Source: a virus
Direction: 5' to 3' (one strand)
IMG/VR virus record: IMGVR_UViG_3300044713_000119
Coordinates: 2,692-66,691 of that record
Length of the DNA stretch: 64,000 bases
Position 1 is the first letter of the stretch. Each line of letters begins with the position of its first letter. The translations under genes were made by a program, and so were the position numbers. Positions 1 through 64,000 of the stretch are shown one piece after another. A model generated the notes under the pieces. The model saw only the letters and a program-made list of their open reading frames with translations, was not told the DNA's origin and did not search any database.

Positions 1-1945
1 GTTCAAGTACGTTCAAAATATACGGACCGGCTACGGGAGCGCCGCCGCCGCTCAAGTCCGCAACAATGGTCTTGCCAATCACGTTTACCGAAGCAACTAA
101 GAACGGTCCAAAGACCGGATCACCCGGAACCCAAGTATCCCCAACCAAAGTGAAATAGTCACCAGCCGTCACTCCGCTGATGTCATTCAAGGCCAGCGTT
201 GCACTCTGTGCCACGGAGAAGGTTACTACGGCTGGAGTACTAAACGGCTGTGGTGGGTCCGCTTCAGGGATAAAAGTAAACGGGCCGGCAGGTTGAGCTC
301 CAGCAACCGACAGAGCGACAATGTCCAAGGCATCATACATTCCGCCGGGGGGAACTACGGCAATTGGAGCAGGTCCGGCTGCTGCGCTATAAAGTCCTGC
401 ATTGGCTACGGCGCCGGACATGGTTGCGCTTGTGTACTCGATATAACCAGCGGGGAAGATGGTGATACCGACGGCGGTGACGGTGACGGTTTCATCGAGC
501 GAGGGTACTGCGGCACCGGCATTTGACATCCCAGAGGCAGTGAGTTGCTGCCCAACATAGACTTGGGTCGCATCCAACACATCGGCAATGACGGCACCGT
601 TCGAGGCGCGAAAGAGGGTACTGAGTTGCACTTGCAACGGGCCTTGGAAGGGGACGGCAAACACCGCAGCAGGATCTTCTGGAGATTGGCTATCGTTCCC
701 GTCGAGACGCAGGATAAAAGCTTGACGCAGCCCGGTTTCACCTACAAAGAATTGGTCGGTAAAGGCGGCCGTGGGTACGGTCGGAGGGGTGAAGGAACCG
801 CTCCCAAGGTTGGAAATCACAACCGGCTGATTAGTTGCTGCGCCGCTGAAAAAGCGGCTGTATGTGGTCGGTGCGGCAGATCCATGAGAGACGGCAGCAA
901 CATAGACATTCAGACAATTTGCTGCTGGCCAGTAAATCTGGGAATCGTTTAATCCCAGCACCGACGCAAGCCATGAGGGCATGCGTGGGCCACCGTAGAG
1001 CGGAGCATTCAAGCTTAGAGGGACGGTAGGCCCGGGGAGTTGACCCTGGGACTGGTATGCCAGCAGAAGCACGTCGTTGGTGACACTATTCTCGTAGATG
1101 ATGGGATCGGACCACAGGCTTTCGCCCTTAGCGTTGAAGTAGGACACGCGGACATAGACGTCCTGGCCCGAGGGGATATTACCTAACGGCCCTTGTCCGA
1201 AGATGCTGATTAACTGCGCGGGGTCTTCCGGTGGAGGAAGAAACGCTCCAATAAATGGCGAGTACTCAATCCAACCGCTGCGGCCAAACTGATCTTGAAT
1301 CACGCAAGGGTTAGATCCGCCCCCGGGCAGAAAATATCCGTCATAGATGGGCCATGGCGGTTCTGAACTACTAGCAAAACCAGCAGTGATACAGCGAAAC
1401 CAGCGTTTAGGATTCTGCGACGTTCTGACAATATCTCCAACGAAATAGTAGATTCCTGGGGCCCATTGAGACGCTACCGGGTTCTGGGAGATGGTTGCTG
1501 CCTGTCCAGTCGGGCCATCAATCACCATGGGCAAAGAAAGCGGCAGGATGAGGTTACTGAACGCCAAGTAGGCTCTGTTGTAGGCCAGAGAGTCTTGCAT
1601 GTTAGCGTTCACTGGGGGCGGTAGCGGAAGATTCATCACCGGAACCAGCGCGCCGTCACCGGCGGGAGACTCTTGATAAAGAATGCCATTCGACGTAAAT
1701 ACCAAGCCCAATTGTTTCGCGTAAGGTCCTAAGACATTCAGGACATCGAGCCCGGTCACGGCAGAGGACAGACCTGCACCACTCCGCATGGTATTCAAGT
1801 GGCCATAGCGTGTTGCCACACTTTCGGCGCGGAATCTGTTGTCTTGGCAGACCAGGGCTACGCCGTTCGGCATCTGGGAAGAGTCGTCCCAGTCGACGTG
1901 TCCGCCAAGGCGCGCGACCACCCACGGTGTAGTTCCCTTGGGCAT
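1..1945 (-). CDS. Tail nozzle / DNA stabilisation protein (P22 gp10 / T7 gp12-like), 3' end truncated by the window edge
   Basis: Not in the ORF track. Manual translation from ATG 1945 gives MPKGTTPWVVARLGGHVDWDDSSQMPNGVALVCQDNRFRAESVATRYG...; absence from the track is consistent with the frame running off the left edge. Beta-rich, includes a WAPGIYYFVGDIV carbohydrate-binding-like motif, and lies downstream of the adaptor. Confidence 0.65.
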   Translation of the reverse strand, partial: MPKGTTPWVVARLGGHVDWDDSSQMPNGVALVCQDNRFRAESVATRYGHLNTMRSGAGLSSAVTGLDVLNVLGPYAKQLGLVFTSNGILYQESPAGDGALVPVMNLPLPPPVNANMQDSLAYNRAYLAFSNLILPLSLPMVIDGPTGQAATISQNPVASQWAPGIYYFVGDIVRTSQNPKRWFRCITAGFASSSEPPWPIYDGYFLPGGGSNPCVIQDQFGRSGWIEYSPFIGAFLPPPEDPAQLISIFGQGPLGNIPSGQDVYVRVSYFNAKGESLWSDPIIYENSVTNDVLLLAYQSQGQLPGPTVPLSLNAPLYGGPRMPSWLASVLGLNDSQIYWPAANCLNVYVAAVSHGSAAPTTYSRFFSGAATNQPVVISNLGSGSFTPPTVPTAAFTDQFFVGETGLRQAFILRLDGNDSQSPEDPAAVFAVPFQGPLQVQLSTLFRASNGAVIADVLDATQVYVGQQLTASGMSNAGAAVPSLDETVTVTAVGITIFPAGYIEYTSATMSGAVANAGLYSAAAGPAPIAVVPPGGMYDALDIVALSVAGAQPAGPFTFIPEADPPQPFSTPAVVTFSVAQSATLALNDISGVTAGDYFTLVGDTWVPGDPVFGPFLVASVNVIGKTIVADLSGGGAPVAGPYILNVLE

Positions 1946-1962
1946 AGAGGCAAGGGAACGAC

Positions 1963-2355
1963 TTAGCCGCGCTTGTTACCTTGGCTGATGTCGAAGACGA
2001 TATCCTGGCCGAGAACGTTGGCGGGATAGGCGCCGGCAAGCGCAGTGTCGCCGCTCGAGTAGACGTACAACTGGTAGTTTTTGAGCGTCGGCGCCGCTGC
2101 ATTCTGAATCAGCCGGAAACTGTAGCCGTCAGGACCTGTGACAAACTCGCAGTTATCGGTGGGTGGCAGTGCAGCGACGGAACCGGCTACGTTGGTCGGC
2201 TTTCCCTGCGGCCACTTGGCAGTGTTTACGATTGTGGTTAGATCAATGACTTCCGGGGCAGCGTAGTTACCGGTGACCTGAATGGCAATCCGCCGCGTGA
2301 TATGGTTGCGGCTGATGTCGGGTTGTCGCACAAGCGTGATGCTCTTTACCGCCAT
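1963..2355 (-). CDS. Virion structural protein, unknown function
   Basis: 130-aa beta-rich ORF with strong RBS (CGGAGG) in the morphogenesis operon. Confidence 0.6.
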   Translation of the reverse strand: MAVKSITLVRQPDISRNHITRRIAIQVTGNYAAPEVIDLTTIVNTAKWPQGKPTNVAGSVAALPPTDNCEFVTGPDGYSFRLIQNAAAPTLKNYQLYVYSSGDTALAGAYPANVLGQDIVFDISQGNKRG

Positions 2356-2381
2356 GGTATAACCTCCGTGAGATTAGAAAT

Positions 2382-3122
2382 TCAAGTTAAAGGGTTCCCG
2401 GGCACAAAATAGCCTGGACCGCCATTCCACTGACTGCGCCGGCTGCCTAAGCGCTGCCGCTGACTCTGCTGGGATTTGACCTGGGTCGATTCAAACAATC
2501 CAACGGCCTGCGTGAGCCAGCCTTCGATGTCAGTTTTGAGTGTGTCCTGGCCGCCACGCTTTGAGAGAATCATGATCGAGATCCCGTAGGCCAAGATATT
2601 GACGACGCCGCGGACAGGTTGGTTAGGTGAGTCGGCATCGAGATCCACCGGAAGCGACTGGTAGCGCACGCGAATATCGGTATCCTGGGATGATGGGCTG
2701 ATGTAGATCACGCCACCACGCCACTCGTAACTGTCGATCCCGATTTCTTCTGAAGTGACTGGGACGCCCGGGAGTCCGGTTCCGGTGTCGGTGTCGTAAA
2801 CTTTCTGGACGTTTTCTACGGGCTGCCATTCAAGTTGAGTCTGGCCAGCCAAGCGCCATTCGAGCAATAGCGGCAGTTCAAGACAGGCGAGGGGTGCGCC
2901 TTCTTGCTGAAATGACGAAAGATCAGTGGTATTCGCCGGCACGTCGGGCAGAATAACGACTTCGGTCGAGAAATTCAGATCGAGGTTTTCAAACCGCTGC
3001 ATGAGATCATCGTTGACGATCTCAAGAAAGCGGCAAATATAGTCGGGGTTGGCAATATCATCGACACTGCCAACCCCGGAGAGCAACGTCTGTACCCGGC
3101 GAATGATGAGGTTAACGGACAT
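2382..3122 (-). CDS. Head-to-tail adaptor (P22 gp4 / T7 gp11-like)
   Basis: 246 aa, helical N- and C-termini around a beta core (YEWRGGVIYISP...IRVRYQ); lies between capsid and nozzle genes. Confidence 0.55.
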   Translation of the reverse strand: MSVNLIIRRVQTLLSGVGSVDDIANPDYICRFLEIVNDDLMQRFENLDLNFSTEVVILPDVPANTTDLSSFQQEGAPLACLELPLLLEWRLAGQTQLEWQPVENVQKVYDTDTGTGLPGVPVTSEEIGIDSYEWRGGVIYISPSSQDTDIRVRYQSLPVDLDADSPNQPVRGVVNILAYGISIMILSKRGGQDTLKTDIEGWLTQAVGLFESTQVKSQQSQRQRLGSRRSQWNGGPGYFVPGNPLT

Positions 3123-4220
3123 TTACTCGGTGTCGTCTTCTTTCGCTTTTCTGCGGCCGCCAGACTTTTTGTGTTCCTCGGTCGGCTCCTCAACCCCACC
3201 ACTGGCAGCCAGCGCATCCCGCAACATCTCTGCGCGATGTTCATCTGCCGGCTTGACCATGGGATAGAGACCGAGTTCAACAAGCTGGTCTTTGGTCAAC
3301 CGCCGCAACGCCAGTTTCGCGCCCGGTGTGTCGACATCGATTAGCATGGCCTTGTAGGCTTCGTAGGGCTCGAAGATGTGCGTACACTGGCCGTTGGTGC
3401 ATTTCATGGCTGAAGCTTTCGCTTCGTGGCCGCATTGCGGACACTCGCGCGGGGGCTGTGCAGCCATATTCTTTGGGGTATACCAGCCAGGCCACTTCTG
3501 GATGACGCCCCAGAATTTCAGCATTTCGCACATCTTGCGATCGTTGGGACCGATTTCCGAGCGGCTTTGCCCGGGCCGCTTCCCGCGGAGTTCGTTCGCA
3601 TAGATCACGTCAATTGCGTCCATGCGCTGGCTGTAGTAAGCGAGCTGCGCGCGGTGAGCGCCGTCGATGGCTTCCTGCAAACCGATCGAGGTAACTGTGT
3701 CTGGACTTTGACCAAAGTCTCCTGGCAGCCACGCCTTCACGTCGGCCCCATCGTCGAGCAACTGATACGGTGGTAGGGTTCCCGAGTAGCAGAACAGTCC
3801 ACCAACCCGGTTTCGCATCGAGTTATTGTGCTGGTACATGTAGTCGAGTGCGAGACTTACAGGCAGGACTTCTTCGTAGGTCTGGTCGCCGGATTCGTTC
3901 GGAACGTTCACAATTTTGTAGTCGGTAAAGAGGTGGGAAGCGTAGCTCAGTTTGCGGCCTTCTGAGGTTGCCAACCGAATCGATTCTTCGTTGGTTGGGG
4001 GAAGGGCTGCGTTAATGCGCATGTCGGTATGGATCGCACCGGTAGCGCATAGTGACCACGGATGAAGGTTGACTAATGTGATCTGGTCCCACCGTGTATT
4101 ACGCATTCTCATGCGCAAGCGGGCGATGCCGGAAAGTTCTTTGGCGCGGGTTGGACTAACCCAGCGATTGACTTCTGATGCTGCGTGTCCTTCGTCGTAC
4201 ATTCTTGCTGGTGATCCCAT
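3123..4220 (-). CDS. Hypothetical protein with C-terminal zinc ribbon
   Basis: 365-aa ORF containing CPQCG...KCTNGQC; abuts the adaptor gene. Confidence 0.7.
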   Translation of the reverse strand: MGSPARMYDEGHAASEVNRWVSPTRAKELSGIARLRMRMRNTRWDQITLVNLHPWSLCATGAIHTDMRINAALPPTNEESIRLATSEGRKLSYASHLFTDYKIVNVPNESGDQTYEEVLPVSLALDYMYQHNNSMRNRVGGLFCYSGTLPPYQLLDDGADVKAWLPGDFGQSPDTVTSIGLQEAIDGAHRAQLAYYSQRMDAIDVIYANELRGKRPGQSRSEIGPNDRKMCEMLKFWGVIQKWPGWYTPKNMAAQPPRECPQCGHEAKASAMKCTNGQCTHIFEPYEAYKAMLIDVDTPGAKLALRRLTKDQLVELGLYPMVKPADEHRAEMLRDALAASGGVEEPTEEHKKSGGRRKAKEDDTE

Positions 4221-4272
4221 ACGTTATTTCCTTTGGTTTAAGGTCCCCGGAAGTGCGAGACCGATTGACTAA

Positions 4273-5121
4273 CTAATTCCCAACATGCCCGCGGAGTCCT
4301 GCGCGTTCTGCGAGCTTCGTGCGCATCGCTCCAGCCGCAAGCGACGACCCCAAGTACGGCGCCATGGTGTCGCGAATCATCTGCTGGCGCATTTCTGATT
4401 TCTTCTCTTCGAGATGCCGCCAGCGCGCAGCAGTTTCGTTCATCCGAATTGCTCGTCGCGCTTCTTTGTCAGCGCCGTACTGCTTCATGTTTTCGGAGTC
4501 AAGAAACTGAATCATGTCCTCGAGTAGCGAGAGTGCAGGAATCTCCGGCCAGGACAGTTGCACAATCATCGGACCTTCGCGCGATCGCTCCACTCGCTCT
4601 GAGGCAAACTCGTAATCACCACGTTCTGGATACGGTCCGTTGACGTTGTTGTTCGCATCGCCTTTCCAGAGAAACATCGAAGAGTTCCAATACTCTGGAG
4701 TACCAAAGTGCGATGCCGGTCTCCACATCTGAAGTATCCAACCTTCAATGGTTGGATAGCGCATGACTTTCTCAACACCGACAAAGGTGCGTGTTGGCTT
4801 CTTGGTGCTTGGCACTAACACCGGCGACTCCGCCCAAACCATCTTCGAGCGAGCTCCAGCCATGGACGGATGATTGAGCATGTGACACTTCTGGATGGTG
4901 CCGCCTTGGACTAAGCCGCCTTGCTCTTCGACGGTAAGGTTGTCATCCCAAGTCAAATGCTCTCCGCCGCGAAGTGCGTAAACGTGTTGTGCGAGAGCAA
5001 GCCTGTAGCGAGGCTCTCCGTAGGGATTGAAGCCGGCTGCTTTACAGATTGCGTTGCGTAATGATTTCGGAGCCAGCCCCATGGGGGCTACATCATCGCG
5101 GAAATTCGATTCTTTTTTCAT
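4273..5121 (-). CDS. Hypothetical phage protein (late operon)
   Basis: 282-aa ORF co-oriented with the capsid operon. Confidence 0.7.
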   Translation of the reverse strand: MKKESNFRDDVAPMGLAPKSLRNAICKAAGFNPYGEPRYRLALAQHVYALRGGEHLTWDDNLTVEEQGGLVQGGTIQKCHMLNHPSMAGARSKMVWAESPVLVPSTKKPTRTFVGVEKVMRYPTIEGWILQMWRPASHFGTPEYWNSSMFLWKGDANNNVNGPYPERGDYEFASERVERSREGPMIVQLSWPEIPALSLLEDMIQFLDSENMKQYGADKEARRAIRMNETAARWRHLEEKKSEMRQQMIRDTMAPYLGSSLAAGAMRTKLAERAGLRGHVGN

Positions 5122-5133
5122 GAGAAGAGAGGT

Positions 5134-5170
5134 AAAATAGAAAGGCGGCCGGCTCTGAACCGGTCCGCCT
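5134..5170 (-). terminator. Putative Rho-independent terminator
   Basis: Minus strand AGGCGGACCGG-ttcagag-CCGGCCGCCT hairpin followed by TTCTATTTT. Confidence 0.55.
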
Positions 5171-5198
5171 CAACACCGTTCCTGAGAAAGAGGAGACG

Positions 5199-6050
5199 AT
5201 GCCTAGACCGAAGTTTATCAAAGAAACCCGCTACGAATACCTGAAAAGAGTCCTGTACGAGCCGTGGCCTGAAAACGATGGCTGCATGATCTGGCCGTGG
5301 AACCGAACCCGCTTCGGACACGGCACATTCCGGCTTCCTGACCGTACCGGCACCATGGCCCACCGCGAGGCGTACAAACTCTGGTATGGATCTTACCCAG
5401 AGCCGTGCGGGCGTCACGTTTGCCCGATCGAGCCGTGCCAGGCTTGTTTTCGGCCAAACCACATCATCCCGGGCACCATCCTCGAAAACAATCACGACAT
5501 GATTGAGGCGGGTCGCCATCGCAACCAGTACACCGGTCCACTCCCAAAGCGAATGAAGTTTGCGCGTAACCATGGAAGGAAGACCGACAAGCGTCTGTAT
5601 GACTGGCTGCTTGAAAAGATCGCAGAGCATGGCGACAAAGACGAATGCCTGCTCTGGGAGTGGTCTTGCAACACCGCTGGTATTCCAAACATCCGAGACC
5701 TTGATGGAAGGAAAGTTCTCGTCGCGAGACTCGTCTACAAGATCATTCACGGGCATTGGCCAGAGGGCTACGCACGTCTCATGTGCGAGCAGCGGCTTTG
5801 TTTCGCCCCGGTTCACATTGCTGACGTTCCGCAGCTGGACGTGCATATAGCTACAGCAAAGAAAGGTGGTCCACAGAGACGCGGCGCAAATAACGGCTCT
5901 GCTAAATTGACAGAAGATAAAGTAAGAGAGATTAGGGCACTCTATGCTACCGGATACCATTCTCAGCAGAGCATTGCCGACAGGTTTGGGGTGTGGCAAA
6001 CGGTCATCAGTGCAATCATAAGAAAAACCAAGTGGGGTCATATTGAGTGA
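5199..6050 (+). CDS. HNH homing endonuclease (two HNH-like repeats plus C-terminal HTH), inserted antisense to the late operon
   Basis: GCMIWPW...AHREAY...RHVC...CFRPNHIIPGTILENNHDM repeated as ECLLWEW...CFAPVH; C-terminal GANNGSAKLTEDKVREIR...SQQSIADRFGV HTH; RBS GAGGAG. Confidence 0.85.
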   Translation: MPRPKFIKETRYEYLKRVLYEPWPENDGCMIWPWNRTRFGHGTFRLPDRTGTMAHREAYKLWYGSYPEPCGRHVCPIEPCQACFRPNHIIPGTILENNHDMIEAGRHRNQYTGPLPKRMKFARNHGRKTDKRLYDWLLEKIAEHGDKDECLLWEWSCNTAGIPNIRDLDGRKVLVARLVYKIIHGHWPEGYARLMCEQRLCFAPVHIADVPQLDVHIATAKKGGPQRRGANNGSAKLTEDKVREIRALYATGYHSQQSIADRFGVWQTVISAIIRKTKWGHIE

Positions 6051-6058
6051 CCCCACTT
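6020..6058 (-). terminator. Perfect 11-bp hairpin, likely capsid-gene terminator
   Basis: AAGTGGGGTCA-tattgag-TGACCCCACTT (6030-6058) followed on the minus strand by GGTTTTTCTT; 32 nt after the capsid stop and overlapping the HNH stop. Confidence 0.6.
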
Positions 6059-6090
6059 CGTAAGTTTGAAATATGTTATCCATATGGTTA

Positions 6091-7362
6091 CTACGAACCA
6101 TACACATAACCAGCAGGCGAGGCACAGTCCGAAATCACGAGTTGGGCCACGGCATTTGAAATGTAAAAATTCAAGGGGTTTACGTGCGTACTGGCGAGTT
6201 GGGTAGTCGGTCTCCCCGTGTTGGGATCCATGTAACTGTAAACGCGTTGCCCGTTGATCATGAGCCAATACGGGTCTGCGAATTTCACGCGCCCGAACGA
6301 GTCAGGCTGCAACAGGAACCATGATGCCTGGTCCGCGTTGACGCCGCGCTTGATCGGGATTCCGTCCACGGTGATGCTGCCCTGGAAGAACAGGTCGAGA
6401 CCTTTTGCCTCGCCCATGACCGGGTAGTACTGACGGTCGTAGCCGAGCTCTTTGTAGGAGTCGATCTGCGCATCGTGGGTATAGAAGAAAGAACCCTTCA
6501 GCGCTTTCTGGTTGAGACGGTTGTTCCGAATCGTCATGCCAAGCTGGAGAGCCGGCAGTGTGATTTGGGAGTTCCCGTTATCGAAGCCCGAAGCCTGAGT
6601 ATAAGGATTCGAGCGCGGAATGCCGTGCAGGTTGGTGCCGGCTGCTGAGGAGGTGCTAACCATATAGCGCAAGCCGTTCACGCCAATGGGAGCGCCGTCA
6701 GTCAAGCCACCGTAGCGAAGGATGTCATTCGCTGCGGCGCCCGGAACGTCAGCAGTGTTGTAGACGATGTTCTGCTGGCTGCCAATGAACTGGAAGCGGT
6801 TTTGAATGGTGATGGAACCACGCTTGATGTTGGTGGCAGGATTCACTACATCGACAGTCTGGCCTTGCTGCACCAAACGTGCGCCGAACGGAGTGACGTT
6901 CAGGGTGTAAGTCTTGGTCGCAGCCGAGACCGAGGAGACTGTTCCCAAGGTGCCCATGCCGTCAGTCTGGAGCAGAGCATCTGTCCACTGCTTTTCCATG
7001 TTCACAAGGCCATCAAGGGCGCGTGCGACTGCGTTCTCGATAGAGACCTTGTTATCCACGGCTCCGCCAACCAACGTTACTAACTCCGTCCAGTTAGTTG
7101 AAGAGGCAATGCAAGACGGAGTTACCGCACCAGCCAGCCAGTCCGGAGAACTGCCGGCGGGAACCACATCACCGTCGAGGTTCATGTAGCGCGAATCACC
7201 AGGCAGAGCATCTTCCATCACAATACGGAAGGCGCGTGGCGAAACTTGTTCGGCTCGCCCGTTGTTGAGTTGCGCATACAACTCATCGTCAGTGAGCCAG
7301 AGTTTGTCGATCAAAGGGTCAACCCCTTCAATGTAGAGATTTGCAGTTGAGAAAATATCCAT
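6091..7362 (-). CDS. Major capsid protein (HK97 fold, P22-coat-like size)
   Basis: 423 aa directly after the scaffold; LLQTDGMGTLG and GVNGLRYMV segments typical of podovirus coats; strong RBS. Confidence 0.8.
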   Translation of the reverse strand: MDIFSTANLYIEGVDPLIDKLWLTDDELYAQLNNGRAEQVSPRAFRIVMEDALPGDSRYMNLDGDVVPAGSSPDWLAGAVTPSCIASSTNWTELVTLVGGAVDNKVSIENAVARALDGLVNMEKQWTDALLQTDGMGTLGTVSSVSAATKTYTLNVTPFGARLVQQGQTVDVVNPATNIKRGSITIQNRFQFIGSQQNIVYNTADVPGAAANDILRYGGLTDGAPIGVNGLRYMVSTSSAAGTNLHGIPRSNPYTQASGFDNGNSQITLPALQLGMTIRNNRLNQKALKGSFFYTHDAQIDSYKELGYDRQYYPVMGEAKGLDLFFQGSITVDGIPIKRGVNADQASWFLLQPDSFGRVKFADPYWLMINGQRVYSYMDPNTGRPTTQLASTHVNPLNFYISNAVAQLVISDCASPAGYVYGS

Positions 7363-7412
7363 AAAGATGGCCTCCGTGAGAGGAAACGTCGATCAGACTT
7401 CTGGTTCGCTCC

Positions 7413-8966
7413 TCACGCAGTCCGAGCTTGCCGTAGCTTCACAACTTCAGTCATAAATTCCTGATTGAAGGTGGAAGTGATACGGCCGTCATGCTTCGCC
7501 AGTACGTTCTGGCGGGCCTGGGCTTGCAGTTGCTCTTCTGTGATGGCTTTGCCACCAGGAGCCGCTGCAGCCGAGACGCTCGAAGGATTCATCCGGTCAC
7601 GGTTGATCTGCGTGTCAATGGTTTCATGCTTGGCTTTGTTGCGGTCAACCACGGCTCCGAACCCCGGAAGGACTTTCTCCGCGGCTATCGGAATACCGAT
7701 TTCGAGGTATTCGCGGTTGAGTGCGACGAGGTCTTTGCGAGCCTGTTCGGTTTGGCCACGATCAAAGTTGGCAAAATAGATGCTCTTCAGACGGTTGTAC
7801 TCGCGGTTTCCAGCCAGCCATTTCGCGCACTCGCTGAAAATCTCCGAAGTAGCTTTCGTCTTGAGGGCATCATTTAGCCCCGTCATGTTTACGATTGCGC
7901 CGGCCATCGTGGATCCGACGGCAACGGTGTCATTAAGTACAGAACCTTCAAAAACCTTTTCGCCAGCTTCTTTCGTTTTCGCATCGCGTGCGCGCGAGTC
8001 TTTAAGTTCGCGGTCGGCAGCATCCAACCGTGCTTGAACCTCTGGGGAGACTGCAGCAGGCGCGCTGCCCGGCTTGCGGTAGCCGTTCTGGGCGAATTTC
8101 TGGATCTCTTGAGCCGCGTCGGCCAAGGCTTCGTAATAGCCTTTGTCTTCATCGCTTGTAGCCTGGGTAGCCAATTGGCGCAAAGTTTGTTCGCCTTGTG
8201 CGGTCCAGAACTGCCCTGCCATGTCGATAAACCGCGTGACTGAGCCATCCGTTTGGAAGGCCTTGCCGTCCGCAGTCTTCAGCGGTTGACCGTCTTCACC
8301 AGTGATCGCACTCAGTGGCAGTAGGCGATCCATGATGAAACTGTCGAACGTGGCCATATCCTTGATACCGAGGAAGCCGTCTTCGACGTCGTAGAAGTGA
8401 GCAGCGTTTTCCTGCATGTGTTTTGCGGCTGCGAGTGTTGGAGCAATCGCCTTGTACTGACTGGTTTCAGCCGCTAGGCGTGCGTTCGCAACCAGCGTGT
8501 CTTTGTCGAGTCCCTTCGCAGCCATTTGCGCAGCGAATGCAGGGTCTTCGTCAAAGGCTTTCGCAATCGTTTCGGCCGGCAGTGGGCCAATTTTGTCGAG
8601 CGGGTTCGGTGCAACTGCTTCCGGTTTTGCTGGCTCGCCAGGCTTTGGCTCTTCTACTTTTGCGGGCTCGCCCGGCTTGGGTTCTTCTGCCGCAACCGCT
8701 TCCGGCGGCTTCTCTTCCGGCTTCTTGCCAGCAAGAGCGGCTTCGAACTGGTTTTGAGGAACTTTCGCGAGCTCGTCGCGGAGTTTGTCAAGCTGACTCT
8801 TCGGCTCTGCGCTCGCCGGGGCTGCTGCCGCAGGCGCCGCAGGTGTTGATGGAGTTGCGGGAGTTGCTGGGGAAGATGGCGCGGAACTTGCACCGCTTCC
8901 TGGTGCTGAACTTACCGATGGAGCAGACGTGCCTCCACTAGCCGGTGCTGCTGGTGTGTCTGGCAT
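7413..8966 (-). CDS. Capsid scaffolding/assembly protein
   Basis: 517 aa with Pro/Ala/Glu-rich disordered N-terminus (EEPKPGEPAK twice) and helical body; located between portal and capsid. Confidence 0.7.
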   Translation of the reverse strand: MPDTPAAPASGGTSAPSVSSAPGSGASSAPSSPATPATPSTPAAPAAAAPASAEPKSQLDKLRDELAKVPQNQFEAALAGKKPEEKPPEAVAAEEPKPGEPAKVEEPKPGEPAKPEAVAPNPLDKIGPLPAETIAKAFDEDPAFAAQMAAKGLDKDTLVANARLAAETSQYKAIAPTLAAAKHMQENAAHFYDVEDGFLGIKDMATFDSFIMDRLLPLSAITGEDGQPLKTADGKAFQTDGSVTRFIDMAGQFWTAQGEQTLRQLATQATSDEDKGYYEALADAAQEIQKFAQNGYRKPGSAPAAVSPEVQARLDAADRELKDSRARDAKTKEAGEKVFEGSVLNDTVAVGSTMAGAIVNMTGLNDALKTKATSEIFSECAKWLAGNREYNRLKSIYFANFDRGQTEQARKDLVALNREYLEIGIPIAAEKVLPGFGAVVDRNKAKHETIDTQINRDRMNPSSVSAAAAPGGKAITEEQLQAQARQNVLAKHDGRITSTFNQEFMTEVVKLRQARTA

Positions 8967-9020
8967 GATAGTTCTCCTTAAAAAGTTCAGCAGAGCCCGT
9001 CATGCGCTCTGCTGTGGTAT

Positions 9021-11471
9021 TTACTGTGCCGCTGGTTGCGCGGCTGGTGCCCCTGGAGGCGCACCTTGGCCCGGAGGTGGCATCCCACCAGGCGGCATTG
9101 CATTCTCTGCAGCAATCTCTTTCGTAAACTGCTTGGCCAGCGTGATGTAAAGAATCAAGTTCTGCCAGCCGTTCGGATTCTGCAATTTTTGCATGTAGTT
9201 CTTTTGCGCGTACCGGATGCAGGTTGGAATCGTCACACTCTCAAGGGTTGGCCCGTCGATGATTTTGTCAGGCTGAACGCTGGGGAATAGAATCGGCTGG
9301 CCGCTCGCTGGGTCTTGTCCGGGTGCCGGCTTTCCCTTCATCAACTGGACAATATCTTCGAGAACCTTTTCATGGGGCACAGCTTCCGGCAACTCCATGT
9401 CTGGAGGTCCGAGATAACCCATCACCAACCGGCGGTTTTCGAACGTGTCCAAAATCTCCATCACCAACGGGTTGGGTTCTTTGCCGCTCGCCATTCCCAG
9501 CAGTTCCTGCATCAGCGCACGTTGCTGGTCCCAATCGATCGGATAGTCCTGGTTCGCTTCTGGGCGGGCATCAGCTTCGCCGCGAAGGTCAGCCAACCGG
9601 ATAGGCTCGTTCGCAAACTCCGGTGCGTCATCAGACTTCGTAACGTGGTACTCATCATCGGTTGCGTTGTCGGCAAATATTTGTACAGAGAGATTCGCGC
9701 GCGTGGTCCACTCTTTCACCACAGCTTGAAAGTAGCCACCTTGGGCCGCCTGAGCGGTGTCTAGCGCCTGTTTCTGGCCTTTGGCGGTATCGACGCCTTT
9801 CTGCGCGCCGCCCCACATCTGGGGATTCACACCAACCAGCATTTGCACTAACTGAAGCAGTTCCTGCACCCACTGCGGAGCGCCGCTGTCCTGGTGGAAA
9901 GTTGGCTGGAACATGGCGTCTTCAAGCTTGAATCCGAGATCCTGATTGACTGGAAGCCCCATCAGCAGCCCGGGCGCGCAGTATTTCCCGTTCAAGCCTT
10001 CGCCTAAAATCCGCTGGTTGTAGAAGATTGGCGGCGTCCCACAGCGGTCTTGGTACTGATTGATCGAGTTGATGCGGTCGTTAATCGAGTCCTGAAAGTC
10101 GAGTGCTGGTTCAACTGGCGCCGGCGGATACGCTCCTGCATCTTCTTCGGCACCACACCACGTCCAAACCTTTCGCATGATCGATTCTTCAATGTCGATC
10201 ATATTATCGCCCTGGAAAACGCCTACACAGCCGTCTCCAATCACGTCCGCGAGCCGCTGTACGTCTTCCTTTTTCGCTTCGAGTGAGTAGATCGCATCCG
10301 GCTGGAACCAGACTCGGTGGTAGGTCAACTGGTCGGGTGCGCTGGTCAGCCCACGGCGGCTGCCTGGGGTGAGAGCACGGACTTGAGCAATGCGGCTAAT
10401 GTCGGCGTCGCGTGCCGAAGTGTCGCTGTCGGAGCTTTGAATCAGATCCCAAGCGTCGGGATACATCCTCCGGAACGCGCCTTTGGTGATCAGGCAGGAC
10501 AAGTCGCCAATCGGGGTATTGTTGATCACTCCACCAGTCTGAGCACTGGCTTGGGGCATGACTTCGAAGTTCAGTACGTTCCAAGCGTTCCAGCGTACTT
10601 GGCCGTTTGGAACCTCACGCTGGCCGGTGACTACCGGCATTTTGATCGTCTTCGCCGGGTAAAAATTGGCTGAACCGAGCGGAGCGCCGCATCCGACGCA
10701 CTTCACTCCACCTTGAATCGATTGCACGTTTGCCGGGGTGCTCTGACCGCAGTTCGGACAGACGTAGCGGTTCGGAAGCACCGGTTGGCCTGCCCATCCC
10801 ATAATCGGCTCGTAGTGGGTTCCAGTAAGGGCTTTATCCATCGACCAGTTGGATTGCACGAAGTACGAACCTGTCAGAAACAGGTAATCGAGACACAGTG
10901 CGAGAAAGCCTTTGTCTTGGTTGTCGCCGGCAATCTTCCGGTAGGCTCTCCCTCGGGCATGCGAGGCGCGGTTGTCGAGATCGCTTTCCGAGTCCCCTGG
11001 CCACCACTCAACCCGCGGAACGCCTGCGCCAAGATGGCTCGTCCAAACCCGCCGCAACCACTGGATGATGTTGGCTTTCTGCTGGTAAAGAACTGCTGCA
11101 CTGTCTGAAGCTTGCTGGTTCCCGGTGCCAAAGTCTTGATCGTCGTCAAGCGCGTCGTAGTAGCAGCAGGAAAACGGATCCCAGGAAATGTACTGGTTGC
11201 CTTTGTTGTACTCGATCGCGCGCAGAACCCTCATCAGTTTCATACGCCGCGCGAGCGCCCAGTCTTCGATCGATCGTGTCCAGATTTGCTTGAGGTTCGA
11301 TTTGTAGGTCTGGAACTGGCGTGGATCTTTCTCACCGCGCCGCGCAAAGAATGCTGCAATACGCTCGTCTGGAGAGCCAAACGCAGGCGTCCGCGGTGAA
11401 GGCGGAACTTGAGTAGAGTTCGGCTGCATGGGCTCTTGCTGGCCCATCGGAGGCTGTAAAGCAGTTGCCAT
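9021..11471 (-). CDS. Portal protein with zinc-ribbon insertion
   Basis: 816 aa; YNKGNQY...NIIQWLR...PRVEWWP portal N-terminal pattern; CPNCG...CVGCG insert; Pro/Gly/Gln-rich C-terminal tail; precedes scaffold and capsid. Confidence 0.8.
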   Translation of the reverse strand: MATALQPPMGQQEPMQPNSTQVPPSPRTPAFGSPDERIAAFFARRGEKDPRQFQTYKSNLKQIWTRSIEDWALARRMKLMRVLRAIEYNKGNQYISWDPFSCCYYDALDDDQDFGTGNQQASDSAAVLYQQKANIIQWLRRVWTSHLGAGVPRVEWWPGDSESDLDNRASHARGRAYRKIAGDNQDKGFLALCLDYLFLTGSYFVQSNWSMDKALTGTHYEPIMGWAGQPVLPNRYVCPNCGQSTPANVQSIQGGVKCVGCGAPLGSANFYPAKTIKMPVVTGQREVPNGQVRWNAWNVLNFEVMPQASAQTGGVINNTPIGDLSCLITKGAFRRMYPDAWDLIQSSDSDTSARDADISRIAQVRALTPGSRRGLTSAPDQLTYHRVWFQPDAIYSLEAKKEDVQRLADVIGDGCVGVFQGDNMIDIEESIMRKVWTWCGAEEDAGAYPPAPVEPALDFQDSINDRINSINQYQDRCGTPPIFYNQRILGEGLNGKYCAPGLLMGLPVNQDLGFKLEDAMFQPTFHQDSGAPQWVQELLQLVQMLVGVNPQMWGGAQKGVDTAKGQKQALDTAQAAQGGYFQAVVKEWTTRANLSVQIFADNATDDEYHVTKSDDAPEFANEPIRLADLRGEADARPEANQDYPIDWDQQRALMQELLGMASGKEPNPLVMEILDTFENRRLVMGYLGPPDMELPEAVPHEKVLEDIVQLMKGKPAPGQDPASGQPILFPSVQPDKIIDGPTLESVTIPTCIRYAQKNYMQKLQNPNGWQNLILYITLAKQFTKEIAAENAMPPGGMPPPGQGAPPGAPAAQPAAQ

Positions 11472-11480
11472 TTGAGAGTC

Positions 11481-11789
11481 TTAGCGTTTACGACGAAGTG
11501 CAGAGGCGAGCGGGTTTTCCGGTTCAGTTTCGTCGCCGTCAGGCTCATTCATACCATCGCCGTCGGCGCCTTCGTGCGCAGCCATCAGCGAGCTGATATG
11601 CTTCATCGCACCGTGGCGGCTGGTGGCAAGGTGTGGCATGGGTTGAGTCGGCATCGGCATGGCCATCTCGCCGCCGCCTTTCTTCCCGGCAGGCATGGGA
11701 GGTGGTTCATGTTCTGCATGGATAGCGTAGCCATTCTGGGCGGGCTCGATCCGAATGCTGCGAAGCTTTCCCTTCTTCACTTCTCCCAT
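11481..11789 (-). CDS. Small virion-associated protein
   Basis: Start at MGEVKKGKLRSIRIEPAQNGY with RBS GAAGGAGAG; ends ENPLASALRRKR. Confidence 0.6.
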   Translation of the reverse strand: MGEVKKGKLRSIRIEPAQNGYAIHAEHEPPPMPAGKKGGGEMAMPMPTQPMPHLATSRHGAMKHISSLMAAHEGADGDGMNEPDGDETEPENPLASALRRKR

Positions 11790-11806
11790 AAATTTCTCTC
11801 CTTCTT

Positions 11807-12256
11807 TCAACTGAGTGCCTGCTTGAGTTCTTCTGCGGCCGCATCGCGGGCCTTGAGTTCTTCGTCTGTTGGCTGTGTGCCAGGCCGCGAAGCCACGGGC
11901 TTGGGCATGGCGAGAATCGTGCGATTGAAATTGGTGACGTTCTCGCGCGTGACTTCTGCGGCAATCACACGAGGATTCCGGCTGCCAGTCTTTTTGGCTG
12001 CGCGCTGCCATGGCGTAAGTGAACTATCGTCAATCTCCTCGACCTTGGGAGGTGCCGTGACCTGTGCTGGCGCATTCCTTACCCACTCTGGCCTTACTTC
12101 CATGTCGGGATAAAGTGGTAGACCACTCGAGCGAAACGCAATCTGGTTGTGGAGTTGCTTGATCTCCAGTTCCATCGAAGCCATGCGCATCCTGGCGTCA
12201 GAAAGTGCCTGCTGCGCGTCCAGTAGGCGTGCGCGCGATACCCACGGCCAATTCAT
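11807..12256 (-). CDS. Hypothetical protein (N-terminal coiled coil)
   Basis: 149 aa; start overlaps the upstream stop. Confidence 0.6.
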   Translation of the reverse strand: MNWPWVSRARLLDAQQALSDARMRMASMELEIKQLHNQIAFRSSGLPLYPDMEVRPEWVRNAPAQVTAPPKVEEIDDSSLTPWQRAAKKTGSRNPRVIAAEVTRENVTNFNRTILAMPKPVASRPGTQPTDEELKARDAAAEELKQALS

Positions 12257-13794
12257 TAGTTGACCCCGATCTTTCCACCTGCGCCGAGACCTGGACCCAT
12301 GGTGGGACCTGGCTTTACTGTTACTCCGCCAATCAGCGGATGAGGGTAGGTGTACGGCGTGTAATTATTCGTGTAGATTCCGCAAGTACTCGGCTCCGTC
12401 GCACCTTGACAGTAATCAATCGCCCCATTCAATGCTCCGCTAACCGAGTGCGCCGTGCCCTTGATGTAATTCGCCATTGTTCGTGTAGGCGTACAAGTAT
12501 TCCCGCCTTGCGGCCCGTCCACGTTGACTGTCACCGAGTTGGTGCAACTGCCTCCGGTTGAGCAGCCCGCTTGCGACCCGTTATTCCAGAGCAGTAAGGG
12601 AATGCTGTTTATGGTCGAGCGCGTGCAACTACCTGCCGCGCATCCCGTGCCGATCTGTCCCGCACAGGGCCAGCCGGGGGCACTCGCGTCTCCCGCATTT
12701 CCATCGACGGCCTGACTGCCATCACAGGAAAGCATTGTCTGGTTGTTGCACTCGTATCCATAGCCACGGGTCTCGTCAACGTGGACGGTTTTATCGCCGT
12801 AGCCTTGAATTGTGTTATTGAATATGACACCCGTTCCCGAGCCGAACCGCATCGGGTAATCACCGCCCGGACTCCCATCGGTATCATCGTAAGAGTTGTT
12901 ATAGATTTCGTACTTGTGACCCTCGACTTCGCCGTTGTAGCAGAAACCTCCACCACCTCCACGTGTCCAGTGTCCGTAATGATACGTGGGGCCAGATACT
13001 GTGTTGTAGCGAAACACCATATGCTGACCGCCAGATTCCGCATCAGATACTGCTGCATTCTCAGCGGAGCCGGTATAAGTAAAGGTTGAGGTTTCTACAT
13101 AAAGAGCATTTTCCGTGCCCAAGCCGATAGCAGGCGTGCGCCAAGCATATTCACCTTCGTAGACAGTCGTGTTGCCCGGACTAGTCACGCATTCTGAATT
13201 AAGAAACTCGGCCTGTTCGAGAAAATTTCCGCCTTGCCATGTGACATTCCAGTGATCGAGGACGCCCCAGACTGGGCCATACTGGATCACGATATTCCCG
13301 CTAGAAGTGTAGTTGGCGGTGATGTGATCAACGCGAAAGAATCCCGCAAAGGAAGTCAGGTTGGGATTGCTGTTGTTGATATTGAGCAAGTCTCCGGTCG
13401 TGCTGCCAGTGAAAGTGAAGTTGGAAATTCTCCACGCTGCCGCCGTCGCTCCGGTATTCGACACGTTCACATCAAAAGCGTCGTTGGAAGTGTGAGTGAT
13501 GGTCGTTGTTCCGCCGACCGACCCTAGGACTTCCACATTCTTGTTCGTCCACGACACTGGGCTACTCCATGAGCAGGAGCCGGACGGAACGTAGACCGCA
13601 TCCCCGCCGAAAGCGTTGGGCGTGGTGACGCCGGTAGACCCTGTCCCCGATGCGGTGATGCAGGCTTGAACATCAGTTTGCCCGCAACTCGCAGCTAAGC
13701 GGCACGTCCCTGTCTCGCCATTGGTGCAACTGGTTACAGTACAGGCGGCGTGGGCCGAGACGCACAGTGCGAGTAGGATTAACCAGCGTTTCAT
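12256..13794 (-). CDS. Signal-peptide-bearing beta-helix (pectate-lyase-like) depolymerase / tailspike
   Basis: MKRWLILLALCVSAHA signal peptide; GDAVYVPSG, VFRYNT, YEIYNNS, GTGVIFNNT beta-helix rungs; YTPYTYPHPL C-terminal motif; Cys-rich. Confidence 0.7.
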   Translation of the reverse strand: MKRWLILLALCVSAHAACTVTSCTNGETGTCRLAASCGQTDVQACITASGTGSTGVTTPNAFGGDAVYVPSGSCSWSSPVSWTNKNVEVLGSVGGTTTITHTSNDAFDVNVSNTGATAAAWRISNFTFTGSTTGDLLNINNSNPNLTSFAGFFRVDHITANYTSSGNIVIQYGPVWGVLDHWNVTWQGGNFLEQAEFLNSECVTSPGNTTVYEGEYAWRTPAIGLGTENALYVETSTFTYTGSAENAAVSDAESGGQHMVFRYNTVSGPTYHYGHWTRGGGGGFCYNGEVEGHKYEIYNNSYDDTDGSPGGDYPMRFGSGTGVIFNNTIQGYGDKTVHVDETRGYGYECNNQTMLSCDGSQAVDGNAGDASAPGWPCAGQIGTGCAAGSCTRSTINSIPLLLWNNGSQAGCSTGGSCTNSVTVNVDGPQGGNTCTPTRTMANYIKGTAHSVSGALNGAIDYCQGATEPSTCGIYTNNYTPYTYPHPLIGGVTVKPGPTMGPGLGAGGKIGVN

Positions 13795-14552
13795 TTGAAC
13801 GTCCCGCAAAGAATCGCCGCTGCTGGCGTCGATGAACTGTAGGTAATCGGACAGTTCTGCGAACCGGAGGAAGATAAGACTTGGTACTCAGCCTCACTCT
13901 TGAAACTACTCGACGACCCAACGATACCCCCAATGAGCGTAAAACTACTCCCCGCCGTAAAGGTGAAGTTGCCCGTGATGGAGCCTAACCCAAACGCTAA
14001 ATCCGCTGAGCCCGTAGGATTGATCGTTGCCGTAACCGATGTTGACCCGGAGCCGACGGTCGCGTGCCCCGGTGTTCCGTCCACTGCTCCGGTTCCACCT
14101 GTGTAAGTGATGCAGTCAATAATTGGTTGATTCTGCGTGGCCCCGGTGACGCTGAAGGTCGAGGTTGATGGCGAGTGAGTAATGGAGAACGAAGTAAATA
14201 ACTGATAGTTGCCTGTTGTGTTCGTGTTGTCGAGATAATTGCTGCCGTCTGCGGTATAAGTGTTCGGCGTGCTTGCGTTGTCCGTGACGCTAAACGGTGT
14301 GTCCCCGCCATCATTGAAATTACCTACTGCACACACGATATTTTCGCCCACACTAGGATTTACGCTCCAAGTGCAAGTCGGATTACTGAAGGTGTTTTGA
14401 CCTACGCATGTCTTTCCAGTGACGGTGATTCCTGACGCCGCTGTGCCGGGAAATACCGTGGTTTTAGGCAGGATTGTGGTCTTGGGTAGAACAGTCGCAC
14501 CCTGTCCGAAGGCGAGAGAGCAGAGAAGCGGAATCCAAAGGAGGCGTCTCAT
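13791..14552 (-). CDS. Signal-peptide-bearing Ser/Thr/Gly-rich beta-sandwich virion/adhesin protein
   Basis: MRRLLWIPLLCSLAFG-Q signal peptide; SVTDN..N.Y.. repeats typical of phage tail beta-sandwich domains. Confidence 0.65.
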   Translation of the reverse strand: MRRLLWIPLLCSLAFGQGATVLPKTTILPKTTVFPGTAASGITVTGKTCVGQNTFSNPTCTWSVNPSVGENIVCAVGNFNDGGDTPFSVTDNASTPNTYTADGSNYLDNTNTTGNYQLFTSFSITHSPSTSTFSVTGATQNQPIIDCITYTGGTGAVDGTPGHATVGSGSTSVTATINPTGSADLAFGLGSITGNFTFTAGSSFTLIGGIVGSSSSFKSEAEYQVLSSSGSQNCPITYSSSTPAAAILCGTFK

Positions 14553-17500
14553 TAGAACGGCCCTACTGTGCAATACGCCCCGCGATAAATAGTGAGCAAG
14601 TCGCCGACGGTTGGATCGATTACCTGAAGACTGACGACCGTTCCAGAAGCCGATGCGCCTTCAATCCAGGCGTCAATGTCATATGGCATCTTGGTAGCCG
14701 TAGCGCCCTGTGTCCAGGTTCCGCCGATGGTGATTGAGGAAGTCGTTGAAGCCGTATCCGTGGTTGATCCGCCAGCCGCAACCGCCGCCGCCGTAAAACC
14801 GCTATAAGATGCGGTGACATTGGTCGCGCCGTTGGTCGCCGTGATCATGGCCCAGTTATTCGCTGGCGTGGCTGTGGTATCGGTGACAATAACGTGGCAA
14901 TGGAAATGCCACGACTGTGCGCTCAGAGGCAGAGTAAGAGTAAGCGGCGTTCCGGTTGAGCCAACAATGGTCGCTGAGGTACATGAGGATACCGTGCCGC
15001 CCGTTCCGCAAGTCCAGTCCGCCGTCATAAAGACGCGGTTCGATGCGAAGTTGACAAACTCTGACGAGGTAACAAGTACGTTGTCCGTGATTGAGGACGC
15101 GGCAATCTTAGAGGTCGTGCCGGAAGCCTTTGGGATTACGTTAGCGCCGATGATGGACGCCTCGCCGACCGCGCATCCGAGGTTTACGGTCTGGTCGATG
15201 ATATCTACGCAATGCAGGGTCGAGTCGTTATATTCTCCGTACTGAGTTGAGGTTCCAGTAAACGCCGTGCCCTCCGTGGCTGCCCAACCGCCCGAGCTAC
15301 CGTTAGTAAGAGCCGCCCCGAATGCCCCGAAGTACCCTTCTCCGAGGTAGTCCACGCCGAAGATTTGGCCGCCGCCGTTGATATGCGCATCAATCAGGTT
15401 TCCTGCGAATCCGTTCGGGCTGTTGATTCCAAACTCTGTGCCAGCAGTCGAGAGCGTAGTCGGGCCAGTGCCGTCGTTGATATAAACCAGCGGGAAGTTA
15501 GTGGTTGCCGAGCCAGCTGTGTATGGCGCTCCGGTCGCGTAAAGAGACGCCTGAGACGCTGTGCCCCCGTAGGACGTAAAGAGGGGCTCGGAAGTGGTAA
15601 CAGTCGTTCCGTTGTCAGTGATGGTGCTATTTGCCACCAGCATATTACCGCTTGCGATGACGGCCTTTGGGAGCACGTTGGTCGTCAAGGCAGCCGCACT
15701 GTTTAGGAAAAGCGAATCAGCCCCGTTCACGTAACCGTGGTAGTTATTGTTGGTTGAATCGAAATCAATCGTGCCGGCAGCAGTAGCCGTGTTTCCTGCG
15801 GCCACTGGCACCTTCAGTCCAGCGGTGCTGGTAATCGCAGAGAAATCCACCAGCCCGGAGGCACCGCCGGTCAGTGTGTGGGTAACATAAGTGAAATCGC
15901 CGTTGCCTGTAGCTGGGGCTGTGCCAGCGCCTCCGCCTACAACCAAGGCATGTGCAGCCAACAGAGCCGATGACGACTCCTGTGTTGTTGAACTGAAGTA
16001 TGGAATCCCACCAGAAACCACCGTCCCTGATACCACTAATGGGAACGATCCCCCAGGCGCGGTCCCGAGGACGGCAGTATTCATTTTGATCAGCGGCAAC
16101 GTGGTCGACGCCGTAAAGGTTGTACCATCTGGCAGCGTCCATGCCCCTGCAACTGCGGCTACGACGCCAACCGTTGCACCTTGCGCGCTGGTGCAAGTCG
16201 CTGTTCCAGCGCTATCGGTGATCTGACCGGCCGTACCGCCTGCGCAAACCGTGTGCCCGAGCGTAACCGCCCCCGAGGCATTGATGGGTACGAGACTCGG
16301 AGGGGAAACGACGACGTTGTAGTTTGATCCAACAGTCTCAATGACGCCGACCCATGACGATGGCGACGCGCCACAGTTCTTTGTGGTCATGGCGGCCGAG
16401 AAGCATGCCAGATCCCATTGCGTCGACGTAGAAGCCGTCACATAGACATCGCCCCACAGAACTAGACCCTGAAGCCCTTGGGTTGCCCCGGTGCTGGCAC
16501 CAGCCAACAATTCCACACCGCCACCTTGGCTCGCCGCGTTGGTGGCGGCGTTGGTTCCGCCTTCGACTAATGCGCCGCCGCCTTGAGAACTAGCTCCACC
16601 CGCGCCGGTTTCATTGGCGCCCTGCAAGATAGCGGCTCCAAGCGCAGAGTTGGCACTGGCATTCGCGCCACCGCCGTAGGTAACAGCCTGAGTGCTAGTG
16701 ACGTCGCTGATTGCGCTACTGCTTTCAAGAAGAGCCGAGTTGACGGTGTTGCCGTTCGAATCAAATTTGGTGATGCGGTTGGTGTTGACGGTTCCGGTCG
16801 AGAGTTGCAGATTCGCGCCGTTGCCCTGCTCCCCGCTTACTCCCGAAATAGCAATCAAACCACCAGAGCTGATAGTTACCGGACTAGTCGCGCTCAACGC
16901 TCCGCCGCTCGTCGTCGTCGCACAGGTCGGACACGACAAGGTGTTGGTGCTGACACTCAACGGAGAACTGATCGTCGCCGTGAGATCGCTCAACGCTGGG
17001 CGGGTGGCCGTAAAGACCCCAGATGTTCCGACAGAAGCCAGCCACTCATGAGAACCGCCAGCATTCGCGACAACGGTTGTTCCAACCGTGCCAGCGCTCC
17101 CTTCGTCATGCAGCCGGTTATCGGTCGAATCTACCCAAACGTTCTGTGTTCCTGAGGCCGGCGTGCTCGGCGCTGTAATCGCCGGGAATGTCATCCCGTT
17201 AAAGGCTGGGACGGTAGCAGATCCTGTGGCGAGGCCAGCGGCAATGATTGAGCCGGTAATATCGCCCGCTGTTCCGTTACCGACATCGACTACGCCGGCC
17301 GACCCGCGCGAAAGACCTGTGTCCGCAGTACCAGAACCGTTGGTCCACTGAATCGAGCCGGAGAGAAACTGATTCCGCCAGCGGAGACCAAGGCTGCCAA
17401 GATCGATCGATGCATCAGCACCAGGAGTCAGCGAGGCATTTACGGCGACAGCAGAGAGGTTCGACAGAGCGGTGTTCGCGCCGCCGGCGCCAGAGTTTAA

Positions 17501-18946
17501 CTGCTGAGTCCACGTGTTTGTGGAGGTGCAGTAGTACATGTTCTGTCCCGCGGTAGCATCCGTCGCGAAGTATTCTTCACCTTGAGTACAAGTAGCAGGG
17601 ATGCTGGCCGCCCCGCCCTTTAGGGCCGGTTGCGTGTGGGTTGCACCGCCAAAGTTTACGACGCCCGTTCCAGTGACACCGACAAAGACGCCATTGCCAC
17701 TGCCGTCGACCGTGGAGTTCGTGCTTCCGAGTTCGAGTTTGCCCGTACCCTTAGGCAGCAGTTCAAGGTTGATGTTTGAGTCACTTCCGGTTCCGGCAAT
17801 CTGGACCGTGGCTGGATTCGCGGTGGCGGCGTTTGTCACCGTTACGCTGTCGACCGCCGAAGCGGTTGCGCTCGAGAGTAAGAACGGATTCCCATTGCCA
17901 TCGTTGATGGTAGTGATATTCGGGCTGGTGAGCGTCTTCCCGCTCATCGTCTGCGTGCCCGTAAGGTTTACAAGGGTATCCGAGCCAGTGGGAATCTTTA
18001 CCGTCCCTGAGATCGCTCCGGTGACTGGCTCAAGTGTCAGAGTGCCGCTGGTTGCGTTACCAAAGGTCAGAGAACCAAGAGTGCCGGAAGCGCCAAGGGT
18101 AGGAGTCGCCGTGAAGGCGGGTGTCGCTCCTGCGAGCACCTGGCCCGCTGCGCCGGTGATTGAGATCGTACCTGTGGTGGTAATGGGTCCACCGGCAAGC
18201 GGAGCCGAGACAGCTACGGAGGTTACGGTACCAGACCCACCCCCAGAGGACTGCTGGGTAAACGTATTCGTCGCAGTGCAGTAGTAGAGGTTTTGCCCTG
18301 CTGTGGCGCTTGTCGAGAAGTATAGTTCGCCAACCGCACAGGTAGCAGGGATGCTGCCGATCGCTCCGGTAACTACCGGAAGGCTATGGGTAACCCCGGA
18401 CCAATCTTGTGTTCCGGTGGTCCAGGCATTCGACTGATCTTTGAAGACTGCACTGCTGATAATGCGATTTTTGGCAAGCGTGCCCGTCCAACCAAGTGTC
18501 AAGGCGTTCGAAGAGATGGAACCGGTCACGTTCGTATCGTTGACGACAGATGTGGGCACCGAGGTACCAAGGATGCCGCTGTCGGTTGGCTGGCCAGATC
18601 CATTCCAGCCAGCAAGATCGCCGTTGGTGGTCGGAGAGATCAGTTTTAACGTGGCGCTGTGGAAGTCCCAAGTGTTACCGCTTGCTGTAAACGTCCCAGC
18701 GTTCGAGTTCGTCGCCGCCGTGATACCGCTCCAAGCAGTCGCTCCGGTCGCACTCGCGGTCATGGTTACCACGCCGCCAGAGAACGTGCAGGTCAAGTTC
18801 GTGGAGCAGTTGATGGGCAGCCAGGTATTGAACGTGCCGATGGGCGTGCCAGCGCTTTGAACCTGTACAGTCAGTCCACCATGGCTTTGAGCGAACAATG
18901 GAGCGATTAGGCAGAACAAGACGATGGCAATACGTAAACGTTTCAT
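14552..18946 (-). CDS. Long tail fibre / adhesin with signal peptide
   Basis: 1464 aa, Gly/Thr/Ser/Ala-rich; MKRLRIAIVLFCLIAPLFA-Q; fibre motifs GTVTSV, GTQTMSGKTLTSP, ANTALSNL; duplicated PATC..GE.YF..A.AGQN.YYCT module. Confidence 0.75.
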   Translation of the reverse strand: MKRLRIAIVLFCLIAPLFAQSHGGLTVQVQSAGTPIGTFNTWLPINCSTNLTCTFSGGVVTMTASATGATAWSGITAATNSNAGTFTASGNTWDFHSATLKLISPTTNGDLAGWNGSGQPTDSGILGTSVPTSVVNDTNVTGSISSNALTLGWTGTLAKNRIISSAVFKDQSNAWTTGTQDWSGVTHSLPVVTGAIGSIPATCAVGELYFSTSATAGQNLYYCTATNTFTQQSSGGGSGTVTSVAVSAPLAGGPITTTGTISITGAAGQVLAGATPAFTATPTLGASGTLGSLTFGNATSGTLTLEPVTGAISGTVKIPTGSDTLVNLTGTQTMSGKTLTSPNITTINDGNGNPFLLSSATASAVDSVTVTNAATANPATVQIAGTGSDSNINLELLPKGTGKLELGSTNSTVDGSGNGVFVGVTGTGVVNFGGATHTQPALKGGAASIPATCTQGEEYFATDATAGQNMYYCTSTNTWTQQLNSGAGGANTALSNLSAVAVNASLTPGADASIDLGSLGLRWRNQFLSGSIQWTNGSGTADTGLSRGSAGVVDVGNGTAGDITGSIIAAGLATGSATVPAFNGMTFPAITAPSTPASGTQNVWVDSTDNRLHDEGSAGTVGTTVVANAGGSHEWLASVGTSGVFTATRPALSDLTATISSPLSVSTNTLSCPTCATTTSGGALSATSPVTISSGGLIAISGVSGEQGNGANLQLSTGTVNTNRITKFDSNGNTVNSALLESSSAISDVTSTQAVTYGGGANASANSALGAAILQGANETGAGGASSQGGGALVEGGTNAATNAASQGGGVELLAGASTGATQGLQGLVLWGDVYVTASTSTQWDLACFSAAMTTKNCGASPSSWVGVIETVGSNYNVVVSPPSLVPINASGAVTLGHTVCAGGTAGQITDSAGTATCTSAQGATVGVVAAVAGAWTLPDGTTFTASTTLPLIKMNTAVLGTAPGGSFPLVVSGTVVSGGIPYFSSTTQESSSALLAAHALVVGGGAGTAPATGNGDFTYVTHTLTGGASGLVDFSAITSTAGLKVPVAAGNTATAAGTIDFDSTNNNYHGYVNGADSLFLNSAAALTTNVLPKAVIASGNMLVANSTITDNGTTVTTSEPLFTSYGGTASQASLYATGAPYTAGSATTNFPLVYINDGTGPTTLSTAGTEFGINSPNGFAGNLIDAHINGGGQIFGVDYLGEGYFGAFGAALTNGSSGGWAATEGTAFTGTSTQYGEYNDSTLHCVDIIDQTVNLGCAVGEASIIGANVIPKASGTTSKIAASSITDNVLVTSSEFVNFASNRVFMTADWTCGTGGTVSSCTSATIVGSTGTPLTLTLPLSAQSWHFHCHVIVTDTTATPANNWAMITATNGATNVTASYSGFTAAAVAAGGSTTDTASTTSSITIGGTWTQGATATKMPYDIDAWIEGASASGTVVSLQVIDPTVGDLLTIYRGAYCTVGPF

Positions 18947-19344
18947 TGGGCGGAAACGACCTCCAGCGTCAAGTTGTAAGTAGCTCCGCGGTAGAGCACT
19001 GGAACATAGACCGTTGCGTCCATTTCACCGTCGTTTGGAGCTAGAACCCCAAAGGCTTCGTGGGTAAAGCCGTTCTTGTCCTCAAAGCCATCGTAAAGAT
19101 CGTCAAACTCAACCTCTTGGTCACCAACAAAATAAGAGGCTGCGCCGCCACAGCGCCACGGAAATACTGGTTTACAGGTCAAGTGAATCGTTACCCAGTC
19201 GCCATGGTGGACATCGATGGTCTGCTCGCTGGTGTCGGTTGTGGTCCACTGAATAACGGTGCTGATGTCGGCGCGAGGCACTTCCTGGGCAGCAAGAGAG
19301 AAGGCAAATAAGAGACTCGCAACAAACGTGACTAACTGTGCCAT
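18943..19344 (-). CDS. Small secreted beta protein
   Basis: MAQLVTFVASLLFAFSLAA-Q signal peptide. Confidence 0.6.
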   Translation of the reverse strand: MAQLVTFVASLLFAFSLAAQEVPRADISTVIQWTTTDTSEQTIDVHHGDWVTIHLTCKPVFPWRCGGAASYFVGDQEVEFDDLYDGFEDKNGFTHEAFGVLAPNDGEMDATVYVPVLYRGATYNLTLEVVSAQ

Positions 19345-19721
19345 TCCGATACTTGGACTTGAGTCGCTACGGCGGTAGCGCTCACGAGATTGCAGTACGT
19401 GGTACCCGAAATGTTCGCCGCGCCCGGGCTTGGACGGCTTTGGAATCCGAGCCCTTTGCCACCGCCCGGGCGGCCCATCGCATTCGAGTTCCCGAAACTG
19501 ATAATCGCCGCTGGATTCACACCGATTTGATCCGTGAAACTGTCGTCGGGCAAGGTCATAATCAACCCTTGCGGAGCGAAGTTGCTCCCGGTGTAGTTGT
19601 CTTTGTCAGGCGGGCATTCAACGATTTCGACGTAGGGGCAGCCGTTGACGGTAAGAGGAATTGAGACCCGCGCGCCGCCGGAAGCGTTGATTGCGTAGAT
19701 TGTACGTTTCGGTTCGCTCAT
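19332..19721 (-). CDS. Hypothetical virion protein
   Basis: 129-aa beta-rich ORF with RBS AAGGAG. Confidence 0.6.
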   Translation of the reverse strand: MSEPKRTIYAINASGGARVSIPLTVNGCPYVEIVECPPDKDNYTGSNFAPQGLIMTLPDDSFTDQIGVNPAAIISFGNSNAMGRPGGGKGLGFQSRPSPGAANISGTTYCNLVSATAVATQVQVSEWHS

Positions 19722-19725
19722 GGGA

Positions 19726-19920
19726 TTATTTACTCCTTCGGCGTGCCATCGAGGCTAAGGGGTGCTCAGGCTGGTATTCGGCGTCACCTTCTGCGGCTTT
19801 CTTTTTCTCACTTAACATGATCGCAACGGCACGTTTCTGATCATGTACGATGGGACCGGATTGAGAGCCGCTGTGCAACTTGTTGTGTTTCCATTTATCC
19901 ATCACCGCCGTCCAGGGCAT
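19726..19920 (-). CDS. Small basic protein (DUF6496-like)
   Basis: VMDKWKHNKLHSGS...QKRAVAIMLSE resembles the widespread phage K.M.E.K.G.LHSG..V....QA.AIALSE family. Confidence 0.6.
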   Translation of the reverse strand: MPWTAVMDKWKHNKLHSGSQSGPIVHDQKRAVAIMLSEKKKAAEGDAEYQPEHPLASMARRRSK

Positions 19921-20160
19921 TTAGCAGCACACCCCATTCAGAGCTTGCAGGATTGTCCTATCCAGTTCCCCCGCCAACTTGATGGAATAGGGCGTCATCT
20001 GGTTCAGGTGGTGAAGACTGAACAAAGCAAACATGGATTTCCCATCGCGAGTCGCACGCTGCGCAAACTGGATCAGCAGGTCTTTCACCGTCATGTGCTG
20101 AAAGAACTTCTCTCCTATCGGCCCGAGAAGACAGATATCGGCTTTCTTCTCGACACCCAT
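19921..20160 (-). CDS. Hypothetical protein
   Basis: Start MGVEKKADIC just after the upstream gene; abuts the next gene. Confidence 0.5.
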   Translation of the reverse strand: MGVEKKADICLLGPIGEKFFQHMTVKDLLIQFAQRATRDGKSMFALFSLHHLNQMTPYSIKLAGELDRTILQALNGVCC

Positions 20161-20179
20161 CTGACGAAGTGCGGAGCTG

Positions 20180-20398
20180 CTAACGATGTTCGGCCACCCA
20201 AGCGAACCGGGCCCGCTTCCCGAGCGTCCCTGGTGCGTTGTACTCTTTGCTCGCGGCTTCAGGAACGGTTTCGCCATGCTCTTTCGCGTACTCCGTGAAG
20301 GAGCCTTTGGTGCCTTTTTCCTTCATTTCTGCGCCAGCAGTCTGCATCCAGTGCTTCTTTGTTGGCCTTCTGGCCATGTCTGCGAGTGGATGTTCCAT
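20180..20398 (-). CDS. Small basic virion protein (GKRARFA family)
   Basis: KHWMQ...KGSFTEYAK...GTLGKRARFA motif common in podophage late regions. Confidence 0.6.
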   Translation of the reverse strand: MEHPLADMARRPTKKHWMQTAGAEMKEKGTKGSFTEYAKEHGETVPEAASKEYNAPGTLGKRARFAWVAEHR

Positions 20399-20544
20399 GG
20401 GAGTATTTTAGGGCCGCGCTTCGCTGCGGTGCCGACTCAAGTAGGTGGACACGTCACCAGACATTTCCCGAGGTCTCTGCACCCCGGCTCTAGGAAGATA
20501 ACTGGATCGCGGCCGCATCCAGGTTTTCCCGCAGCAAGCTTCGT

Positions 20545-20685
20545 TCAAATCCACCACACTTCGCGGCGCATATCGTTCGCGTTGTCGTGAGGAGTAGCGA
20601 GAGGATGGCGCAAGTGAATCTCGGCGGTCGCTTGCAGGATCAGCACGCTGCCGAAGACGATCAGAAAGAGCAACGCTAACACCAT
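20545..20685 (-). CDS. Small single-TM peptide
   Basis: MVLALLFLIVFGSVLILQATAEIHLRHPLATP... Confidence 0.4.
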   Translation of the reverse strand: MVLALLFLIVFGSVLILQATAEIHLRHPLATPHDNANDMRREVWWI

Positions 20686-20815
20686 CCGTGTTCGCTGGTA
20701 AAAATTCACAGTCCTACAGGATGTTCCCGATTGCGAAAGGTGAGCGATATTGCTCAGACTTGGTTCTGCCAATTCCGCTTTAATACCCTCCATCCAGCCA
20801 GAAAGGAGTTGTGTC

Positions 20816-20965
20816 ATGGTTACCCTTGCACAGCAGTACGGAGAACTTTATCTCCGGCTGAATGACTCGATTGCAACTGGCAAGCCGCGCTCAACGGCAT
20901 GCCGCGAAGACGACGAACGCCTGCTCGACCAACTGGAACAACGTATGGACCTGCGGCAAATCTGA
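20816..20965 (+). CDS. Small hypothetical protein, antisense to the late operon
   Basis: Strong RBS GAAAGGAG then ATG 20816; 49 aa. Confidence 0.5.
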   Translation: MVTLAQQYGELYLRLNDSIATGKPRSTACREDDERLLDQLEQRMDLRQI

Positions 20966-21008
20966 CCACTCTGCTCGGGGCTGTGGCGGAACACGGCTCC
21001 GAGCCTTT

Positions 21009-21440
21009 TCATTGCCAGACATCCGTTTCTAACTGGGTTGCCAGCCGATGAATCCGTGCAGGCTCTTCCTCGGCCGCCTTCGAGTTCAGAAGTTCCGCGG
21101 CCGCGCCCGTCCAATTGCCAGCCTGCGCATACGTAAGCATGTTCTTAAACTCTGCCAACCCTGTGATACCAAGGTTGAAGGCAAGATTCAAAAACGCTCC
21201 GAGTCGCACCTGATCAAGCGCAGAAGTCCACGGGAACATTCTCGCCAATTCGGCGGACACTCGCGCAATATCGTTCGACAGCAACAAGTCTGCCTCGTCG
21301 CTGCTGATTCCGGTGTCAGTGAGATTCCTTCCCCAACCAATTGTGGTTTTGCCGATGGTGTCTGTGTAGGGCCAAAGCTTCAGTCCTTCGTCGCGCTTCA
21401 ACTGCTCAATAATGGTGGTCGGTGTCGTGATGGTCAACAT
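21009..21440 (-). CDS. Endolysin, T4-lysozyme-like muramidase (GH24)
   Basis: QLKRDEGLKLWPYTDTIGKTTIGWGRNL (E-x8-D-x5-T catalytic pattern); NLAFNLG; AAAELLNS. Confidence 0.92.
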   Translation of the reverse strand: MLTITTPTTIIEQLKRDEGLKLWPYTDTIGKTTIGWGRNLTDTGISSDEADLLLSNDIARVSAELARMFPWTSALDQVRLGAFLNLAFNLGITGLAEFKNMLTYAQAGNWTGAAAELLNSKAAEEEPARIHRLATQLETDVWQ

Positions 21441-21595
21441 CTCACCATGCCAGGCGGCGTTCGCGGCTCATTGAACCTCACCGGCGCCGGCTTCGTCTGT
21501 TTCGTCAGATACTCCTCATAGCGCCGAAGCGGGCAATCGTACTTCCCATGGCCAGCCTCGCCACAGGTTCCGCATTTAGTGAAACGGTTGTTCAT
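21434..21595 (-). CDS. CCHC zinc-knuckle protein
   Basis: CGTCGEAGHGKYDC is an exact CX2CX4HX4C; ATG overlaps the upstream stop. Confidence 0.6.
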   Translation of the reverse strand: MNNRFTKCGTCGEAGHGKYDCPLRRYEEYLTKQTKPAPVRFNEPRTPPGMVRC

Positions 21596-21885
21596 GCGGC
21601 ACCTTTGTGAGTCGCTTGCCGATAGGAAGCGTCGATCTGCATTTGCAGAGTAGGGCTCATCAGCGAGAAATCTGTGTGCTCTTCTTCCCAATGACGCCGG
21701 CATTTGCCAGTCATACCCGCTGGGAATGGACAGGCTTTGACGACACAGCAGCCAAAAGTACCAAGGCCGCGTGCGTCGAACGTGGGTCGAATATCTGGAC
21801 CCGCGGGGCGCTCGACCGCAAGAAATACCTGTTCCTCAGTTGACCACTCAAGCGGTTGCTCTGGCTCAACTGTCCGGACTCTCAT
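21592..21885 (-). CDS. Hypothetical protein with Cys/His motif
   Basis: CVVKACPFP...KCRRH; translationally coupled start. Confidence 0.5.
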   Translation of the reverse strand: MRVRTVEPEQPLEWSTEEQVFLAVERPAGPDIRPTFDARGLGTFGCCVVKACPFPAGMTGKCRRHWEEEHTDFSLMSPTLQMQIDASYRQATHKGAA

Positions 21886-21974
21886 GCTCGATAGCCTTTT
21901 ACGAGAATCACAAGCAAGCCGACAGCTACGCCGACCAAGATCACCAGCCCAACGACTACGCCAACGATCCACAT
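21882..21974 (-). CDS. 30-aa membrane peptide
   Basis: Manual translation MWIVGVVVGLVILVGVAVGLLVILVKGYRA; fills the gap exactly with an ATGA overlap. Confidence 0.5.
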   Translation of the reverse strand: MWIVGVVVGLVILVGVAVGLLVILVKGYRA

Positions 21975-21986
21975 ACGCGGCAGAGG

Positions 21987-22301
21987 CTAGACGCCAGCCT
22001 GTGACTCGGCGCTCGCGATCTCGGTGTTTACCGCCCCCACGTTCGTTGCGGCGGTATTCATACCGGTAACGATAGCTTCGAGGGAGGCGATCTGTGCGGC
22101 CGTCAATCCGCCAGCATTGATGAACTGAGTCAAAAGCGCGACGCCGTTGGTGACGGCAGTTTGCAGCGCTGTGACCTGCGCTTGAAGGTTGGCAAGGGCC
22201 GTCTGTAAATCGGTCAACGCCTGCGAAAAGGAAGTGCTAGACATGATAAGTTTCTCCGTGTTCCTGAGTATTTTGCCGAAGATTGAGAATGGATTCCACA
22301 C
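21987..22301 (-). CDS. Coiled-coil protein in the lysis region
   Basis: Heptad pattern LTDLQTALANLQAQVTALQTAV. Confidence 0.6.
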   Translation of the reverse strand: MWNPFSIFGKILRNTEKLIMSSTSFSQALTDLQTALANLQAQVTALQTAVTNGVALLTQFINAGGLTAAQIASLEAIVTGMNTAATNVGAVNTEIASAESQAGV

Positions 22302-22304
22302 ACG

Positions 22305-23054
22305 TTACGCGACCAGCTTCGGTAAATCTGCTTCGAGTGCTGCTAGATCAAAACCGCTGGGCGTGAGCTTCGTCGCCTGGTTCAGCCAGTCTTGGGTGAT
22401 AACGGCGTAGCACTCCACTACTCGTTTCAAGAACCAGTTCCAAATCATCCCTTGCCGCTGTGCCCAAGAAATGCAGTTGGTCCCCTCGTGGCCATAGCCG
22501 AAATGGGGCACCGAATGCCGGCCGAGCAGGGCGCCATCCTGCGGAGTGAGCGACCAGGGCTGGCCGGAATTGAACTGCTGCATATCGGTTTCATAGACTT
22601 CGATGCCCACGTCTACTCCGCCGAAGATCCAGATCGCTCGCTTCACATCATCGAGGTTTGCAGCGTTGACGTTTCCCCAGCCAAGAATCTTGTGACCGGC
22701 GATGCCAGTCACGCGCCAATATTCTAAAACTGTGGGGATGTCGGCACCGTTGTCGTTCAACCCAGTCTTGGGATCGTACCCAGAGACCGCGCTATAGGCG
22801 GTGATCACATCGTCCAGCGTCGGCACTACCATGGTTCCAGTGTGTGCGGTGACCAGCATCAGCATGTGCGCGATGGCTGCGCAGGTGCAGTCGCCAAGTT
22901 GGTCATTGGCAAAATACTCCCACATCCCTGCGGGCACTTTGTATTCTCGAAACACCTTGCCCGGAACCTGTTGGGGATCAGCGGGGCCCAGATACTGTGA
23001 CAGGCTGAGCCCCTTTGCTGAACTTGCTTTCGGTGGTAGGCAGCCAAACTTCAC
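22305..23054 (-). CDS. Papain-fold cysteine peptidase
   Basis: NDQLGDCTCAA (catalytic Cys), GRHSVPHFGY (His), CISWA. Confidence 0.75.
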   Translation of the reverse strand: MKFGCLPPKASSAKGLSLSQYLGPADPQQVPGKVFREYKVPAGMWEYFANDQLGDCTCAAIAHMLMLVTAHTGTMVVPTLDDVITAYSAVSGYDPKTGLNDNGADIPTVLEYWRVTGIAGHKILGWGNVNAANLDDVKRAIWIFGGVDVGIEVYETDMQQFNSGQPWSLTPQDGALLGRHSVPHFGYGHEGTNCISWAQRQGMIWNWFLKRVVECYAVITQDWLNQATKLTPSGFDLAALEADLPKLVA

Positions 23055-23665
23055 AGTTTGATCTGCTCCGCGGCCGCATCCACAGCCAAGTTGCCGGTTG
23101 GGAATGCCAGCAAGCGACTGAACGCCTTATTGAACTGGCCCTTATTCAGCGGCAACGTGTGTCCAGCAGCGTGAAACGCTTCCATGGTGCTCACACCCTG
23201 CAGCACAGGAATCAGAGCCTGTAAGGATTGCAGTTCCGCTTCGACCGCCCCGACGAGAGCCTCGGCCTTCGCTTGGACCGCAGGATCATCAATGTGCAGA
23301 GCCGGCAGAACCTTCGCCCAGTTCTGAATCACAACTTCGATCGCGTCGTTGATCTGCGTGAGGATAGCGACTTTTCCAGCTGCGCCTAGAGCCGTGTTGT
23401 ACTGATTGATCAGCGGCAGGATGACGTTATTCAGGTCGTTAGTCGCTTCTTGTGAGGCTGACTGAATCGTTGAGAACACATCCGGCGAGATCGCCGCGCC
23501 TGCAGCGGTCAACACCAGAAGAATAGCGTTGATGGCCGGCCCAAGAGCCGCAATGATGCCGGTAGCTTCTGAGACCCACTGAATTGCGCAGCCCGCCAGG
23601 TTGAGCGCGAGCAGGAACAGAAAAGCGATAAAGCAAACTTTCTGACGTCGGGAGATTCTTTGCAT
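23051..23665 (-). CDS. Lipoprotein (possible spanin-like lysis component)
   Basis: MQRISRRQKVCFIAFLFLLALNLAG-C lipobox; helical body. Confidence 0.65.
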   Translation of the reverse strand: MQRISRRQKVCFIAFLFLLALNLAGCAIQWVSEATGIIAALGPAINAILLVLTAAGAAISPDVFSTIQSASQEATNDLNNVILPLINQYNTALGAAGKVAILTQINDAIEVVIQNWAKVLPALHIDDPAVQAKAEALVGAVEAELQSLQALIPVLQGVSTMEAFHAAGHTLPLNKGQFNKAFSRLLAFPTGNLAVDAAAEQIKL

Positions 23666-23720
23666 GGTGTTTCCTTTTCGTACCAAAATGCCCGCAGTCT
23701 TGCCGGGGTTGCCGCCTATC

Positions 23721-23903
23721 TTACCACAACACAAACTTGAAAGCTTTGAACACTGGGACGACGGTGTACTTGCCCACCGCCTTGATTCCGCGAGCCGAGC
23801 GATGGACGGGATGCTTGACCGCTTTCACTGTCCAATGCGCGAGATCCTGCGCTGGAGCGAGAGTTGCGAAAGCTAAGATGATGCCGAGGCTGAGTTTCTT
23901 CAT
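23721..23903 (-). CDS. Small secreted peptide with amphipathic basic C-terminus
   Basis: MKKLSLGIILAFATLAPA-Q; RBS GGAGG. Confidence 0.5.
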   Translation of the reverse strand: MKKLSLGIILAFATLAPAQDLAHWTVKAVKHPVHRSARGIKAVGKYTVVPVFKAFKFVLW

Positions 23904-23907
23904 GGTT

Positions 23908-24042
23908 TCAATGTCCTCCGTTTCCATTCCCATTTCCATTACCAGTTTTGTGCCACCTAACAGCCAATGCGGCCAGAAGTGCAAGGCAAATTGAGTTGAT
24001 CGCCTGCACGATCTGACCTTGAACGCAGTCCGAAATCACCAT
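23908..24042 (-). CDS. 44-aa membrane peptide
   Basis: Manual translation MVISDCVQGQIVQAINSICLALLAALAVRWHKTGNGNGNGNGGH. Confidence 0.4.
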   Translation of the reverse strand: MVISDCVQGQIVQAINSICLALLAALAVRWHKTGNGNGNGNGGH

Positions 24043-24082
24043 GTGTTATCGCCAAGCGTTTGCTTCTGGCTTCACGCCTGGA

Positions 24083-24325
24083 TTATGTCCGGTCGTTCCT
24101 TTTGTGGCCAAATACCGCATCGCAACGGCCTTTGAGTTCACGGAATTGCCCAACATGCTCCGTGTGGTCTCTGCGTGCTTCGTTAATCGCATCCCAGAGC
24201 GCAGTTTGAGTCCTTCGTACACCAGAAAGCATAAAGCCAAGCACCACACTGCCGACACTCCCCGCAAGACCAATGACTCCGAGGAACCAAGCATCAGGAC
24301 TAATCCCCACATCGATTACCTCCAA
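24083..24325 (-). CDS. Single-TM membrane protein (lysis region)
   Basis: WFLGVIGLAGSVGSVVLGFML followed by a charged tail. Confidence 0.5.
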   Translation of the reverse strand: MEVIDVGISPDAWFLGVIGLAGSVGSVVLGFMLSGVRRTQTALWDAINEARRDHTEHVGQFRELKGRCDAVFGHKRNDRT

Positions 24326-24347
24326 GGCCAGAGAATAGGTTAGATGC

Positions 24348-24572
24348 CTAGGCTGCGGGTGGCTTTTGCCCGTTGCGGTACCACGCGTACAGAAACCCAG
24401 CCGTGCCGATCAGCACCTTGGCAGTCTCCGGGATCGCTTTGTACCAGCCAAGAACCAAGTCATGAAATGGCGAGTAGCCCATGTAGGCCGCAGCCAGACC
24501 TGTTCCAATCAGGGCCACATAGTGCGTCAACTGCGTTTGGTTGTCCATCAACGCTTTCAGTTTTGCCAGCAT
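24348..24572 (-). CDS. Putative holin (two TM helices)
   Basis: YVALIGTGLAAAYMG and VLIGTAGFLYAWY; RBS AAGGAG; upstream of the endolysin. Confidence 0.5.
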   Translation of the reverse strand: MLAKLKALMDNQTQLTHYVALIGTGLAAAYMGYSPFHDLVLGWYKAIPETAKVLIGTAGFLYAWYRNGQKPPAA

Positions 24573-24687
24573 GATTGGCTCCTTTGAGAAAGTGTAGGTG
24601 CGTCCCGGGATTAAGAACAGCCGCTCTGGCCCTCTACTCCCTGAGTTCAGACGCACCCTTATCCGCGGTCAAGCCGCGAAGTGACTG

Positions 24688-26343
24688 CTAGTTGACCAAC
24701 TCAACGTGCAAGTCCAGCAACTGTGGCCCGGTGGTCTCAGCCGAAGAGGTCTGGAGGAACACAACAAATAGCGTGTCCTGGTCCAGCACGTCTGCAGTGA
24801 TTGCTCCGGTTGCCTGCTCGGGTGCCGAGATGGCCACTGTGGTTCCTGCCTGCAAGCCATCAATCAACCAGCCGCTAGGCATAATGCTGCCCGTTGCGCC
24901 CGTAGCGTTTGTATCCAAGTTGCACTGGAAACTCACACTGTAGGCTGCGGTGGTCGTGGTATGGGTCTCAAGCAACGTGCAAAGCACGATCGGAGTTCCG
25001 GTAGTGAAGTCGGTCAAATCTCCGAGTTCCACCGCAATTTCCGGCGCGGTGCCACCGGTGGTTGGGGTGTACGCTGCCTTGCCTGTAATCCGCAAGGTCT
25101 GACCGATGTAGTTCAGTACGCCCGCAGGCAACTGGATGGTGCCAAGAACGCCCGACTGTCCAGCCGTCAGAGCCACGGTATGGATAAATGGTCCGTAGTT
25201 GGTCTCAAAGCCTGGCAAGCCAAGATGCGAGGTAGGAGTAAAAGCAAACGTGGTGTGGCTGATTGGATTCGGATTGTAGGCCGCTGCCACGCCGCCAGCC
25301 TGCGGAACCAATTGGCTGTGGACGTAAGGTGTTGGGAAGACTCCGTTCGATCCGACTTCACCATACGCGGTGTTGGTGATCGCGCAGGTTGGGTACGGAG
25401 TGAACGGACTCAGCGTACAAGTCGAGGACGTCACTGGTATTCGGTAAGCCGTGGTTAGATAGGCAAGCCCGATGTACGGCAGCCAGCCTACACAGCCAGT
25501 TTCAGCCGCCGGCGCCGTGAAGTTAATCGCGAGCGAGCCTGCTGAGGTGTAGTGCGCGGTAGTCGAGGCTGCACTTTCCCCACCAAGTACATCCACGCAA
25601 GTGACAGCTACGTACTGAGCGGCGTTGGTCCAGGTACCGACCGCCGTGCCATCGCAAACGGTAGTCGTGCCACCGCACGTCGCAGTCGCAACTCGAACCG
25701 CCGGCGTGGTCAGAGCTGTCAGTGTGCTGGGCTGGATGGTGAAATACATCGGCGTGGACGCCTGGCCGCGGAAGTACTCAATGGTCATCCACCCAGGCAA
25801 GCCGTTCGGAGCCTGGCCGGTGATGTTGGCTATGGTCAGACCTGAATCACCACTGGCTGTGACCATGGATTCACCGCGGGCATAAGCATCGTTCAAAGCT
25901 TCCATCAGCCCGTTGTCGCCACTGCCAAGTTGCACATTCGCAGAGTGCGCATTGGCAAACGTTGCGGTAAACCCGCAATTGATAGGGTTGACAGCGCTCG
26001 GACCAGCAGCCGAAGGAGCGGTAATGGCTGTTGGAGTAACTGATTCCGAGTTCGCGCCATCGTAGATTTGGATGGGCACATTGACCGCAAAGATCGAGCC
26101 CCAGGCGATTGCTTTACCATCGCTACCAACTCGCGGATTGCAGTTGTTCAAGGTAACGCTCGTCGAGGTTGCGGTGACGGCATTGAGGGTCTTGTCAGTC
26201 CAATTCGCGTAACTGGACACAAGGATTCTGCCAGCCTGTTGTGTAGGGTAGCCAGGCTGGACGGGAATGGCCTGACCGAACGCGCCTGCCAGTGCACTCA
26301 GGGTGATGGCAAGCAAGGACACTAGCAAACTTGTTCGTTTCAT
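24688..26343 (-). CDS. Signal-peptide-bearing virion structural protein
   Basis: MKRTSLLVSLLAITLSALAGAFG-Q; Thr/Gly/Ala-rich with FN3-like YVAVTCVDVLGGES segment; RBS AAGGAG. Confidence 0.7.
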   Translation of the reverse strand: MKRTSLLVSLLAITLSALAGAFGQAIPVQPGYPTQQAGRILVSSYANWTDKTLNAVTATSTSVTLNNCNPRVGSDGKAIAWGSIFAVNVPIQIYDGANSESVTPTAITAPSAAGPSAVNPINCGFTATFANAHSANVQLGSGDNGLMEALNDAYARGESMVTASGDSGLTIANITGQAPNGLPGWMTIEYFRGQASTPMYFTIQPSTLTALTTPAVRVATATCGGTTTVCDGTAVGTWTNAAQYVAVTCVDVLGGESAASTTAHYTSAGSLAINFTAPAAETGCVGWLPYIGLAYLTTAYRIPVTSSTCTLSPFTPYPTCAITNTAYGEVGSNGVFPTPYVHSQLVPQAGGVAAAYNPNPISHTTFAFTPTSHLGLPGFETNYGPFIHTVALTAGQSGVLGTIQLPAGVLNYIGQTLRITGKAAYTPTTGGTAPEIAVELGDLTDFTTGTPIVLCTLLETHTTTTAAYSVSFQCNLDTNATGATGSIMPSGWLIDGLQAGTTVAISAPEQATGAITADVLDQDTLFVVFLQTSSAETTGPQLLDLHVELVN

Positions 26344-26365
26344 ACTTTGGATTCTCCTTGGAGAG

Positions 26366-29300
26366 TTATTGGGTTTGAACGACTGAAACATGGACGTCGT
26401 AGCTCACTGCTCCACCGCTGCAGGTGCCAGTGGTTAAAGTTGTGGTGTAGGAAATGTTGGTCGAAGAAGTCGCAAACGCCGGCACTGTACCGCCGATATA
26501 CCCCGCAGCTACCGATTGTGTCGTCCCCAGAGTCAACGCTGTCCCAGGGGTAAAAGACCGTGCGTTCGAGCCATCCGTCCAATTCAGTGTGATGTTGACG
26601 GTTCCTGATCCACTTCCGCAGAGCCCACTTTGGTCAAGGTAGTAGGTTGCGAGGAAACTGCCCCCGCTGGACGGCACCGCCAACGTCTGAGTCGAGAGGT
26701 TACCTGTCTGCCCGAGCTTATTCGAGACCGCATACACCGGGGTAAGGCCGACACCCACGGTCGAAGTGCCGTTGTAACTGGTGGCTAATCCTCCTATAGA
26801 AAGCGTTCCGGCTAGCGCCATATTGCCGCTCGAGTTGAGTGTCGAGGTGGCGGAAGGTGTCTGAACGGCTTCTGTGCCGCCACCAGTCACAATAGCCGTG
26901 CTCGTGAGCGTGGCCGCGCCGGTAACCACATTCGCTTTCGCGATGCCGCAGTCTTTTCCGTCAACTCCGACTGCTCCGCTCAGGTTATCGACACAAAGCA
27001 GATGATTGGTGGTCGGCGTGCCAGTCTGATTGAACCCCATCAGCGGCTCGGCGCCGGCGTTGTTTGCGTTGACTGATGGCCAATGGTTCGTAGAATCTCC
27101 GTAGATGAGATCGAAGCCTGCTTCACCGGAGGGAGCAACCATTTCGCCTAGACTCAGGCCGCCTTGAGTCTCAAACGGCAAAGTCGCGAGCACACCATTA
27201 CTGCCTGGACCGGTACCGACATAGCCCTGGGTGCCAAAGATGGCGTTATTGAAGGTCAGTCCAACTGCGTCAAACGATAGCGGCGCGTTGCCGGCACCGT
27301 TGGTAATCCAATAGTTGTTCCCAAAGCTTGAGTTCTGAATCGTCCACTGACACTGGCGGGGGCTACCTCCGCCGCAAGCTGTAGAGCCGGAGGCGTTGAG
27401 GATTCGCAAGCCATCCGTCAGCACGCTTTGGCAGTAGTAGCCTTGATTGTCGTGGAAGTTCAGGCCATCGACAACCAAGGTGTCCACCGCCTGCCCATTT
27501 CCAAGGTTGATACTGATTCCGTAACCAGCATCGCAGATCCGATTATCGTTGATCTCGATCTTACCCAGCAGACTAGGAGTGCCCGCAGGAGCTCCGGTGG
27601 TCTTGAAGAACACCAGAAATCCGCCACTGCCATTATTGATAACCGTACCGCTTGAGTTCACGTTGCAGAGATAGGCTTTGTTGTGGTGAGCGTGTCCACC
27701 CAAGCCGCCGACCGAGTAGCACTCCGAGGCCACGTTTTGAACTGTGTTGTTTGCGATCTCCCAATCGGTCGCGGACGGAGTAATCTGCATGCCATGGCAG
27801 CCTGTTGCGGCCGAGGTATTGTTCCCGGTGCATGCCATGTCAGTACCCAAGTGGTCGCCGCCGACAACATCGTTCTCGAGGATGTTGCCCGAGTACAGAA
27901 TGTTTTGGGTCCAGGCAAAGTGCCCGAAGGAAATCAGATTCACCGCGTACTGCGTGTTCGCGGTATCGTTGTCATAGAACTTGTTGTTGATGATCTGCTT
28001 CAGCCCAGGGTAAGGTCCGTTGGCGTTCGCATTCTGCTGCAGAGCTTGAGCGGAGTTCTGAGTAAACGTGTTGTTTCGAATCGTATAGGTATCTGAGTTC
28101 GTCAGATTCAGCCCAGCGCCGCCGCAATTGTTTACAAAGTTGTCTTCGAAGATAAACCCGCTCGAGACCCCAGCTGTGGTTGTGGCCACACAGATCATGC
28201 CGCTACCTGTATCACCGGACGCCAGTCGGTTGCCGTTGAATGTCATCTTCCGGATGGCCACATTCTGGATCGTTGAAGAACTGGCGCCGACCGTCAGCAA
28301 CGTGCCCGCGCCTGTCGGGGTCGTGGCATTGATAATCGTCTGCCCGTAAACCCCTTCAAACTCAACACCGGAGACGGTAACGCTCATCGTCGTCGAGCCC
28401 AAAGTGAACGCGCCAGCGGGCCAAATATATTTCACGTTCGCCTTGTTTGCCGCGAAGTTCGTCGTTACCGTGTTGGCGGCAGGGAGGTTATGACCATCGC
28501 AAACTCCACCACCAGAAGGAAGAGCTGCGGTGCAGGAGTTGTACTTCGCGAAAGCGTCAGCACCTGAGCAGGTGCTGACATCGAGAACCGCAGTCGTAGC
28601 TGTGACCGTCGACGAGCTCGCAGCGGTGACGAAGCCGCACTGCTGGAACGTCGGGAACGTCGAGTAGTTTTGAGCCTTGACGAAGGCTGTGGTCGCAACT
28701 GTGGTCGAACTGTCGCCTGTGGCCGGAGTTGGCGCGGTCGGTGTACCGGTCAGTGCGGGAGAAGCCAATGGGGCCACATTCGAAGATCCGCCTGCGGCTG
28801 TCCCAATCAAGAAGCCGCCCTGAGAACTAAGCGGTTGGGCTGGACCCGAGGCTGTGCAATTCGTCAGCGGCGAGTTGATCAGTTGATACGTGCCTGAGCC
28901 GCCAATGCACTGGCCACCATTGCCTGTAATAGAGCAGTTTTCAATGATCGTGTTCGAACCAGAAACGTTGATCCATGGGCTCGGAATTACGCTGGCACCG
29001 TTGATGAAGGTTGCCGCAGTACATTTCAGGTGAAAATTGTTGCCTGAGATGAAGATATCCGCGCCAGCAACGAGCGCAAGTTGCACCGAGTCGAGGTTGA
29101 TCTGGATGTCGTTCTGGGTGATCGTCAGAACCGAACTGCCACCCGCGCCGGTAGTCTGAGTTCCCGTCTTCTCTGTTTCGTCGCAAACCCCTCCGGTAGC
29201 TCCGGTAAGCAGCTCGTTCATGCAAGTGCGGAAATCTACGAACGGATCGGAGGTTGTTGGGAGACCAAGCCCGGAGGAATTGATTCGACGCAGGTAAGGC

Positions 29301-30718
29301 GCTAGCTGCGCAATCTGCTGGCTAGCTGACCCTGTGTCGCTACTCACATTCCAATAGAGATTCTGGCCAGCTTGGAAGCGAATGCTGCCACTTGTGGCAT
29401 TCGGCTCCGTACCTGGGGTCGCGCAACTGGTTGTACTCAAACCGCCAACCACCGTGTCGTAACACCACATCCCCTGGGGAAAATTAAGAATGCTTCGTTG
29501 GGTGACGGCCGTACCGTTGTTTTTGATCAGGTTGTACCCACCACCACCACCGCCGCCTGAGGCTGAAATCGAGACTGCGTTCCCCCCGGTCGGTGTCAGT
29601 GTGATGTTCGAACCAGCAATCAGGTTCAACCCGGTCTGGCCAGCATTGTTGATGCTATTCGTCTGAAAGACCAACGGACCATTAAGGTCGCTGTAATTTC
29701 CTGAAAACGCTACGTTCGCCAGCGCGCGCCAACTCTGATTCCCAACCAAAGCCGTCGAGCTCGAGGCAATGCCTGTTCCCAACTGCGCCGTTGGCACCAA
29801 CCCCATCACCAAACTGGCTTTCGCAGCCAGCCCGTTGTCCACATACTGCTTTGTCGCCGCCTGAAGCGCGCTCACCGGATCCGCAGCCAGCGTGATTGCA
29901 CCCGTCATGGTGCCACCGGTTAGCGGCAGGAATCCAGTGACCGTCGTCGGAATGTACTGCGAGCCGTTGTACCCAAGAAACTGACCCGCCATGGGTGCGG
30001 TGCTGTTTACAGCCACTCCCTGAATCGAGGTCGCGTTCCCACTTCCTCCGGCCGCGCCCGGGGTGTAGCAGAGCAGGGGCGTTGACCAGATCAGCGCTTG
30101 CCCGTTCGCCGGCGCCGTGGTACACACTGCAAAGCCTTGAATCTGAGTCGCATTCGCGCCGGTCGCTGTTAGACCTGTGACGGTGATACCGGAGAAATCA
30201 ACTGTGCCGGGACCCTTCCATGAGAACGTTGTGCCAGCCGGTTGCATGATCTTCTGATTCTGGGTGGGATTCGAGAAAATCAGGCCAAAGCCTGGCGGCG
30301 GCGGAGTGCCTGGTCCGAGCGAGAACGGCTGCGCTGTGGCGAGGTTGAAGGTGCTGCCTGCGAGAATCTGGTAGTTTAGGTCCCCAACTAATGGAGTCTG
30401 CTGATCACTCCAAGCTGTTACATGCCAAAGGGTTGAATAGGAGTTCCCGCACGTGATTTCATCATTGCCGTAGATCGTAGCCGGCAAATCGCTTTGGCGC
30501 AGGACGATATGCTTTTGGACGATCGATGCGGGGATGGTCGGAACCGAAGGAACGTTGAATCCACAGTAGTTCAGATCCAACGTGATGTAGGCGAACGGGA
30601 GCGGCTGGGTGTTCGGTCCGACAAACGTTGCTGTGACTGTAGCGGTGGCGAAGGCTGGAATAACTGAGGCAGTGGCAAGCAGAAGTAGAGCGAAGAGACG
30701 AACGAAGAATTTACCCAT
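26366..30718 (-). CDS. Tail fibre/tailspike with signal peptide and beta-helix domains
   Basis: Start MGKFFVRLFALLLLATASVIPAFA; canonical fibre repeats FLPLTGGTMTGAI...AATKQYVD and APLASPALTGTPTAPT...ATTAFV; right-handed beta-helix region. Confidence 0.8.
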   Translation of the reverse strand: MGKFFVRLFALLLLATASVIPAFATATVTATFVGPNTQPLPFAYITLDLNYCGFNVPSVPTIPASIVQKHIVLRQSDLPATIYGNDEITCGNSYSTLWHVTAWSDQQTPLVGDLNYQILAGSTFNLATAQPFSLGPGTPPPPGFGLIFSNPTQNQKIMQPAGTTFSWKGPGTVDFSGITVTGLTATGANATQIQGFAVCTTAPANGQALIWSTPLLCYTPGAAGGSGNATSIQGVAVNSTAPMAGQFLGYNGSQYIPTTVTGFLPLTGGTMTGAITLAADPVSALQAATKQYVDNGLAAKASLVMGLVPTAQLGTGIASSSTALVGNQSWRALANVAFSGNYSDLNGPLVFQTNSINNAGQTGLNLIAGSNITLTPTGGNAVSISASGGGGGGGYNLIKNNGTAVTQRSILNFPQGMWCYDTVVGGLSTTSCATPGTEPNATSGSIRFQAGQNLYWNVSSDTGSASQQIAQLAPYLRRINSSGLGLPTTSDPFVDFRTCMNELLTGATGGVCDETEKTGTQTTGAGGSSVLTITQNDIQINLDSVQLALVAGADIFISGNNFHLKCTAATFINGASVIPSPWINVSGSNTIIENCSITGNGGQCIGGSGTYQLINSPLTNCTASGPAQPLSSQGGFLIGTAAGGSSNVAPLASPALTGTPTAPTPATGDSSTTVATTAFVKAQNYSTFPTFQQCGFVTAASSSTVTATTAVLDVSTCSGADAFAKYNSCTAALPSGGGVCDGHNLPAANTVTTNFAANKANVKYIWPAGAFTLGSTTMSVTVSGVEFEGVYGQTIINATTPTGAGTLLTVGASSSTIQNVAIRKMTFNGNRLASGDTGSGMICVATTTAGVSSGFIFEDNFVNNCGGAGLNLTNSDTYTIRNNTFTQNSAQALQQNANANGPYPGLKQIINNKFYDNDTANTQYAVNLISFGHFAWTQNILYSGNILENDVVGGDHLGTDMACTGNNTSAATGCHGMQITPSATDWEIANNTVQNVASECYSVGGLGGHAHHNKAYLCNVNSSGTVINNGSGGFLVFFKTTGAPAGTPSLLGKIEINDNRICDAGYGISINLGNGQAVDTLVVDGLNFHDNQGYYCQSVLTDGLRILNASGSTACGGGSPRQCQWTIQNSSFGNNYWITNGAGNAPLSFDAVGLTFNNAIFGTQGYVGTGPGSNGVLATLPFETQGGLSLGEMVAPSGEAGFDLIYGDSTNHWPSVNANNAGAEPLMGFNQTGTPTTNHLLCVDNLSGAVGVDGKDCGIAKANVVTGAATLTSTAIVTGGGTEAVQTPSATSTLNSSGNMALAGTLSIGGLATSYNGTSTVGVGLTPVYAVSNKLGQTGNLSTQTLAVPSSGGSFLATYYLDQSGLCGSGSGTVNITLNWTDGSNARSFTPGTALTLGTTQSVAAGYIGGTVPAFATSSTNISYTTTLTTGTCSGGAVSYDVHVSVVQTQ

Positions 30719-30884
30719 AGCGAACCCATGAGCCCAATAACCAAGACGGGAACCAACGTGACCGCAACAATCTACGCTGAATCCGCTGAGGGAAAAGTGA
30801 CCCAAGCCTATGGCTCTGCCACCAAAGGAACTGATCACCAGCGAAGAATCGCCAGCATGCTTCATTTCTCTGTGCGGCTGTCAT
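30711..30884 (-). CDS. Small hypothetical protein
   Basis: ATG overlaps the upstream TGA; Trp/Arg-rich, 57 aa. Confidence 0.4.
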   Translation of the reverse strand: MTAAQRNEACWRFFAGDQFLWWQSHRLGSLFPQRIQRRLLRSRWFPSWLLGSWVRYG

Positions 30885-31177
30885 CAACTCAGCACCGGTC
30901 TTGTCGTAGGCATCTGCCAAACCAGAGGCCCGGCATAACCCGACTGCAAAAGTGCCCAGGCTGAGGTCATCGTGCCCGCAGCAATCATCTTTTCGCGACC
31001 ACTGTCGGAACTGTGACGGAACAGCGAACGCAGAACCGCGCCGCGGGCATGGTCATCTACATCCACCCAGTCGGCGTTACCCGCGGAGACTTCCCACTCA
31101 ACGTAGTGGATGTTCTTGCGAAGTAACGGACGATCTACAGCAGGATTGCTATGCTTTGCGAACAGGGGGGCACGCAT
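30884..31177 (-). CDS. Hypothetical protein (first gene of the late operon)
   Basis: 97-aa ORF following the predicted late promoter and leader. Confidence 0.55.
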   Translation of the reverse strand: MRAPLFAKHSNPAVDRPLLRKNIHYVEWEVSAGNADWVDVDDHARGAVLRSLFRHSSDSGREKMIAAGTMTSAWALLQSGYAGPLVWQMPTTRPVLS

Positions 31178-31376
31178 ATTTTCTGATGCTCGGCTTCGGC
31201 GCGCCGGCGGGCGGTATCTCTTGTGGCTGGATCAGCGCCCTAAGACCTGCAACGCTGTAGAACGAAGTTTACGCACGCACACGCAGAAGGAGGCTTGGAG
31301 CCTGACACCCCAAGCCTCTGGCCCGATCCACAAAGGTGGAGACTCACTTGATGCTTTTCCATGTACGTGTGCGCCA

Positions 31377-31406
31377 ATTATTCGCACAGTGAAAAACAAT
31401 TGTCAA
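31377..31406 (-). promoter_or_regulatory. Sigma70-like promoter for the leftward late operon
   Basis: TTGACA (31406-31401), 18 nt, AATAAT (31382-31377) in an AT-rich intergenic gap. Confidence 0.55.
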
Positions 31407-31462
31407 TCAAAATCTTGTGTTGAAATCTCGGACGCCACTATTAGGTGGGTAGGTCAGAAGTA

Positions 31463-32554
31463 CTACAGGGTTTCTAGGGCTAGAATCCTCCGGCCGATCC
31501 ACTTAATCACTGAAACCGTCACGGCGTTACCAAGTGCCCTGTAACGCGCCGAATCTAATCCTTGGGGCAACACGGGATAGTCCACCCTTTCGGAAAGTTC
31601 TGAAGCGTCTCGCACTCCGTGGGAGTCAGACGGCGAACTGACATGCAGGAATCCGCCTTGAGCATCGTTGTCGTCGGCTCCTCCGCTGCCAAGGTGTCGC
31701 AGAGCGGTTGTGACGTAATTGGTGTTGTGCCCTTGTCCTGTTCCGCCGGGGTCAGAACGCAAGCAAAACGCCTTTTCTCCGGCATCATCTGCCCCTTTGC
31801 CAGCATGGAGCAATCGAGAGTGTCCGTCGTCTGCGTGTCGTCCCAATACGAGGTTGTCCGATCCGTCTCCTCTTGGGCTGCTGTGGCCGTGGTGTCCTGC
31901 GGGGGCACTGAGAGCGCTTGCGACAAGTCCAACGGGGTAGTCGCTCTTTCCCGAGCCGCCCTTGGCCCACGTTCCGTCGATAGGTGCGGTGACGATGTTG
32001 AAATCATCTTCTTGGTGCCTTCCGCTTGAGTTGCCAGTGACTCCAGTGCCGCTTGTAAGCGGGACGGCAACGTCCTGCCCCGCTTCTCGGCCCGTCGCAA
32101 TATCCCCTTCGCCGCCCTCGGGCTCAAAAAGAACCTCTGGGGGACATGGCTTTCCAAAACGTCCGACAATGAACAAACGGCGGCGGCGCTGGGCGACTCC
32201 GAAAAACTGGCTGTCAAGCACGCGCCACGAAACCCCATACCCGCACTCGACCATAAGAACGCGGAGGACTTCTGCAAAGTCTCTTCCGTGGTTTGAACTG
32301 AGAAGTCCGGGAACATTCTCGAAGAGGAACCAAGTGGGTCGAAGCTCGCGCAGGATTCTTGCAAACTCGTAAAACAATCCTGTGCGTGCGCCCGCGAGTC
32401 CGGCCCGCTTTCCGGCAACCGAGGCATCTTGGCAAGGGACGCCGGCAGAGATGAGGTCAACCCACGGCAGGTAAGAATATCCGTCGCCCGCTGCGCCTTC
32501 TGGAAGTGTGTCTTTAGAACTGCCAGACAAAACGGTTCTCGCTCGACTTGCCAA
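31463..32554 (-). CDS. C5 cytosine DNA methyltransferase, polypeptide carrying motifs IV-VIII and X
   Basis: DLISAGVPCQD (IV), FENVPGL (VI), QRRRRLFIVG (VIII), ARYRALGNAV (X); TTG start 5 nt after GGAG. Confidence 0.8.
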   Translation of the reverse strand: MASRARTVLSGSSKDTLPEGAAGDGYSYLPWVDLISAGVPCQDASVAGKRAGLAGARTGLFYEFARILRELRPTWFLFENVPGLLSSNHGRDFAEVLRVLMVECGYGVSWRVLDSQFFGVAQRRRRLFIVGRFGKPCPPEVLFEPEGGEGDIATGREAGQDVAVPLTSGTGVTGNSSGRHQEDDFNIVTAPIDGTWAKGGSGKSDYPVGLVASALSAPAGHHGHSSPRGDGSDNLVLGRHADDGHSRLLHAGKGADDAGEKAFCLRSDPGGTGQGHNTNYVTTALRHLGSGGADDNDAQGGFLHVSSPSDSHGVRDASELSERVDYPVLPQGLDSARYRALGNAVTVSVIKWIGRRILALETL

Positions 32555-32844
32555 GATGTCTCCATTCCTGCGGCTTCCAAGCCAAGATCAAATCCGCCGA
32601 TGCCTGCGAAGAGGGAGCCGACTCTCATAGCGTCGAGTATGGGGCCATCATGTGCAGCCGGTACACTTCGGCAACCCGGTGAAGGCTTGAATTGAAACTC
32701 CATGGTTATGGAGCGCTTCGCTTCGGGATCGGTATTCAGGTCAGAGACGTTCTTGAGCAATCGCGCGACTTCATGCTCAAAGAGCTCCGGCACCGCCCCT
32801 CCGCAGATGTTGCCGATATTGCACTCGATGGGACCATCGTGCAT
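31555..32844 (-). CDS. C5 cytosine DNA methyltransferase, overlapping-frame polypeptide carrying motifs I-III and IX (MTase part starts at ATG 32628)
   Basis: SLFAGIGGFDLG (I), WQVE (II), TDI (III), RRLTPTECETLQNFPKGWT (IX); the N-terminal 72 aa resemble an unrelated phage protein. Confidence 0.75.
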   Translation of the reverse strand: MHDGPIECNIGNICGGAVPELFEHEVARLLKNVSDLNTDPEAKRSITMEFQFKPSPGCRSVPAAHDGPILDAMRVGSLFAGIGGFDLGLEAAGMETSWQVEREPFCLAVLKTHFQKAQRATDILTCRGLTSSLPASLAKMPRLPESGPDSRAHAQDCFTSLQESCASFDPLGSSSRMFPDFSVQTTEETLQKSSAFLWSSAGMGFRGACLTASFSESPSAAAVCSLSDVLESHVPQRFFLSPRAAKGILRRAEKRGRTLPSRLQAALESLATQAEGTKKMISTSSPHLSTERGPRAARERATTPLDLSQALSVPPQDTTATAAQEETDRTTSYWDDTQTTDTLDCSMLAKGQMMPEKRRFACVLTPAEQDKGTTPITSQPLCDTLAAEEPTTTMLKADSCMSVRRLTPTECETLQNFPKGWTIPCCPKD

Positions 32845-32934
32845 TAGAAATCCTCCAGACTTTCAACAGGAGCCGCCACTTTTCCAGTGTGGCAGCCCCT
32901 ATTTTCCTTGCCTACCTGTGCTCTTCGTGAAATA

Positions 32935-32963
32935 GATGTACTCCCGTCAGAATCAGGAGTCAA
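32935..32963 (-). promoter_or_regulatory. Putative leftward promoter
   Basis: TTGACT, 17 nt, TACATC; followed by a 12-bp GU-containing hairpin at 32868-32900. Confidence 0.35.
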
Positions 32964-32992
32964 GAAGAAAATGCTGTGCAAAAATAAATCTG

Positions 32993-33022
32993 TTGCTGTC
33001 GTGTATTCCTTGTGATATACAC
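32993..33022 (+). promoter_or_regulatory. Rightward promoter with GTGTAT-N10-ATACAC inverted-repeat operator
   Basis: TTGCTG, 17 nt, TATACA just before the RHH gene; the motif recurs at 33825-33855. Confidence 0.5.
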
Positions 33023-33031
33023 TGCTTCAGT

Positions 33032-33181
33032 ATGGCAACGAACCCTACAACGATTCGACTCCGAGCCGATGAAAAGCGGCTCCTGAAGCAACTCACCAAG
33101 CTCAAAGGATTGTCCGCGACCGACGTCATTCGCCAGGCAATCCGCGAGTATGCCGCAAAACAACAAAAGAGGACTGCGTAG
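33032..33181 (+). CDS. Ribbon-helix-helix (CopG/Arc-like) transcriptional regulator
   Basis: MATNPTTIRLRADEKRLLKQL...GLSATDVIRQAIREY. Confidence 0.8.
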   Translation: MATNPTTIRLRADEKRLLKQLTKLKGLSATDVIRQAIREYAAKQQKRTA

Positions 33182-33189
33182 GAGGCATC

Positions 33190-33366
33190 ATGGCCGCTGC
33201 TTCGTCACCTGTTTACGTTGAGCATTCTCGCGCTGTGTTATGCGCCGATTGCGGGGGGATCTCTGATGCGATTCTGAACTGCCCCTGTGGTTCTTCGGCT
33301 CTGGTAAACCTGGCCAACATATTAGATCGAGTAGCAGATGAGGAAAGGACGGCGTTTGATGCCTGA
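33190..33366 (+). CDS. Small zinc-finger protein
   Basis: Manual translation ...AVLCADCGGISDAILNCPCGSSALVNLANIL...; RBS AGGAGG. Confidence 0.6.
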   Translation: MAAASSPVYVEHSRAVLCADCGGISDAILNCPCGSSALVNLANILDRVADEERTAFDA

Positions 33367-33824
33367 GCCGCGTAATTGGAGTGACGGCAATCTGTGCTAC
33401 GACCTCGCTTTGTACAATGAGCGATTATCCGAATTGTCTGCGGCTCAGTATATCGCAGTTCTTCACGCGACTACTAAATGCTTTTTCGGACCGTCGGCTC
33501 ACTTGTACCATGAATATCACGACGGGTTCACGCCATCTCGCATCCCAAAGATTATAAGGACTCCATGTGCTGAGGCGTCGATCACCATCGCTAAGATCGC
33601 GCCATGCAGGTCGCTGCCATGAAGTGCTCTGGCCCATGTGGTCTCGACAAGCATCCACAACTCTTTCCAACATCACAAAGGAACCTTCCACCACAACGCG
33701 CTCGCATGTGCATGATGTGTCTCAGCCGCAAGCGTAAGCGGTTTATCGTGGCGCCTACCAAAGACCCATGGGCAGGGCGAAAGATGTGGAAGCAGACGAA
33801 CCAAGCACTGTACGTAAAACACGC

Positions 33825-33855
33825 TTGACAACGTGTATGGCAGTCTGATATACAT
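33825..33855 (+). promoter_or_regulatory. Rightward promoter with TGTAT-N11-ATACA operator
   Basis: TTGACA, 18 nt, TATACA; shares CGTGTAT and TGATATACA with 33000-33021. Confidence 0.6.
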
Positions 33856-33874
33856 AGTGACGGAGGCAACAAAC

Positions 33875-34063
33875 ATGGCCAAGTTAGAGAAAGACCTGCT
33901 AGGGGAATTGCTCTTAGGAACCTTTGGGAATCTGCACAAAGGCGACACGATTACCCTGCTGACCGGCGAAACACCTGAAGAGATCAAAGCACGCATTGCG
34001 AAGTCTCTCAGTTCTTCCGCGACCGATCCCAACATGTTCTACCTTGAGCGGGAGGGACAATGA
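33875..34063 (+). CDS. Hypothetical protein
   Basis: RBS GGAGG, start MAKLEKDLL. Confidence 0.55.
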   Translation: MAKLEKDLLGELLLGTFGNLHKGDTITLLTGETPEEIKARIAKSLSSSATDPNMFYLEREGQ

Positions 34064-34299
34064 CCGCCCTTCGCGAACGTCGCACTAGACTGGTCTTTGA
34101 AACAGATCAGGAAATGCGGCATCGTGGCAAACGCCGTCCTATCCTGGTCATGCCGCAACCTTGGTACTGCTCTGTGAGACTCAAAGGCACACGAGCAGTC
34201 TATGACATCGCCTGGGAAACGATCTTTATGCACGCTGCGCAACTGGTGGCGGATAAAGCGCGAGCCGAACGGAGAGCCGCGAGAAAGGCTGGACGCTAA
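34060..34299 (+). CDS. Hypothetical basic protein
   Basis: 79 aa, ATGA coupling. Confidence 0.6.
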   Translation: MTALRERRTRLVFETDQEMRHRGKRRPILVMPQPWYCSVRLKGTRAVYDIAWETIFMHAAQLVADKARAERRAARKAGR

Positions 34300-34452
34300 A
34301 TGCCATCTCTTGAGCAGTGGGAGCAAGACCTACTTCGCAGAGAACGCGAGTGGGAACGTCCGAAGAAGATGCCATTCAATAAGTGGTTCCCGCTGATGTG
34401 TGTCGTGGCTGGAGCGATTTGGGGAGTGGTTCTGTGGTTCGTATTTCGATAA
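34300..34452 (+). CDS. Small membrane protein
   Basis: Manual translation MPSLEQWEQ...WFPLMCVVAGAIWGVVLWFVFR. Confidence 0.5.
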   Translation: MPSLEQWEQDLLRREREWERPKKMPFNKWFPLMCVVAGAIWGVVLWFVFR

Positions 34453-34470
34453 ACAAACGGAGGCAACACA

Positions 34471-35766
34471 ATGGCCGCAACAAATGTACTACAAGAAGTC
34501 GATCCCAAACAGCAGTGGTTAGCCGACCGGAAGCACTTTATCGGCGGCTCGGAAATCTATCAACTCCTCAACGAACCTCAGTATGGTCAAGGTTGTGTGC
34601 GTGCTCTGGCCTACGACAAGTTGGATGTTCCGCCCGACTACCCGGACCAGATTGACAATCCGCTCCGGTCGCGCCTATTCAAGAGGGGCCACATCATGGA
34701 GCCTGTTGCGGCTGCACTGTATGCCGAGGAAACTGGCCGCAAACTGCGCAATGCTCCAATGGATGCAAACGGGTTACCGAAGGCCAAGATTCATCCTGAG
34801 TTTCCATGGGCAGGTGTCCATTACGACCGCTTGGTTCTCGCTGGCAGTGGAGGCGTAACCGAAACCGGTACCGCAGAAATCAAATCTCGCGGCAAGGGTC
34901 CATACCTGCAGATGCTCAAGTCTGGTTGTTTCCCAGGCGACGTGTTACAGACTCAGCACGGCATGTTCGTGAACCGTCACAACTGGGGCACGTTCATTGC
35001 GATCGGTTTATTCGACTCACGTGGCGACGAAGACGGTATGGGCGCCCTGCCACTCAAACACTTCGACATGAAGCGCGACGAACTGATCATCGACGTAATC
35101 AAACACGCTGGCGAAAGGTTCGCGGAGACCGTGTTCGTAAAGCGCGAACTCCCCGACCGCCCGTTTGCCGGCGACGATGCCCGTTGTAAGGTCTGTGCGT
35201 GGCGCATGGAGTGCCGCGGGGAAGAACTGGACGCCGCCGAAGCCGCGCGGCTGAAAGCCATCAAGAAAGGCGACCGTGCCTTAGTCCAGATCGAGAACGC
35301 AGAACTAGCTCAACGGCTGGCGAGCCGGGATCTCACCAAGGCACAGCTTCGCACCATCACCAACCCAGACCCAAGCAAGAACTTCCCTGATCCTGGGGAT
35401 CTTGACCGCGAAGAATCGCGCATCAAGGAACTGCTGGGAGAGAATGTGGCTGTCAATGTCGAAGGCTACGGCAAGGTCTATTACGACTGGCGTGCTGGCC
35501 GTACCACGATGGAGATTGGCAAAGCGATGGAATACCTGAAAGACATCGCCAAGCAAGCCTCTGGTCTGGCCGTGGCCGCCGAAGTTTTATCCAATAAACC
35601 TGGCTGGAACGAAGTCGAGTTTGCTGAGATGGTGGGCACACTGGCTCAGGCAGTCACGGTGCTCAAGAATGTAGAAGCGATGCCGGAGGTTGTCTCATCG
35701 AAGTTCTGTAAGGTCGGAGAACCTTACCGGATGCTGCAAACGTTTCCCAACAAGGTTTCTTCCTGA
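34471..35766 (+). CDS. YqaJ-like (lambda Exo family) recombination exonuclease
   Basis: WLADRKHFIGGSE, RGHIMEP, YDRL, AEIKS, LQTQHGM PD-(D/E)XK motifs plus CKVCAWRMEC. Confidence 0.85.
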   Translation: MAATNVLQEVDPKQQWLADRKHFIGGSEIYQLLNEPQYGQGCVRALAYDKLDVPPDYPDQIDNPLRSRLFKRGHIMEPVAAALYAEETGRKLRNAPMDANGLPKAKIHPEFPWAGVHYDRLVLAGSGGVTETGTAEIKSRGKGPYLQMLKSGCFPGDVLQTQHGMFVNRHNWGTFIAIGLFDSRGDEDGMGALPLKHFDMKRDELIIDVIKHAGERFAETVFVKRELPDRPFAGDDARCKVCAWRMECRGEELDAAEAARLKAIKKGDRALVQIENAELAQRLASRDLTKAQLRTITNPDPSKNFPDPGDLDREESRIKELLGENVAVNVEGYGKVYYDWRAGRTTMEIGKAMEYLKDIAKQASGLAVAAEVLSNKPGWNEVEFAEMVGTLAQAVTVLKNVEAMPEVVSSKFCKVGEPYRMLQTFPNKVSS

Positions 35767-35874
35767 ACGCGCGACCATTGCTCTGGCGTGCCAACGGGAA
35801 GATGAGAACCGGGCGGTTCAAGTGCAACCCAGACTTGCCGCCCGGTCGAAACACAAATCATAGGAGGCTTACAA

Positions 35875-37044
35875 ATGGCCACTCGAAGCATTCACACAAC
35901 ACCACTCGAAGATGACTTTCAGCAAGACGAAAGCCCCACCACAGAACTCGCCGTGCGCCGCGACGTGGCGCGAGTCGTTCAGGAAGTCCAGGGAGCAATC
36001 ATCGTTGCGCAGCGCTTTCCGCGCAATGAAGACGAAGCCCGCGTCAAACTATTGCGCGCCTGCAAGCGTCCAACGTTTGCAGAAAACGCCGAGTATGAGT
36101 TTCCCCGCGGCGGCAATGATGTATCCGGGCCCAGCGTCCAGCTTGCACGCGAAGCTGCGCGAGTCTGGGGAAACATTCAATATGGTTTTGAGATCGTTTC
36201 CGAAGACGAAGTCTGGCGCTCGATTCGTGCCTACGCTTGGGATGTAGAGACAAACTCGAAACCGTTCCAAGAGGACCGCTTCAAGAAACTTATCTACCGG
36301 AAAGCGAATGGTGGCCAGTGGGTAAAGCCGGATGAGCGCGACTTGCGGGAGCTCACCAACCGTCGGGCAGCCATCTGTTACCGCAACTGCATCCTGCAAG
36401 TCATTCCAAGCGACTTGATTCAGGAAGCGATCGAGCAGTCACGGATGACTCTACGCGACCGCGCCGCCGCAGATCCAGACGGCGAACGCAAACGTATCTT
36501 GGACGCCTTCGCTAACGACCTGAACGTGATGCCGAACTCAGTGGAGGCAATCCTTGGGCACTCTGTTACCGAGGCAAGCCCGGTCGAGATTGCTAAACTG
36601 CGAGCCATCTACAAATCGATCCGTGACGGCAACTCAACGCTAAACGACTACCTGCAATCGTCGGCACCAGGCCAGGACACCAGCCTTGCCGGCAAGAGTG
36701 CAGAAGTCATCACTGGCATTCGGGACCGTTACACGAAGTCTCAGCAACCAGTCTCTGAGGGTTCGAAAGCAGCCGTAGGCCATACGGAAGCCTCCGCGAA
36801 CCCTCAGACGCCGTCGGCGCAACAGACCTCCCCCAAAGAGGAGCCAGCGCCGGCGGCAGAATTATCTCCAGCCGAGAAAGAACGCAAGAGCATGCTGGAA
36901 GCAGAAGCCGACCGGCAGAAACGAGCACTGGACGAGCACTTACGCTCCAAGAAGCACGGCGAGCACCCGGCCACGCCGCTCGCTTCTCCAGAAGGCATTT
37001 TTGATGATAACGATGGAATAAATCGTGGCAGGAGATCCGAGTGA
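35875..37044 (+). CDS. Putative single-strand annealing protein / recombinase
   Basis: EVQGAIIVAQRFPR...YEFPRGG..VSGPSVQLAREAARVWGN family, typically found next to YqaJ; acidic C-terminal tail. Confidence 0.6.
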   Translation: MATRSIHTTPLEDDFQQDESPTTELAVRRDVARVVQEVQGAIIVAQRFPRNEDEARVKLLRACKRPTFAENAEYEFPRGGNDVSGPSVQLAREAARVWGNIQYGFEIVSEDEVWRSIRAYAWDVETNSKPFQEDRFKKLIYRKANGGQWVKPDERDLRELTNRRAAICYRNCILQVIPSDLIQEAIEQSRMTLRDRAAADPDGERKRILDAFANDLNVMPNSVEAILGHSVTEASPVEIAKLRAIYKSIRDGNSTLNDYLQSSAPGQDTSLAGKSAEVITGIRDRYTKSQQPVSEGSKAAVGHTEASANPQTPSAQQTSPKEEPAPAAELSPAEKERKSMLEAEADRQKRALDEHLRSKKHGEHPATPLASPEGIFDDNDGINRGRRSE

Positions 37045-37694
37045 GTCTAACACGTAACGCGATCAGGGTTGGCCAGCAGTTCGGTAAGCTCACGGCCTGC
37101 TGGCCAGTCATGCGTGTCAAATATGGCAAACAGTTGTGGCTGGTCATGTGCCGCTGCGGAGAAATGCGTGTTTGCCAATCAGATAATCTCAGGAGCGGGC
37201 ACACCGCCTCTTGTGGCTGTCTTATTGCCGACCGTCGCAGCGCTTTGTCTAAGACTGAACGCCAGCGAACATACGCGAAACAGTGGGCTCTAAAACACAG
37301 ATGCCGAGTGATTAGCGCTAGAACCAGATGGCATCGCCTGAATCCCAAAGCCCGTAGTGCCCACAAACTTGTCGAGTATGCTTTGAAATTGGGTGTTCTT
37401 GTGAAATCAGAGACGTGCGAGGGCTGTGGCGCAGCGAGCGAACTGGAAGGTCACCACCATAATGGATACGACAAACCATTAGAGGTACAGTGGCTCTGCT
37501 CGCCTTGTCACGTCGCAACAATGAATCGCCCAAATGCACGGAAGCTGTACTGTAAACGACAGCATGAGTTTACTCCCGACAACACCTACACTGACCCAAC
37601 CGGGAAACGGTATTGCAAGACGTGCGAGCGCATCAGGGCTCAACGTCGGCGGAAGCGTGGCGCCGAGGATGAAGTTAGACGCGGTGGCGAGTAG
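37041..37694 (+). CDS. HNH homing endonuclease with N-terminal Cys domain and C-terminal zinc finger
   Basis: GQQFGKLT...CRCG...LRSGHTASCGC; CEGCG...EGHHHNGYDKPLEVQWLCSPCH; CKRQHEFTPDNTY...CKTC. Confidence 0.8.
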   Translation: MSLTRNAIRVGQQFGKLTACWPVMRVKYGKQLWLVMCRCGEMRVCQSDNLRSGHTASCGCLIADRRSALSKTERQRTYAKQWALKHRCRVISARTRWHRLNPKARSAHKLVEYALKLGVLVKSETCEGCGAASELEGHHHNGYDKPLEVQWLCSPCHVATMNRPNARKLYCKRQHEFTPDNTYTDPTGKRYCKTCERIRAQRRRKRGAEDEVRRGGE

Positions 37695-37812
37695 TTCAAT
37701 CAAGCACAGGAAAGGAGGTACTGCTGGGACAACCTGCTTATTCAAAATGAGAGCTTGTTTCTTTACCCTGCGCACTACCATGAGCGGTGCGCAGGCATGG
37801 AGGCAAGATCAG

Positions 37813-37974
37813 ATGGCAGAGAGCGTACCACTTGAATCGTGGAAACCAGATCATCCAGAGGGAACGCTCTACGCCTACGACCAGCAACGTAATCAAATCA
37901 TCGCGAAGTTGCCGGACGGAACCTTGCTCCATTACGACCTAGATGACCCACACAAAGGAGACTCCGCACAATGA
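37813..37974 (+). CDS. Small hypothetical protein
   Basis: RBS GGAGG, start MAESVPLESW, coupled to the next gene. Confidence 0.45.
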   Translation: MAESVPLESWKPDHPEGTLYAYDQQRNQIIAKLPDGTLLHYDLDDPHKGDSAQ

Positions 37975-38195
37975 GCACAGTGATCGGCAAAGCAGTAGGA
38001 ACCTTGCAAGTCGAACGTACAAGGCTGGTGAATCAGGTCCGCAATCTGGATCTGGCGATCTCAGCTATGCGACACTTGGGCAAGTTTGCAAGTGCCAACG
38101 GAAAGCCACGAAGCCGGATGTCGAACGCTGCGCGCCGGCGGATTGCAGCCGCACAGCGAGCGCGGTGGTCAGCATGGCGAAAGAAACAGAAGTAA
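37971..38195 (+). CDS. Small basic nucleoid-associated-like protein
   Basis: Coiled coil plus MSNAARRRIAAAQRARW motif. Confidence 0.65.
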   Translation: MSTVIGKAVGTLQVERTRLVNQVRNLDLAISAMRHLGKFASANGKPRSRMSNAARRRIAAAQRARWSAWRKKQK

Positions 38196-38266
38196 CTCAA
38201 TCGGTCTTTGGCTCCCACTACGGACTTGGGACCAGGTCGTATGCCCGGTCCACGGAGAAGCGAGCC

Positions 38267-38452
38267 ATGGACAAAGAACGTGCGACGGTGACGGCAAAGT
38301 ACGAAGCGTCACCGCGGCAGGAGATTGTGATAGGACCGTTTTGCAGTTGCCGGGCATTTCGCTTTGGACACTCGCTCGACGCACACAGGAGTAAGTTGAA
38401 AAGCGAAATGGACTGGCGTACACCCCAGGAAGTGAATCGGTATCCGTTATGA
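38267..38452 (+). CDS. Small hypothetical protein (CSC...H motif)
   Basis: RBS GGAG, coupled to the next gene. Confidence 0.45.
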   Translation: MDKERATVTAKYEASPRQEIVIGPFCSCRAFRFGHSLDAHRSKLKSEMDWRTPQEVNRYPL

Positions 38453-38850
38453 ATAGCCGTCTTAAACCCGGTCAACTGTGCCCACTGCATAGAAGGCGGG
38501 ATTGTTGCGGAAGAGAACCGCTCAAGCCGAAGCCTGCGAAATATCGGCAGAGTTGTGGAGTTACGTACTTTCCAGATGGTCGTGAAAAATGTACGCCTTC
38601 CGCTCTAAGGCGGCGAAAAGACGCTCTTCTCAAAGAATGGAACGAGTGTGGATTTTGCGGCGAAGCGTTTACAGACTACCGTGATGTGGATCTGTGTCAC
38701 AAAATACCGAAAGGTGCCGGCGGATACAAACGCGATGATTCATGGGAGAACATTTTCCTCGGACATCGCTCGGAAAATATTGAGTGTGGCAGCCGAACGC
38801 TTGCTGATTACCTTGCCTGGCGCAAGGAGAAAGGGCTACCGACACCATGA
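38449..38850 (+). CDS. HNH endonuclease
   Basis: CGFCG...DLCHKIPKGAGG...DSWENIFLGHRSEN. Confidence 0.7.
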   Translation: MNSRLKPGQLCPLHRRRDCCGREPLKPKPAKYRQSCGVTYFPDGREKCTPSALRRRKDALLKEWNECGFCGEAFTDYRDVDLCHKIPKGAGGYKRDDSWENIFLGHRSENIECGSRTLADYLAWRKEKGLPTP

Positions 38851-38865
38851 GCACACTTAGCGACC

Positions 38866-39099
38866 TTGGGCCACGCCGAGAAAGTTTGTATCGTACTGTT
38901 CTTGGTTATAGCCTTTGGGCTTGGATATTTTATAGACCACCAGCCGGCACATGAGTTCACCCTCGACCACCCAGAGACCGTCTGTGTCGGGCTTGTGGAC
39001 AAGAACGGTGCTGAGAGTGGCCCACAGTGTTTTACATACATCGGTGCGAAGGAAGCAGTTGGTTATGTGATCTACATGAATCCGACGGGGCACCCATGA
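38866..39099 (+). CDS. Small membrane/secreted protein
   Basis: N-terminal TM VCIVLFLVIAFGLGYFI; start uncertain. Confidence 0.4.
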   Translation: MGHAEKVCIVLFLVIAFGLGYFIDHQPAHEFTLDHPETVCVGLVDKNGAESGPQCFTYIGAKEAVGYVIYMNPTGHP

Positions 39100-39281
39100 A
39101 GCCTGCTGACAAAATCACGATGGCTCTCCTTGCTGCGAAACTGGCCAAGGAATCGCTGGAGTTGCTGACCATCGACTCTCAGGGCTTGGCGCGGCTCCAG
39201 TTTCGTCAGATCGTTGCAGACCTGAAAGCCCTGGATGAGCACGTTAACGGAGTGACGGGTAGTCCGATGGTGCGACCATGA
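39096..39281 (+). CDS. Hypothetical protein
   Basis: ATGA-coupled at both ends. Confidence 0.5.
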   Translation: MKPADKITMALLAAKLAKESLELLTIDSQGLARLQFRQIVADLKALDEHVNGVTGSPMVRP

Positions 39282-39616
39282 TCCAACAAGCTCTCGACTT
39301 TCCCGATGAAACACAAGCAGGCATCCAGGCAGCCTATGACCACGCCAATAAGCAATGGCGTGCGACCGCCTACTGTGTCGTAGGAAAACTAGCGGCCGAG
39401 AGAAGCACATTTACCTGTGACGACGTAGCCGCGGAGATGGACAAGTTCTATGCCCGGACTCACAACCTCAGAGCTCTCGGCCCGGTAATGATTCGCATTC
39501 GCAACGAGAAAATAGCAGAACCCACAGGAGAGTACGTCAACTCCGTGAGAAAGAACCAGCATCACTGCCCAATTAAAGTTTGGCGGTCGTTGGTGTGGAG
39601 GTTGAAGAAGCCGTGA
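39278..39616 (+). CDS. Winged-helix-like phage protein
   Basis: FTCDDV...RALGPV...H..PIKVWRS family pattern. Confidence 0.55.
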   Translation: MIQQALDFPDETQAGIQAAYDHANKQWRATAYCVVGKLAAERSTFTCDDVAAEMDKFYARTHNLRALGPVMIRIRNEKIAEPTGEYVNSVRKNQHHCPIKVWRSLVWRLKKP

Positions 39617-41157
39617 AGGCGAGAATCCTGGTTGGCGACGTGCTGGAGAAACTGCGCACACTGGCTGATGAGTCCGTGCATTGTGTGGTCACGTCGCCGC
39701 CCTACTGGGGCCTGCGCAACTATGGGATTCCGGCAAGTATCTGGCCCGTCCAGCGAAGTCAAGGCGTTGTTCGCTGCAGCAACGGGGACCATCTCTGGGG
39801 CGACATGGTAACCGAGAACGCGACCAACCACACCGACAAACGTCGCTGGCAGCACACTCGCAACGGCCGAGACGAAGAACAGCCAAGCGATAAGCGTGTC
39901 GCGTGGCTGCGCACCGAAGTTCCACAGGGGCAATTCTGTTCTCTTTGCGGAGCATGGGCCGGCTGCTTCGGCCTTGAGCCCACTCCTGAACTCTACGTCG
40001 AACACTCGGTAACGATCTTCCGCGAGATACGCCGGGTACTCCGCAAAGACGGAAGTTTGTGGTTGAACCTTGGAGATTCCTACTCCAACGACACAAAGTG
40101 GGGAGGCACCTCGGGAGGAAAGAACTATACAAGTGCGGCTGGAGGTTATCAAGGCCAGCGGGTGCGCCGCGGCAAGGACTGCGACCCCAAGCGTGGTCCG
40201 GCTGCTCCAGGACAACCATTTCAAGCGAACAATTCCGGCTTGAAACCAAAAGACCTGGTTGGAATGCCGTGGCGTGTCGCTTTTGCACTGCAGGCCGATG
40301 GCTGGTGGCTTCGCCAATGGATGCCATGGATCAAGAGAAATAGCATGCCTGAGAGTTGCGAGGACCGCCCCGGAACCTCAGTCGAAACGATGTTCCTACT
40401 CTCGCAGTCTGCCCGGTACTTCTACGATCACGAAGCGGTAAAGATGCCAGCAGCGGGAACGGCACACGACAGAGGCAATGGCGTCAATCCGAAAGCGCTG
40501 CATAATGCGACCCGCAAGGACCGAGCGAAAGCAGACCACATGCGCGGTCCTACGGAAATGATGAACGGTATCCGCCCACGCCAGAATGATTCGTTCTCCG
40601 CTGCCGTGAATGAGGTTGTGCTGGCGCGCGGTCGACGCCAGCACGATTGGTTCATAGACTCCTGGCAGGGGTTGCTTACTGACGATGCCGGCGAACCCTT
40701 GGCGCTGGTCGTGAATCCAGCACCATTCCCAGATGCGCACTTTGCCACCTTCCCGCCGGCGTTGGTTGAGCCCTGCATCCTAGCTGGGACCAGCGAGAAA
40801 GGTTGCTGCTTAGCCTGCGAAGCACCGTGGGAACGGATCGTAGAAAACAAGCCGATGGTGATTGACAGGAGTCCGAGGACGCATGAGATGGGGCGAACAC
40901 GCACAAGCGGCACGATGGTTGAGCCGGCTAAAAGTATTACCGTTGGCTGGCAGCCCACATGTGACTGTGAAGGCCCACAAAAGACGGTTCCCTGTAAGGT
41001 GCTTGATCCCTTCGGCGGCTCTGGAACAACCGCCATGGTGGCCCTACGCTATCACCGAGACGCCATCCTGGTGGAGCTCAACCCAGGGTACGCCGCCATG
41101 GCGCAGCGTCGTATCAAGAACGACGCTCCCATGTTCAACGAGGTCACCACTGCATGA
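39613..41157 (+). CDS. N4-C/N6-A DNA methyltransferase (beta class)
   Basis: VTSPPYWGLR catalytic motif; HFATFP; VLDPFGGSGTT SAM-binding motif; GTG start overlaps the upstream stop. Confidence 0.92.
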   Translation: MKARILVGDVLEKLRTLADESVHCVVTSPPYWGLRNYGIPASIWPVQRSQGVVRCSNGDHLWGDMVTENATNHTDKRRWQHTRNGRDEEQPSDKRVAWLRTEVPQGQFCSLCGAWAGCFGLEPTPELYVEHSVTIFREIRRVLRKDGSLWLNLGDSYSNDTKWGGTSGGKNYTSAAGGYQGQRVRRGKDCDPKRGPAAPGQPFQANNSGLKPKDLVGMPWRVAFALQADGWWLRQWMPWIKRNSMPESCEDRPGTSVETMFLLSQSARYFYDHEAVKMPAAGTAHDRGNGVNPKALHNATRKDRAKADHMRGPTEMMNGIRPRQNDSFSAAVNEVVLARGRRQHDWFIDSWQGLLTDDAGEPLALVVNPAPFPDAHFATFPPALVEPCILAGTSEKGCCLACEAPWERIVENKPMVIDRSPRTHEMGRTRTSGTMVEPAKSITVGWQPTCDCEGPQKTVPCKVLDPFGGSGTTAMVALRYHRDAILVELNPGYAAMAQRRIKNDAPMFNEVTTA

Positions 41158-41414
41158 GAGCCCACCTTCTCAGTTCTGAACTTCCAGCTCTCGAAGGCTC
41201 AGGCTATACCATGCCCTGCGGAGCCAAGATCCAGAGAGCGAAGTTTGCTCTGATCTGGGATTCTCAAGTCATGGGAGAGCCAGCAGCGTTGTCAACGATG
41301 ATGTTCTGCAAGAAGTGTGTGGTGGCTTTCGGAAACGAAGTGCTCCAAGGGACAGGCGCCGGAGCCAGGCGCTACTTGTTTGGGATCGTGGAAGCCACGT
41401 CGGATGAGGTATGA
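41154..41414 (+). CDS. Hypothetical protein (Cys motifs)
   Basis: 86 aa, ATGA-coupled. Confidence 0.5.
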   Translation: MRAHLLSSELPALEGSGYTMPCGAKIQRAKFALIWDSQVMGEPAALSTMMFCKKCVVAFGNEVLQGTGAGARRYLFGIVEATSDEV

Positions 41415-41487
41415 ACCAAGTTTTACAACGCGGCGCAGATTTTCACAGTTGTTATTGTAACGTTTTGGTGGTTACAGTAACGTTCTT

Positions 41488-42381
41488 ATGGCTGGATACG
41501 CGAAACTATTCTCACGGATTCTTGACTCGACGGTTTGGCGCGAAGACAACGAAACACGGATTCTCTGGATCACCATGTTAGCCCTAGCGGACCAGGACGG
41601 GGTCGTCCACTGCACCATCCCTGGGCTCGCTGACCGCGCGCGAATAACGCTCGATGAGTGTGAAAATGGACTCACACGCTTCCAGCGACCAGATAAATAC
41701 TCTTGGAGTAAAGAGGAAGAGGGGCGGCGTATTAGGCCGGTTGAGGGTGGTTGGTTTCTTATAAACCATGCTAAATACAGGCAGTTAATGTCGAAGGAAG
41801 AACAGGCTGAAAAAACTCGCATCCGTGTTGAGCGTCATCGTGCAGCCAAGAAAGCGGCGTTACAAGCCGTTACACCTGTTACATCTAACGATTGTAACGA
41901 TATAGCAGAAGCAGAAGCAGACTCACCTACACCTGCAAAAGAAGTCAAAGGCGCTCCGCCAACCGATCTACACCCTCTCCAGTACGCAACTCGGTTGATG
42001 GAGGAAATTAAAATGCCGGCCACCCAGACCAACCTTCGAACAGTGGCGGCAGCCATCAAGGCTTTAATGGGCGAGAAGTCTGGTGGTGCGGCCTACGAAT
42101 TTTTGCTAGCGCAGGCCCTAGACGCGATCGATGAAGGTATCACTCTGGACAAATTCTGGTTTGAGGATTCGAGGTGGAAAGGAAGTTTCCGTGGCCAACC
42201 AACAAAAACCGAAGAACGAATTAGTAAAAACCGAGCCGCAATCATCGAAGGACTCGGTCTTGGCAAGAATGCTGGATCTAGCTTCCCAGATGATGGGAAA
42301 ACAATTGATGCCGGAGGAGATCAGGCTTTGGCAAAAAGCTCTCACCCGCGAGACCCCGGCGGCAATCGAAGCAGCCTTTGA
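41488..42381 (+). CDS. Replication initiator (lambda O / replisome-organiser-like)
   Basis: YAKLFSRILDSTVW...WITMLALAD...GLADRA...NHAKYR N-domain; EAEAD linker; internal repeats. Confidence 0.8.
   Translation: MAGYAKLFSRILDSTVWREDNETRILWITMLALADQDGVVHCTIPGLADRARITLDECENGLTRFQRPDKYSWSKEEEGRRIRPVEGGWFLINHAKYRQLMSKEEQAEKTRIRVERHRAAKKAALQAVTPVTSNDCNDIAEAEADSPTPAKEVKGAPPTDLHPLQYATRLMEEIKMPATQTNLRTVAAAIKALMGEKSGGAAYEFLLAQALDAIDEGITLDKFWFEDSRWKGSFRGQPTKTEERISKNRAAIIEGLGLGKNAGSSFPDDGKTIDAGGDQALAKSSHPRDPGGNRSSL
41859..41920. repeat. Putative replication origin iterons
   Basis: GTTACA at 41859, 41869 and 41878, TGTAAC at 41893, then AGCAGA x3, inside the initiator gene; TGTAAC/GTTACA also at 41456 and 41471. 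Confidence 0.55.
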
Positions 42382-42583
42382 GCAGTTTCTGTTGGTTGGC
42401 AGTTACTTCCCTAAACCGGTGGAGATTTTGACGCTGATTCAGCAGGGGCGACACCAAGACGTTGAAGTGTACCGGGCACCCACCCAGGAGGAGATTGATC
42501 GACTCAAGGCGGACCAAGCCGGTTTCTTTGCGTCACCTGAGTACAAAGCCTTCATCAAACGCATGGATGGGAAAACACTGTGA
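42191..42583 (+). CDS. Helicase loader/inhibitor-like protein (lambda P / G39P-like)
   Basis: W..AL...IEAAF...SYFPKPVEI motif, directly after the initiator. Confidence 0.55.
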   Translation: MANQQKPKNELVKTEPQSSKDSVLARMLDLASQMMGKQLMPEEIRLWQKALTRETPAAIEAAFEQFLLVGSYFPKPVEILTLIQQGRHQDVEVYRAPTQEEIDRLKADQAGFFASPEYKAFIKRMDGKTL

Positions 42584-42936
42584 AAGAAGCCGATGTTCTG
42601 AAAACGATATTGGGTGGCTTGGCAGCGAAGCGAATTTTTGCTATCAGGATGAACCAGGGCGTGTCGCGGGTAGGAAAGCGATACATTCCCTTCAATTCTG
42701 CCGGGCGTGGCACAGCGGACATCCTGGCGTTCCTGCGGCATGAAATATGGCCGCAGTCGAACACAGTGGCGTGGACCATCACCCCTCTCTGGCTGGAGGT
42801 TAAATCCGACGCCGGCCGCCAGTCATCAGAGCAGAAGTCGTTTGAGGCCCATGTTCGGTCCCAAGGGCATGAGTACCTAGTGGCGAGATCGTGGGAAGAC
42901 GTAGAGCAGTGTTTGGCGAAACTTGGCGAAGGCTAG
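42580..42936 (+). CDS. VRR-NUC domain nuclease / Holliday junction resolvase
   Basis: KEADV...GTADIL...WLEVKSDAGRQSSEQKSF...YLVARSWEDV. Confidence 0.88.
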   Translation: MKEADVLKTILGGLAAKRIFAIRMNQGVSRVGKRYIPFNSAGRGTADILAFLRHEIWPQSNTVAWTITPLWLEVKSDAGRQSSEQKSFEAHVRSQGHEYLVARSWEDVEQCLAKLGEG

Positions 42937-42967
42937 GAACGGGGTCGCTGCCCTAGGGTAAGAAAAT

Positions 42968-43177
42968 ATGAAAGTCAGAAATCATGCGGACATTCCGACA
43001 GATACCGTGATCGAGATGGCAAAGCTGCGCTATCTACTTTACGAGGCGATTGTGGAACTCGCATATGTGCAAGAGGCCGAAGATCACACCCAGTGTGCGT
43101 CTGCAAAAGGGAAACTGATCGTTGAGCGCGGTATGAAGCTGCTCGGCGTTGATGATCTGTCGAGGGAATATTTGTGA
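42968..43177 (+). CDS. Hypothetical accessory protein
   Basis: 69 aa, flanked by GGGTCGCTGCCC direct repeats. Confidence 0.6.
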   Translation: MKVRNHADIPTDTVIEMAKLRYLLYEAIVELAYVQEAEDHTQCASAKGKLIVERGMKLLGVDDLSREYL

Positions 43178-43220
43178 TTCAAGGGTCGCTGCCCCAAGCA
43201 GCGAGAAAGCAGGATGATTT

Positions 43221-43586
43221 ATGGCAGGAAGTCAGAGTGAGTTAATCGATAAATTGCAGGCCGAGAATGCCTATTTGCGGCAGCGGCTAGACATAAACCA
43301 AAAGGAAGAAGTGCGGGCCTATGCTCCATTAGAGAATCAAGCCGCGCAGTGCGCTGGACAGATGCAGTCGCCAGAGTCCGTCATCGACTTCCTTTTCACC
43401 TTCCACGATGACCCGGACAAGACTCCGCACTATGTTGAGATTCGGGAATCGGCAAAGCAGTTCGCCAAGGTGGTCATACGGCACACTCCGTTCGGTGGGC
43501 CTGATCGCGTGACTGCCGTCCAGAAAATACGTGAGGCTGTCATGTTCGCCAATGCGTGCGTGGCCCTGAGTGGAAGAGGACTCTAG
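43221..43586 (+). CDS. Acb2/Tad1-like helical-hairpin protein (putative immune-signal sponge)
   Basis: IDFLFTFH...YVEIRESAKQFAKVV...P...DRVTAVQKIREAVMFANACVAL matches the FTYH...IR..AK...EA.MWANA.IA hairpin pattern. Confidence 0.6.
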   Translation: MAGSQSELIDKLQAENAYLRQRLDINQKEEVRAYAPLENQAAQCAGQMQSPESVIDFLFTFHDDPDKTPHYVEIRESAKQFAKVVIRHTPFGGPDRVTAVQKIREAVMFANACVALSGRGL

Positions 43587-43708
43587 AGCAGCGAGAAAGG
43601 TCAGTGTTGAGATGTGCCGCGGCAAGGGCTGGTGTAAACGCTGACGGACGCGGAGGCGGAATGAAGCTAGTCGTCGTCGCACATTTGAGAACTGACGCTC
43701 GGAGAGCC

Positions 43709-43912
43709 ATGAGCTACGACATTGAATATATATTCGAGATTGCTAGGGATCGTGCGGAGGCTCAGGAGTTAGAGCGGTCTGGATGCGGGTATGCGTCGAA
43801 GGAATCCGCAGAACGTGCGCTCAGGTCGCCGGAAATCGACAATTTCTATCGCAACCAGTTAAAGGTTTGGAAAGTTAAAACTACGCACCAGTGCGGGCAT
43901 TTACCAGAGTGA
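43709..43912 (+). CDS. Hypothetical accessory protein
   Basis: 67 aa from MSYDIEY; flanked by TGACGCTCGGAGAG repeats. Confidence 0.6.
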   Translation: MSYDIEYIFEIARDRAEAQELERSGCGYASKESAERALRSPEIDNFYRNQLKVWKVKTTHQCGHLPE

Positions 43913-43937
43913 CGCTCGGAGAGAGGGAGGACGGGGA

Positions 43938-44156
43938 ATGCAAGCCAACAAGCAACGAGATCGGGATTGTTTTCAGAAGGCACTGCAGCGCGACCAATTT
44001 ACTTTTACGGTCGTCGAACAAGACATGAGCAGCCCAACAGTTATCTGCGAGTGGATCAAGCAAAACATCGAGACTTGTCCGGCAGAGAAACTTGAGCACG
44101 CATTGGCGGTCGCAATCAAGATGCGCGACTATCCGCGTAGAAAGCACGCTGATTGA
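43938..44156 (+). CDS. Hypothetical accessory protein (C..KA..D...F....QD...P..I..W family)
   Basis: 72 aa, RBS GGGAGG. Confidence 0.6.
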   Translation: MQANKQRDRDCFQKALQRDQFTFTVVEQDMSSPTVICEWIKQNIETCPAEKLEHALAVAIKMRDYPRRKHAD

Positions 44157-44298
44157 GGGAGGTCAAGATGGGGCATAGGGCAATTGATGGAGCAGTTGGA
44201 GGGCAAGGAGTGAGCACGGGGCATTGTAGGAAGCATAATCGCTACTGGGATTGGTGTCCAGCGTGTCGCGCTGCTATACGCTATATGTTGAGGAAGCC

Positions 44299-45201
44299 AT
44301 GACCGAACCCAGGCAGGCGGACGCGGGCAAGGCGGAGGAGCGACGATTGGCGAGAGTATTTCCGCGAGTTACGAGAGCGACTCCCGACGATGACTTGGCG
44401 TTCTTTGGTCCGCCACCCGATTTATTCGGGATGCAGGTTGACGAGGTTCATGTTGACGTGACATTTACGGCGGATAAAACATGGGCTGAGATGCTGGCGG
44501 AACAGTGGCGACGTGTTGCGCCCACGAAAGTCGGCGGCGTTGCCTATGGCGATCGCGGGAACGAGTTCATTTCTGGGTGTTATATCAAGCAGGGCTACAC
44601 ATTCACGTCTCGCGGGTGTCCAGAACGCTGCTGGTATTGTTCGGTCTGGAAGCGTGATCCGGCAATCCGCCTCCTTCCAATTCAAGATGGATGGAATATC
44701 CTCGATGATAATTTACTAGCCTGCCCTCGGGATCACTTCGAGGCAGTAATCGCCATGCTGTCTCGGCAGAAGCGCAGAGCCGAATTCACTGGCGGCCTAC
44801 AAGCATCGCGTTTGATGGACTGGCACGTGGATGGATTCACGCGATTGAAGCCACGTCCGGTGTTTTTCTTCGCCTACGATGACCCCGACAGATGCAAGAA
44901 AAGTCCGCCAGAGGCCATGAGAGAAGCCGCACGGAAGATGTTGGCCGCTGGCTTTACCGCTGCATCGCATCGCCTGCGAACATTCGTTTTCATCGGATTT
45001 CCGCAAGACACGTTCGACAAGGCAGAGGCCCGCTTGCGGGAAATGTTAAACATCGGTTTCACTCCATACGCGATGCTCTGGCAGCCGGAAACACCAAGCG
45101 CGGAGAAATGGCGACCAGCGCCGGAATGGAAGAAATTTCAGAGAGGGTGGGCACGACCTGCAATTATCCACGCGCAACGCGAGACCAGGAGGAGCGAATG
45201 A
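44299..45201 (+). CDS. Radical SAM protein
   Basis: TSRGCPERCWYC (CxxxCxxC), DDNLLA, FAYD; alternative start TTG 44348. Confidence 0.85.
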   Translation: MTEPRQADAGKAEERRLARVFPRVTRATPDDDLAFFGPPPDLFGMQVDEVHVDVTFTADKTWAEMLAEQWRRVAPTKVGGVAYGDRGNEFISGCYIKQGYTFTSRGCPERCWYCSVWKRDPAIRLLPIQDGWNILDDNLLACPRDHFEAVIAMLSRQKRRAEFTGGLQASRLMDWHVDGFTRLKPRPVFFFAYDDPDRCKKSPPEAMREAARKMLAAGFTAASHRLRTFVFIGFPQDTFDKAEARLREMLNIGFTPYAMLWQPETPSAEKWRPAPEWKKFQRGWARPAIIHAQRETRRSE

Positions 45202-45485
45202 CGACTGAGGCAGACGCGGAACTGGTACGAGAGGCGCACGATTTCGTGGTGAAGTTCGTTAATGACCATGAGGCGATGGGCCTTCCGTGGCGAGAATTTG
45301 CGGTAGCTGTGGCCTCTTTCGCCGCCGAGGTCAGACAGAGAGAAACGACACGTGCAGCCGGGATTGCAGACAAGTGGGCATTGTCGCATTCTTGTAAACA
45401 CCATACCGACGATCCTTGCTGCCATGTTAGAACTGGTGCGGCAATCGCTTCGGCCATCCGCGCTGGAGAAGGAGAGACGAGATGA
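45198..45485 (+). CDS. Hypothetical protein
   Basis: RBS GGAGG, start MTTEADAEL, ends IASAIRA. Confidence 0.55.
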   Translation: MTTEADAELVREAHDFVVKFVNDHEAMGLPWREFAVAVASFAAEVRQRETTRAAGIADKWALSHSCKHHTDDPCCHVRTGAAIASAIRAGEGETR

Positions 45486-45667
45486 TGGACTTACCATGCT
45501 CGGTGCGTATCGTTCGAGAGAGGGTGGAAATAGTTAAAGGCCACAAGGATGCACCGAATGCCGTAATGGAATTTACGCGGGAACAGGCTGAGACGCTAGC
45601 GAAAGTTATCCTCATCAAGCTCGGCAAGATGACCGTAGCAGCATTGGGAGGAGAAGATGAAGTGTAA
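45482..45667 (+). CDS. Hypothetical protein
   Basis: 61 aa, coupled. Confidence 0.5.
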   Translation: MMDLPCSVRIVRERVEIVKGHKDAPNAVMEFTREQAETLAKVILIKLGKMTVAALGGEDEV

Positions 45668-46031
45668 CGGGTGCGGCAAGACACAGGATAAGTTGGAACT
45701 TCCTGACGGTTGGCGAACGATTACAGAAGTCCTCGCCAATGGAACGGGTTCGATCTATATGCCACGCGGATATTTGTGTGAAGTTTGTAGTACAAAACCT
45801 TGGCAGTATGACCCGTTCGATGCGATGGCATTCCTGCATGGCTATCAATTAGCGAAAGGGATGCAGCCAACAGAGTCAGACTTTCCGAAACTGCTCAAGG
45901 AATTTGAAACGGCAGTAATCGCACTATGCTCCTATGGTTGTCAGATGAACGCGCCGAAAAGTCTATTCGATCACTTGGCATCGTTACAAACTAAGATGCT
46001 CGCATGTGTAGCCGAGAAAGGGACGCGATGA
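45657..46031 (+). CDS. Zinc-finger protein
   Basis: KCNGCG...LPDGW...LCEVC. Confidence 0.6.
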   Translation: MKCNGCGKTQDKLELPDGWRTITEVLANGTGSIYMPRGYLCEVCSTKPWQYDPFDAMAFLHGYQLAKGMQPTESDFPKLLKEFETAVIALCSYGCQMNAPKSLFDHLASLQTKMLACVAEKGTR

Positions 46032-46174
46032 AGACCACCGGGACGGCAGACTGGAAGTTCATTCTTGCATGTGTAGGCTTCGCTGTACTCATCGGCGCAC
46101 TGGCCTACGTGGATTACATCTTGTACATGGGCACGCTGTGGATTAAGGCGTGGCAGTTTTGGGGGCCGATATGA
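46028..46174 (+). CDS. Small membrane protein
   Basis: Manual translation MKTTGTADWKFILACVGFAVLIGALAYVDYILYMGTLWIKAWQFWGPI; ATGA-coupled at both ends. Confidence 0.55.
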   Translation: MKTTGTADWKFILACVGFAVLIGALAYVDYILYMGTLWIKAWQFWGPI

Positions 46175-46368
46175 AAACAGAACGAGATAGAGCGATAGCT
46201 TTAGCCCATCGGGTGCTTGACCGTGTTAATGCCGACCCAGATGATGATATGGCGGTACTGGCGCGGCAATTCTTACGCGCAATCGAATGCTACTTGCCGC
46301 CGCGTTCCGCCGAATGTGAACATGGCATTGATCCAGCGCAGACTTGCGCAGTGTGTGACCTGCCATGA
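46171..46368 (+). CDS. Hypothetical protein (DPDDD.AVLARQFLR motif plus C-terminal CxHG...CxxC)
   Basis: Coupled start MKTERDRAI. Confidence 0.6.
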   Translation: MKTERDRAIALAHRVLDRVNADPDDDMAVLARQFLRAIECYLPPRSAECEHGIDPAQTCAVCDLP

Positions 46369-47864
46369 CCACCGGGACGGCAGAAGACCGCAAGGCGTTT
46401 GAAACATACCGTGACATGCAGAACGTGTACGCCGTTTGGGAAACATTTCAAGCTGGACTCGCCTACGCACGCTCACAGGCCGCTCCGCCACGAGAGAATG
46501 TCAGGATTGGCCCTACACTCTCAACTCGTCGCTGGATGAAGCTTCCCAAGAATAGCGATTATCCAGACTTCGCAGAGCTTCACTTGGAAAACGACTGGTG
46601 TCCAAAAGGAGGTTGTACGCCTGCATCTCTTTGTGAAGTCAGCGAGGCTCTGCAAATATCCGTTAAGGAGGCCGCTCCGCCGCAGGAGCCGCTAGAGCGC
46701 AACCATGCTGCCCGCACAAAGCTGGAGATGAAGTTTTGGGCGGCAATGCACGCAGCCGGAATTAAAGACGAGTGGGATGCCCAAGAGCGAATCAGTATTT
46801 CTGATTTGATTGAACTGATGCAATTCACCGCCGCTCCTCTCCCGGCACCCGCTCAGCAAGAGCCGCGATGCCCAACGTGTGGGAGTACGAGACGGCTAAC
46901 CTTCTATTGCCGCTTTCGTCATGAATTCAAAGACGGAACATCGGAACACCACGATGAGTGTGAGACTTGTACTGACCCTTGGCACGCAGCCGGGAAGCCG
47001 GAGGAGCCGCACTGTCGCGTTAGTTGGTGTGTGCGCGGTTTGCATGAGGCTGGCGTTCATTCATCTATTCCGCTAAGCAAAGCCAAAAGTACAGAGCAGG
47101 AACTTTGGTTTCATGGCACCATCGAAGAGCATGTTGCCACAATCGAACGTGATTGGTTTTGTGAAGGTACATGGTTTGCCGCCCACATGGAAGATGCTGT
47201 CAAATTTGGCGGCCCTATCGTGTTCTCGGTTAAAGTACGCTTCCCCAAAGAGCGCGTTTATGATTGGCAGGTTTGTTGCGCGAACGCCATACCTCCAGCG
47301 GCAATCGTGTGGCGCAGCAATGTGACAGTCGTGAATACCAAGCCGGAGGAGCCGCAGTCTGCGAAACTGGGGAGTAGTGGCGAGTTCCCGTTGGAATCGC
47401 CGACAACAAAGCCGGGCCAAAGAGTGGTGGACTGGAGCCAATTGTCTGAGCCGCAGTCTGCAACAGAAGCCGCACAGGAGCCAGCCGTGGGCATTCAGAG
47501 CGCAAGAGAACACGACGAGCGAGACGAGCAAATAGCGATTGATGTCATTAAGCAGCACAAAGTAACGCCTACCAGCGACCCTAACGTGGCCGTTGATCTG
47601 GATTCGTTTCTGGATATGCGCGAAGAACTTATCTGTGAACGCCGAGAGGCCGCGTCTCTTCGGGAGCGCGTAGCGGACTTAGAAGCCGCCGCAAAAGTGT
47701 TGCTCGACAAACTGGATGTAGTTCTACCAAAAGTGGATAACGCCATCACGCTTAACACGCTTCGGGCAGGCGTGCAAACTTATGACGGCCCGCAGATCGG
47801 CGATGACATGAAACGATTGCGCGAATTGCTTGAGACGGCACCCGGTAGAGGGCAGGGGCAATGA
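46365..47864 (+). CDS. Mosaic multi-module protein including an ART-fold-like module
   Basis: 499 aa; modules joined by AAPP, KPEEP and EPQSA linkers encoded by DNA direct repeats; WFHGT...IPP module. Confidence 0.7.
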   Translation: MTTGTAEDRKAFETYRDMQNVYAVWETFQAGLAYARSQAAPPRENVRIGPTLSTRRWMKLPKNSDYPDFAELHLENDWCPKGGCTPASLCEVSEALQISVKEAAPPQEPLERNHAARTKLEMKFWAAMHAAGIKDEWDAQERISISDLIELMQFTAAPLPAPAQQEPRCPTCGSTRRLTFYCRFRHEFKDGTSEHHDECETCTDPWHAAGKPEEPHCRVSWCVRGLHEAGVHSSIPLSKAKSTEQELWFHGTIEEHVATIERDWFCEGTWFAAHMEDAVKFGGPIVFSVKVRFPKERVYDWQVCCANAIPPAAIVWRSNVTVVNTKPEEPQSAKLGSSGEFPLESPTTKPGQRVVDWSQLSEPQSATEAAQEPAVGIQSAREHDERDEQIAIDVIKQHKVTPTSDPNVAVDLDSFLDMREELICERREAASLRERVADLEAAAKVLLDKLDVVLPKVDNAITLNTLRAGVQTYDGPQIGDDMKRLRELLETAPGRGQGQ

Positions 47865-48289
47865 CGGAACGACAGTTGATAGCTTTGCGGAATCCGGCGA
47901 TTGAGGCCGAGGATTGCGTTAACCAGATTTATCGGCGCATTTACGGCCACTGGTCAACACTTTTGACGCTCAACTCTGGCTTCGAGTGAATCGAGAACTT
48001 TGAGGGCTTGCCCGTGTGGCACGCAAGCGTAGCAAGAATCAATCGAACATTCGATGCAGTGGTTCCCGTGAGTCGTTGGGATGACCGCACTCGCAAGGAA
48101 GCTGTAGAGATACAGTTAGGCTTGCTTCACGGCGTAGGCACGCGAACATGGGAACGTACTGAGGACGGCGATAGTGCAATTCACATGCGACGGCGGCTGA
48201 ATCGGTCAGAGATTGTGATGCTCCACCAAGTAAACGCGGCGTGCCCCGTATTCACGCATGGCGAGGCATCGAAGATTCTACTTTTGTGA
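47861..48289 (+). pseudogene. Hypothetical gene interrupted by one in-frame TGA (47987-47989)
   Basis: ATG 47861 (coupled) is in frame with ORF 48008-48289: ...LTLNSGFE*IENFEGLPVWHASVA... Confidence 0.5.
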
Positions 48290-48301
48290 CGAGGTAAAAC
48301 G

Positions 48302-48754
48302 ATGAAATTGTACGCTATGCTCTTGCTGATTGCGGCGACCGCACAATCGTCTTCGCAACATGCGATCATTACCTGCGCTAACGGTCAAAAGGTCGATGTC
48401 GCGTGGGAAGGAATAACCGTCTTCGATGCGTGCCGAGTATTTCAGGCGGTTTCGCGGGCTACCGTGCAAACTGCTACGACTGGCGAGATTCCGTACAGCA
48501 CACATGCGCCCGCACCCGTCCCCGAGGATGTTCCGGCGATCCAGGTCACCGTGCCCATAGAGGAATGTTTCTTAACAATGGAAGGGTGCGCCATTCGAGA
48601 CGCAAACGGTAAACGCTTTACCCGCGATGACTGGTACGCCAATCCCGACAAGTATCACTTCACCCGCCAATCATGCGCCGACAAGGCCCGCATTCTCATG
48701 CACGACGAGGCTGATCCGCCGAAATATTACTGCCATCGGGTACATTCTGAGTAG
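48302..48754 (+). CDS. Secreted Cys-containing protein
   Basis: MKLYAMLLLIAATA-Q signal peptide; C-terminal SCADKARILMHDE..PPKYYCH. Confidence 0.6.
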   Translation: MKLYAMLLLIAATAQSSSQHAIITCANGQKVDVAWEGITVFDACRVFQAVSRATVQTATTGEIPYSTHAPAPVPEDVPAIQVTVPIEECFLTMEGCAIRDANGKRFTRDDWYANPDKYHFTRQSCADKARILMHDEADPPKYYCHRVHSE

Positions 48755-48772
48755 AGAGGAGCCGACTGAGCC

Positions 48773-48955
48773 ATGAGCGACCTAGGCGAATTGTTTGGCT
48801 ATGACACTACTGGGCACGATATTCTCGGCACCCATCAGGACGAGCAGAACAACTGTCCCGTGTGCGGAGTTTCGGCCTACCGCCACACCGCAGAAATGGA
48901 AGCGGAATGTATGCGGAAACTGTTCGAGGGGCGGGTCAGCGGAGCGGAGAAGTGA
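48773..48955 (+). CDS. Small zinc-binding protein
   Basis: CPVCG...H...EC; last gene of the rightward arm. Confidence 0.55.
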   Translation: MSDLGELFGYDTTGHDILGTHQDEQNNCPVCGVSAYRHTAEMEAECMRKLFEGRVSGAEK

Positions 48956-48956
48956 G

Positions 48957-50492
48957 CTACTTCTTACGACCTTGGATTCTTTGTCTTGCAGTGCTTCCCC
49001 AGAATTGAGGAGCTTCTTTAGATTTTTCTTCGCGAGTAATTTGATCACGAAAGAGCATCGCCGAAGTGGGATCCTGCTTGTAGAGTTTCTCCAGGCGTTC
49101 TTCGGCTCGGACGCTGGCCGGTGGCAACGAACCTTCTAGGTGCGAATATGTGGTATACCGGAACGCCTCCCAGGCATCGTCTTTCCCGGTTGGATCGAGT
49201 TTGATCTTGAGAACTTTTTCCGGTTCCTTGGGATCGTGAATGCGGGTCTCGATCGCCTGGCGCAGCAGTGTACAACTGTCGGAGATGATCAGTTTGCCGT
49301 TCTTCAGCATGGTGTAGACCAGCATCGAGCCGCCCGCAATGTCGCTTTTAGCTTTGATAAATCCGAGCCCATGGCGCCCCAAAACATCGTTCATCTGGCC
49401 GGCTAGGGTATGGTGGTCTCCGCGGTCGTTCCAGCAATCTGGAGAGAGGTACATCGCCTGAATCTTACGCGGCTGTGCTTGGCCTTCCTTGCGCTCCGCA
49501 AAGCGCTCGTAGACTTCTTGGGCAAATGTTCTGACGTCAGTCTTTTTCTCGGCGACGTACTCGTCCAGCGCGTAGCAGATGCCGCGCTCGTCCACGCAGC
49601 AAAGATACGCGACCGCATGGGACCCAGAGAAGCCATAGTCAGCCCCAATCCAATGCGAGAAATAGAATTTGTCGCCGATTGATTGCCGTGGCACTACCAT
49701 GCGGTTCGGCTGCCAGATGTTGAAATACTGGCCTTTGAATGCTCGCCAGCACCCCTCGAGCAAAGCATCCGCTGTGGCCGCGTGCTGCATCCGCACGTTG
49801 CGTTCGTAGGCTTCACCCAAGAGATCGTGATCTGCCAGCCGGCTGAAGATAAACTGCGTGGTCATGCCATGCAGGCTATCGTTGTCGCTTGGCCAGGTTG
49901 CGTCGTTGTAGATTTGTCCAGGGAACCGAACCGGTGGCTGGCAGTGCGGACACACGCCACCTAGAAACATCTTCATGTGCCAATCCATGTGGGGACCGCC
50001 CGGGTTGGTTCCCATGCGCACACGGAGGAATAGCGAGGGGTCGGTAGAGCGCAGGCGGGTGATCAGGTAGCGGACCTGATGCTCACTGTGGAATGTCGAC
50101 TCATCCCAGAGTTCTACGCTGTAACTTTGAGACTGATGCGAGTAAACGTCATCGTCAGTTTCGCAAAACGCAAACTGAAAGGTCGAGCCCCATGGCCAGC
50201 GCCAAGTGTGCGTGTTGCCGTTGAACGTCGCTCCAGTTTGCGAGAACAGTTCACGCGACATCCGAATTGCTTCTGTATGCTCTGGCATCGATCGCCGGAA
50301 CATGATCGTGTGACAATTTGAATTGTCGTACTCCGTCGCACCGTCGACCAACATCGTCGAAGTTTTTAGGCTACCGACGGACCCTCCCCCTAGCAGAAAT
50401 TCAGCCTTAGAATTTAGCCAGGCGTCCTGGGCTTCACTTCCCGGCAGGAAGTTCAGCAGGTTCGGCCGGACGTCGGTCACCAACTGTCGCAT
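48957..50492 (-). CDS. terL: Terminase large subunit
   Basis: GGGSVGSLKT Walker A-like, FRRS, ELWDES Walker B, GTNPGG, GADYG nuclease motif, KDDAWEAFRY. Confidence 0.92.
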   Translation of the reverse strand: MRQLVTDVRPNLLNFLPGSEAQDAWLNSKAEFLLGGGSVGSLKTSTMLVDGATEYDNSNCHTIMFRRSMPEHTEAIRMSRELFSQTGATFNGNTHTWRWPWGSTFQFAFCETDDDVYSHQSQSYSVELWDESTFHSEHQVRYLITRLRSTDPSLFLRVRMGTNPGGPHMDWHMKMFLGGVCPHCQPPVRFPGQIYNDATWPSDNDSLHGMTTQFIFSRLADHDLLGEAYERNVRMQHAATADALLEGCWRAFKGQYFNIWQPNRMVVPRQSIGDKFYFSHWIGADYGFSGSHAVAYLCCVDERGICYALDEYVAEKKTDVRTFAQEVYERFAERKEGQAQPRKIQAMYLSPDCWNDRGDHHTLAGQMNDVLGRHGLGFIKAKSDIAGGSMLVYTMLKNGKLIISDSCTLLRQAIETRIHDPKEPEKVLKIKLDPTGKDDAWEAFRYTTYSHLEGSLPPASVRAEERLEKLYKQDPTSAMLFRDQITREEKSKEAPQFWGSTARQRIQGRKK

Positions 50493-51057
50493 TTTGTTCT
50501 GTTATCTCCTTGAGAGTTTGCTTTCGCCAGGATGGGATGAAGGCGCGGGTCTGAGCGGTATTCAAAGCTTGCACTGCAGCCGTCGCGCTGGCGTTGGCGA
50601 TGTTTGTGTTCTGTGTTGGCTGGATGGCGCCGATAGCTTTATAGCCGACTTCGAACCAGTCAGCGGCCGCGCCGGCATTGATTTTCTTCGGAGCTACGAC
50701 TTTTCGTGTGACAGCAATAAAGTGCTTGTCCAAAAATTCCCGGCGCAGGGTAATACTCTGTGTGGCTTTGTCTAAAGCGTCCTTCTTGAGTTCTTCGCGA
50801 AATTCCTCCACTTGGGCGTCGATCAGTTTCGACACGGCTCGTCTGCGGTACATCCAGTTTGTCGCTTGGTAGAGATGGAGTCCCAGTTCTTCGCAGCACT
50901 GCCGCAGGGGTACACCTTGGGCGCGGAGGGCGCAGAACTGCATTTGAATGCCGTCCAAGGCAATGCGTGGGGGCTTCCCTACCCCGGTGGGAGGCAGGTG
51001 CTTATACTTTCTTGGGGGGACGGCAGGAGCAGGACTGTGGGCCTTCTTTGCGCCCAT
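50434..51057 (-). CDS. Putative terminase small subunit
   Basis: HTH-like N-terminal region, immediately upstream of and overlapping terL. Confidence 0.6.
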   Translation of the reverse strand: MGAKKAHSPAPAVPPRKYKHLPPTGVGKPPRIALDGIQMQFCALRAQGVPLRQCCEELGLHLYQATNWMYRRRAVSKLIDAQVEEFREELKKDALDKATQSITLRREFLDKHFIAVTRKVVAPKKINAGAAADWFEVGYKAIGAIQPTQNTNIANASATAAVQALNTAQTRAFIPSWRKQTLKEITEQNATVGDRRPAEPAELPAGK

Positions 51058-51128
51058 GGTTTATTTTTCCGGCTTAGCTTGCCCGGAAGCCTTTCTGCCT
51101 CAGTCCAGGTGTGCGACTGAGGCGTCTG

Positions 51129-51977
51129 TTAACTTGCTACGAGGTAGCGCTGTCCGGTTCGACATGCTTGGACGTAAGTATTCCAACGATCAAACTTTCT
51201 GGCGCATCTGATGCGTGCCGTCTTACCATCGTAGAGCCACATCCCGAGTTTGATTGCAGCTTCTTTTCCGAGACTTAATTGCCAGGCGTGACGTTGGGGC
51301 TGAACCGATGCGCACTGACCTATCCCAACGTGGTCACGCAGAACATTTAGCAACGACTGGACAAACTCTTGGCTGTTGGAAGTGTAATGAAACGTCATAC
51401 GATGGTGGCCCTTGCTGAAGGCTGGTACGTTCCAGCAACCGTCACTGTCCAGAAGTCCACGAACGAAATCACGCAAGACTTCGACGGGAACATCGGGCCA
51501 CGCCATCGTAGCAGCCTTCACTCCAGACAGTCCGAAGTGCTCACGCAATTCGCCGGTGACAACGACGGAATTGATGCGAATAACAAATGCCTCGCCAAAA
51601 GCATTCTTGTCATGGGATATCTTTAGGCAGCCTCCGAAGATGCGATTCACCTTTTCGATGATGTCCCGGTCTCCGGTGGTGATCACGGTTCTATAACCGG
51701 TGCGGCTAACGCTGCCGTCTCCAAAGATCAACTCCAGCACCCACGCCTTCTCTGGAGTGAGCGGGAACAGCGTAAGGCAGTCCCTTCCGTGACCGACGCC
51801 AAGCCGGATAGCTGTTCCGCGCGCTGTTGACTTGAATGGCACCGCATGCGCATTTAATGCGCGGTAAACCCATGACTGGGATTTGCACCACGCGAATGCG
51901 TTCATCATCGCCGTGGGCGTGACGCCAAGGCCGTACAGCCAGCAAGCGACCATCTCGCGTTTAAGGCTAAGTTCCAT
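51129..51977 (-). CDS. Free-standing LAGLIDADG homing endonuclease
   Basis: AWVLELIFGDGSV and DFVRGLLDSDGC motifs; C-terminal LY...RK. Confidence 0.85.
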   Translation of the reverse strand: MELSLKREMVACWLYGLGVTPTAMMNAFAWCKSQSWVYRALNAHAVPFKSTARGTAIRLGVGHGRDCLTLFPLTPEKAWVLELIFGDGSVSRTGYRTVITTGDRDIIEKVNRIFGGCLKISHDKNAFGEAFVIRINSVVVTGELREHFGLSGVKAATMAWPDVPVEVLRDFVRGLLDSDGCWNVPAFSKGHHRMTFHYTSNSQEFVQSLLNVLRDHVGIGQCASVQPQRHAWQLSLGKEAAIKLGMWLYDGKTARIRCARKFDRWNTYVQACRTGQRYLVAS

Positions 51978-51981
51978 TGGA

Positions 51982-54900
51982 TCAACGATGCAATCGCTTG
52001 CTCAGGGCCGCAATGTGAGCCATCCTAGTAATCCGCTCAAGTTCTGCTCGCTCTTTCGGGGTAGCTACGTCATTTACTTTTCCCAATTCCTTCTCATCAA
52101 ATCCGTGGACAGCATCTTGCAACGGTGTGAGGCGAGCCCGTTTCCTTAATACTTCCGCCTGCTTCGCAGTAAACTCTCCCTTGGTTCTCGCCGCGCTGAG
52201 CGGTCCAGAATCGCCTTTGCGCAACGCATCCAGAATATCACGCCGATCGACCCATTCTGCCATCTGGTCTGGATCTGCTGCGGCGGTCCCCATCTTTCCT
52301 TGGCGGATGTCGCCAGCTATTTTCTCGGCTCTGCTCTTCGGGAAGCTAACCCCGGCCTGCCCCCACCAAAACCTATGTTTCGCGGTATCCGATTGGGCAG
52401 CCCTGTACCCTTGGCCAACCTGTCCCGCCTGGTCGATCAGGTATTCGCGGAACTGGCGCCCGATCGTGGACCAACTTGCGTGGGGATCGTAGATGGCACG
52501 GCGGCGTCCGAAGTCAAAGTTCAAGATGCCTTCGATCAATGCCCGTGTGAGGATGTTTGGCGTGAGTACACTGCTGGCGAACTGGCCAACGGACATTTCC
52601 CCACGGGCCACTTGGCCCAGATGATCAACCAGACCGTATATGCCGCTCCGGGTAGCCTTGGCCTTTTCGTCGCCCGTAAGCTTCTTTACCGCATAGTCAG
52701 CCAGCATTCCGTACATTACGTAGGTCATCAGCACGGTCATGCCGAGCATTGTCCAAGCACGGGCGGCTTCTGCGCCTTTGCCGCCGGCACCAGGCGGCGG
52801 CTCATGTAATCCAAACATACCCTTGGCCATTTCTGGGAACACTCTCATCTGGCTTACGTGGTAAGGCGAGAACATCCACAATTCGCGACTCTGAAGAATC
52901 TTCGCTAGTTTTGCGCTGTTCAGTACTCGCGTCGGAATACGATAATCCGGCAGGTAGCGTGCGGTCTCGCGCACCCCGTCGCGGAGATCCATGCCCTCTG
53001 CTTCCTTCATGAAGGAAGATTGCAGGAAAAATAGATCATTCGTCATCCACGCGATGTCAGTCACCAGTTTCTTGTAGGGACCAAGGACAGGAACCTGTTT
53101 GAGATCAAGACCAAGCATTTCGGCAATCCGCGCCGCGTGTTGATTGCCCTCTTTCGCTTGCGCTGCGAAACTTTCAAAGAAAGACTCAGCCATCTTCTGC
53201 ATCGTCGCTTGGTGCGACATTAGCGGTCCGCCGACTGATACGCCGCGTCGATAGTCGGCATTTTGTTTCCAGACTGCGGCTACCGCCTTGTTGCCAGCTT
53301 TCGCCATCTTCACCCACTTCCAGGGGCGTAAGATATTGGGTGATTGCTCCATCGTCCAATTCGCCAAGATATTTTTTGGGTGAACGAGTGGGTTCAAAAG
53401 CATCATTGCGCGCATCACGGAACCGATCTGATCGAAAGCCGACGGGCCCGTAGTTTGGAGTTTGTCGTTGTACCAATCGAACACTTCAGCAACGTGGCTG
53501 TCCCAGTAATAACCTTTTGCCTGCGGCAGATTACTCGCACGGAATCCTTCGGGCGGCGGACCGTCGGTGCGTTTGATTCCCAAACCCTCGCCAACCAGCT
53601 TAGGCATTTCGGTATTTACAAACCGCATCGCATCGACGGCCTTTGATAATTGGAGATGGGACAGAAGGACCGAAGCCAGTGCGTTCTTGTGGTATTCAAG
53701 GTCAGTGTGTTTCTCGATTTCCTTCGTGGTCGCTTGTGTCAACTTCCATGTTCGACCGTCGGAACCTTCAAACTCCTGGCCGGGATGGGGATTGCTCAAT
53801 GCCCCCATATTTTCCGGCTGCCCATTTTTCCATGCCGTCACTTGGCCGTTCTTCACCGAAACCACCCGCCGACCACTTGGCTGCTCATCCAGCCTGCCCT
53901 GTGCTGACAGCGGCTCTGCTGCGAACATCACACGCCCCTTGGTCTGCGGAGCGCTTTGCGAGAGCATGTTCTTCGGCATGAAGCTACGTGCGCCGCTCAC
54001 GATACGATCCATGGGACCGTTCTTGCCTTTAACCTCCCGGTGAATGTAGCCCGCTGGCGCCGAGGCTGCTAGGGCTTCGTCTGAGAGTCCGCCGTCCTTC
54101 AGTTCCTGATAGAGTTTCGAATCCTCATCCATGATAGGAAGGATTGTGTCGTCAAGGAGCTCGTCTTGTTTGGGAGTGAGCGGGTTGTTCTCTGGATCTT
54201 CGCGGTGGTGGTAAATCTGTTCGTAGTCGGTAGCAGCGCTCTTGCCAAGGTCTTCTCCGATGCGCTGGGCTGTTTCGAGTGCCTCCAGTGAGCGGGCAGC
54301 ATGACGCCCTTCCAGTTCATAGAAACCGTGCTGCAACTCCTTGGCGCGCTGGTTGATGGCTATCGTGCTTTTGAGGTAGCTCTTTACCACTCCAGCAGCG
54401 TCTTTGGCTACTTCTCCGATCCTTCCGGGTTCGAGTTCGCCTTTCTCGCCACTGAAAAGATTCTCTTGGCCTTTCGGCGCGACAGCAGTGGAAGGCTTTT
54501 CTCCCGGCCGTGGTCCGATGATTTCTCCAAGGTCTCCCGCACCAAACAATCGCGGCTGTTCCTCGCGTTCTTCGCCACCAGTTAGCGCGAATGGCTCCTC
54601 TGGTTCAGCGGCAGACTTACTAACTTTCTCCAACTGGCTTTGATACACCAGTCCAGATTGCTCTTTACCCTTCGCTCCCGCGCGGAACACACGCATCACC
54701 GGCTCAGCATCTCCAAACATACTGAGTTGTTCGCCGGCAGGTTCCGAGCGGAAGCCTTTTGACTTCGCCCACTCTGCAAGTTCTTCGTCAGTTAGCCCTG
54801 GGGTTGCGGCTGCAAAGGCAGGAGTTCTTTCAGGAGTGCCAGTCCCTTGCCCGAGTTCTGATCTTGTAAGGTCAGGCTCAGTGCCTGGCGCTCTACCTCT

Positions 54901-57900
54901 TTCAAGTTCGCCTCGGTTGGTTCCTGTTTGAACTGTTCCGCTGCTGCCCGTAGTTTCTTTTCCCGATCCTGCGCGAATAGTGTCTTCGATGATCTTCCGC
55001 GCGACTGCGCGGCGCTCGGGTTCGTCGGCTGTGATTCCATACTGTTCTCTGAGTTGCTTGGCATAGTCAAGGACTCCTAAAGCATCGTTCAGTGGTTTGA
55101 TGCCGCTCTGCTCTACTAGCGCTTCAAAATATGCTTTGGTGGCCGATTCTACATCAGCATCGCTTTCCCCGGTTTCTTGTCCGGTAACGAGATCAATAGC
55201 AACTTCGGCGGCTACTCCGTCCGGGGTAGGGTTGATTCCTGCGTGGCGCATAGTTGCGGCGACGTTCTGCCCGATACGACGGAACGAGACATTCTGGGCT
55301 ACGCGGTCAACCGGGACACCTTTCTCTAGATTACCGCCCCCTGGACGGCGCTGCATGGCTGCGTGGAGGAGTTCTTCTTCAACTACATCGGCTTCGCGGG
55401 CCGGGTCGAGATCGGCGCGAACAACTGTCAGACCATCATTAGAATCTGAGACCTGCACCATGGCGTGCGACAACTCGGTCAGCCGCTTGGCTGCTTCCGT
55501 CATCCCTTTACGTTCCATGTCATCAGCGTAGGCTGCTACGCGGTCAGCATAGTACCCGACATTTCCGGGTGCGAGGCTCACGCCGCCGAAGCGCACACCT
55601 ACTGCGCGGTGCAGGATCATCATCGCTTCAGGACTGAGCCGGAGGTAGCCGGGCAATCCGCCTTTTGGCTGAACGATGTCAAACGTCGCTTTGCTGGCAT
55701 CGCCGGGCTGGATAGGTCCAGTGGCAGGACGAAATAGCGGCTGGCCTTCATAGAGGACAGACTGCTTCATCTCAGGAGTGATTTCGATGGAGTGAACTGT
55801 GGGCCGATTCTTTTCCACGTAGGGATGGCCAGAAGGATACTTCTCGTACTCAGAGGGTGGCATGTCAGCCAACGGGATGACGCTGGTTCCGATCTTCGCA
55901 CCGAATTTCTTGCCGTACTTTGAGAGGAAGTTAGGAATAGCGCGGTCGTAGAGAGCATCAGCCCACTTGCCGCCGACCTTGAGGTCTTGGCCTTCGAGTT
56001 CGTGCCACTTGCTTGTGACGCCTTCACCGTATTTGATCTGCCTCGGCGCGCCGTTGACAAGTTTCTCGGCTGCGTCTTTGCCGATGTAATCAGCCAGTTG
56101 CTCCTTTGGAACGACTTTATCAACCGCGCGGTTTCCCTCTTTGTCGAAAGCAATCAGGCGGTTCGTATCCGCTTCCCACTCGACTTTACTGACCTGCTTC
56201 GAGAGATCATACCGCTCCGCTGTCTGCGCTCCAGTGACCCAAGCCAGTTTGTCGTAACCGCCCTCTGCTGCTTTCCTTAACATGGTCTTCATCGCCAGTT
56301 CGTGCCAGTCTTTCGGGAACGGGTGCGCAGGAACTTTTCCTGCTTCCGTGCGCTGTGCGTCTGCATACATCGCGTTCGCGTCCTGGTAATTGTGGATGGC
56401 AGTGAGTTCGTCTGGCTTTGCGAGTTCAGCACCGCTGAGCTGATGGCGCATTAAGTCCATCGCGCCATCTTTTGTGGGAGCACCCATCATCACATGGTTA
56501 AACCGGTCAACGATGAGCCAGCGCCGTTCTGGCGGATTGGTGGTAGCTTCTTGCAGTTTGTAGGGAACGATGTGCTGGCCGTCTTCTCGGACGTACATGC
56601 CGACCGTGTTGAGATGAAGCCCATGATCCACCAGAGTTTTCTCTGCGGCAATCGCCTTTTGCCTTGCGTCGACGAGTTCTAGCCCACCGGCATAACCCGA
56701 GCGTTTGCCTTTTTGCGCCCAGTCACTCTGTACTTCTTCCACCAGTAGAATCGGCTTCCCATCGGCATCAGTGCGCTCGTCAAATCTTACGTGTGCGAGG
56801 ATGTTGCGCTCTTCGAAGTGAGATGACTTGAACTGAGACGCGCCCTGCTTGTCTCGCAGTTTCTGCATCTCACGCTGAGCGTCTTGGAATTTAAGTTCAA
56901 CATCTCCGGGGACGGGCAGACCAGCGCCAAGGAACGATTCGCGCATCCTTTCTGCCTGCTGGAACCGTTGGCCAGCCTCGCGCATGGCTGCACCACCTTG
57001 GGCATCCGTTGGCAGCGTGAGCAGCACTTCTGTGTAGTTCTTCTTTGGGCCAGGGAGAGTGTACGAGACATACTTTGTTTCGCCGGTGCCACGCCGCACT
57101 AGACCGCCCGCATTATCCGAAACCATTTCAGAAATGCCAGACTTGCTAATCTCTCTGATTCCCACCAAGTTCGCCATGATGTACTTCAGCACATCAGCTT
57201 TCTTTACATGGAACTTATTCCCCAGAAAGTCATCCAGCCCCATCCATTTGATCTCGTCTTCTTTCACTCCTGCATTGCGTAACGTGGAAAGCATGGAGGA
57301 ACCAGTACCAGAGTTCGGAAGTTTCTCAAAGGCAACGCGAGCGGCTTTCTGGTAGAACGGCGGAGCTAGGCGTTCTTTGGTTTCTTCTGGAGAGAAGAGG
57401 TTAGTTGCTGGTGCTCCTTCAGGTCGTTCAGCACTTCGTCCTTCTGTTTGGCCGAGAGTTTTGGATACTTCGGCCCTGATCCGTTGGTAGACATCGGATT
57501 TGACTGCTGTGCCATTGTCACCATCTGCAAGTCGTGCGGCCGCTTCGTCCAACACTGTCGAGATAGGCCCACCACGACTGCTGAGTTTATTATAAACCTC
57601 TTCTGCCTGAGCAGCACCAGAAGATATTTCTCTCGACTTCTCTACGTCGATTTTGTTGCCGGCGCGGGCCAGTTCCGTGGCGCGGCCTTCTTTCGCAACA
57701 AACCCGAATAGCTTCTTGTCCTTCGCCAGTTGCGATTTGATGTAGTCGGAGATTTCGGCTTTTTCTAAGGCCAGCGAACGGGTAATCTGCTGTGAGCCAA
57801 ACAGGTCCGCAGTGGTCTCTTCGGCTTTGCCTGAGCCTTTCACCAACCGAATCAGTTCTGAAAGCACTCCGTCTGAGACTTTCGCGCCACCACGTTCTTT

Positions 57901-60900
57901 GCGCTCTACCAGCGATAGGATAGCTTTCTGCTCGGCGTGATCATCTGTCGCTTCGCCAATCGCCACAGCGCGTCCGATACGTACGTCGCCAGCCACTACT
58001 TTCGAGAAGATGGCGAGATCGAGTTTTGATAGTGCCAGGCCATCGGCTGCGGTCTTCTCACCGAGCGAGATTCCTTTTGCCTTGAAATCTTCAACCGTGG
58101 TTCCCGTATCCCGCAGAAACTTCGCTGCGTCAATGGCTGTACCGCGGCCTTCGGCAATGTTCTGCATCGCGCCGATCGCTCTCGCGGCGGTCGCATCCGA
58201 AGCAACGATGTGACGTACTGTGACTGTCTTCTGGCCGGTTCGCTTCGCGAGTTCGTACCGATGATGTCCGTTGACCGTATAAAACTTTCCATCAGTTGGA
58301 TCGCGCCAGACGGAGATCACGTTCGCCAGGTCTGGGTTGTAGACTTTCGTGTCTTTAAGGAGAGTGCTTACGCCTTCGGCATCGGTGGAGAGTTTGTACT
58401 GGAATTTGTGAGGAGCAACGTGGAGATCCCGCGTGGCCATCTCGCCCACTTTGCCAGGAGCGACTTCACCTCGGGCAAGTGGCGGCTTTTCTGCGCGAAC
58501 CTGTTGCCCAATATCTGGTCCTGTTTCTATCGAGTGATCAAAGCCATGTTGGGTTATTTCACGGCGCGGCGGGAAAACACCTTCGGGCTTCTTGCCTTCG
58601 AGCTTCACTTCCTCCTGTTTGCCGTCGCGGTCCGTGATCGAGATTGAGTTGACTGGAAACTTGGCACCATGGGTAAGACTCATTCCCACATAGCGGCCTG
58701 CGGCTTCTGGTTTCACATACGCGATCGTTGCGTGGGGCTTGTACTCCCCAAAGTCTGATTTCTTGAAGTCGCCATGCTTCTCCAGTTCTTTGTTGATCTC
58801 ATGGAGTTGGGGTGCATTCACCGGCGCCTGGATTACTGCTGCGCCTTCGGAGTGCTCTGTTGGTTCAAACTTCTCTGTGCGCCCAAGGCTCGCTTCGAAG
58901 GGTTTCAACGAGGCGATGTAAGTTTTCAGTTCTTCGAGCTTGTCGTCGTCTGCGGCCTTCAGTCCGTACTTCACCGTCAGATGATTTCCGCCAACGTCTT
59001 TTCCTTTGCCGGCGAGATCGGATTCCGAGACACGTCCCCTAGCGGCTTCTAGAGCGTGGTGAGCTTCCGACTCTGCGGGGATGTTGACCTGGGTGGAACG
59101 ATACTTGAACTCTTTTTCACCTTCGGCAACTGGCTTTGCCACTTCCTCAACCTTCGAGGGACCAGCAACTGATTCACTAGCACGCTCAGGTAGTACCGCA
59201 GATTCACTCTCAAACTTCCTGTCAAAGTCGTACGCCTCCTGTAAGGGTTTTGTTCCTGGCTTCCAGCTCTTCGCATCCCCTGGCCACACGCGGCCGTTGT
59301 AGGAGACGTGGCCAACCAGTTTTCCCTGCGGGTCGAAAATCTCACCCGAGCCTTCACCCATGGCTTCGCCGCCGAGGTCGTACTTATCGCGGTAAAGTTG
59401 TAGCGCCGCAGACGCCTGCTCGGCGGATTCTACCCCCACCTTCAACGAGGGGGCACCTTCACCGCTCAGGGTGATGTAGTGCTTTCCCGCTTTCGCCGGC
59501 ACCAACGCCATCTGTTTCTTTTTTAACTCCTCGGCAGCTTCCGGTCCCAACACTTCTTGCGGCTGCGCAGTAAACGATTTTACAGTCTCCAAATAGCGTT
59601 TCGGGACTGTGACCGAAGACGCCTCGCTCTGCATCCAAGGGAGTTTTGTCGGTTTCTCAAACTTCACTCTGAGCGTTACTGGTCCACCGCGATCTGAGAG
59701 ATCAGAGAAGTGAGTGACAGTGGCAGGAACAGAACCTACTTGGACGGAGGAGCCTTTGGAGAAAGTTGAAGGCTGCGGAGCTTGCGTGCCGACAGAAAGA
59801 TTCCGTCCCTCGCCAGTCCCCGCGACAACTCCCGTTTGTTGTCCAGCATCGCCAGCGACTCCCGCAAGGTCTCGTTCTGTAGGATGAATTGCTCCGTGCT
59901 CTCCGACCGTGACAGGATTCTCGGTCGCTTGGTTAGCCTCTGTAGCTTGCGACCCACGAATCGGTTCACCTGTTCCATTGAGCACTTCAGCGCGGTTAGC
60001 ATGTTCGGATTCTACTGGAATCGGCTCTGAGGAAACAATCTTTGTTTCGTCACTCGGAATGTCTTCTACTTTCGTGATCTCCGGTCGGCTAAGTTCTTCT
60101 GCGCGCTCCCGGGCACTGACACGTTTTCCCGCCGGCGCTGGCTTCGCAGCCTCTTTTGCCGCTGTCTCCACCGCCTTCTGAGCTTCCTGAGCAGCAGCGT
60201 CTTGCCTCGAGACTTCATCGTTTAAAACCCTCTGGGCGACGGTATTTGCCTGGTCAGCGTTTTTGATCAGTTCAAGTTTGCCGTCGACCACCATGCGCCC
60301 CTGCTTTAAGAGCACATTGGCTAACGTCTGGTGAGCCTCCAGCATCCCTTGAGCACGTAAGGGGGGCGGAAGCTTGGCAAGTGCGTGCCCAACGCCTTGT
60401 ATGGTCTCCTGAGAGATATGGCCGGCTTGGACATCTGGCGGAGGCGGTGGGCCCGTCGGTGGGGCTGGTGGAGGCGGTTCGACTGCGGGAAGCCCACGAA
60501 CCACTCTGGCAGCCTGGGTGCTGCTTCTGGCAGCGGCAGCCATCGACGCGCCTGCATCTCCTTCGATGGTGGGAGGTTCTAAGGCTGGTGCTCGAGATCC
60601 ACCATTACGGGGAATACTGACACTGCCTTCGAATGGACCTACCCGGGCCCGGGCGGCAAAGGCTTCTGGGGTGACGGCACCGGCGATACCTACTCTTCCC
60701 TCAAGTGCGCTGGCAGCGCCGCGGGTGCCTTCTGGACCAGATTCAAGGCCGCCGCGAACTCCAAGCAGTCCGCCGGCTACGCTTGGCGCCCAGAATGCCA
60801 ACTCCTGCGCTAGAGCTTTGGTTCCCTCGGAGACTTTCAGCGCATCGGCCGCTTTGCCAGCACCGTAGCGCGCCGCGAGACCGGTTCCGACACCGGCAAT

Positions 60901-61527
60901 GGCTGGCAGGCTTACCGCCGCTTCGGGCGCTGCCGCAATCGCGAATGGCGTCAGTGCTTGGCCGGTGCCGCCTACAACGTCAGCAATCCCTTTTGCGCGC
61001 GTGTCCCAAGACGGCTCTGGTTGCGTCGGCAGCGGAACAGCCGCGTTGAATCCTCGCGCCGCCCTCGCGCCGCCCTCCGCCACCATGCGGCGGAACGTGC
61101 CTTCGGCTGCAGTATCTTCCGGGGTTGGATTCAGTTCAGGACGTCGCAGGTCTGGCTGCGGCGTGACAACCGGAGCAAGATTGCCAGGGGAGAGCGCAGG
61201 CGTAGGAACTGGAGTAATCTGGTTGCCCACCGGCGGGGGTGCTAACCGTTCTGCCTTCTGGCGAGCGAACAGGCGAAACGGCGCACCGGCAGTACGCTCT
61301 TCTTCTTGGGTGGCTGCGCCCTGGTGGGGCGGAGCAAAGCTAAGGCTGGCGGGTCCTTCTGAGCTTACTGGGGAGGGAGTAGGGCGGGTAACGCGCGCTA
61401 GGGCAGCATCAGAACGAGACTGCCGGGCGGCAGTGCCAGGAATGTCTTCAACCGAGGTGATCTTGAACTTCGGATCAACTGGAATCGGCTGGACGTCAGT
61501 GATTGCAAGCGTTTCGGAATCGCCCAC
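51982..61527 (-). CDS. Giant polyvalent virion/ejection protein (2H phosphoesterase, ParB-like, EExQSDW domain, degenerate zincin-like, LPD-like C-terminus)
   Basis: 3181 aa after the ejection genes; HLT...HAT 2H motifs; VNGHHR ParB-like motif; LVEEVQSDW; EEELLH; VSYNGRVW module. Confidence 0.85.
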   Translation of the reverse strand: MGDSETLAITDVQPIPVDPKFKITSVEDIPGTAARQSRSDAALARVTRPTPSPVSSEGPASLSFAPPHQGAATQEEERTAGAPFRLFARQKAERLAPPPVGNQITPVPTPALSPGNLAPVVTPQPDLRRPELNPTPEDTAAEGTFRRMVAEGGARAARGFNAAVPLPTQPEPSWDTRAKGIADVVGGTGQALTPFAIAAAPEAAVSLPAIAGVGTGLAARYGAGKAADALKVSEGTKALAQELAFWAPSVAGGLLGVRGGLESGPEGTRGAASALEGRVGIAGAVTPEAFAARARVGPFEGSVSIPRNGGSRAPALEPPTIEGDAGASMAAAARSSTQAARVVRGLPAVEPPPPAPPTGPPPPPDVQAGHISQETIQGVGHALAKLPPPLRAQGMLEAHQTLANVLLKQGRMVVDGKLELIKNADQANTVAQRVLNDEVSRQDAAAQEAQKAVETAAKEAAKPAPAGKRVSARERAEELSRPEITKVEDIPSDETKIVSSEPIPVESEHANRAEVLNGTGEPIRGSQATEANQATENPVTVGEHGAIHPTERDLAGVAGDAGQQTGVVAGTGEGRNLSVGTQAPQPSTFSKGSSVQVGSVPATVTHFSDLSDRGGPVTLRVKFEKPTKLPWMQSEASSVTVPKRYLETVKSFTAQPQEVLGPEAAEELKKKQMALVPAKAGKHYITLSGEGAPSLKVGVESAEQASAALQLYRDKYDLGGEAMGEGSGEIFDPQGKLVGHVSYNGRVWPGDAKSWKPGTKPLQEAYDFDRKFESESAVLPERASESVAGPSKVEEVAKPVAEGEKEFKYRSTQVNIPAESEAHHALEAARGRVSESDLAGKGKDVGGNHLTVKYGLKAADDDKLEELKTYIASLKPFEASLGRTEKFEPTEHSEGAAVIQAPVNAPQLHEINKELEKHGDFKKSDFGEYKPHATIAYVKPEAAGRYVGMSLTHGAKFPVNSISITDRDGKQEEVKLEGKKPEGVFPPRREITQHGFDHSIETGPDIGQQVRAEKPPLARGEVAPGKVGEMATRDLHVAPHKFQYKLSTDAEGVSTLLKDTKVYNPDLANVISVWRDPTDGKFYTVNGHHRYELAKRTGQKTVTVRHIVASDATAARAIGAMQNIAEGRGTAIDAAKFLRDTGTTVEDFKAKGISLGEKTAADGLALSKLDLAIFSKVVAGDVRIGRAVAIGEATDDHAEQKAILSLVERKERGGAKVSDGVLSELIRLVKGSGKAEETTADLFGSQQITRSLALEKAEISDYIKSQLAKDKKLFGFVAKEGRATELARAGNKIDVEKSREISSGAAQAEEVYNKLSSRGGPISTVLDEAAARLADGDNGTAVKSDVYQRIRAEVSKTLGQTEGRSAERPEGAPATNLFSPEETKERLAPPFYQKAARVAFEKLPNSGTGSSMLSTLRNAGVKEDEIKWMGLDDFLGNKFHVKKADVLKYIMANLVGIREISKSGISEMVSDNAGGLVRRGTGETKYVSYTLPGPKKNYTEVLLTLPTDAQGGAAMREAGQRFQQAERMRESFLGAGLPVPGDVELKFQDAQREMQKLRDKQGASQFKSSHFEERNILAHVRFDERTDADGKPILLVEEVQSDWAQKGKRSGYAGGLELVDARQKAIAAEKTLVDHGLHLNTVGMYVREDGQHIVPYKLQEATTNPPERRWLIVDRFNHVMMGAPTKDGAMDLMRHQLSGAELAKPDELTAIHNYQDANAMYADAQRTEAGKVPAHPFPKDWHELAMKTMLRKAAEGGYDKLAWVTGAQTAERYDLSKQVSKVEWEADTNRLIAFDKEGNRAVDKVVPKEQLADYIGKDAAEKLVNGAPRQIKYGEGVTSKWHELEGQDLKVGGKWADALYDRAIPNFLSKYGKKFGAKIGTSVIPLADMPPSEYEKYPSGHPYVEKNRPTVHSIEITPEMKQSVLYEGQPLFRPATGPIQPGDASKATFDIVQPKGGLPGYLRLSPEAMMILHRAVGVRFGGVSLAPGNVGYYADRVAAYADDMERKGMTEAAKRLTELSHAMVQVSDSNDGLTVVRADLDPAREADVVEEELLHAAMQRRPGGGNLEKGVPVDRVAQNVSFRRIGQNVAATMRHAGINPTPDGVAAEVAIDLVTGQETGESDADVESATKAYFEALVEQSGIKPLNDALGVLDYAKQLREQYGITADEPERRAVARKIIEDTIRAGSGKETTGSSGTVQTGTNRGELERGRAPGTEPDLTRSELGQGTGTPERTPAFAAATPGLTDEELAEWAKSKGFRSEPAGEQLSMFGDAEPVMRVFRAGAKGKEQSGLVYQSQLEKVSKSAAEPEEPFALTGGEEREEQPRLFGAGDLGEIIGPRPGEKPSTAVAPKGQENLFSGEKGELEPGRIGEVAKDAAGVVKSYLKSTIAINQRAKELQHGFYELEGRHAARSLEALETAQRIGEDLGKSAATDYEQIYHHREDPENNPLTPKQDELLDDTILPIMDEDSKLYQELKDGGLSDEALAASAPAGYIHREVKGKNGPMDRIVSGARSFMPKNMLSQSAPQTKGRVMFAAEPLSAQGRLDEQPSGRRVVSVKNGQVTAWKNGQPENMGALSNPHPGQEFEGSDGRTWKLTQATTKEIEKHTDLEYHKNALASVLLSHLQLSKAVDAMRFVNTEMPKLVGEGLGIKRTDGPPPEGFRASNLPQAKGYYWDSHVAEVFDWYNDKLQTTGPSAFDQIGSVMRAMMLLNPLVHPKNILANWTMEQSPNILRPWKWVKMAKAGNKAVAAVWKQNADYRRGVSVGGPLMSHQATMQKMAESFFESFAAQAKEGNQHAARIAEMLGLDLKQVPVLGPYKKLVTDIAWMTNDLFFLQSSFMKEAEGMDLRDGVRETARYLPDYRIPTRVLNSAKLAKILQSRELWMFSPYHVSQMRVFPEMAKGMFGLHEPPPGAGGKGAEAARAWTMLGMTVLMTYVMYGMLADYAVKKLTGDEKAKATRSGIYGLVDHLGQVARGEMSVGQFASSVLTPNILTRALIEGILNFDFGRRRAIYDPHASWSTIGRQFREYLIDQAGQVGQGYRAAQSDTAKHRFWWGQAGVSFPKSRAEKIAGDIRQGKMGTAAADPDQMAEWVDRRDILDALRKGDSGPLSAARTKGEFTAKQAEVLRKRARLTPLQDAVHGFDEKELGKVNDVATPKERAELERITRMAHIAALSKRLHR

Positions 61528-61602
61528 ACTTATTTACTCGTCTGTTCCTTAATGCGTTCTTCTGCCGCTACAGTGTCAAGATCCTCAGCCGAAGGGAGCC
61601 GC

Positions 61603-62967
61603 TCACTTCTTGGTACTAGGAACGGGCGTAATGGTCTTTCCGTCGGTTGAGACGTCGTACTGTTTTCCGCCTGCGGTAATTCGTTGTCCATAATGTTCAG
61701 GCTTGATCTGACTTGCGAGACCTGGAGGAACGGCATTTGCCGCGCCGGGTGCTCCCGCTTTGCGGCGCGAGAGAATGCTTTGTTCTGCGGCATCGATCTT
61801 GCCGTGCGTGTCTTCGAGTTCCTGATCGATCGCGGCCAGCGCTTTCTTATCGGCTTCGTTGTCTGAGCCGACATAGAGCGCACGCTGTTTCTCAAGCGCA
61901 TCAATTCGTGGCTGATAACGTCGGGTCTGTGCGTTGAAATCGCGCTGTTCGGTCGGACTCATTCCGTTTGTATCGGTCGGCGCTCGCTCCGCTTGGTGGA
62001 ACGAAAGTTCCTTCTGGTACATTGTGTCGCCAAGTTTGGTGAGCCTCTCCGCTTCCTTGGGATCGGTCGCCACCGAGGCCGCGGAATAAGCATCCTGCCA
62101 AGTCTTTGGGAGCTTCGGTGTCGCTGTGGCCGACTTCGGCGTAAACGGTTTCGTCTCTCCGCCTACAGTTGTCGCAGTCCAGCCCGTTGGCGATGCGGGA
62201 TCCTCTTGCTCACTGCCCGCAATAAACTTGCCTTCTTTGTTTTTGATGTCCTGAGCGTGAGTTTCGAGGTAAGACAACCGTCCCGTTGTCGCTGCGCGCT
62301 GTGTGCTCTCTCTCGCGGTTTGCAGGCGGTTCTCGAAGTCAGTCTGCGGAAGTTTGGCTTGCTGCTCGGCCAGCGGAATCCCAACGTTGCGCTCGTAGTT
62401 GAGTTGGTCTTCAAGGCCAGCATGCTTGCTTTCGTAATCGGTTCTCGCGCGGTTATATGGCCCATTCAGTAACGCATCCACCGCCATCGGTGCGTTGTGG
62501 CCAGCGAGTGCTCCCACAGGAACGGCTAACGCTTTTTTCCACCATGCAGGCTTGTAATCCGCCCGCAATGGAGCTTTGAGGTCGCGCATCTGGTCCGCAA
62601 CCCCACTCGCGCGTTCGCGTTCGGCAGCGAGTGTTTTCCCAAGCGTGTCATAGTTCGGCGGGGTTGGTAGTGGAGACATCTGTAACGCCGGATCGTCAGA
62701 TGGCGAACCTGCTGGCGGTCGTAGCGGAGGGACTGGGGAAGGCATGGCTGGTGCTGTAGGTGCTGGAGTCGCTCCCCCGAGTGCAGCAGCACCTGGACCA
62801 GCACCAGCCAACATGGGCGCACCGGCACCGGGCGCAACTGCAGGCACTCCAGCGGGAGCAGCAGAGACAGCCGCGCCTGTCGGATCCTGCGGCGGCGGAG
62901 GCGCTCCAGGTCTTCCGGCTAACAACTGCCGTAGAGAATCCGGTAGGTCAGGCGTTACCCAAGCCAC
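61603..62967 (-). CDS. Putative DNA ejection / internal virion protein
   Basis: 454 aa; Pro/Ala-rich N-terminus, hydrophobic hairpin (KPAWWKKALAVPVGALAG), coiled coils. Confidence 0.6.
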   Translation of the reverse strand: MAWVTPDLPDSLRQLLAGRPGAPPPPQDPTGAAVSAAPAGVPAVAPGAGAPMLAGAGPGAAALGGATPAPTAPAMPSPVPPLRPPAGSPSDDPALQMSPLPTPPNYDTLGKTLAAERERASGVADQMRDLKAPLRADYKPAWWKKALAVPVGALAGHNAPMAVDALLNGPYNRARTDYESKHAGLEDQLNYERNVGIPLAEQQAKLPQTDFENRLQTARESTQRAATTGRLSYLETHAQDIKNKEGKFIAGSEQEDPASPTGWTATTVGGETKPFTPKSATATPKLPKTWQDAYSAASVATDPKEAERLTKLGDTMYQKELSFHQAERAPTDTNGMSPTEQRDFNAQTRRYQPRIDALEKQRALYVGSDNEADKKALAAIDQELEDTHGKIDAAEQSILSRRKAGAPGAANAVPPGLASQIKPEHYGQRITAGGKQYDVSTDGKTITPVPSTKK

Positions 62968-63768
62968 CTAGTTGCCTCCTCTCGCGTTCGCCAAAGCCCG
63001 TTCCATAAGCGGCCGCACCAGTCGCACAATCAACTTGCTCTTCGCCAGCCATTTTCCAAACGTGGAGTAGAACCACAAAACCGGCTTCGAGTACCAATGC
63101 TTGTGTCTCCAGGTATTCCACAGCCAGTTGCGAACAAGGTTCGTGCGTTCTCCGTACCAGAAGTTCTCACCAAAAACGGCCGCCGCGAGGTGACACGCCG
63201 CCAGTCCAGCACCAGTGCCAGCGCCGGTAAGTGACCCAGAGATAGCTGAGTTCCATGGTCCGTAAGACGCGACTCCCAACTGAGTGAGATCCCCAATGGC
63301 AGCACTGTTCCCACCGACGGCCGTGTTGAATTGGTTGTTGTAAGCATTTGCCTGCTGCAGCGGTAACTGAGCTCCCCATTGCTGGTATTCAACGTTTTTG
63401 CTCTGATCCTGCGCTGCGCGTTCTGCACTCAACTGGTCGGCTAACCTCATCTTTTGTAGCGACAAATCCCGAGTAGCTCCGACCGTTGCTCCTGTATTCT
63501 CTCCACCGGTGCGTGCGTTGTTTGCGCGCAACTCTTGCGCTCCGGCATTGTTCGCAGCATCAAGTGCACCCGATTGTAGCCGATTGACGTTCCCTAGATA
63601 TGCGGCTGATTGCCATGGGTTCGCAAGGACGTTTTCGCCGGCTGCGAGTTTCCCTTCATTGCTAGAAAACTGGCTAAGAGCTCCGGTTTCCCCAGTCGCA
63701 GCCGACTGCTGAACGGGAGTAAGTGAGTTGACTTGGTTGCTTGCCTCGGCCTGCCCTGTGCGCGCCAA
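62968..63768 (-). CDS. Putative ejection/pilot protein with C-terminal CFI-box-CTERM-like domain
   Basis: Gln/Ala/Asn-rich body, Gly-rich segment, then CHLAAAVFG...VRNWLW...WFYSTFGKWLA. Confidence 0.6.
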   Translation of the reverse strand: MARTGQAEASNQVNSLTPVQQSAATGETGALSQFSSNEGKLAAGENVLANPWQSAAYLGNVNRLQSGALDAANNAGAQELRANNARTGGENTGATVGATRDLSLQKMRLADQLSAERAAQDQSKNVEYQQWGAQLPLQQANAYNNQFNTAVGGNSAAIGDLTQLGVASYGPWNSAISGSLTGAGTGAGLAACHLAAAVFGENFWYGERTNLVRNWLWNTWRHKHWYSKPVLWFYSTFGKWLAKSKLIVRLVRPLMERALANARGGN

Positions 63769-63769
63769 A

Positions 63770-64000
63770 TTACGCCACCCATCTGAAGAACGGAGCCATG
63801 GCGTCCGTATCTTCGGTGAACTTCGCTGCTTTCATTGTGCGCCGGAACCGCGGACCGTCCTGAAGTAATTCCTTTGGAACAAACGCTCTCACCATGCGTA
63901 TTCCGTACATCTGCGCGACCGGAAGGAACAATTCGTCGACGCGCGCTACATCCTCGCGCGAAAGTGCGGTCGAGGTTGCGGTACAGAGCTCCAGTTCTGC
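63770..64000 (-). CDS. Virion-associated GNAT-fold-like protein (T7 gp13 / P22 gp14 position), 5' end truncated
   Basis: Manual translation ...YGIRMVRAFVPKELL...RRTMKAAKF...FFRWVA*; lies before the ejection genes. Confidence 0.4.
   Translation of the reverse strand, partial: AELELCTATSTALSREDVARVDELFLPVAQMYGIRMVRAFVPKELLQDGPRFRRTMKAAKFTEDTDAMAPFFRWVA

Follow-up and report, generated by a model that had tools for sequence, protein, structure and literature searches.

How does a tailed phage come to encode large fibre- and spike-like proteins that begin with export signals? To our knowledge, the tailed-phage fibres described so far are all assembled in the cytoplasm. A Sec leader alone moves a protein away from the cytoplasm, the site of particle building. 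The window analyzed here is a 64-kb stretch out of the 66.7-kb genome of a podovirus-like soil phage, of capsid-portal-tail type, which encodes a terminase and an endolysin. Between positions 12256 and 30718, eight late genes have a Sec-type leader at their start, which in one case is a lipoprotein leader. Their summed length, about 13.9 kb or a fifth of the genome, agrees with the figure of about 14 kb given in a preliminary description of this DNA.

Export leaders in the late gene block

Leaders were called with a custom heuristic, not SignalP, on ORFs defined by the longest-ORF rule, using as criteria a positive n-region, an uncharged 9-residue core averaging 2.0 or more on the Kyte-Doolittle scale, and small residues at -3 and -1. 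All seven starts named in the preliminary description are present on the minus strand with the leaders quoted there: 13794 (512 aa), 14552 (253 aa), 18946 (1464 aa), 19344 (133 aa), 23903 (60 aa), 26343 (551 aa) and 30718 (1450 aa). Five of the seven scored 5.2-5.6 and 14552 scored 4.1, while the low score of 19344 (3.6; 3.56 unrounded) results from the lack of a basic n-region. The heuristic picked up two further leaders, one with a lipobox (LAGC) at 23665 and, outside the 12256-30718 region, one at 48302-48754 on the plus strand. It flagged none of the ten large structural ORFs, a set that starts with 9021-11471 and ends with the 1281-aa and 161-aa ORFs, consistent with the earlier claim that the genes for capsid and portal and those for the adaptor-like and nozzle-like proteins lack leaders. 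As judged by the heuristic in place of SignalP, positives were restricted to fibre-/spike-like and lysis-associated genes, much as had been anticipated. The leaders are complete, with n-, h- and c-regions and small residues at -3 and -1.

Leaders recur across the clade

With the portal-like gene (9021..11471, minus strand, without a leader) as anchor, we collected 84 loci of the clade; the portal-like protein has 45 homologues, the most distant with PF16510. Across 79 related loci, the heuristic found leaders in 60 of 86 ORFs of at least 400 aa upstream of the portal gene, compared with 3 of 140 downstream, an enrichment far above chance. The pattern that the preliminary description had proposed to look for in related phages thus recurs, and it is wider than reported there. 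In every relative examined, the leader-bearing genes lie within the late structural operon.

When 33 homologues of the 551-aa protein are aligned (alignment A2), all rows open with M-K/R/T/N, followed by a hydrophobic run, a small residue and Q, and this Gln at +1 is almost invariant. At predicted cleavage sites, Gln occupies +1 in 5 of the 7 SPase-I-type leaders of the region and in 38 of 77 leaders of the clade, which bears out the suggestion that several sites expose Gln. Relatives of the phage are located in Acidobacteriaceae MAG contigs, and the clade probably infects Acidobacteriaceae. Among leader-positive ORFs sampled from one such MAG, which carries a related prophage piece, 17 of 56 have Gln at +1. 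These computed sites support the view that cleavage of the phage leaders would often expose Gln, as in the sampled MAG. The word 'Acidobacteria' is absent from the main text of the paper on the Q-rule (PMC5837995).

Cysteine parity and pairing

The seven predicted mature proteins of the window contain 30, 10, 0, 2, 18, 6 and 18 Cys, all even numbers; three of the seven counts turn odd if the leader is included. Among 71 non-redundant leader-positive proteins of the clade, mature Cys counts are even in 62, odd in 7 and zero in 2, such that parity is even in 62 of the 69 that have Cys. The same 71 proteins counted as precursors give 39 even, 31 odd and 1 without Cys, and leader-negative clade proteins (n = 275) give 128 even, 107 odd and 40 without. 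At the level of full-length families, even counts prevail in 45 of 52 families and odd counts in 6, and one family has no Cys (binomial p = 1.8e-8). Parity is weaker in the leader-positive ORFs of the host MAG (21 even, 15 odd, 20 without Cys). Variable Cys columns are also gained and lost in pairs: tallied as both, only a, only b and neither, they give 8/0/0/25 and 14/0/0/19 in the A2 alignment and 16/1/0/30 in the A3 alignment. Cys parity and paired gain and loss are what the export and disulfide reading of the preliminary description would lead one to expect. Taken together with the leaders, they provide good support for export, cleavage and disulfide bonding, which we consider highly probable for the leader-bearing proteins on this sequence evidence.

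Fibre- and spike-like proteins and their neighbors

All features described in this section are on the minus strand. The 1450-aa precursor (26366..30718) has a Sec-type leader at residues 1-24/26 (30641-30718, score 5.24) and 30 Cys in its mature part. Its sequence matches identify it as fibre- or spike-like. The tail-fibre motifs quoted earlier are present, and the stretch LPLTGGTMTG...AATKQYVD (residues 224-305; 29804..30049) aligns to HylP; in a phmmer search of PDB chains it matched the prophage hyaluronidase/hyaluronan lyase entries 6wv2 (E = 4.5e-4) and 2wb3 (E = 2.8e-3). The protein also matches the hyaluronidase family phrog_2332 (E = 1.7e-4) and, weakly, Pfam Beta_helix at residues 781-900 (E = 9.8e-4).

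The 551-aa precursor (24688..26343; leader residues 1-23, Gln24 at +1, 10 mature Cys) has 71 homologues and is kept across much of the clade. Directly behind its leader lies N-module A (residues 25-215; 25699..26271). An HMM of this module matched 44 ORFs from 35 of the 85 sources, with a leader preceding the module every time, and its BLAST cluster comprises 45 proteins of 251-1587 aa with eight C-part clusters. A search of 10 near-complete relatives did not find the module in 6 of them, and it is therefore not a clade-wide core part. In the AF2 model of the protein (pLDDT 84.5, pTM 0.82), residues 46-141 resemble a small beta domain found in phage tail proteins and tailspikes (Z 7-8.3), and the C-terminal residues 376-551 (24691..25218) form a predicted TNF/C1q-like jelly-roll domain. 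VIA-align paired this domain with the PGP3 C-domain (Z 8.8), the cyanophage A4 tail (Z 7.8), Kp32gp38 (Z 7.6), the A-1(L) short fibre CBD (Z 7.4) and PRD1 P5 (Z 7.0), the fold matches having middling Z scores of 7-9. BFVD matches are to the C-termini of the phi15 tail spike and KP34 depolymerase (E = 5e-6 to 9e-5).

By sequence comparison, the product of the 1464-aa precursor gene (14552..18946; leader residues 1-19, Gln at +1, score 5.6; 18 Cys mature, 19 with leader) is a mosaic, fibre-like protein with its own N-module B. Portions of it match leader-bearing proteins of the related loci L002, L004, L060 and L063, N-module B is found again in L002 (819 aa) and L006 (546 aa), and leads in the ESM Atlas point to clusters of viral tail fibres (score 0.88-0.91). 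The adjacent 253-aa precursor (13791..14552; leader residues 1-16, Gln at +1; 6 Cys mature, 7 with leader) has zero relatives among the related loci.

Structural modeling makes the 512-aa precursor (12256..13794; leader residues 1-16; 18 Cys mature, 19 with leader) a right-handed beta-helix enzyme of polysaccharide lyase- or hydrolase-like type (AF2 pLDDT 87.2). Foldseek matches to GH87, PL6 lyases, RbmB and the Sf6 and K2-2 tailspikes are weak (E = 1e-3 to 9e-2), the best being to monomeric bacterial lyases as well as tailspikes, and a profile search matched the phage E2 ORF18 pectin lyase (E = 1.2e-5). The family has 711 representatives; among the best 150, 135 are M-started and 80 of these 135 have leaders by the heuristic. 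The representatives come without names or context, making free exported enzymes a natural reading, and the 512-aa protein could simply be one.

Smaller genes complete the block. The 60-aa protein (23721..23903) begins with MKKLSLGIILAFATLAPA/QD, cleavage being predicted before QD (score 5.18), and the 133-aa protein (18943..19344; 2 mature Cys), whose hydrophobic leader ends in AA followed by QE, has a homologue with a typical leader in L001. A conserved leader-less 129-aa protein (19332..19721; BLAST matches in 11 loci) is encoded in relatives directly upstream of large leader-bearing genes. The 204-aa predicted lipoprotein (23051..23665; lipobox LAGC), with relatives in L003 and L004, belongs to a lysis-like gene block. 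A small holin candidate with hydrophobic segments (24348..24656), located between two fibre-gene blocks, had no match in family searches. The endolysin is a GH24 phage lysozyme (21009..21440; Pfam Phage_lysozyme E = 3.2e-14, phrog_7 E = 1.2e-22) that has no leader or SAR segment and was unflagged by the heuristic.

Probable periplasmic maturation and possible virion attachment

Overall, sequences and models make the leader-bearing proteins look like receptor-binding proteins. Protein pairs that are alike only N-terminally number 688, against 42 alike only C-terminally. In all five relatives searched, the nozzle-like protein of 1281 aa is matched at several places between its N- and its C-terminal region; since it is conserved, no other variable receptor-binding candidate was seen. 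Attachment of at least some of the leader-bearing proteins to the virion seems about evenly balanced.

The export signals and fully paired Cys suggest that the large fibre-/spike-like proteins mature in the periplasm, a route not known for tailed phages; in the literature we found no report of signal-peptide fibres in this group. The best explanation overall, to which we assign a probability of roughly 0.5, is that these are exported, periplasm-matured fibres and spikes, some of which join particles. Large, variable proteins that bind or degrade glycans would be made as Sec/signal-peptidase-I precursors. Computation supports that the leader brings the unfolded chain into the periplasm and is then cleaved off, and that the mature protein folds there with every Cys paired. 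As the endolysin lacks a leader, lysis should need a hole-forming holin. Upon breach of the inner membrane, cytoplasmic particles consisting of capsid, portal, adaptor and nozzle may meet the pre-folded periplasmic proteins. The 551-aa and 1464-aa proteins, with their conserved N-terminal modules, could then attach to the tail and serve as receptor-binding fibres or spikes, and enzyme-only members such as the 512-aa protein may remain free and clear exopolysaccharide.

A serious alternative, to which we give a somewhat smaller but substantial weight, is that the proteins are exported and disulfide-bonded yet never part of the virion, being free or envelope-anchored. They might be depolymerases or lectins that remodel or clear host exopolysaccharide and surface glycans before and at lysis, destroy or mask receptors against superinfection, or be displayed on the infected cell like the MAT fibres of Bdellovibrio, with the conserved N-modules as envelope rather than tail anchors. 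The leader and Cys evidence fits this equally well, and the largely leader-bearing family of the 512-aa enzyme is in its favor. Precedents include WceF of Pantoea, a cellular exported tailspike-like glycanase (PMC7949094), the MAT fibres, 21 of 21 of which have a conserved beta-rich domain right behind the signal peptide (PMC10769870), and the unknown genes with Q-rule leaders in P. gingivalis prophages, which their authors interpret as modifiers of the host surface (PMC10367356). However, a fifth of the genome would then be spent on accessory proteins encoded inside the late structural operon, and the phage would be left without a variable receptor-binding candidate. Such fibre motifs and a TNF-like domain at the C-terminus are also typical of virion fibres.

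It is improbable that the hydrophobic N-termini are not functional export signals but uncleaved cytoplasmic-side tethers, or are bypassed, with folding and assembly in the cytoplasm as is general for known tailed-phage fibres. Against this stand the complete leaders with their host-like Gln at +1, a Cys parity that becomes even only after leader removal, paired Cys columns indicating disulfides that require an oxidizing compartment, and a 33-row alignment without a conserved internal start behind the leader. Although no clear Shine-Dalgarno-like motif precedes 3 of the 8 starts within 18 bases, a gene-calling artefact with true starts downstream of the hydrophobic stretches is very unlikely, as 33 of 33 homologue rows align from residue 1 through the leader, database gene calls share the starts (551 aa for the 551-aa protein; a letter-identical 1464-aa protein in ESM Atlas), the next in-frame ATG is far within conserved sequence, and leaders recur in most large ORFs upstream of the portal gene.

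Comparison with known systems

We know of no podovirus tailspike or fibre with a signal peptide, and those known to us fold in the cytoplasm. Examples such as the KP34 depolymerase, phi15 tail spike, K1 capsule lyase and the tailspikes of Sf6 and K2-2 pair a conserved anchor at the N-terminus with a depolymerase or lectin part that varies. The soil-phage proteins are similarly modular, with conserved N-terminal modules, shuffled C-terminal parts and several genes per genome, and their models suggest the same beta-helix enzyme fold and C-terminal lectin/TNF-like domain. They differ in that a Sec leader and an even number of Cys are found in nearly all of them, and they are putative rather than established virion parts.

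In the filamentous phage Ff, the receptor-binding protein g3p is synthesized with a Sec leader, and its disulfide bonds form in the periplasm before it is built into the particle; Ff particles are assembled at the envelope and extruded through it. In contrast, the soil phage is of capsid-portal-tail type, and its proteins have no sequence or fold relation to g3p. The Tat route carries proteins that are already folded, whereas those sent through Sec fold once exported. Pantoea stewartii WceF, a trimeric glycanase that is exported, is a beta-helix protein whose fold resembles a tailspike, but it has a Tat rather than a Sec leader and is encoded in a chromosomal EPS cluster (PMC7949094).

The MAT chimeric fibre proteins of Bdellovibrio bacteriovorus, displayed on the cell's own surface, are a close cellular counterpart of host-surface display (PMC10769870). 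Like the soil-phage proteins, they have a leader, then a conserved N-domain rich in beta structure, then a variable fibre, but they are cellular proteins of a predator bacterium, not products of phage late-operon genes. A family search of the window detected no S74 chaperone domain. In the Porphyromonas gingivalis prophages, whose signal-peptide genes follow the Bacteroidetes Q-rule, predicted cleavage similarly exposes Gln, mirroring the host's own leaders (PMC10367356; PMC5837995). The genes described there are five, of unknown function and in a Bacteroidota host (PMC10367356), whereas the leader genes of the soil phage are its large fibre-/spike-like ones and its hosts are probably Acidobacteriaceae.

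Organization of the late operon and its relatives

An ORF map of the virus record (66,691 bp in total, with the window covering bases 2692-66691) shows a single long late operon on the minus strand, and Pfam and PHROGs family names are almost absent from the record except for a lysozyme and the large terminase, which matches phrog_979 (E = 1.3e-27). First in operon order is a split C5-methylase (31463-32844), followed by the genes for a 1450-aa protein (26366-30718) and a 551-aa protein (24688-26343). A lysis-like block then encodes a small membrane protein, a 60-aa leader protein (23721-23903), a 204-aa lipoprotein (23051-23665), a 249-aa phrog_19005 protein, a GH24 lysozyme and a 54-aa membrane protein. 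After it come, in order, genes for proteins of 129, 133 (18943-19344), 1464 (14552-18946), 253 (13791-14552), 512 (12256-13794) and 149 aa and a portal-like gene (9021-11471), every coordinate so far being on the minus strand. Scaffold- and capsid-sized genes, an SU10-adaptor-like gene (2382-3122; weak, E = 1.5e-3), a 130-aa gene and a 1281-aa nozzle-sized gene that runs past the window's left edge complete this side, and across the record ends lie genes for 266-aa, 454-aa and 3181-aa proteins, a LAGLIDADG endonuclease and the large terminase.

Several of these genes have features of their own. Two overlapping frames share the C5 cytosine methylase: its N-terminal Pfam match falls in a 429-aa ORF and its ENVPGL-type part in one of 363 aa, a split that may represent a sequencing error, a frameshift or an insertion. 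A papain-like Cys...His pattern (GDCTCAA ... GRHSVPHFGYG) can be seen by eye in the 249-aa protein of the lysis-like block (22305-23054, minus; phrog_19005, E = 4.6e-27). The 149-aa coiled-coil protein encoded before the portal (11807-12256, minus) gave no match in family searches and has a conserved start, W/F-P-[WF]-[VT]-S-R; its gene also precedes the portal in the related loci L002, L003, L004, L006 and L084. Between the giant 3181-aa ORF (51982-61527, minus) and the terminase genes is the LAGLIDADG-type homing endonuclease (51129-51977, minus; PF14528, E = 1.6e-6; phrog_4645, E = 5e-22). The giant ORF contains a 2H phosphoesterase domain (PF13563, E = 3.9e-11) at residues 849-970 (~58618-58983) and weakly matches Acb1 anti-CBASS (E = 2.5e-3). 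There is no Cys in any of its 3181 residues, nor in the 454-aa ORF before it, and such Cys-free proteins, in contrast to the Cys-rich exported ones described below, would suit ejection through the tail.

Single-sequence searches for relatives, whether by tblastn with the portal in the phage collection or by a one-protein scan of IMG/VR, were empty, so that an alignment of portal homologues was needed; built from 22 sequences, it recovered 80 IMG/VR loci and four loci in Acidobacteriaceae MAG contigs. Several relatives are 60-73 kb long, with direct terminal repeats and a CheckV completeness of ~100%. The portal-like protein itself has 45 metagenome homologues, one of them named for a Candidatus Sulfotelmatobacter MAG. 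In locus L084 a distance of ~1.8 kb separates a tRNA-Arg from the start of the phage genes, with sucCD-like and ndk genes alongside (6858-6934; 8722-12000). The phage genes comprise a 157-aa leader protein, a coiled-coil protein and a portal of ~50% identity. This locus looks like a prophage or prophage remnant in an Acidobacteriaceae contig, suggesting that part of the clade, at least, is or was temperate. MAG binning and this one prophage-like junction make Acidobacteriaceae the probable host. The 551-aa protein was not found in the two MAGs searched (G001 and G002).

Sec-type leaders in the window

Leaders were called on every ORF of the record by a home-made n/h/c heuristic, not by SignalP, on the basis of a short basic n-region, an uncharged hydrophobic h-region of ~7-15 residues and small residues at -3/-1. 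The preliminary description had quoted leaders at seven starts, and all seven are present as quoted. The 512-, 1464-, 551-, 1450- and 60-aa proteins score 5.2-5.6, with lower values for the 253-aa protein (4.1) and the 133-aa protein (3.6, no basic residue). The companion claim that the structural genes are leader-less also held, with 0 large structural ORFs below 11471 flagged by the heuristic. A lipobox ends the h-region of the 204-aa protein (...LNLAGC), giving it an SPase II-type leader. The Tat motif S/T-R-R-x-F-L-K was not seen in the window leaders when read by eye; RR occurs only in the leader of the 253-aa protein (MRRLLW), where the n-region has 3 residues and the core is strongly hydrophobic. 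Outside the late operon, a 150-aa protein (48302-48754, plus) that returned no match in family searches has a typical leader ending A|QSS.

The positions of the starts were upheld in two ways. Databases give identical starts for the 551-aa and 1464-aa proteins, and the 551-aa family was aligned in 33 rows, every one of which opens with a basic or polar residue followed by a run of hydrophobic residues, one small residue and a near-invariant Gln, the leader being kept in kind and not in sequence. As judged from such comparisons, the window leaders do not stem from wrong gene calls. A leader-less cytoplasmic isoform made from an internal start was considered and rejected, as the same alignment has no conserved Met behind the leader (non-ATG starts aside).

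Leaders are a trait of the clade

We surveyed 79 portal-bearing loci, each spanning 10 kb either side of the portal on one strand, taking plus-strand ORFs by a longest-ORF rule and a heuristic threshold of 4.5. The pattern recurs in these related phages, where a survey had been proposed: among ORFs of at least 400 aa, 60/86 upstream of the portal are leader-positive vs 3/140 downstream. For ORFs of 200-400 aa the counts are 22/66 upstream and 5/174 downstream, and for those of 100-200 aa they are 33/316 and 4/96. Many of the 26 large upstream negatives are locus-edge cuts, leaders missed by the heuristic or over-long ORF starts (L001_699, L023_1600, L040_3734, L045_853 and L082_9 are of these kinds). 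Sec-type leaders on these genes are a clade trait. In a few relatives, genes with leaders also occur after the head genes and before the adaptor-like gene (L001, 19228-19656, 142 aa; L002, 18650-20116, 507 aa), indicating that exported genes are not confined to the region upstream of the portal.

Cys occurs without a lipobox in 53/95 predicted leaders of the clade, which is above a rough expectation from overall Cys frequency. Lipoprotein sorting was rejected as an explanation for these many Cys-containing leaders, with the lipobox found only in the 204-aa protein.

Exposed Gln had been described at several sites, and we find it in 5/7 SPase-I-type leaders of the region and at +1 in 38/77 non-redundant clade proteins. 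In 20 stretches (~380 kb) of G001, the MAG that holds L084, 17/56 leader-positive ORFs have Gln at +1 and several others have AQ a few residues beyond the cleavage site. On this evidence the phage leaders look like the host's own. The term 'Acidobacteria' is absent from the main text of the paper in which the Bacteroidetes Q-rule was defined (PMC5837995), and the counts from the MAG hint at a Q-rule-like habit outside Bacteroidota, in Acidobacteriaceae.

Cysteines become even in number upon predicted leader removal

The large leader proteins had been described as rich in closely spaced Cys. Mature Cys counts for the seven proteins with quoted leaders, large and small, are 30, 10, 0, 2, 18, 6 and 18, all even. 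One additional Cys lies in each of the leaders of the 1464-, 253- and 512-aa proteins, making them odd as precursors; leader-less proteins of the same genome have mixed parity. To extend the count to the clade, 562 ORFs of at least 200 aa were thinned by shared 8-mers to 346. As mature proteins, the 71 leader-positive members comprise 62 even, 7 odd and 2 without Cys, and as precursors 39, 31 and 1, respectively; the 275 leader-negative proteins divide into 128 even, 107 odd and 40 without Cys. Because related proteins are not independent, we also counted by full-length family, where 45/52 are majority even, 6 odd and 1 without Cys (binomial p = 1.8e-8). Leader-positive ORFs sampled from the host MAG show weaker parity (21 even, 15 odd, 20 without Cys).

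Cysteines are also gained and lost in pairs. Expressed as rows with Cys in both columns, only the first, only the second or neither, columns 144/172 (8/0/0/25) and 246/259 (14/0/0/19) of the 551-aa family and columns 462/471 of the 512-aa family (16/1/0/30) co-vary. Invariant or nearly invariant Cys columns lie close together in both alignments (309 and 320 in the former; 357 and 377, and 411 and 417, in the latter). An even Cys number with paired gain and loss is the signature that would be expected of cleaved, disulfide-bonded proteins in an oxidising compartment, and the turn to even parity on leader removal suggests that leaders of the clade proteins are likely cleaved. Pfam searches found no Dsb, cyclase or chaperone of the phage among ten early or other proteins.

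Folds of the leader-bearing proteins

Pfam and PHROGs are nearly blank for the leader-bearing proteins, and no Peptidase_S74 match was found in Pfam at E <= 0.01. Tail-fibre repeats had been described for the two largest proteins; in the 1450-aa protein, the stretch at residues 224-305 could be aligned with HylP, a prophage hyaluronidase and tail-fibre protein (E = 4.5e-4), and the protein has weak Beta_helix (Pfam) and hyaluronidase (PHROGs) matches. Comparison of the 33-row alignment profile of the 551-aa family to the PDB returned a single chance-level row (E = 0.86). The structural model of the 551-aa protein is good (pLDDT 84.5), and its residues 376-551 form a TNF/C1q-like jelly roll, with fold-match Z values that the tool's own note calls middling: 8.8 for the best match, the PGP3 C-domain, and 7-7.8 for cyanophage A4 tail protein, Kp32gp38, the A-1(L) short-fibre binding domain and PRD1 P5. 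In BFVD the jelly roll matches two C-terminal regions, those of phi15 tail spike and KP34 depolymerase. A second stretch, residues 46-141, is similar to a small beta domain that, among the matches listed, is confined to virion proteins of phages (K1 lyase, Chi tail tip, Phi92 gp150, JBD30 baseplate and GP4 tail), at Z values of 6.5-8.3 that are again middling.

The 512-aa protein is modelled as a right-handed beta-helix (AF2 pLDDT 87.2), with weak Foldseek similarity to GH87 and PL6 (E = 1.4e-3 to 7e-3) and, also weakly, to RbmB and the Sf6 and K2-2 tailspikes. Its family profile matches the phage E2 ORF18 pectin lyase (7chu, E = 1.2e-5), ESM Atlas places it with Beta_helix clusters (0.92-0.93), and the family alignment has invariant D, E, R, N and H columns. 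There are 711 representative homologues; among the best 150 of these, 135 are M-started, of which 80 have a leader by the heuristic and more have one visible by eye. The domain is also found within proteins of 1000-1500 aa. For the 1464-aa protein, the first 400 mature residues lead in ESM Atlas to viral tail-fibre clusters (0.88-0.91), and the protein is mosaic with leader-bearing proteins from other loci. Neither it nor the 1281-aa protein matched any PDB chain by phmmer.

Modular anatomy and candidate receptor-binding proteins

Comparison of the first 150 mature residues with the remainder in 89 leader proteins of at least 250 aa identified 688 pairs similar N-terminally only, 213 similar in both parts and 42 similar distally only. 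The module at residues 25-215 of the 551-aa protein (N-module A) defines a cluster of 45 proteins of 251-1587 aa from 35 loci, whose distal parts fall into 8 kinds. Searching with an HMM of the module gave 44 ORFs, as many as three in one genome, and in each the module is directly behind the leader. The N-terminal module of the 1464-aa protein (N-module B) is common to an 819-aa and a 546-aa protein (3 proteins, 2 C-part clusters). Other sub-clades have different N-terminal modules; N-module A was found in 4/10 near-complete relatives searched and was not found in the 6 most distant.

Tail fibres and spikes are classically built in this way, from a conserved proximal module and shuffled distal parts. 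The same anatomy is described (PMC10769870) for the Bdellovibrio MAT fibres, which the cell displays on itself. The 1281-aa nozzle-sized protein has matches from its N- to its C-terminal region in 5/5 relatives searched (30-47% identity), a pattern that fits a core component of the tail and not a protein that varies with host range. No further large variable leader-less gene was seen in the late operon, suggesting that the variable receptor-binding proteins, if the clade has any, are the exported ones. A single complex prediction, run without controls and with N-module A as partner to the adaptor-like and 130-aa proteins (score 0.01, mark 0.32), speaks neither for nor against binding.

Discussion

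Our computations show leader-bearing proteins that combine predicted glycan-binding or glycan-cleaving folds with fibre-like modularity and have Sec-type leaders matched to those of the host. Taken with the cysteine patterns, the leaders make it very probable that the proteins are exported and disulfide-bonded. Whether they reach the particle is a more balanced question, and we consider the odds that at least some members are attached to virions to be about even. A whole clade of soil phages is predicted to send large, variable fibre- or spike-like proteins via the export pathway of the host.

The main competing explanation is that the proteins are exported and never join a virion, acting as free depolymerases or lectins or as envelope-anchored proteins. 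This we regard as a serious but somewhat less probable account. The fibre-like anatomy is shared with the self-displayed MAT fibres, and analogues for a non-virion role are available in WceF (PMC7949094), in the MAT fibres (PMC10769870) and in the Q-rule genes of P. gingivalis prophages (PMC10367356). If the proteins are free, one fifth of the phage genome would be given to exported, disulfide-bonded proteins that bind or cleave glycans. Acidobacteria are an abundant soil group with thick exopolysaccharide, against which such proteins would be likely tools.

A more far-reaching reading, to which we give a probability of roughly 0.45, is a two-compartment assembly in which heads and tails would be built in the cytoplasm and all receptor-binding fibres or spikes would pass through Sec, fold oxidatively in the periplasm, perhaps acquire a pyroglutamate cap, and join the particles only as holin action unites the compartments or after release. 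The endolysin has no leader or SAR segment, from which we infer that it would need holin lesions. After a breach of the inner membrane, particles and periplasmic proteins would occupy one space bounded by the outer membrane, and the module-bearing proteins could dock to the tail in this merged space or after release. If the proteins are on virions, the final step of assembly would take place outside the cytoplasm, and the host Sec, signal peptidase and Dsb systems would be host factors for phage infectivity. Two-compartment assembly would also provide adsorption machinery hardened by disulfides, which would suit soil that is acidic and rich in enzymes.

Searches of main texts in the open-access literature found no report of signal peptides on tailed-phage fibres or spikes, nor any paper that describes a cultured phage of Acidobacteria or of this clade. 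Within that literature, the combination of receptor-binding-protein-like proteins with Sec export looks new for tailed phages. One practical consequence is that signal-peptide filters in searches for receptor-binding proteins or depolymerases would overlook such phage proteins. Assembly of tailed phages is, in the textbook account, wholly in the reducing cytoplasm, and a two-compartment assembly, if shown, would be new in kind. Elements of it are familiar from other systems: tailspikes and fibres of P22 and T4 can join particles in vitro, the tails of the archaeal virus ATV grow extracellularly, and g3p of the Ff phages is a receptor-binding protein that is Sec-exported and disulfide-bonded.

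Follow-up and report, generated by a model that had tools for sequence, protein, structure and literature searches.

The window, the whole 64,000-nt stretch of viral DNA analyzed here, carries on its minus strand two ORFs that share 1,000 nt (31555..32554 in the ORF listing of the window) and hold between them the motifs of a C5 DNA methyltransferase. We refer to the two reading frames as A and B and to their products as beta-prime and alpha-prime. Neither ORF lies wholly inside the other: frame A starts 74 nt (ATG 32628) or 290 nt (ATG 32844) upstream of the frame B start, and frame B ends 92 nt downstream of the frame A stop. The features of frame A, and the junction at which the register changes, are:

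31555..32844, minus strand: frame A ORF (beta-prime), 429 aa from ATG 32844 or 357 aa from ATG 32628, with motifs I–III, the beta core, a long linker and motif IX
32629..32844, minus strand: N-terminal extension of frame A, 72 residues upstream of the methylase part, putative product
32473..32628, minus strand: motifs I–III, the SAM-binding half, frame A, Pfam PF00145 positions 1-50
32593-32610, minus strand: motif I, FAGIGG, frame A
32473-32484, minus strand: TDIL, in the segment of motifs I–III, frame A
32444..32484, minus strand: junction from motif III (frame A) to the strand before motif IV (frame B), with a one-base register change
31984..32430, minus strand: beta core, frame A residues 67-215 counted from 32628, overlapping frame B motifs IV–VIII
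32032..32172, minus strand: SLSDVLE...GILRRAEKRG...ALESLA, segment of the beta core in which two confident helices are predicted
31765..31851, minus strand: SYWDD...TDTLD...KGQMMPEKRRF block, frame A, with third-position variation
31582-31638, minus strand: motif IX, VRRLTPTECETLQNFPKGW, frame A
31555-31557, minus strand: frame A stop

Those of frame B are:

31463..32554, minus strand: frame B ORF (alpha-prime), 363 aa, TTG start, with motifs IV–VIII, target-recognition loops and motif X
32552..32563, minus strand: likely frame B start, GGAG at 32560-32563, a 5-nt spacer and TTG at 32552-32554
32162..32443, minus strand: catalytic motifs IV, VI and VIII
32429-32443, minus strand: motif IV, GVPCQ
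32306-32323, minus strand: motif VI, FENVPG
32162-32191, minus strand: motif VIII, QRRRRLFIVG
31991..32059, minus strand: LTSGTGVTGNSSGRHQEDDFNIV loop module, also in single-frame relatives
31715..31771, minus strand: AFCLRSDPGGTGQGHNTNY block, common to single-frame relatives
31514-31555, minus strand: motif X, DSARYRALGNAVTV

Motifs I (FxGxGG), IV (PCQ), VI (ENV) and VIII (QxRxR) of the C5-methyltransferases are all present and split over the two frames, and motifs IX (RxLTxxE..LQGFP) and X (GNAV/GNSV) are both found, in different frames; by Pfam and TIGR00675, no one polypeptide at this locus holds the complete set. The match to PF00145 in frame A covers profile positions 1-50 only, corresponding to motifs I–III (E 2.5e-11), and that in frame B positions 58-160 only, corresponding to motifs IV–VIII (E 2.9e-39). 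Frame A scores 47.9 with TIGR00675, under the cut-off of 100.65, and frame B matches M.HhaI and M.HaeIII in the PDB (E 2e-16). The profile positions and motif coordinates bear out the original prediction, which had placed motifs I–III and IX in frame A and motifs IV–VIII and X in frame B, with about 1 kb stop-free in both frames. Its span for frame A was correct at the stop, 31555, and short at the other end, since the ATG at 32628 that it took as the start is internal to an ORF reaching 32844. Six nucleotides upstream of ATG 32844 lies GGAGGA, a strong Shine-Dalgarno sequence; ATG 32628 has none. The GGAG-N5-TTG start proposed for frame B was located in the sequence, and full-length frame B homologues (68% identity, 99% coverage) begin at the same point. 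The LTSGTGVTGNSSGRHQEDDFNIV module follows a consensus that frame B has in common with single-frame relatives, PLTxGxGxTGxxPGRRxEDDxNL.

The two-frame pattern extends well beyond the window. Our comparison set comprised the 80 of 140 sources that have a motif IV and VI anchor together with a motif IX match. In 47 related loci, motif IX is read in frame +1 with respect to motifs IV–VIII. These loci reduce to about 41 distinct cores because several are one contig present in two collections, and motif X is in frame 0 in 45 of the 47. Between motifs IV and IX, frame +1 is stop-free in all but one of the overlap loci (46/47), whereas frame +2 has 2-19 stops in every one of them (stop-free in none), and in each of the 32 relatives with motif IX in frame, frame +1 is interrupted by 1-29 stops. 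When synonymous codons were shuffled, the per-locus probability of an open frame +1 was 0.0-0.745, only modest evidence; we relied on frame +2 and the canonical relatives because shuffling preserves a set of codons in which stop-making pairs are already scarce. Judged by these comparisons, the two-frame pattern is more than chance. The full split is less widespread. Motifs I–III are in frame +1 in 14 loci, 13 identified by regex and one, L033, by eye, which we call I-shifted, and they are fused to motifs IV–VIII in at least 28 of the 47 (by regex), that is, in most close relatives. Of the split whose retention in homologues had been offered as a check, the motif IX part is present in the 47 loci and the whole arrangement in 14. 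A quick tree, rather than a careful maximum-likelihood search, requires at least three changes across its starred branches to account for the I-shifted state; the starred clade contains diverged members (L034, L001, L049, L004 and L035).

Of 33 distinct loci, 28 have a start codon with a Shine-Dalgarno-like motif for the second ORF. Such a start precedes frame B in eight of nine distinct I-shifted loci; L043 has no Shine-Dalgarno-like motif, L055 has an ambiguous start, and the frame B start is TTG. In the window, L034 and L049 alike, frame B begins at -111 from motif IV. A second-ORF start near -110 to -113 from motif IV belongs to frame B in these three I-shifted loci and to frame A in the fused loci L037, L039, L047, L053 and L062. 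We located the register change between motifs III and IV by comparison with the fused relative P0019 and by reading eight loci out in two frames; the junction sequences are of four distinct types.

Codon-phase entropy, computed on 40 overlap-clade and 27 canonical sequences, assigned selection to frame B over motifs IV–VIII and X, and to frame A over the SLSDVLE...ALESLA segment and motif IX. In the SLSDVLE...ALESLA segment the entropies were Hb1 1.32, Hb2 0.64 and Hb3 0.35, with an amino-acid entropy of 0.54 in frame A versus 1.83 in frame B. At motif IX the overlap clade gave Hb1 1.20, Hb2 0.21 and Hb3 0.05, the signature of frame A coding, whereas the same motif in the canonical relatives, our control, gave Hb3 1.53, as expected for an ordinary frame. 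Motif X had an Hb3 of 1.22-1.34, indicating selection in frame B. Over motifs I–III of the eight distinct I-shifted loci, frame A third positions had a value of 1.30 versus 0.67 and 0.65, and L001 and L049 differ there by 24 synonymous versus 16 non-synonymous changes in 46 codons, many of the differences being synonymous. As read from codon phase, these data show each frame to be under purifying selection within its own segments. Two smaller blocks fit into this pattern. The AFCLRSDPGGTGQGHNTNY block varies at the frame B third position (1.02) and is in frame in P0022 and P0008; by this measure it is selected in frame B. For the SYWDD...KGQMMPEKRRF block, frame A third positions gave 0.71 and 0.39 versus 0.0-0.34 among only four distinct sequences, which suggests that this block is apparently selected in frame A.

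The beta core places frame A in a larger family. This segment of about 150 residues is conserved and is itself under selection by codon-phase entropy. It matches phrog_16143 (E 5.7e-13, profile positions 62-130 of 139), 1,553 short proteins, and 277 phage and 563 plasmid records. A tblastn comparison aligned it to Streptococcus phage MM1 1998 (35.6% identity, E 1e-12), in which orf13 and orf14 are annotated as alpha and beta, orf14 as "C5 methyltransferase beta subunit". In MM1, as in the window, the nested ORF occupies frame +1 of the methylase gene and overlies motifs IV–VIII. The ORF of this type (MM1 orf14, PHROG 16143) opens shortly upstream of motif IV, closes about 50 codons past motif VIII and has the same motif series, W..G.G...CLT...ES....VCSLSD.LE. 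In MM1 and the relatives we call canonical, however, all ten motifs are on alpha and the nested ORF spans just ~140-165 aa, whereas in the window the nested ORF is extended at both ends and carries motifs I–III and IX, which alpha has lost. The window and 46 of 47 clade members share the extension to motif IX, so these are not short ORFs. No NCBIfam model matches the beta core or MM1 orf14, and searches with phmmer and with a 117-row profile matched the SLSDVLE...GILRRA segment to no PDB chain at E up to 10. The sequence searches thus give no support to a resemblance of the series SLSDVLE...YFLS...GILRRA to the region that follows motif VIII in single-chain enzymes, E. coli Dcm among them. Because the beta core is widespread and already annotated in MM1, we regard the window as a derived state of the known nested alpha/beta design. 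Of the different partition that had been proposed, the joint travel of motif I with motif IX stands; the arrangement is not a separate invention, and frame A holds the conserved beta core besides these motifs.

Structure prediction is consistent with association of the two chains. Co-folding of the frame A and frame B products gave ipSAE values of 0.84, 0.82 and 0.84, against 0.00 for the best of three controls, which supports the predicted binding of one to the other. The mark applied is reached by 58 of 80 solved complexes and by 2 of 110 mismatched pairs, a calibration that holds only roughly here because our own alignments were used. Contacts agree among the three runs to at least 50%, with a low partner pLDDT of 52-54. 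Predicted contacts join A1-62 to B25-40 and B333-361, A88-157 to B60-145, and A336-351 to B340-348; within these, motif I of chain A would touch motif X (A12-20 with B347-354) and motif IX of chain A would touch B340-348. Such a result is partly expected, because a split Rossmann fold reassembles in silico into something like the solved monomeric C5-methylases. In AF2 models, residues 1-50 of frame A (motifs I–III) had a pLDDT of 89-94, motif IX 93, and the SLSDVLE...ALESLA helices 85-97; the beta core modeled alone was confident only in its last two helices. Residues 52-150 and 200-330 of chain A alone are predicted to be disordered (pLDDT below about 60), and when the frame A model was compared by fold with PDB entries, methylases aligned to its first ~50 residues only (best E 6.4e-03).

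Two-chain C5-methylases are not without precedent. M.EcoHK31I, of which M.EaeI is an isoschizomer, has a beta chain of about 61 aa, and enzymes of the EcoHK31I type need both chains to methylate. In the ESM Atlas, the cluster "EaeI methyltransferase beta subunit family protein" resembles the beta core of the window (score 0.87), a lead only. According to two reports, the beta chain of M.EcoHK31I is encoded wholly within another frame of alpha, with motifs I–VIII, X and the TRD on alpha and motif IX on beta (PMC2836561, PMC3404938), and M.EcoHK31I was, on that description, the right precedent for the original prediction to invoke. As described there, both systems make two polypeptides from two frames of the same DNA, and in both motif IX is on the alternate-frame chain while motifs IV–VIII, the target-recognition region and motif X are on the other. 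The differences on the same description are that M.EcoHK31I alpha includes motifs I–III, which frame B lacks, and that its beta lies wholly inside alpha and has only motif IX, whereas the ORFs of the window are not nested one in the other. Unlike M.EcoHK31I beta, the beta-type chain of the window is 357-429 aa long and has motifs I–III and a conserved 150-residue core. The fused relatives L003 and P0019 have an alpha with motifs I–VIII, X and the TRD, as in the EcoHK31I type.

Other split enzymes divide elsewhere. In M.AquI, two chains that must associate are encoded by adjacent genes (PMC3404938), and in Mycobacterium phage Omega gp127/gp128 motifs I–VIII are separated from IX–X in adjacent genes; both are end-to-end splits in the variable region whose genes have no DNA in common. 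In the window, by contrast, the split falls between motifs III and IV and around motif IX, and 1,000 nt are read in both frames. Artificial fragments of M.HhaI, M.SssI, M.BspRI and M.BsuRI reassemble into active enzyme, the working bisection points lying in the variable region, unlike the III/IV break of the window, and the natural splits it describes fall in or after the variable region (PMC3404938). A literature search, with most subscription journals outside its scope, found no description of a natural C5-methylase split between motifs III and IV and no paper on the nested beta ORF across phage C5-methylases.

Could the interleaving arise from assembly indel errors in a normal single-frame gene? 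Of the 16 runs listed, only one contains the whole stretch, possibly as its source, and contigs rather than raw reads were compared; no RNA run is among the 16, which counts neither for nor against expression. A Logan contig of this run, X1, is identical over 31300-32900 with 0 gaps, in agreement with the assembly, although it is not independent support because X1 may be the source of this DNA. Independent support is provided by L033, from another metagenome, which has 94% core identity and the same split; the same three register changes occur in L033, L001, L034, L049 and others, all from other samples, and frame A is open and selected in 46 of 47 loci. Since the pattern recurs in independent assemblies it is not a sequencing or assembly error, and on this contig-level comparison we rejected that explanation as extremely improbable; the earlier argument that one sequencing error could not produce the pattern is upheld by its conservation in relatives. 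Slippage of the ribosome or of RNA polymerase deserves more weight, although we still judge it unlikely. A -1 frame change between motifs III and IV would join motifs I–VIII and X in a single chain, unshifted translation would yield a beta-type chain with motif IX, and the locus would be an ordinary EcoHK31I-type alpha/beta pair. The joined chain would be viable, as it is in fused relatives such as P0019, and because frame B has no stop in the 144 nt before motif IV, a frame change at any point in 32470-32590 would connect the two parts. However, frame A has no X_XXY_YYZ heptamer and the window no homopolymer of at least 5; a heptamer is present in only one of the eight distinct I-shifted loci and an A5 run in only two, so that no slippery heptamer or homopolymer run is conserved across the window and these loci. 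The junction sequences also differ between lineages, and frame B has a Shine-Dalgarno motif and start codon of its own in nearly all distinct I-shifted loci. The programmed frameshift near 32470 that the original prediction had offered as an alternative is disfavored by the same search for heptamers.

A somewhat less probable explanation, and again an unlikely one, is that the methylase lost its activity through the one-base change between motifs III and IV and that only the nested beta-core protein is still selected. Most relatives do keep motifs I–III fused, L004 and L036 carry a stop inside motif IV, and the beta core may have a role of its own because it exists in genes where the alpha chain is complete. 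Against this, the I-shifted loci retain motifs I–III, IV–VIII, IX and X in intact form, with purifying selection acting on each in its own frame, the state is common to a starred clade of diverged members, and both ORFs are stop-free over 1 kb.

We consider it probable that this soil phage C5 DNA methyltransferase gene consists of two ORFs that overlap almost completely, and that their products form a single enzyme. The best reading is an EcoHK31I-like two-subunit enzyme with a new partition, in which the SAM-binding half has been transferred to the beta chain. In this enzyme, beta-prime would supply the SAM-binding half (motifs I–III), the beta core of ~150 residues, predicted to lie against the catalytic half, a long and probably flexible linker, and motif IX; alpha-prime, translated from GGAG-N5-TTG, would supply the catalytic half (motifs IV–VIII), most of the target-recognition loops and the motif X helix. 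We infer that both chains are translated, assembled and active as a methylase, and the pair may be an obligate heterodimer. The arrangement probably originated in a widespread nested design with a +1-frame beta ORF inside phage C5-methylase genes. In the clade of the window motif IX would then have moved into the beta frame, as in M.EcoHK31I, and in its subgroup motifs I–III would have followed onto beta through a one-base shift of register between motifs III and IV. An indel of this kind would swap the N-terminal parts of two overlapping ORFs, such that after the presumed start swap the old alpha start would drive motifs I–III and beta, and the old beta start motifs IV–X.

On this analysis the locus is a conserved rearrangement of a known, little-noticed nested-gene design. 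We put forward more tentatively, as a proposal that falls a little short of probable, the broader account in which a 1-kb gene is read in two frames with the segments of the enzyme interleaved (motifs I–III, the beta core, the TL-KG block and motif IX in frame A; motifs IV–VIII, the loop modules and motif X in frame B), single-base indels between motifs III and IV have swapped the N-terminal domains without loss of function at least three times, and an ancestral, mostly unannotated +1 beta subunit is present in a large share of phage C5-methylase genes, including those of P1-like phage-plasmids of E. coli. If this is true, many "monomeric" phage Dcm-type enzymes are really two-chain enzymes. 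The nested beta ORF, mostly missed by annotation pipelines or called "hypothetical", may be something that many phage anti-restriction methylases require in order to be active or specific. Long overlaps between genes on the same strand are uncommon in bacteria and phages, and they are frequently contested. The reality of the 1,000-nt pair described here rests on frame-specific selection in dozens of independent assemblies, and since its two products belong to a single enzyme that is well understood, what each frame does can be read directly. The evolutionary move it implies is a simple one, in which a single indel would trade domains between overlapping ORFs. It would also add the motif III/IV boundary to the places where C5-methylases are naturally divided, an addition that could be useful for engineered split methylases.

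Frame A residues 62-330 are matched by 169 proteins of similar length. The 72-residue extension is without conservation in the relatives P0121 and P0124, and its residues 7-55 match phrog_997, "replication terminator" (E 1.1e-10).

The methylase locus is a real, conserved, dual-frame gene. Two minus-strand ORFs sharing 1,000 nt (31555-32554) divide the C5-methyltransferase motifs between them: Pfam PF00145 matches frame A only at profile positions 1-50 (motifs I-III) and frame B only at positions 58-160 (motifs IV-VIII), the part over which M.HhaI and M.HaeIII also align to frame B (E about 2e-16). Motif IX is read in frame A and motif X in frame B, so that both the two-frame pattern and the partition of I-III plus IX from IV-VIII plus X were correctly described, at the stated coordinates, in the original prediction.

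31555..32844, minus strand: frame A ORF, 429 aa (357 aa from ATG 32628, where the original prediction began it)
32629-32844, minus strand: putative 72-codon N-terminal extension of frame A, ahead of the methylase part, ATG at 32844
31463..32554, minus strand: frame B ORF, 363 aa, TTG start
32560-32563 (GGAG) and 32552-32554 (TTG), minus strand: GGAG-type motif and likely start codon of frame B
31582-31638, minus strand: motif IX VRRLTPTECETLQNFPKGW, read in frame A
31514-31555, minus strand: motif X DSARYRALGNAVTV, read in frame B

Homologues keep this split. Frame B has full-length homologues (identity at most 68%, coverage 99%) that start at the same point, likewise without motif I; among 120 listed, only 3 have the motif IX pattern in frame, and in about 46 (counted from the table) motif X is preceded by GVRDFAGLP, which DNA comparison identifies as the frame B reading of ECETLQGFP in frame A. 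We collected DNA from 32 viral, 80 metagenome (best 80 of 228) and 27 genome loci, and in 80 of 140 sources, the window included, motif IX was matched alongside a motif IV+VI anchor. Relative to that anchor (frame 0, frame B in the window), motif IX lies in +1, corresponding to frame A, in 47 loci, in frame 0 in 32 and in +2 in one; the 47 represent about 41 distinct cores, some being the same contig in two collections. Frame +1 is stop-free between motifs IV and IX in 46 of the 47, the exception being L102, with 12 stops, a long insert and 476 codons between the motifs. Frame +2 carries 2-19 stops in all 47, and frame +1 of all 32 in-frame relatives carries 1-29. Of the 47, 45 have motif X in frame 0 and one (L098) has it in +1; it was not found in L048. 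Stops interrupt frame B in three of the 47: L004 and L036, with one TAG each within motif IV, and L098, with eight stops; the other 44 keep it open.

In L004 and L036 the TAG replaces the glutamine codon of PCQ (reading PC*D), either by a nonsense mutation or, if the stop is recoded, without loss of the chain; L035, identical to both at the junction, has CAG there. L098, with motifs IX and X both in +1, is probably a broken single-frame gene, and L027 has both motifs in +2 and six stops in frame B. As to assembly, the window sits within a single 66.7-kb contig, and over 31300-32900 it is identical, with 0 gaps, to a Logan contig of run X1, which adds little support since X1 may itself be the source of the window DNA. 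The nearest independent relative, L033 (94% core identity), has the same layout.

Third positions of a coding frame are expected to vary most. We measured nucleotide entropy at frame B codon positions 1-3 (Hb1-3) in codon alignments of 40 overlap-clade sequences (motif IX in +1) and 27 canonical ones (motif IX in frame 0). In the overlap clade, motifs IV-VIII and X vary most at the frame B third position. Motif IX shows the opposite order (Hb1 1.20, Hb2 0.21, Hb3 0.05), a frame A signature; in the canonical relatives, our control, motif IX has Hb3 1.53, as expected for an ordinary frame. Directly past motif VIII, frame A reads CSLSDVLE..VPQRFFLSPRAAxGILRRAEKRGxxLPxxLxxALE, a segment that also has the frame A pattern (Hb1 1.32, Hb2 0.64, Hb3 0.35) and an amino-acid entropy of 0.54 in A versus 1.83 in B. 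From motif V to VIII, frame B third-position entropy is ~0.8 in the overlap clade against about 1.1-1.4 in canonical relatives, consistent with double constraint. Farther along the gene, four distinct sequences weakly suggest that SYWDD..TDTLD..KGQMMPEKRRF is selected in frame A and that selection switches to frame B at LRSDPGGxGQGHNT. Selection thus alternates between frames along the gene, interleaving its functional segments more finely than the two-frame partition had implied.

Pattern matching assigns the I-shifted state of the window, with motifs I-III also in +1, to 13 of the 47 loci, and L033 joins them by eye; at least 28 loci have motifs I-III in frame 0. Junctions between motifs III and IV of I-shifted loci fall into four sequence types, and parsimony on a quick tree (66 cores) requires five changes of state, at least three of them forced by well-supported branches. 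Over the motif I-III segment of eight distinct I-shifted sequences, the frame A third position stands at 1.30 versus 0.67 and 0.65, and many codon differences are synonymous, a pattern indicating that these motifs are probably still translated and needed after the shift. Frame B has a start codon 5-6 nt past a GGAG-type motif in eight of nine distinct I-shifted loci, the window with its proposed GGAG and TTG among them. In fused relatives (I-III joined to IV-VIII) it is frame A that has a start with a Shine-Dalgarno-like motif in this neighbourhood, around -110 to -113 or -158 from motif IV; both types together, the second ORF has such a start in 28 of 33 distinct loci. Given this shared neighbourhood, we infer that the two ORFs would exchange their N-terminal parts through a single indel lying between these starts and motif IV. 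Frame A has GGAGGA 6 nt before ATG 32844, and no Shine-Dalgarno sequence was found at the internal ATG at 32628. The putative extension matches phrog_997 'replication terminator' over its residues 7-55 (E 1.1e-10).

The simplest and best supported reading, which we consider likely, is that two chains assemble into the enzyme. Co-folding the two products, the check proposed at the outset, with frame A at 357 aa (109-row alignment) and frame B at 363 aa (99 rows used), gave ipSAE values of 0.84, 0.82 and 0.84 against 0.00 in the best of three controls, a mark that 58 of 80 solved complexes attained, as did 2 of 110 mismatched pairs. At least half of the contacts were common to the runs, with a partner pLDDT of 52-54. 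The predicted contacts of A1-62 with B25-40 and B333-361 would be the ordinary packing of motifs I-III on motif IV and the motif X helix, which the model may recall from solved monomeric enzymes. Others join A88-157, in the beta core (a conserved ~150-residue frame A segment overlapping motifs IV-VIII of frame B), to B60-145, with A129 and A130 against B110 and B111, and motif IX (A336-351) to B340-348. Modelled by itself, frame A is confident in three stretches only (residues 1-50, 150-200 and 330-350), and the beta core only in its last two helices, consistent with a frame A chain that folds on its partner. The alternative that a programmed frameshift near 32470 joins the frames fared poorly: we found no slippery heptamer in the window and one in only 1 of 8 I-shifted loci.

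Nested in the methylase gene is a genuine, ancient and widespread ORF that at least one annotator had already recorded. Canonical relatives too have the frame A entropy signal past motif VIII, and 20 of 32 canonical loci (27 distinct sequences) have a +1 stretch that stays open for 158-208 aa, stop to stop; its limits are conserved, lying in most at about -50 and about +436 nt from motif IV. Within canonical L005-L023 and L103-L113 these limits are strikingly constant in most, the end often an acidic EEE. Frame A residues 85-215, our beta-core query, match 277 phage records, lying under an annotated C5-methylase gene in all 30 rows listed save two 'hypothetical protein' rows; 563 plasmid records (448 Escherichia, mostly non-mobilizable); 1,553 short proteins (30-195 aa); and the beta core matches phrog_16143 (E 5.7e-13). 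In Streptococcus phage MM1 1998 (DQ113772.1), orf14 (7631..8056, frame +1), annotated 'C5 methyltransferase beta subunit', lies within orf13 (7480..8637), the 'alpha subunit', which unlike its window counterpart has all motifs including IX. A look-alike of the beta core, at 0.87 only a lead, is the Atlas cluster 'EaeI methyltransferase beta subunit family protein'.

Mycobacterium phage Omega (NC_004688.1 67900-69204) has an end-to-end split, gp127 with I-VIII and gp128 with IX-X, and an unannotated 159-aa +1 ORF of the beta-core family under gp127. Plasmids matching the beta core are P1-like; in the Pantoea plasmid NZ_CP134741.1 (82796-85222) the match falls within an unannotated 166-aa open stretch in +1 of an 809-aa C5-methylase/Dam fusion gene. 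A 351-aa protein, P0225, joins a beta-core-like C-terminus to HNH and UPF0122/UPF0175 Pfam domains; it may be a true fusion or stem from read-through of a gene upstream.

Among nested alpha/beta methylases, the one in the window is of the EcoHK31I/MM1 kind. M.EcoHK31I was aptly cited as the biochemical precedent: according to PMC2836561 and PMC3404938, its alpha carries motifs I-VIII, X and the TRD, and its beta, encoded in another frame inside alpha, carries motif IX. In M.AquI the split is end to end (PMC3404938). What is new in the window is that the SAM-binding half (motifs I-III), on alpha in M.EcoHK31I, has shifted onto the beta chain and that the overlap spans almost the whole gene. In the literature searched we found neither a nested beta ORF across phage methylases nor a natural C5-methylase split between motifs III and IV described.

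Two ORFs adjoin the methylase, of 1,499 aa (26366-30865) and 567 aa (24688-26391), neither with a match in a PHROG search. Its phage-type neighbours are:

34471-35766, plus strand: RecE-like exonuclease
37041-37694, plus strand: HNH endonuclease
39580-41157, plus strand: second DNA methyltransferase (phrog_67, E 1.9e-49)
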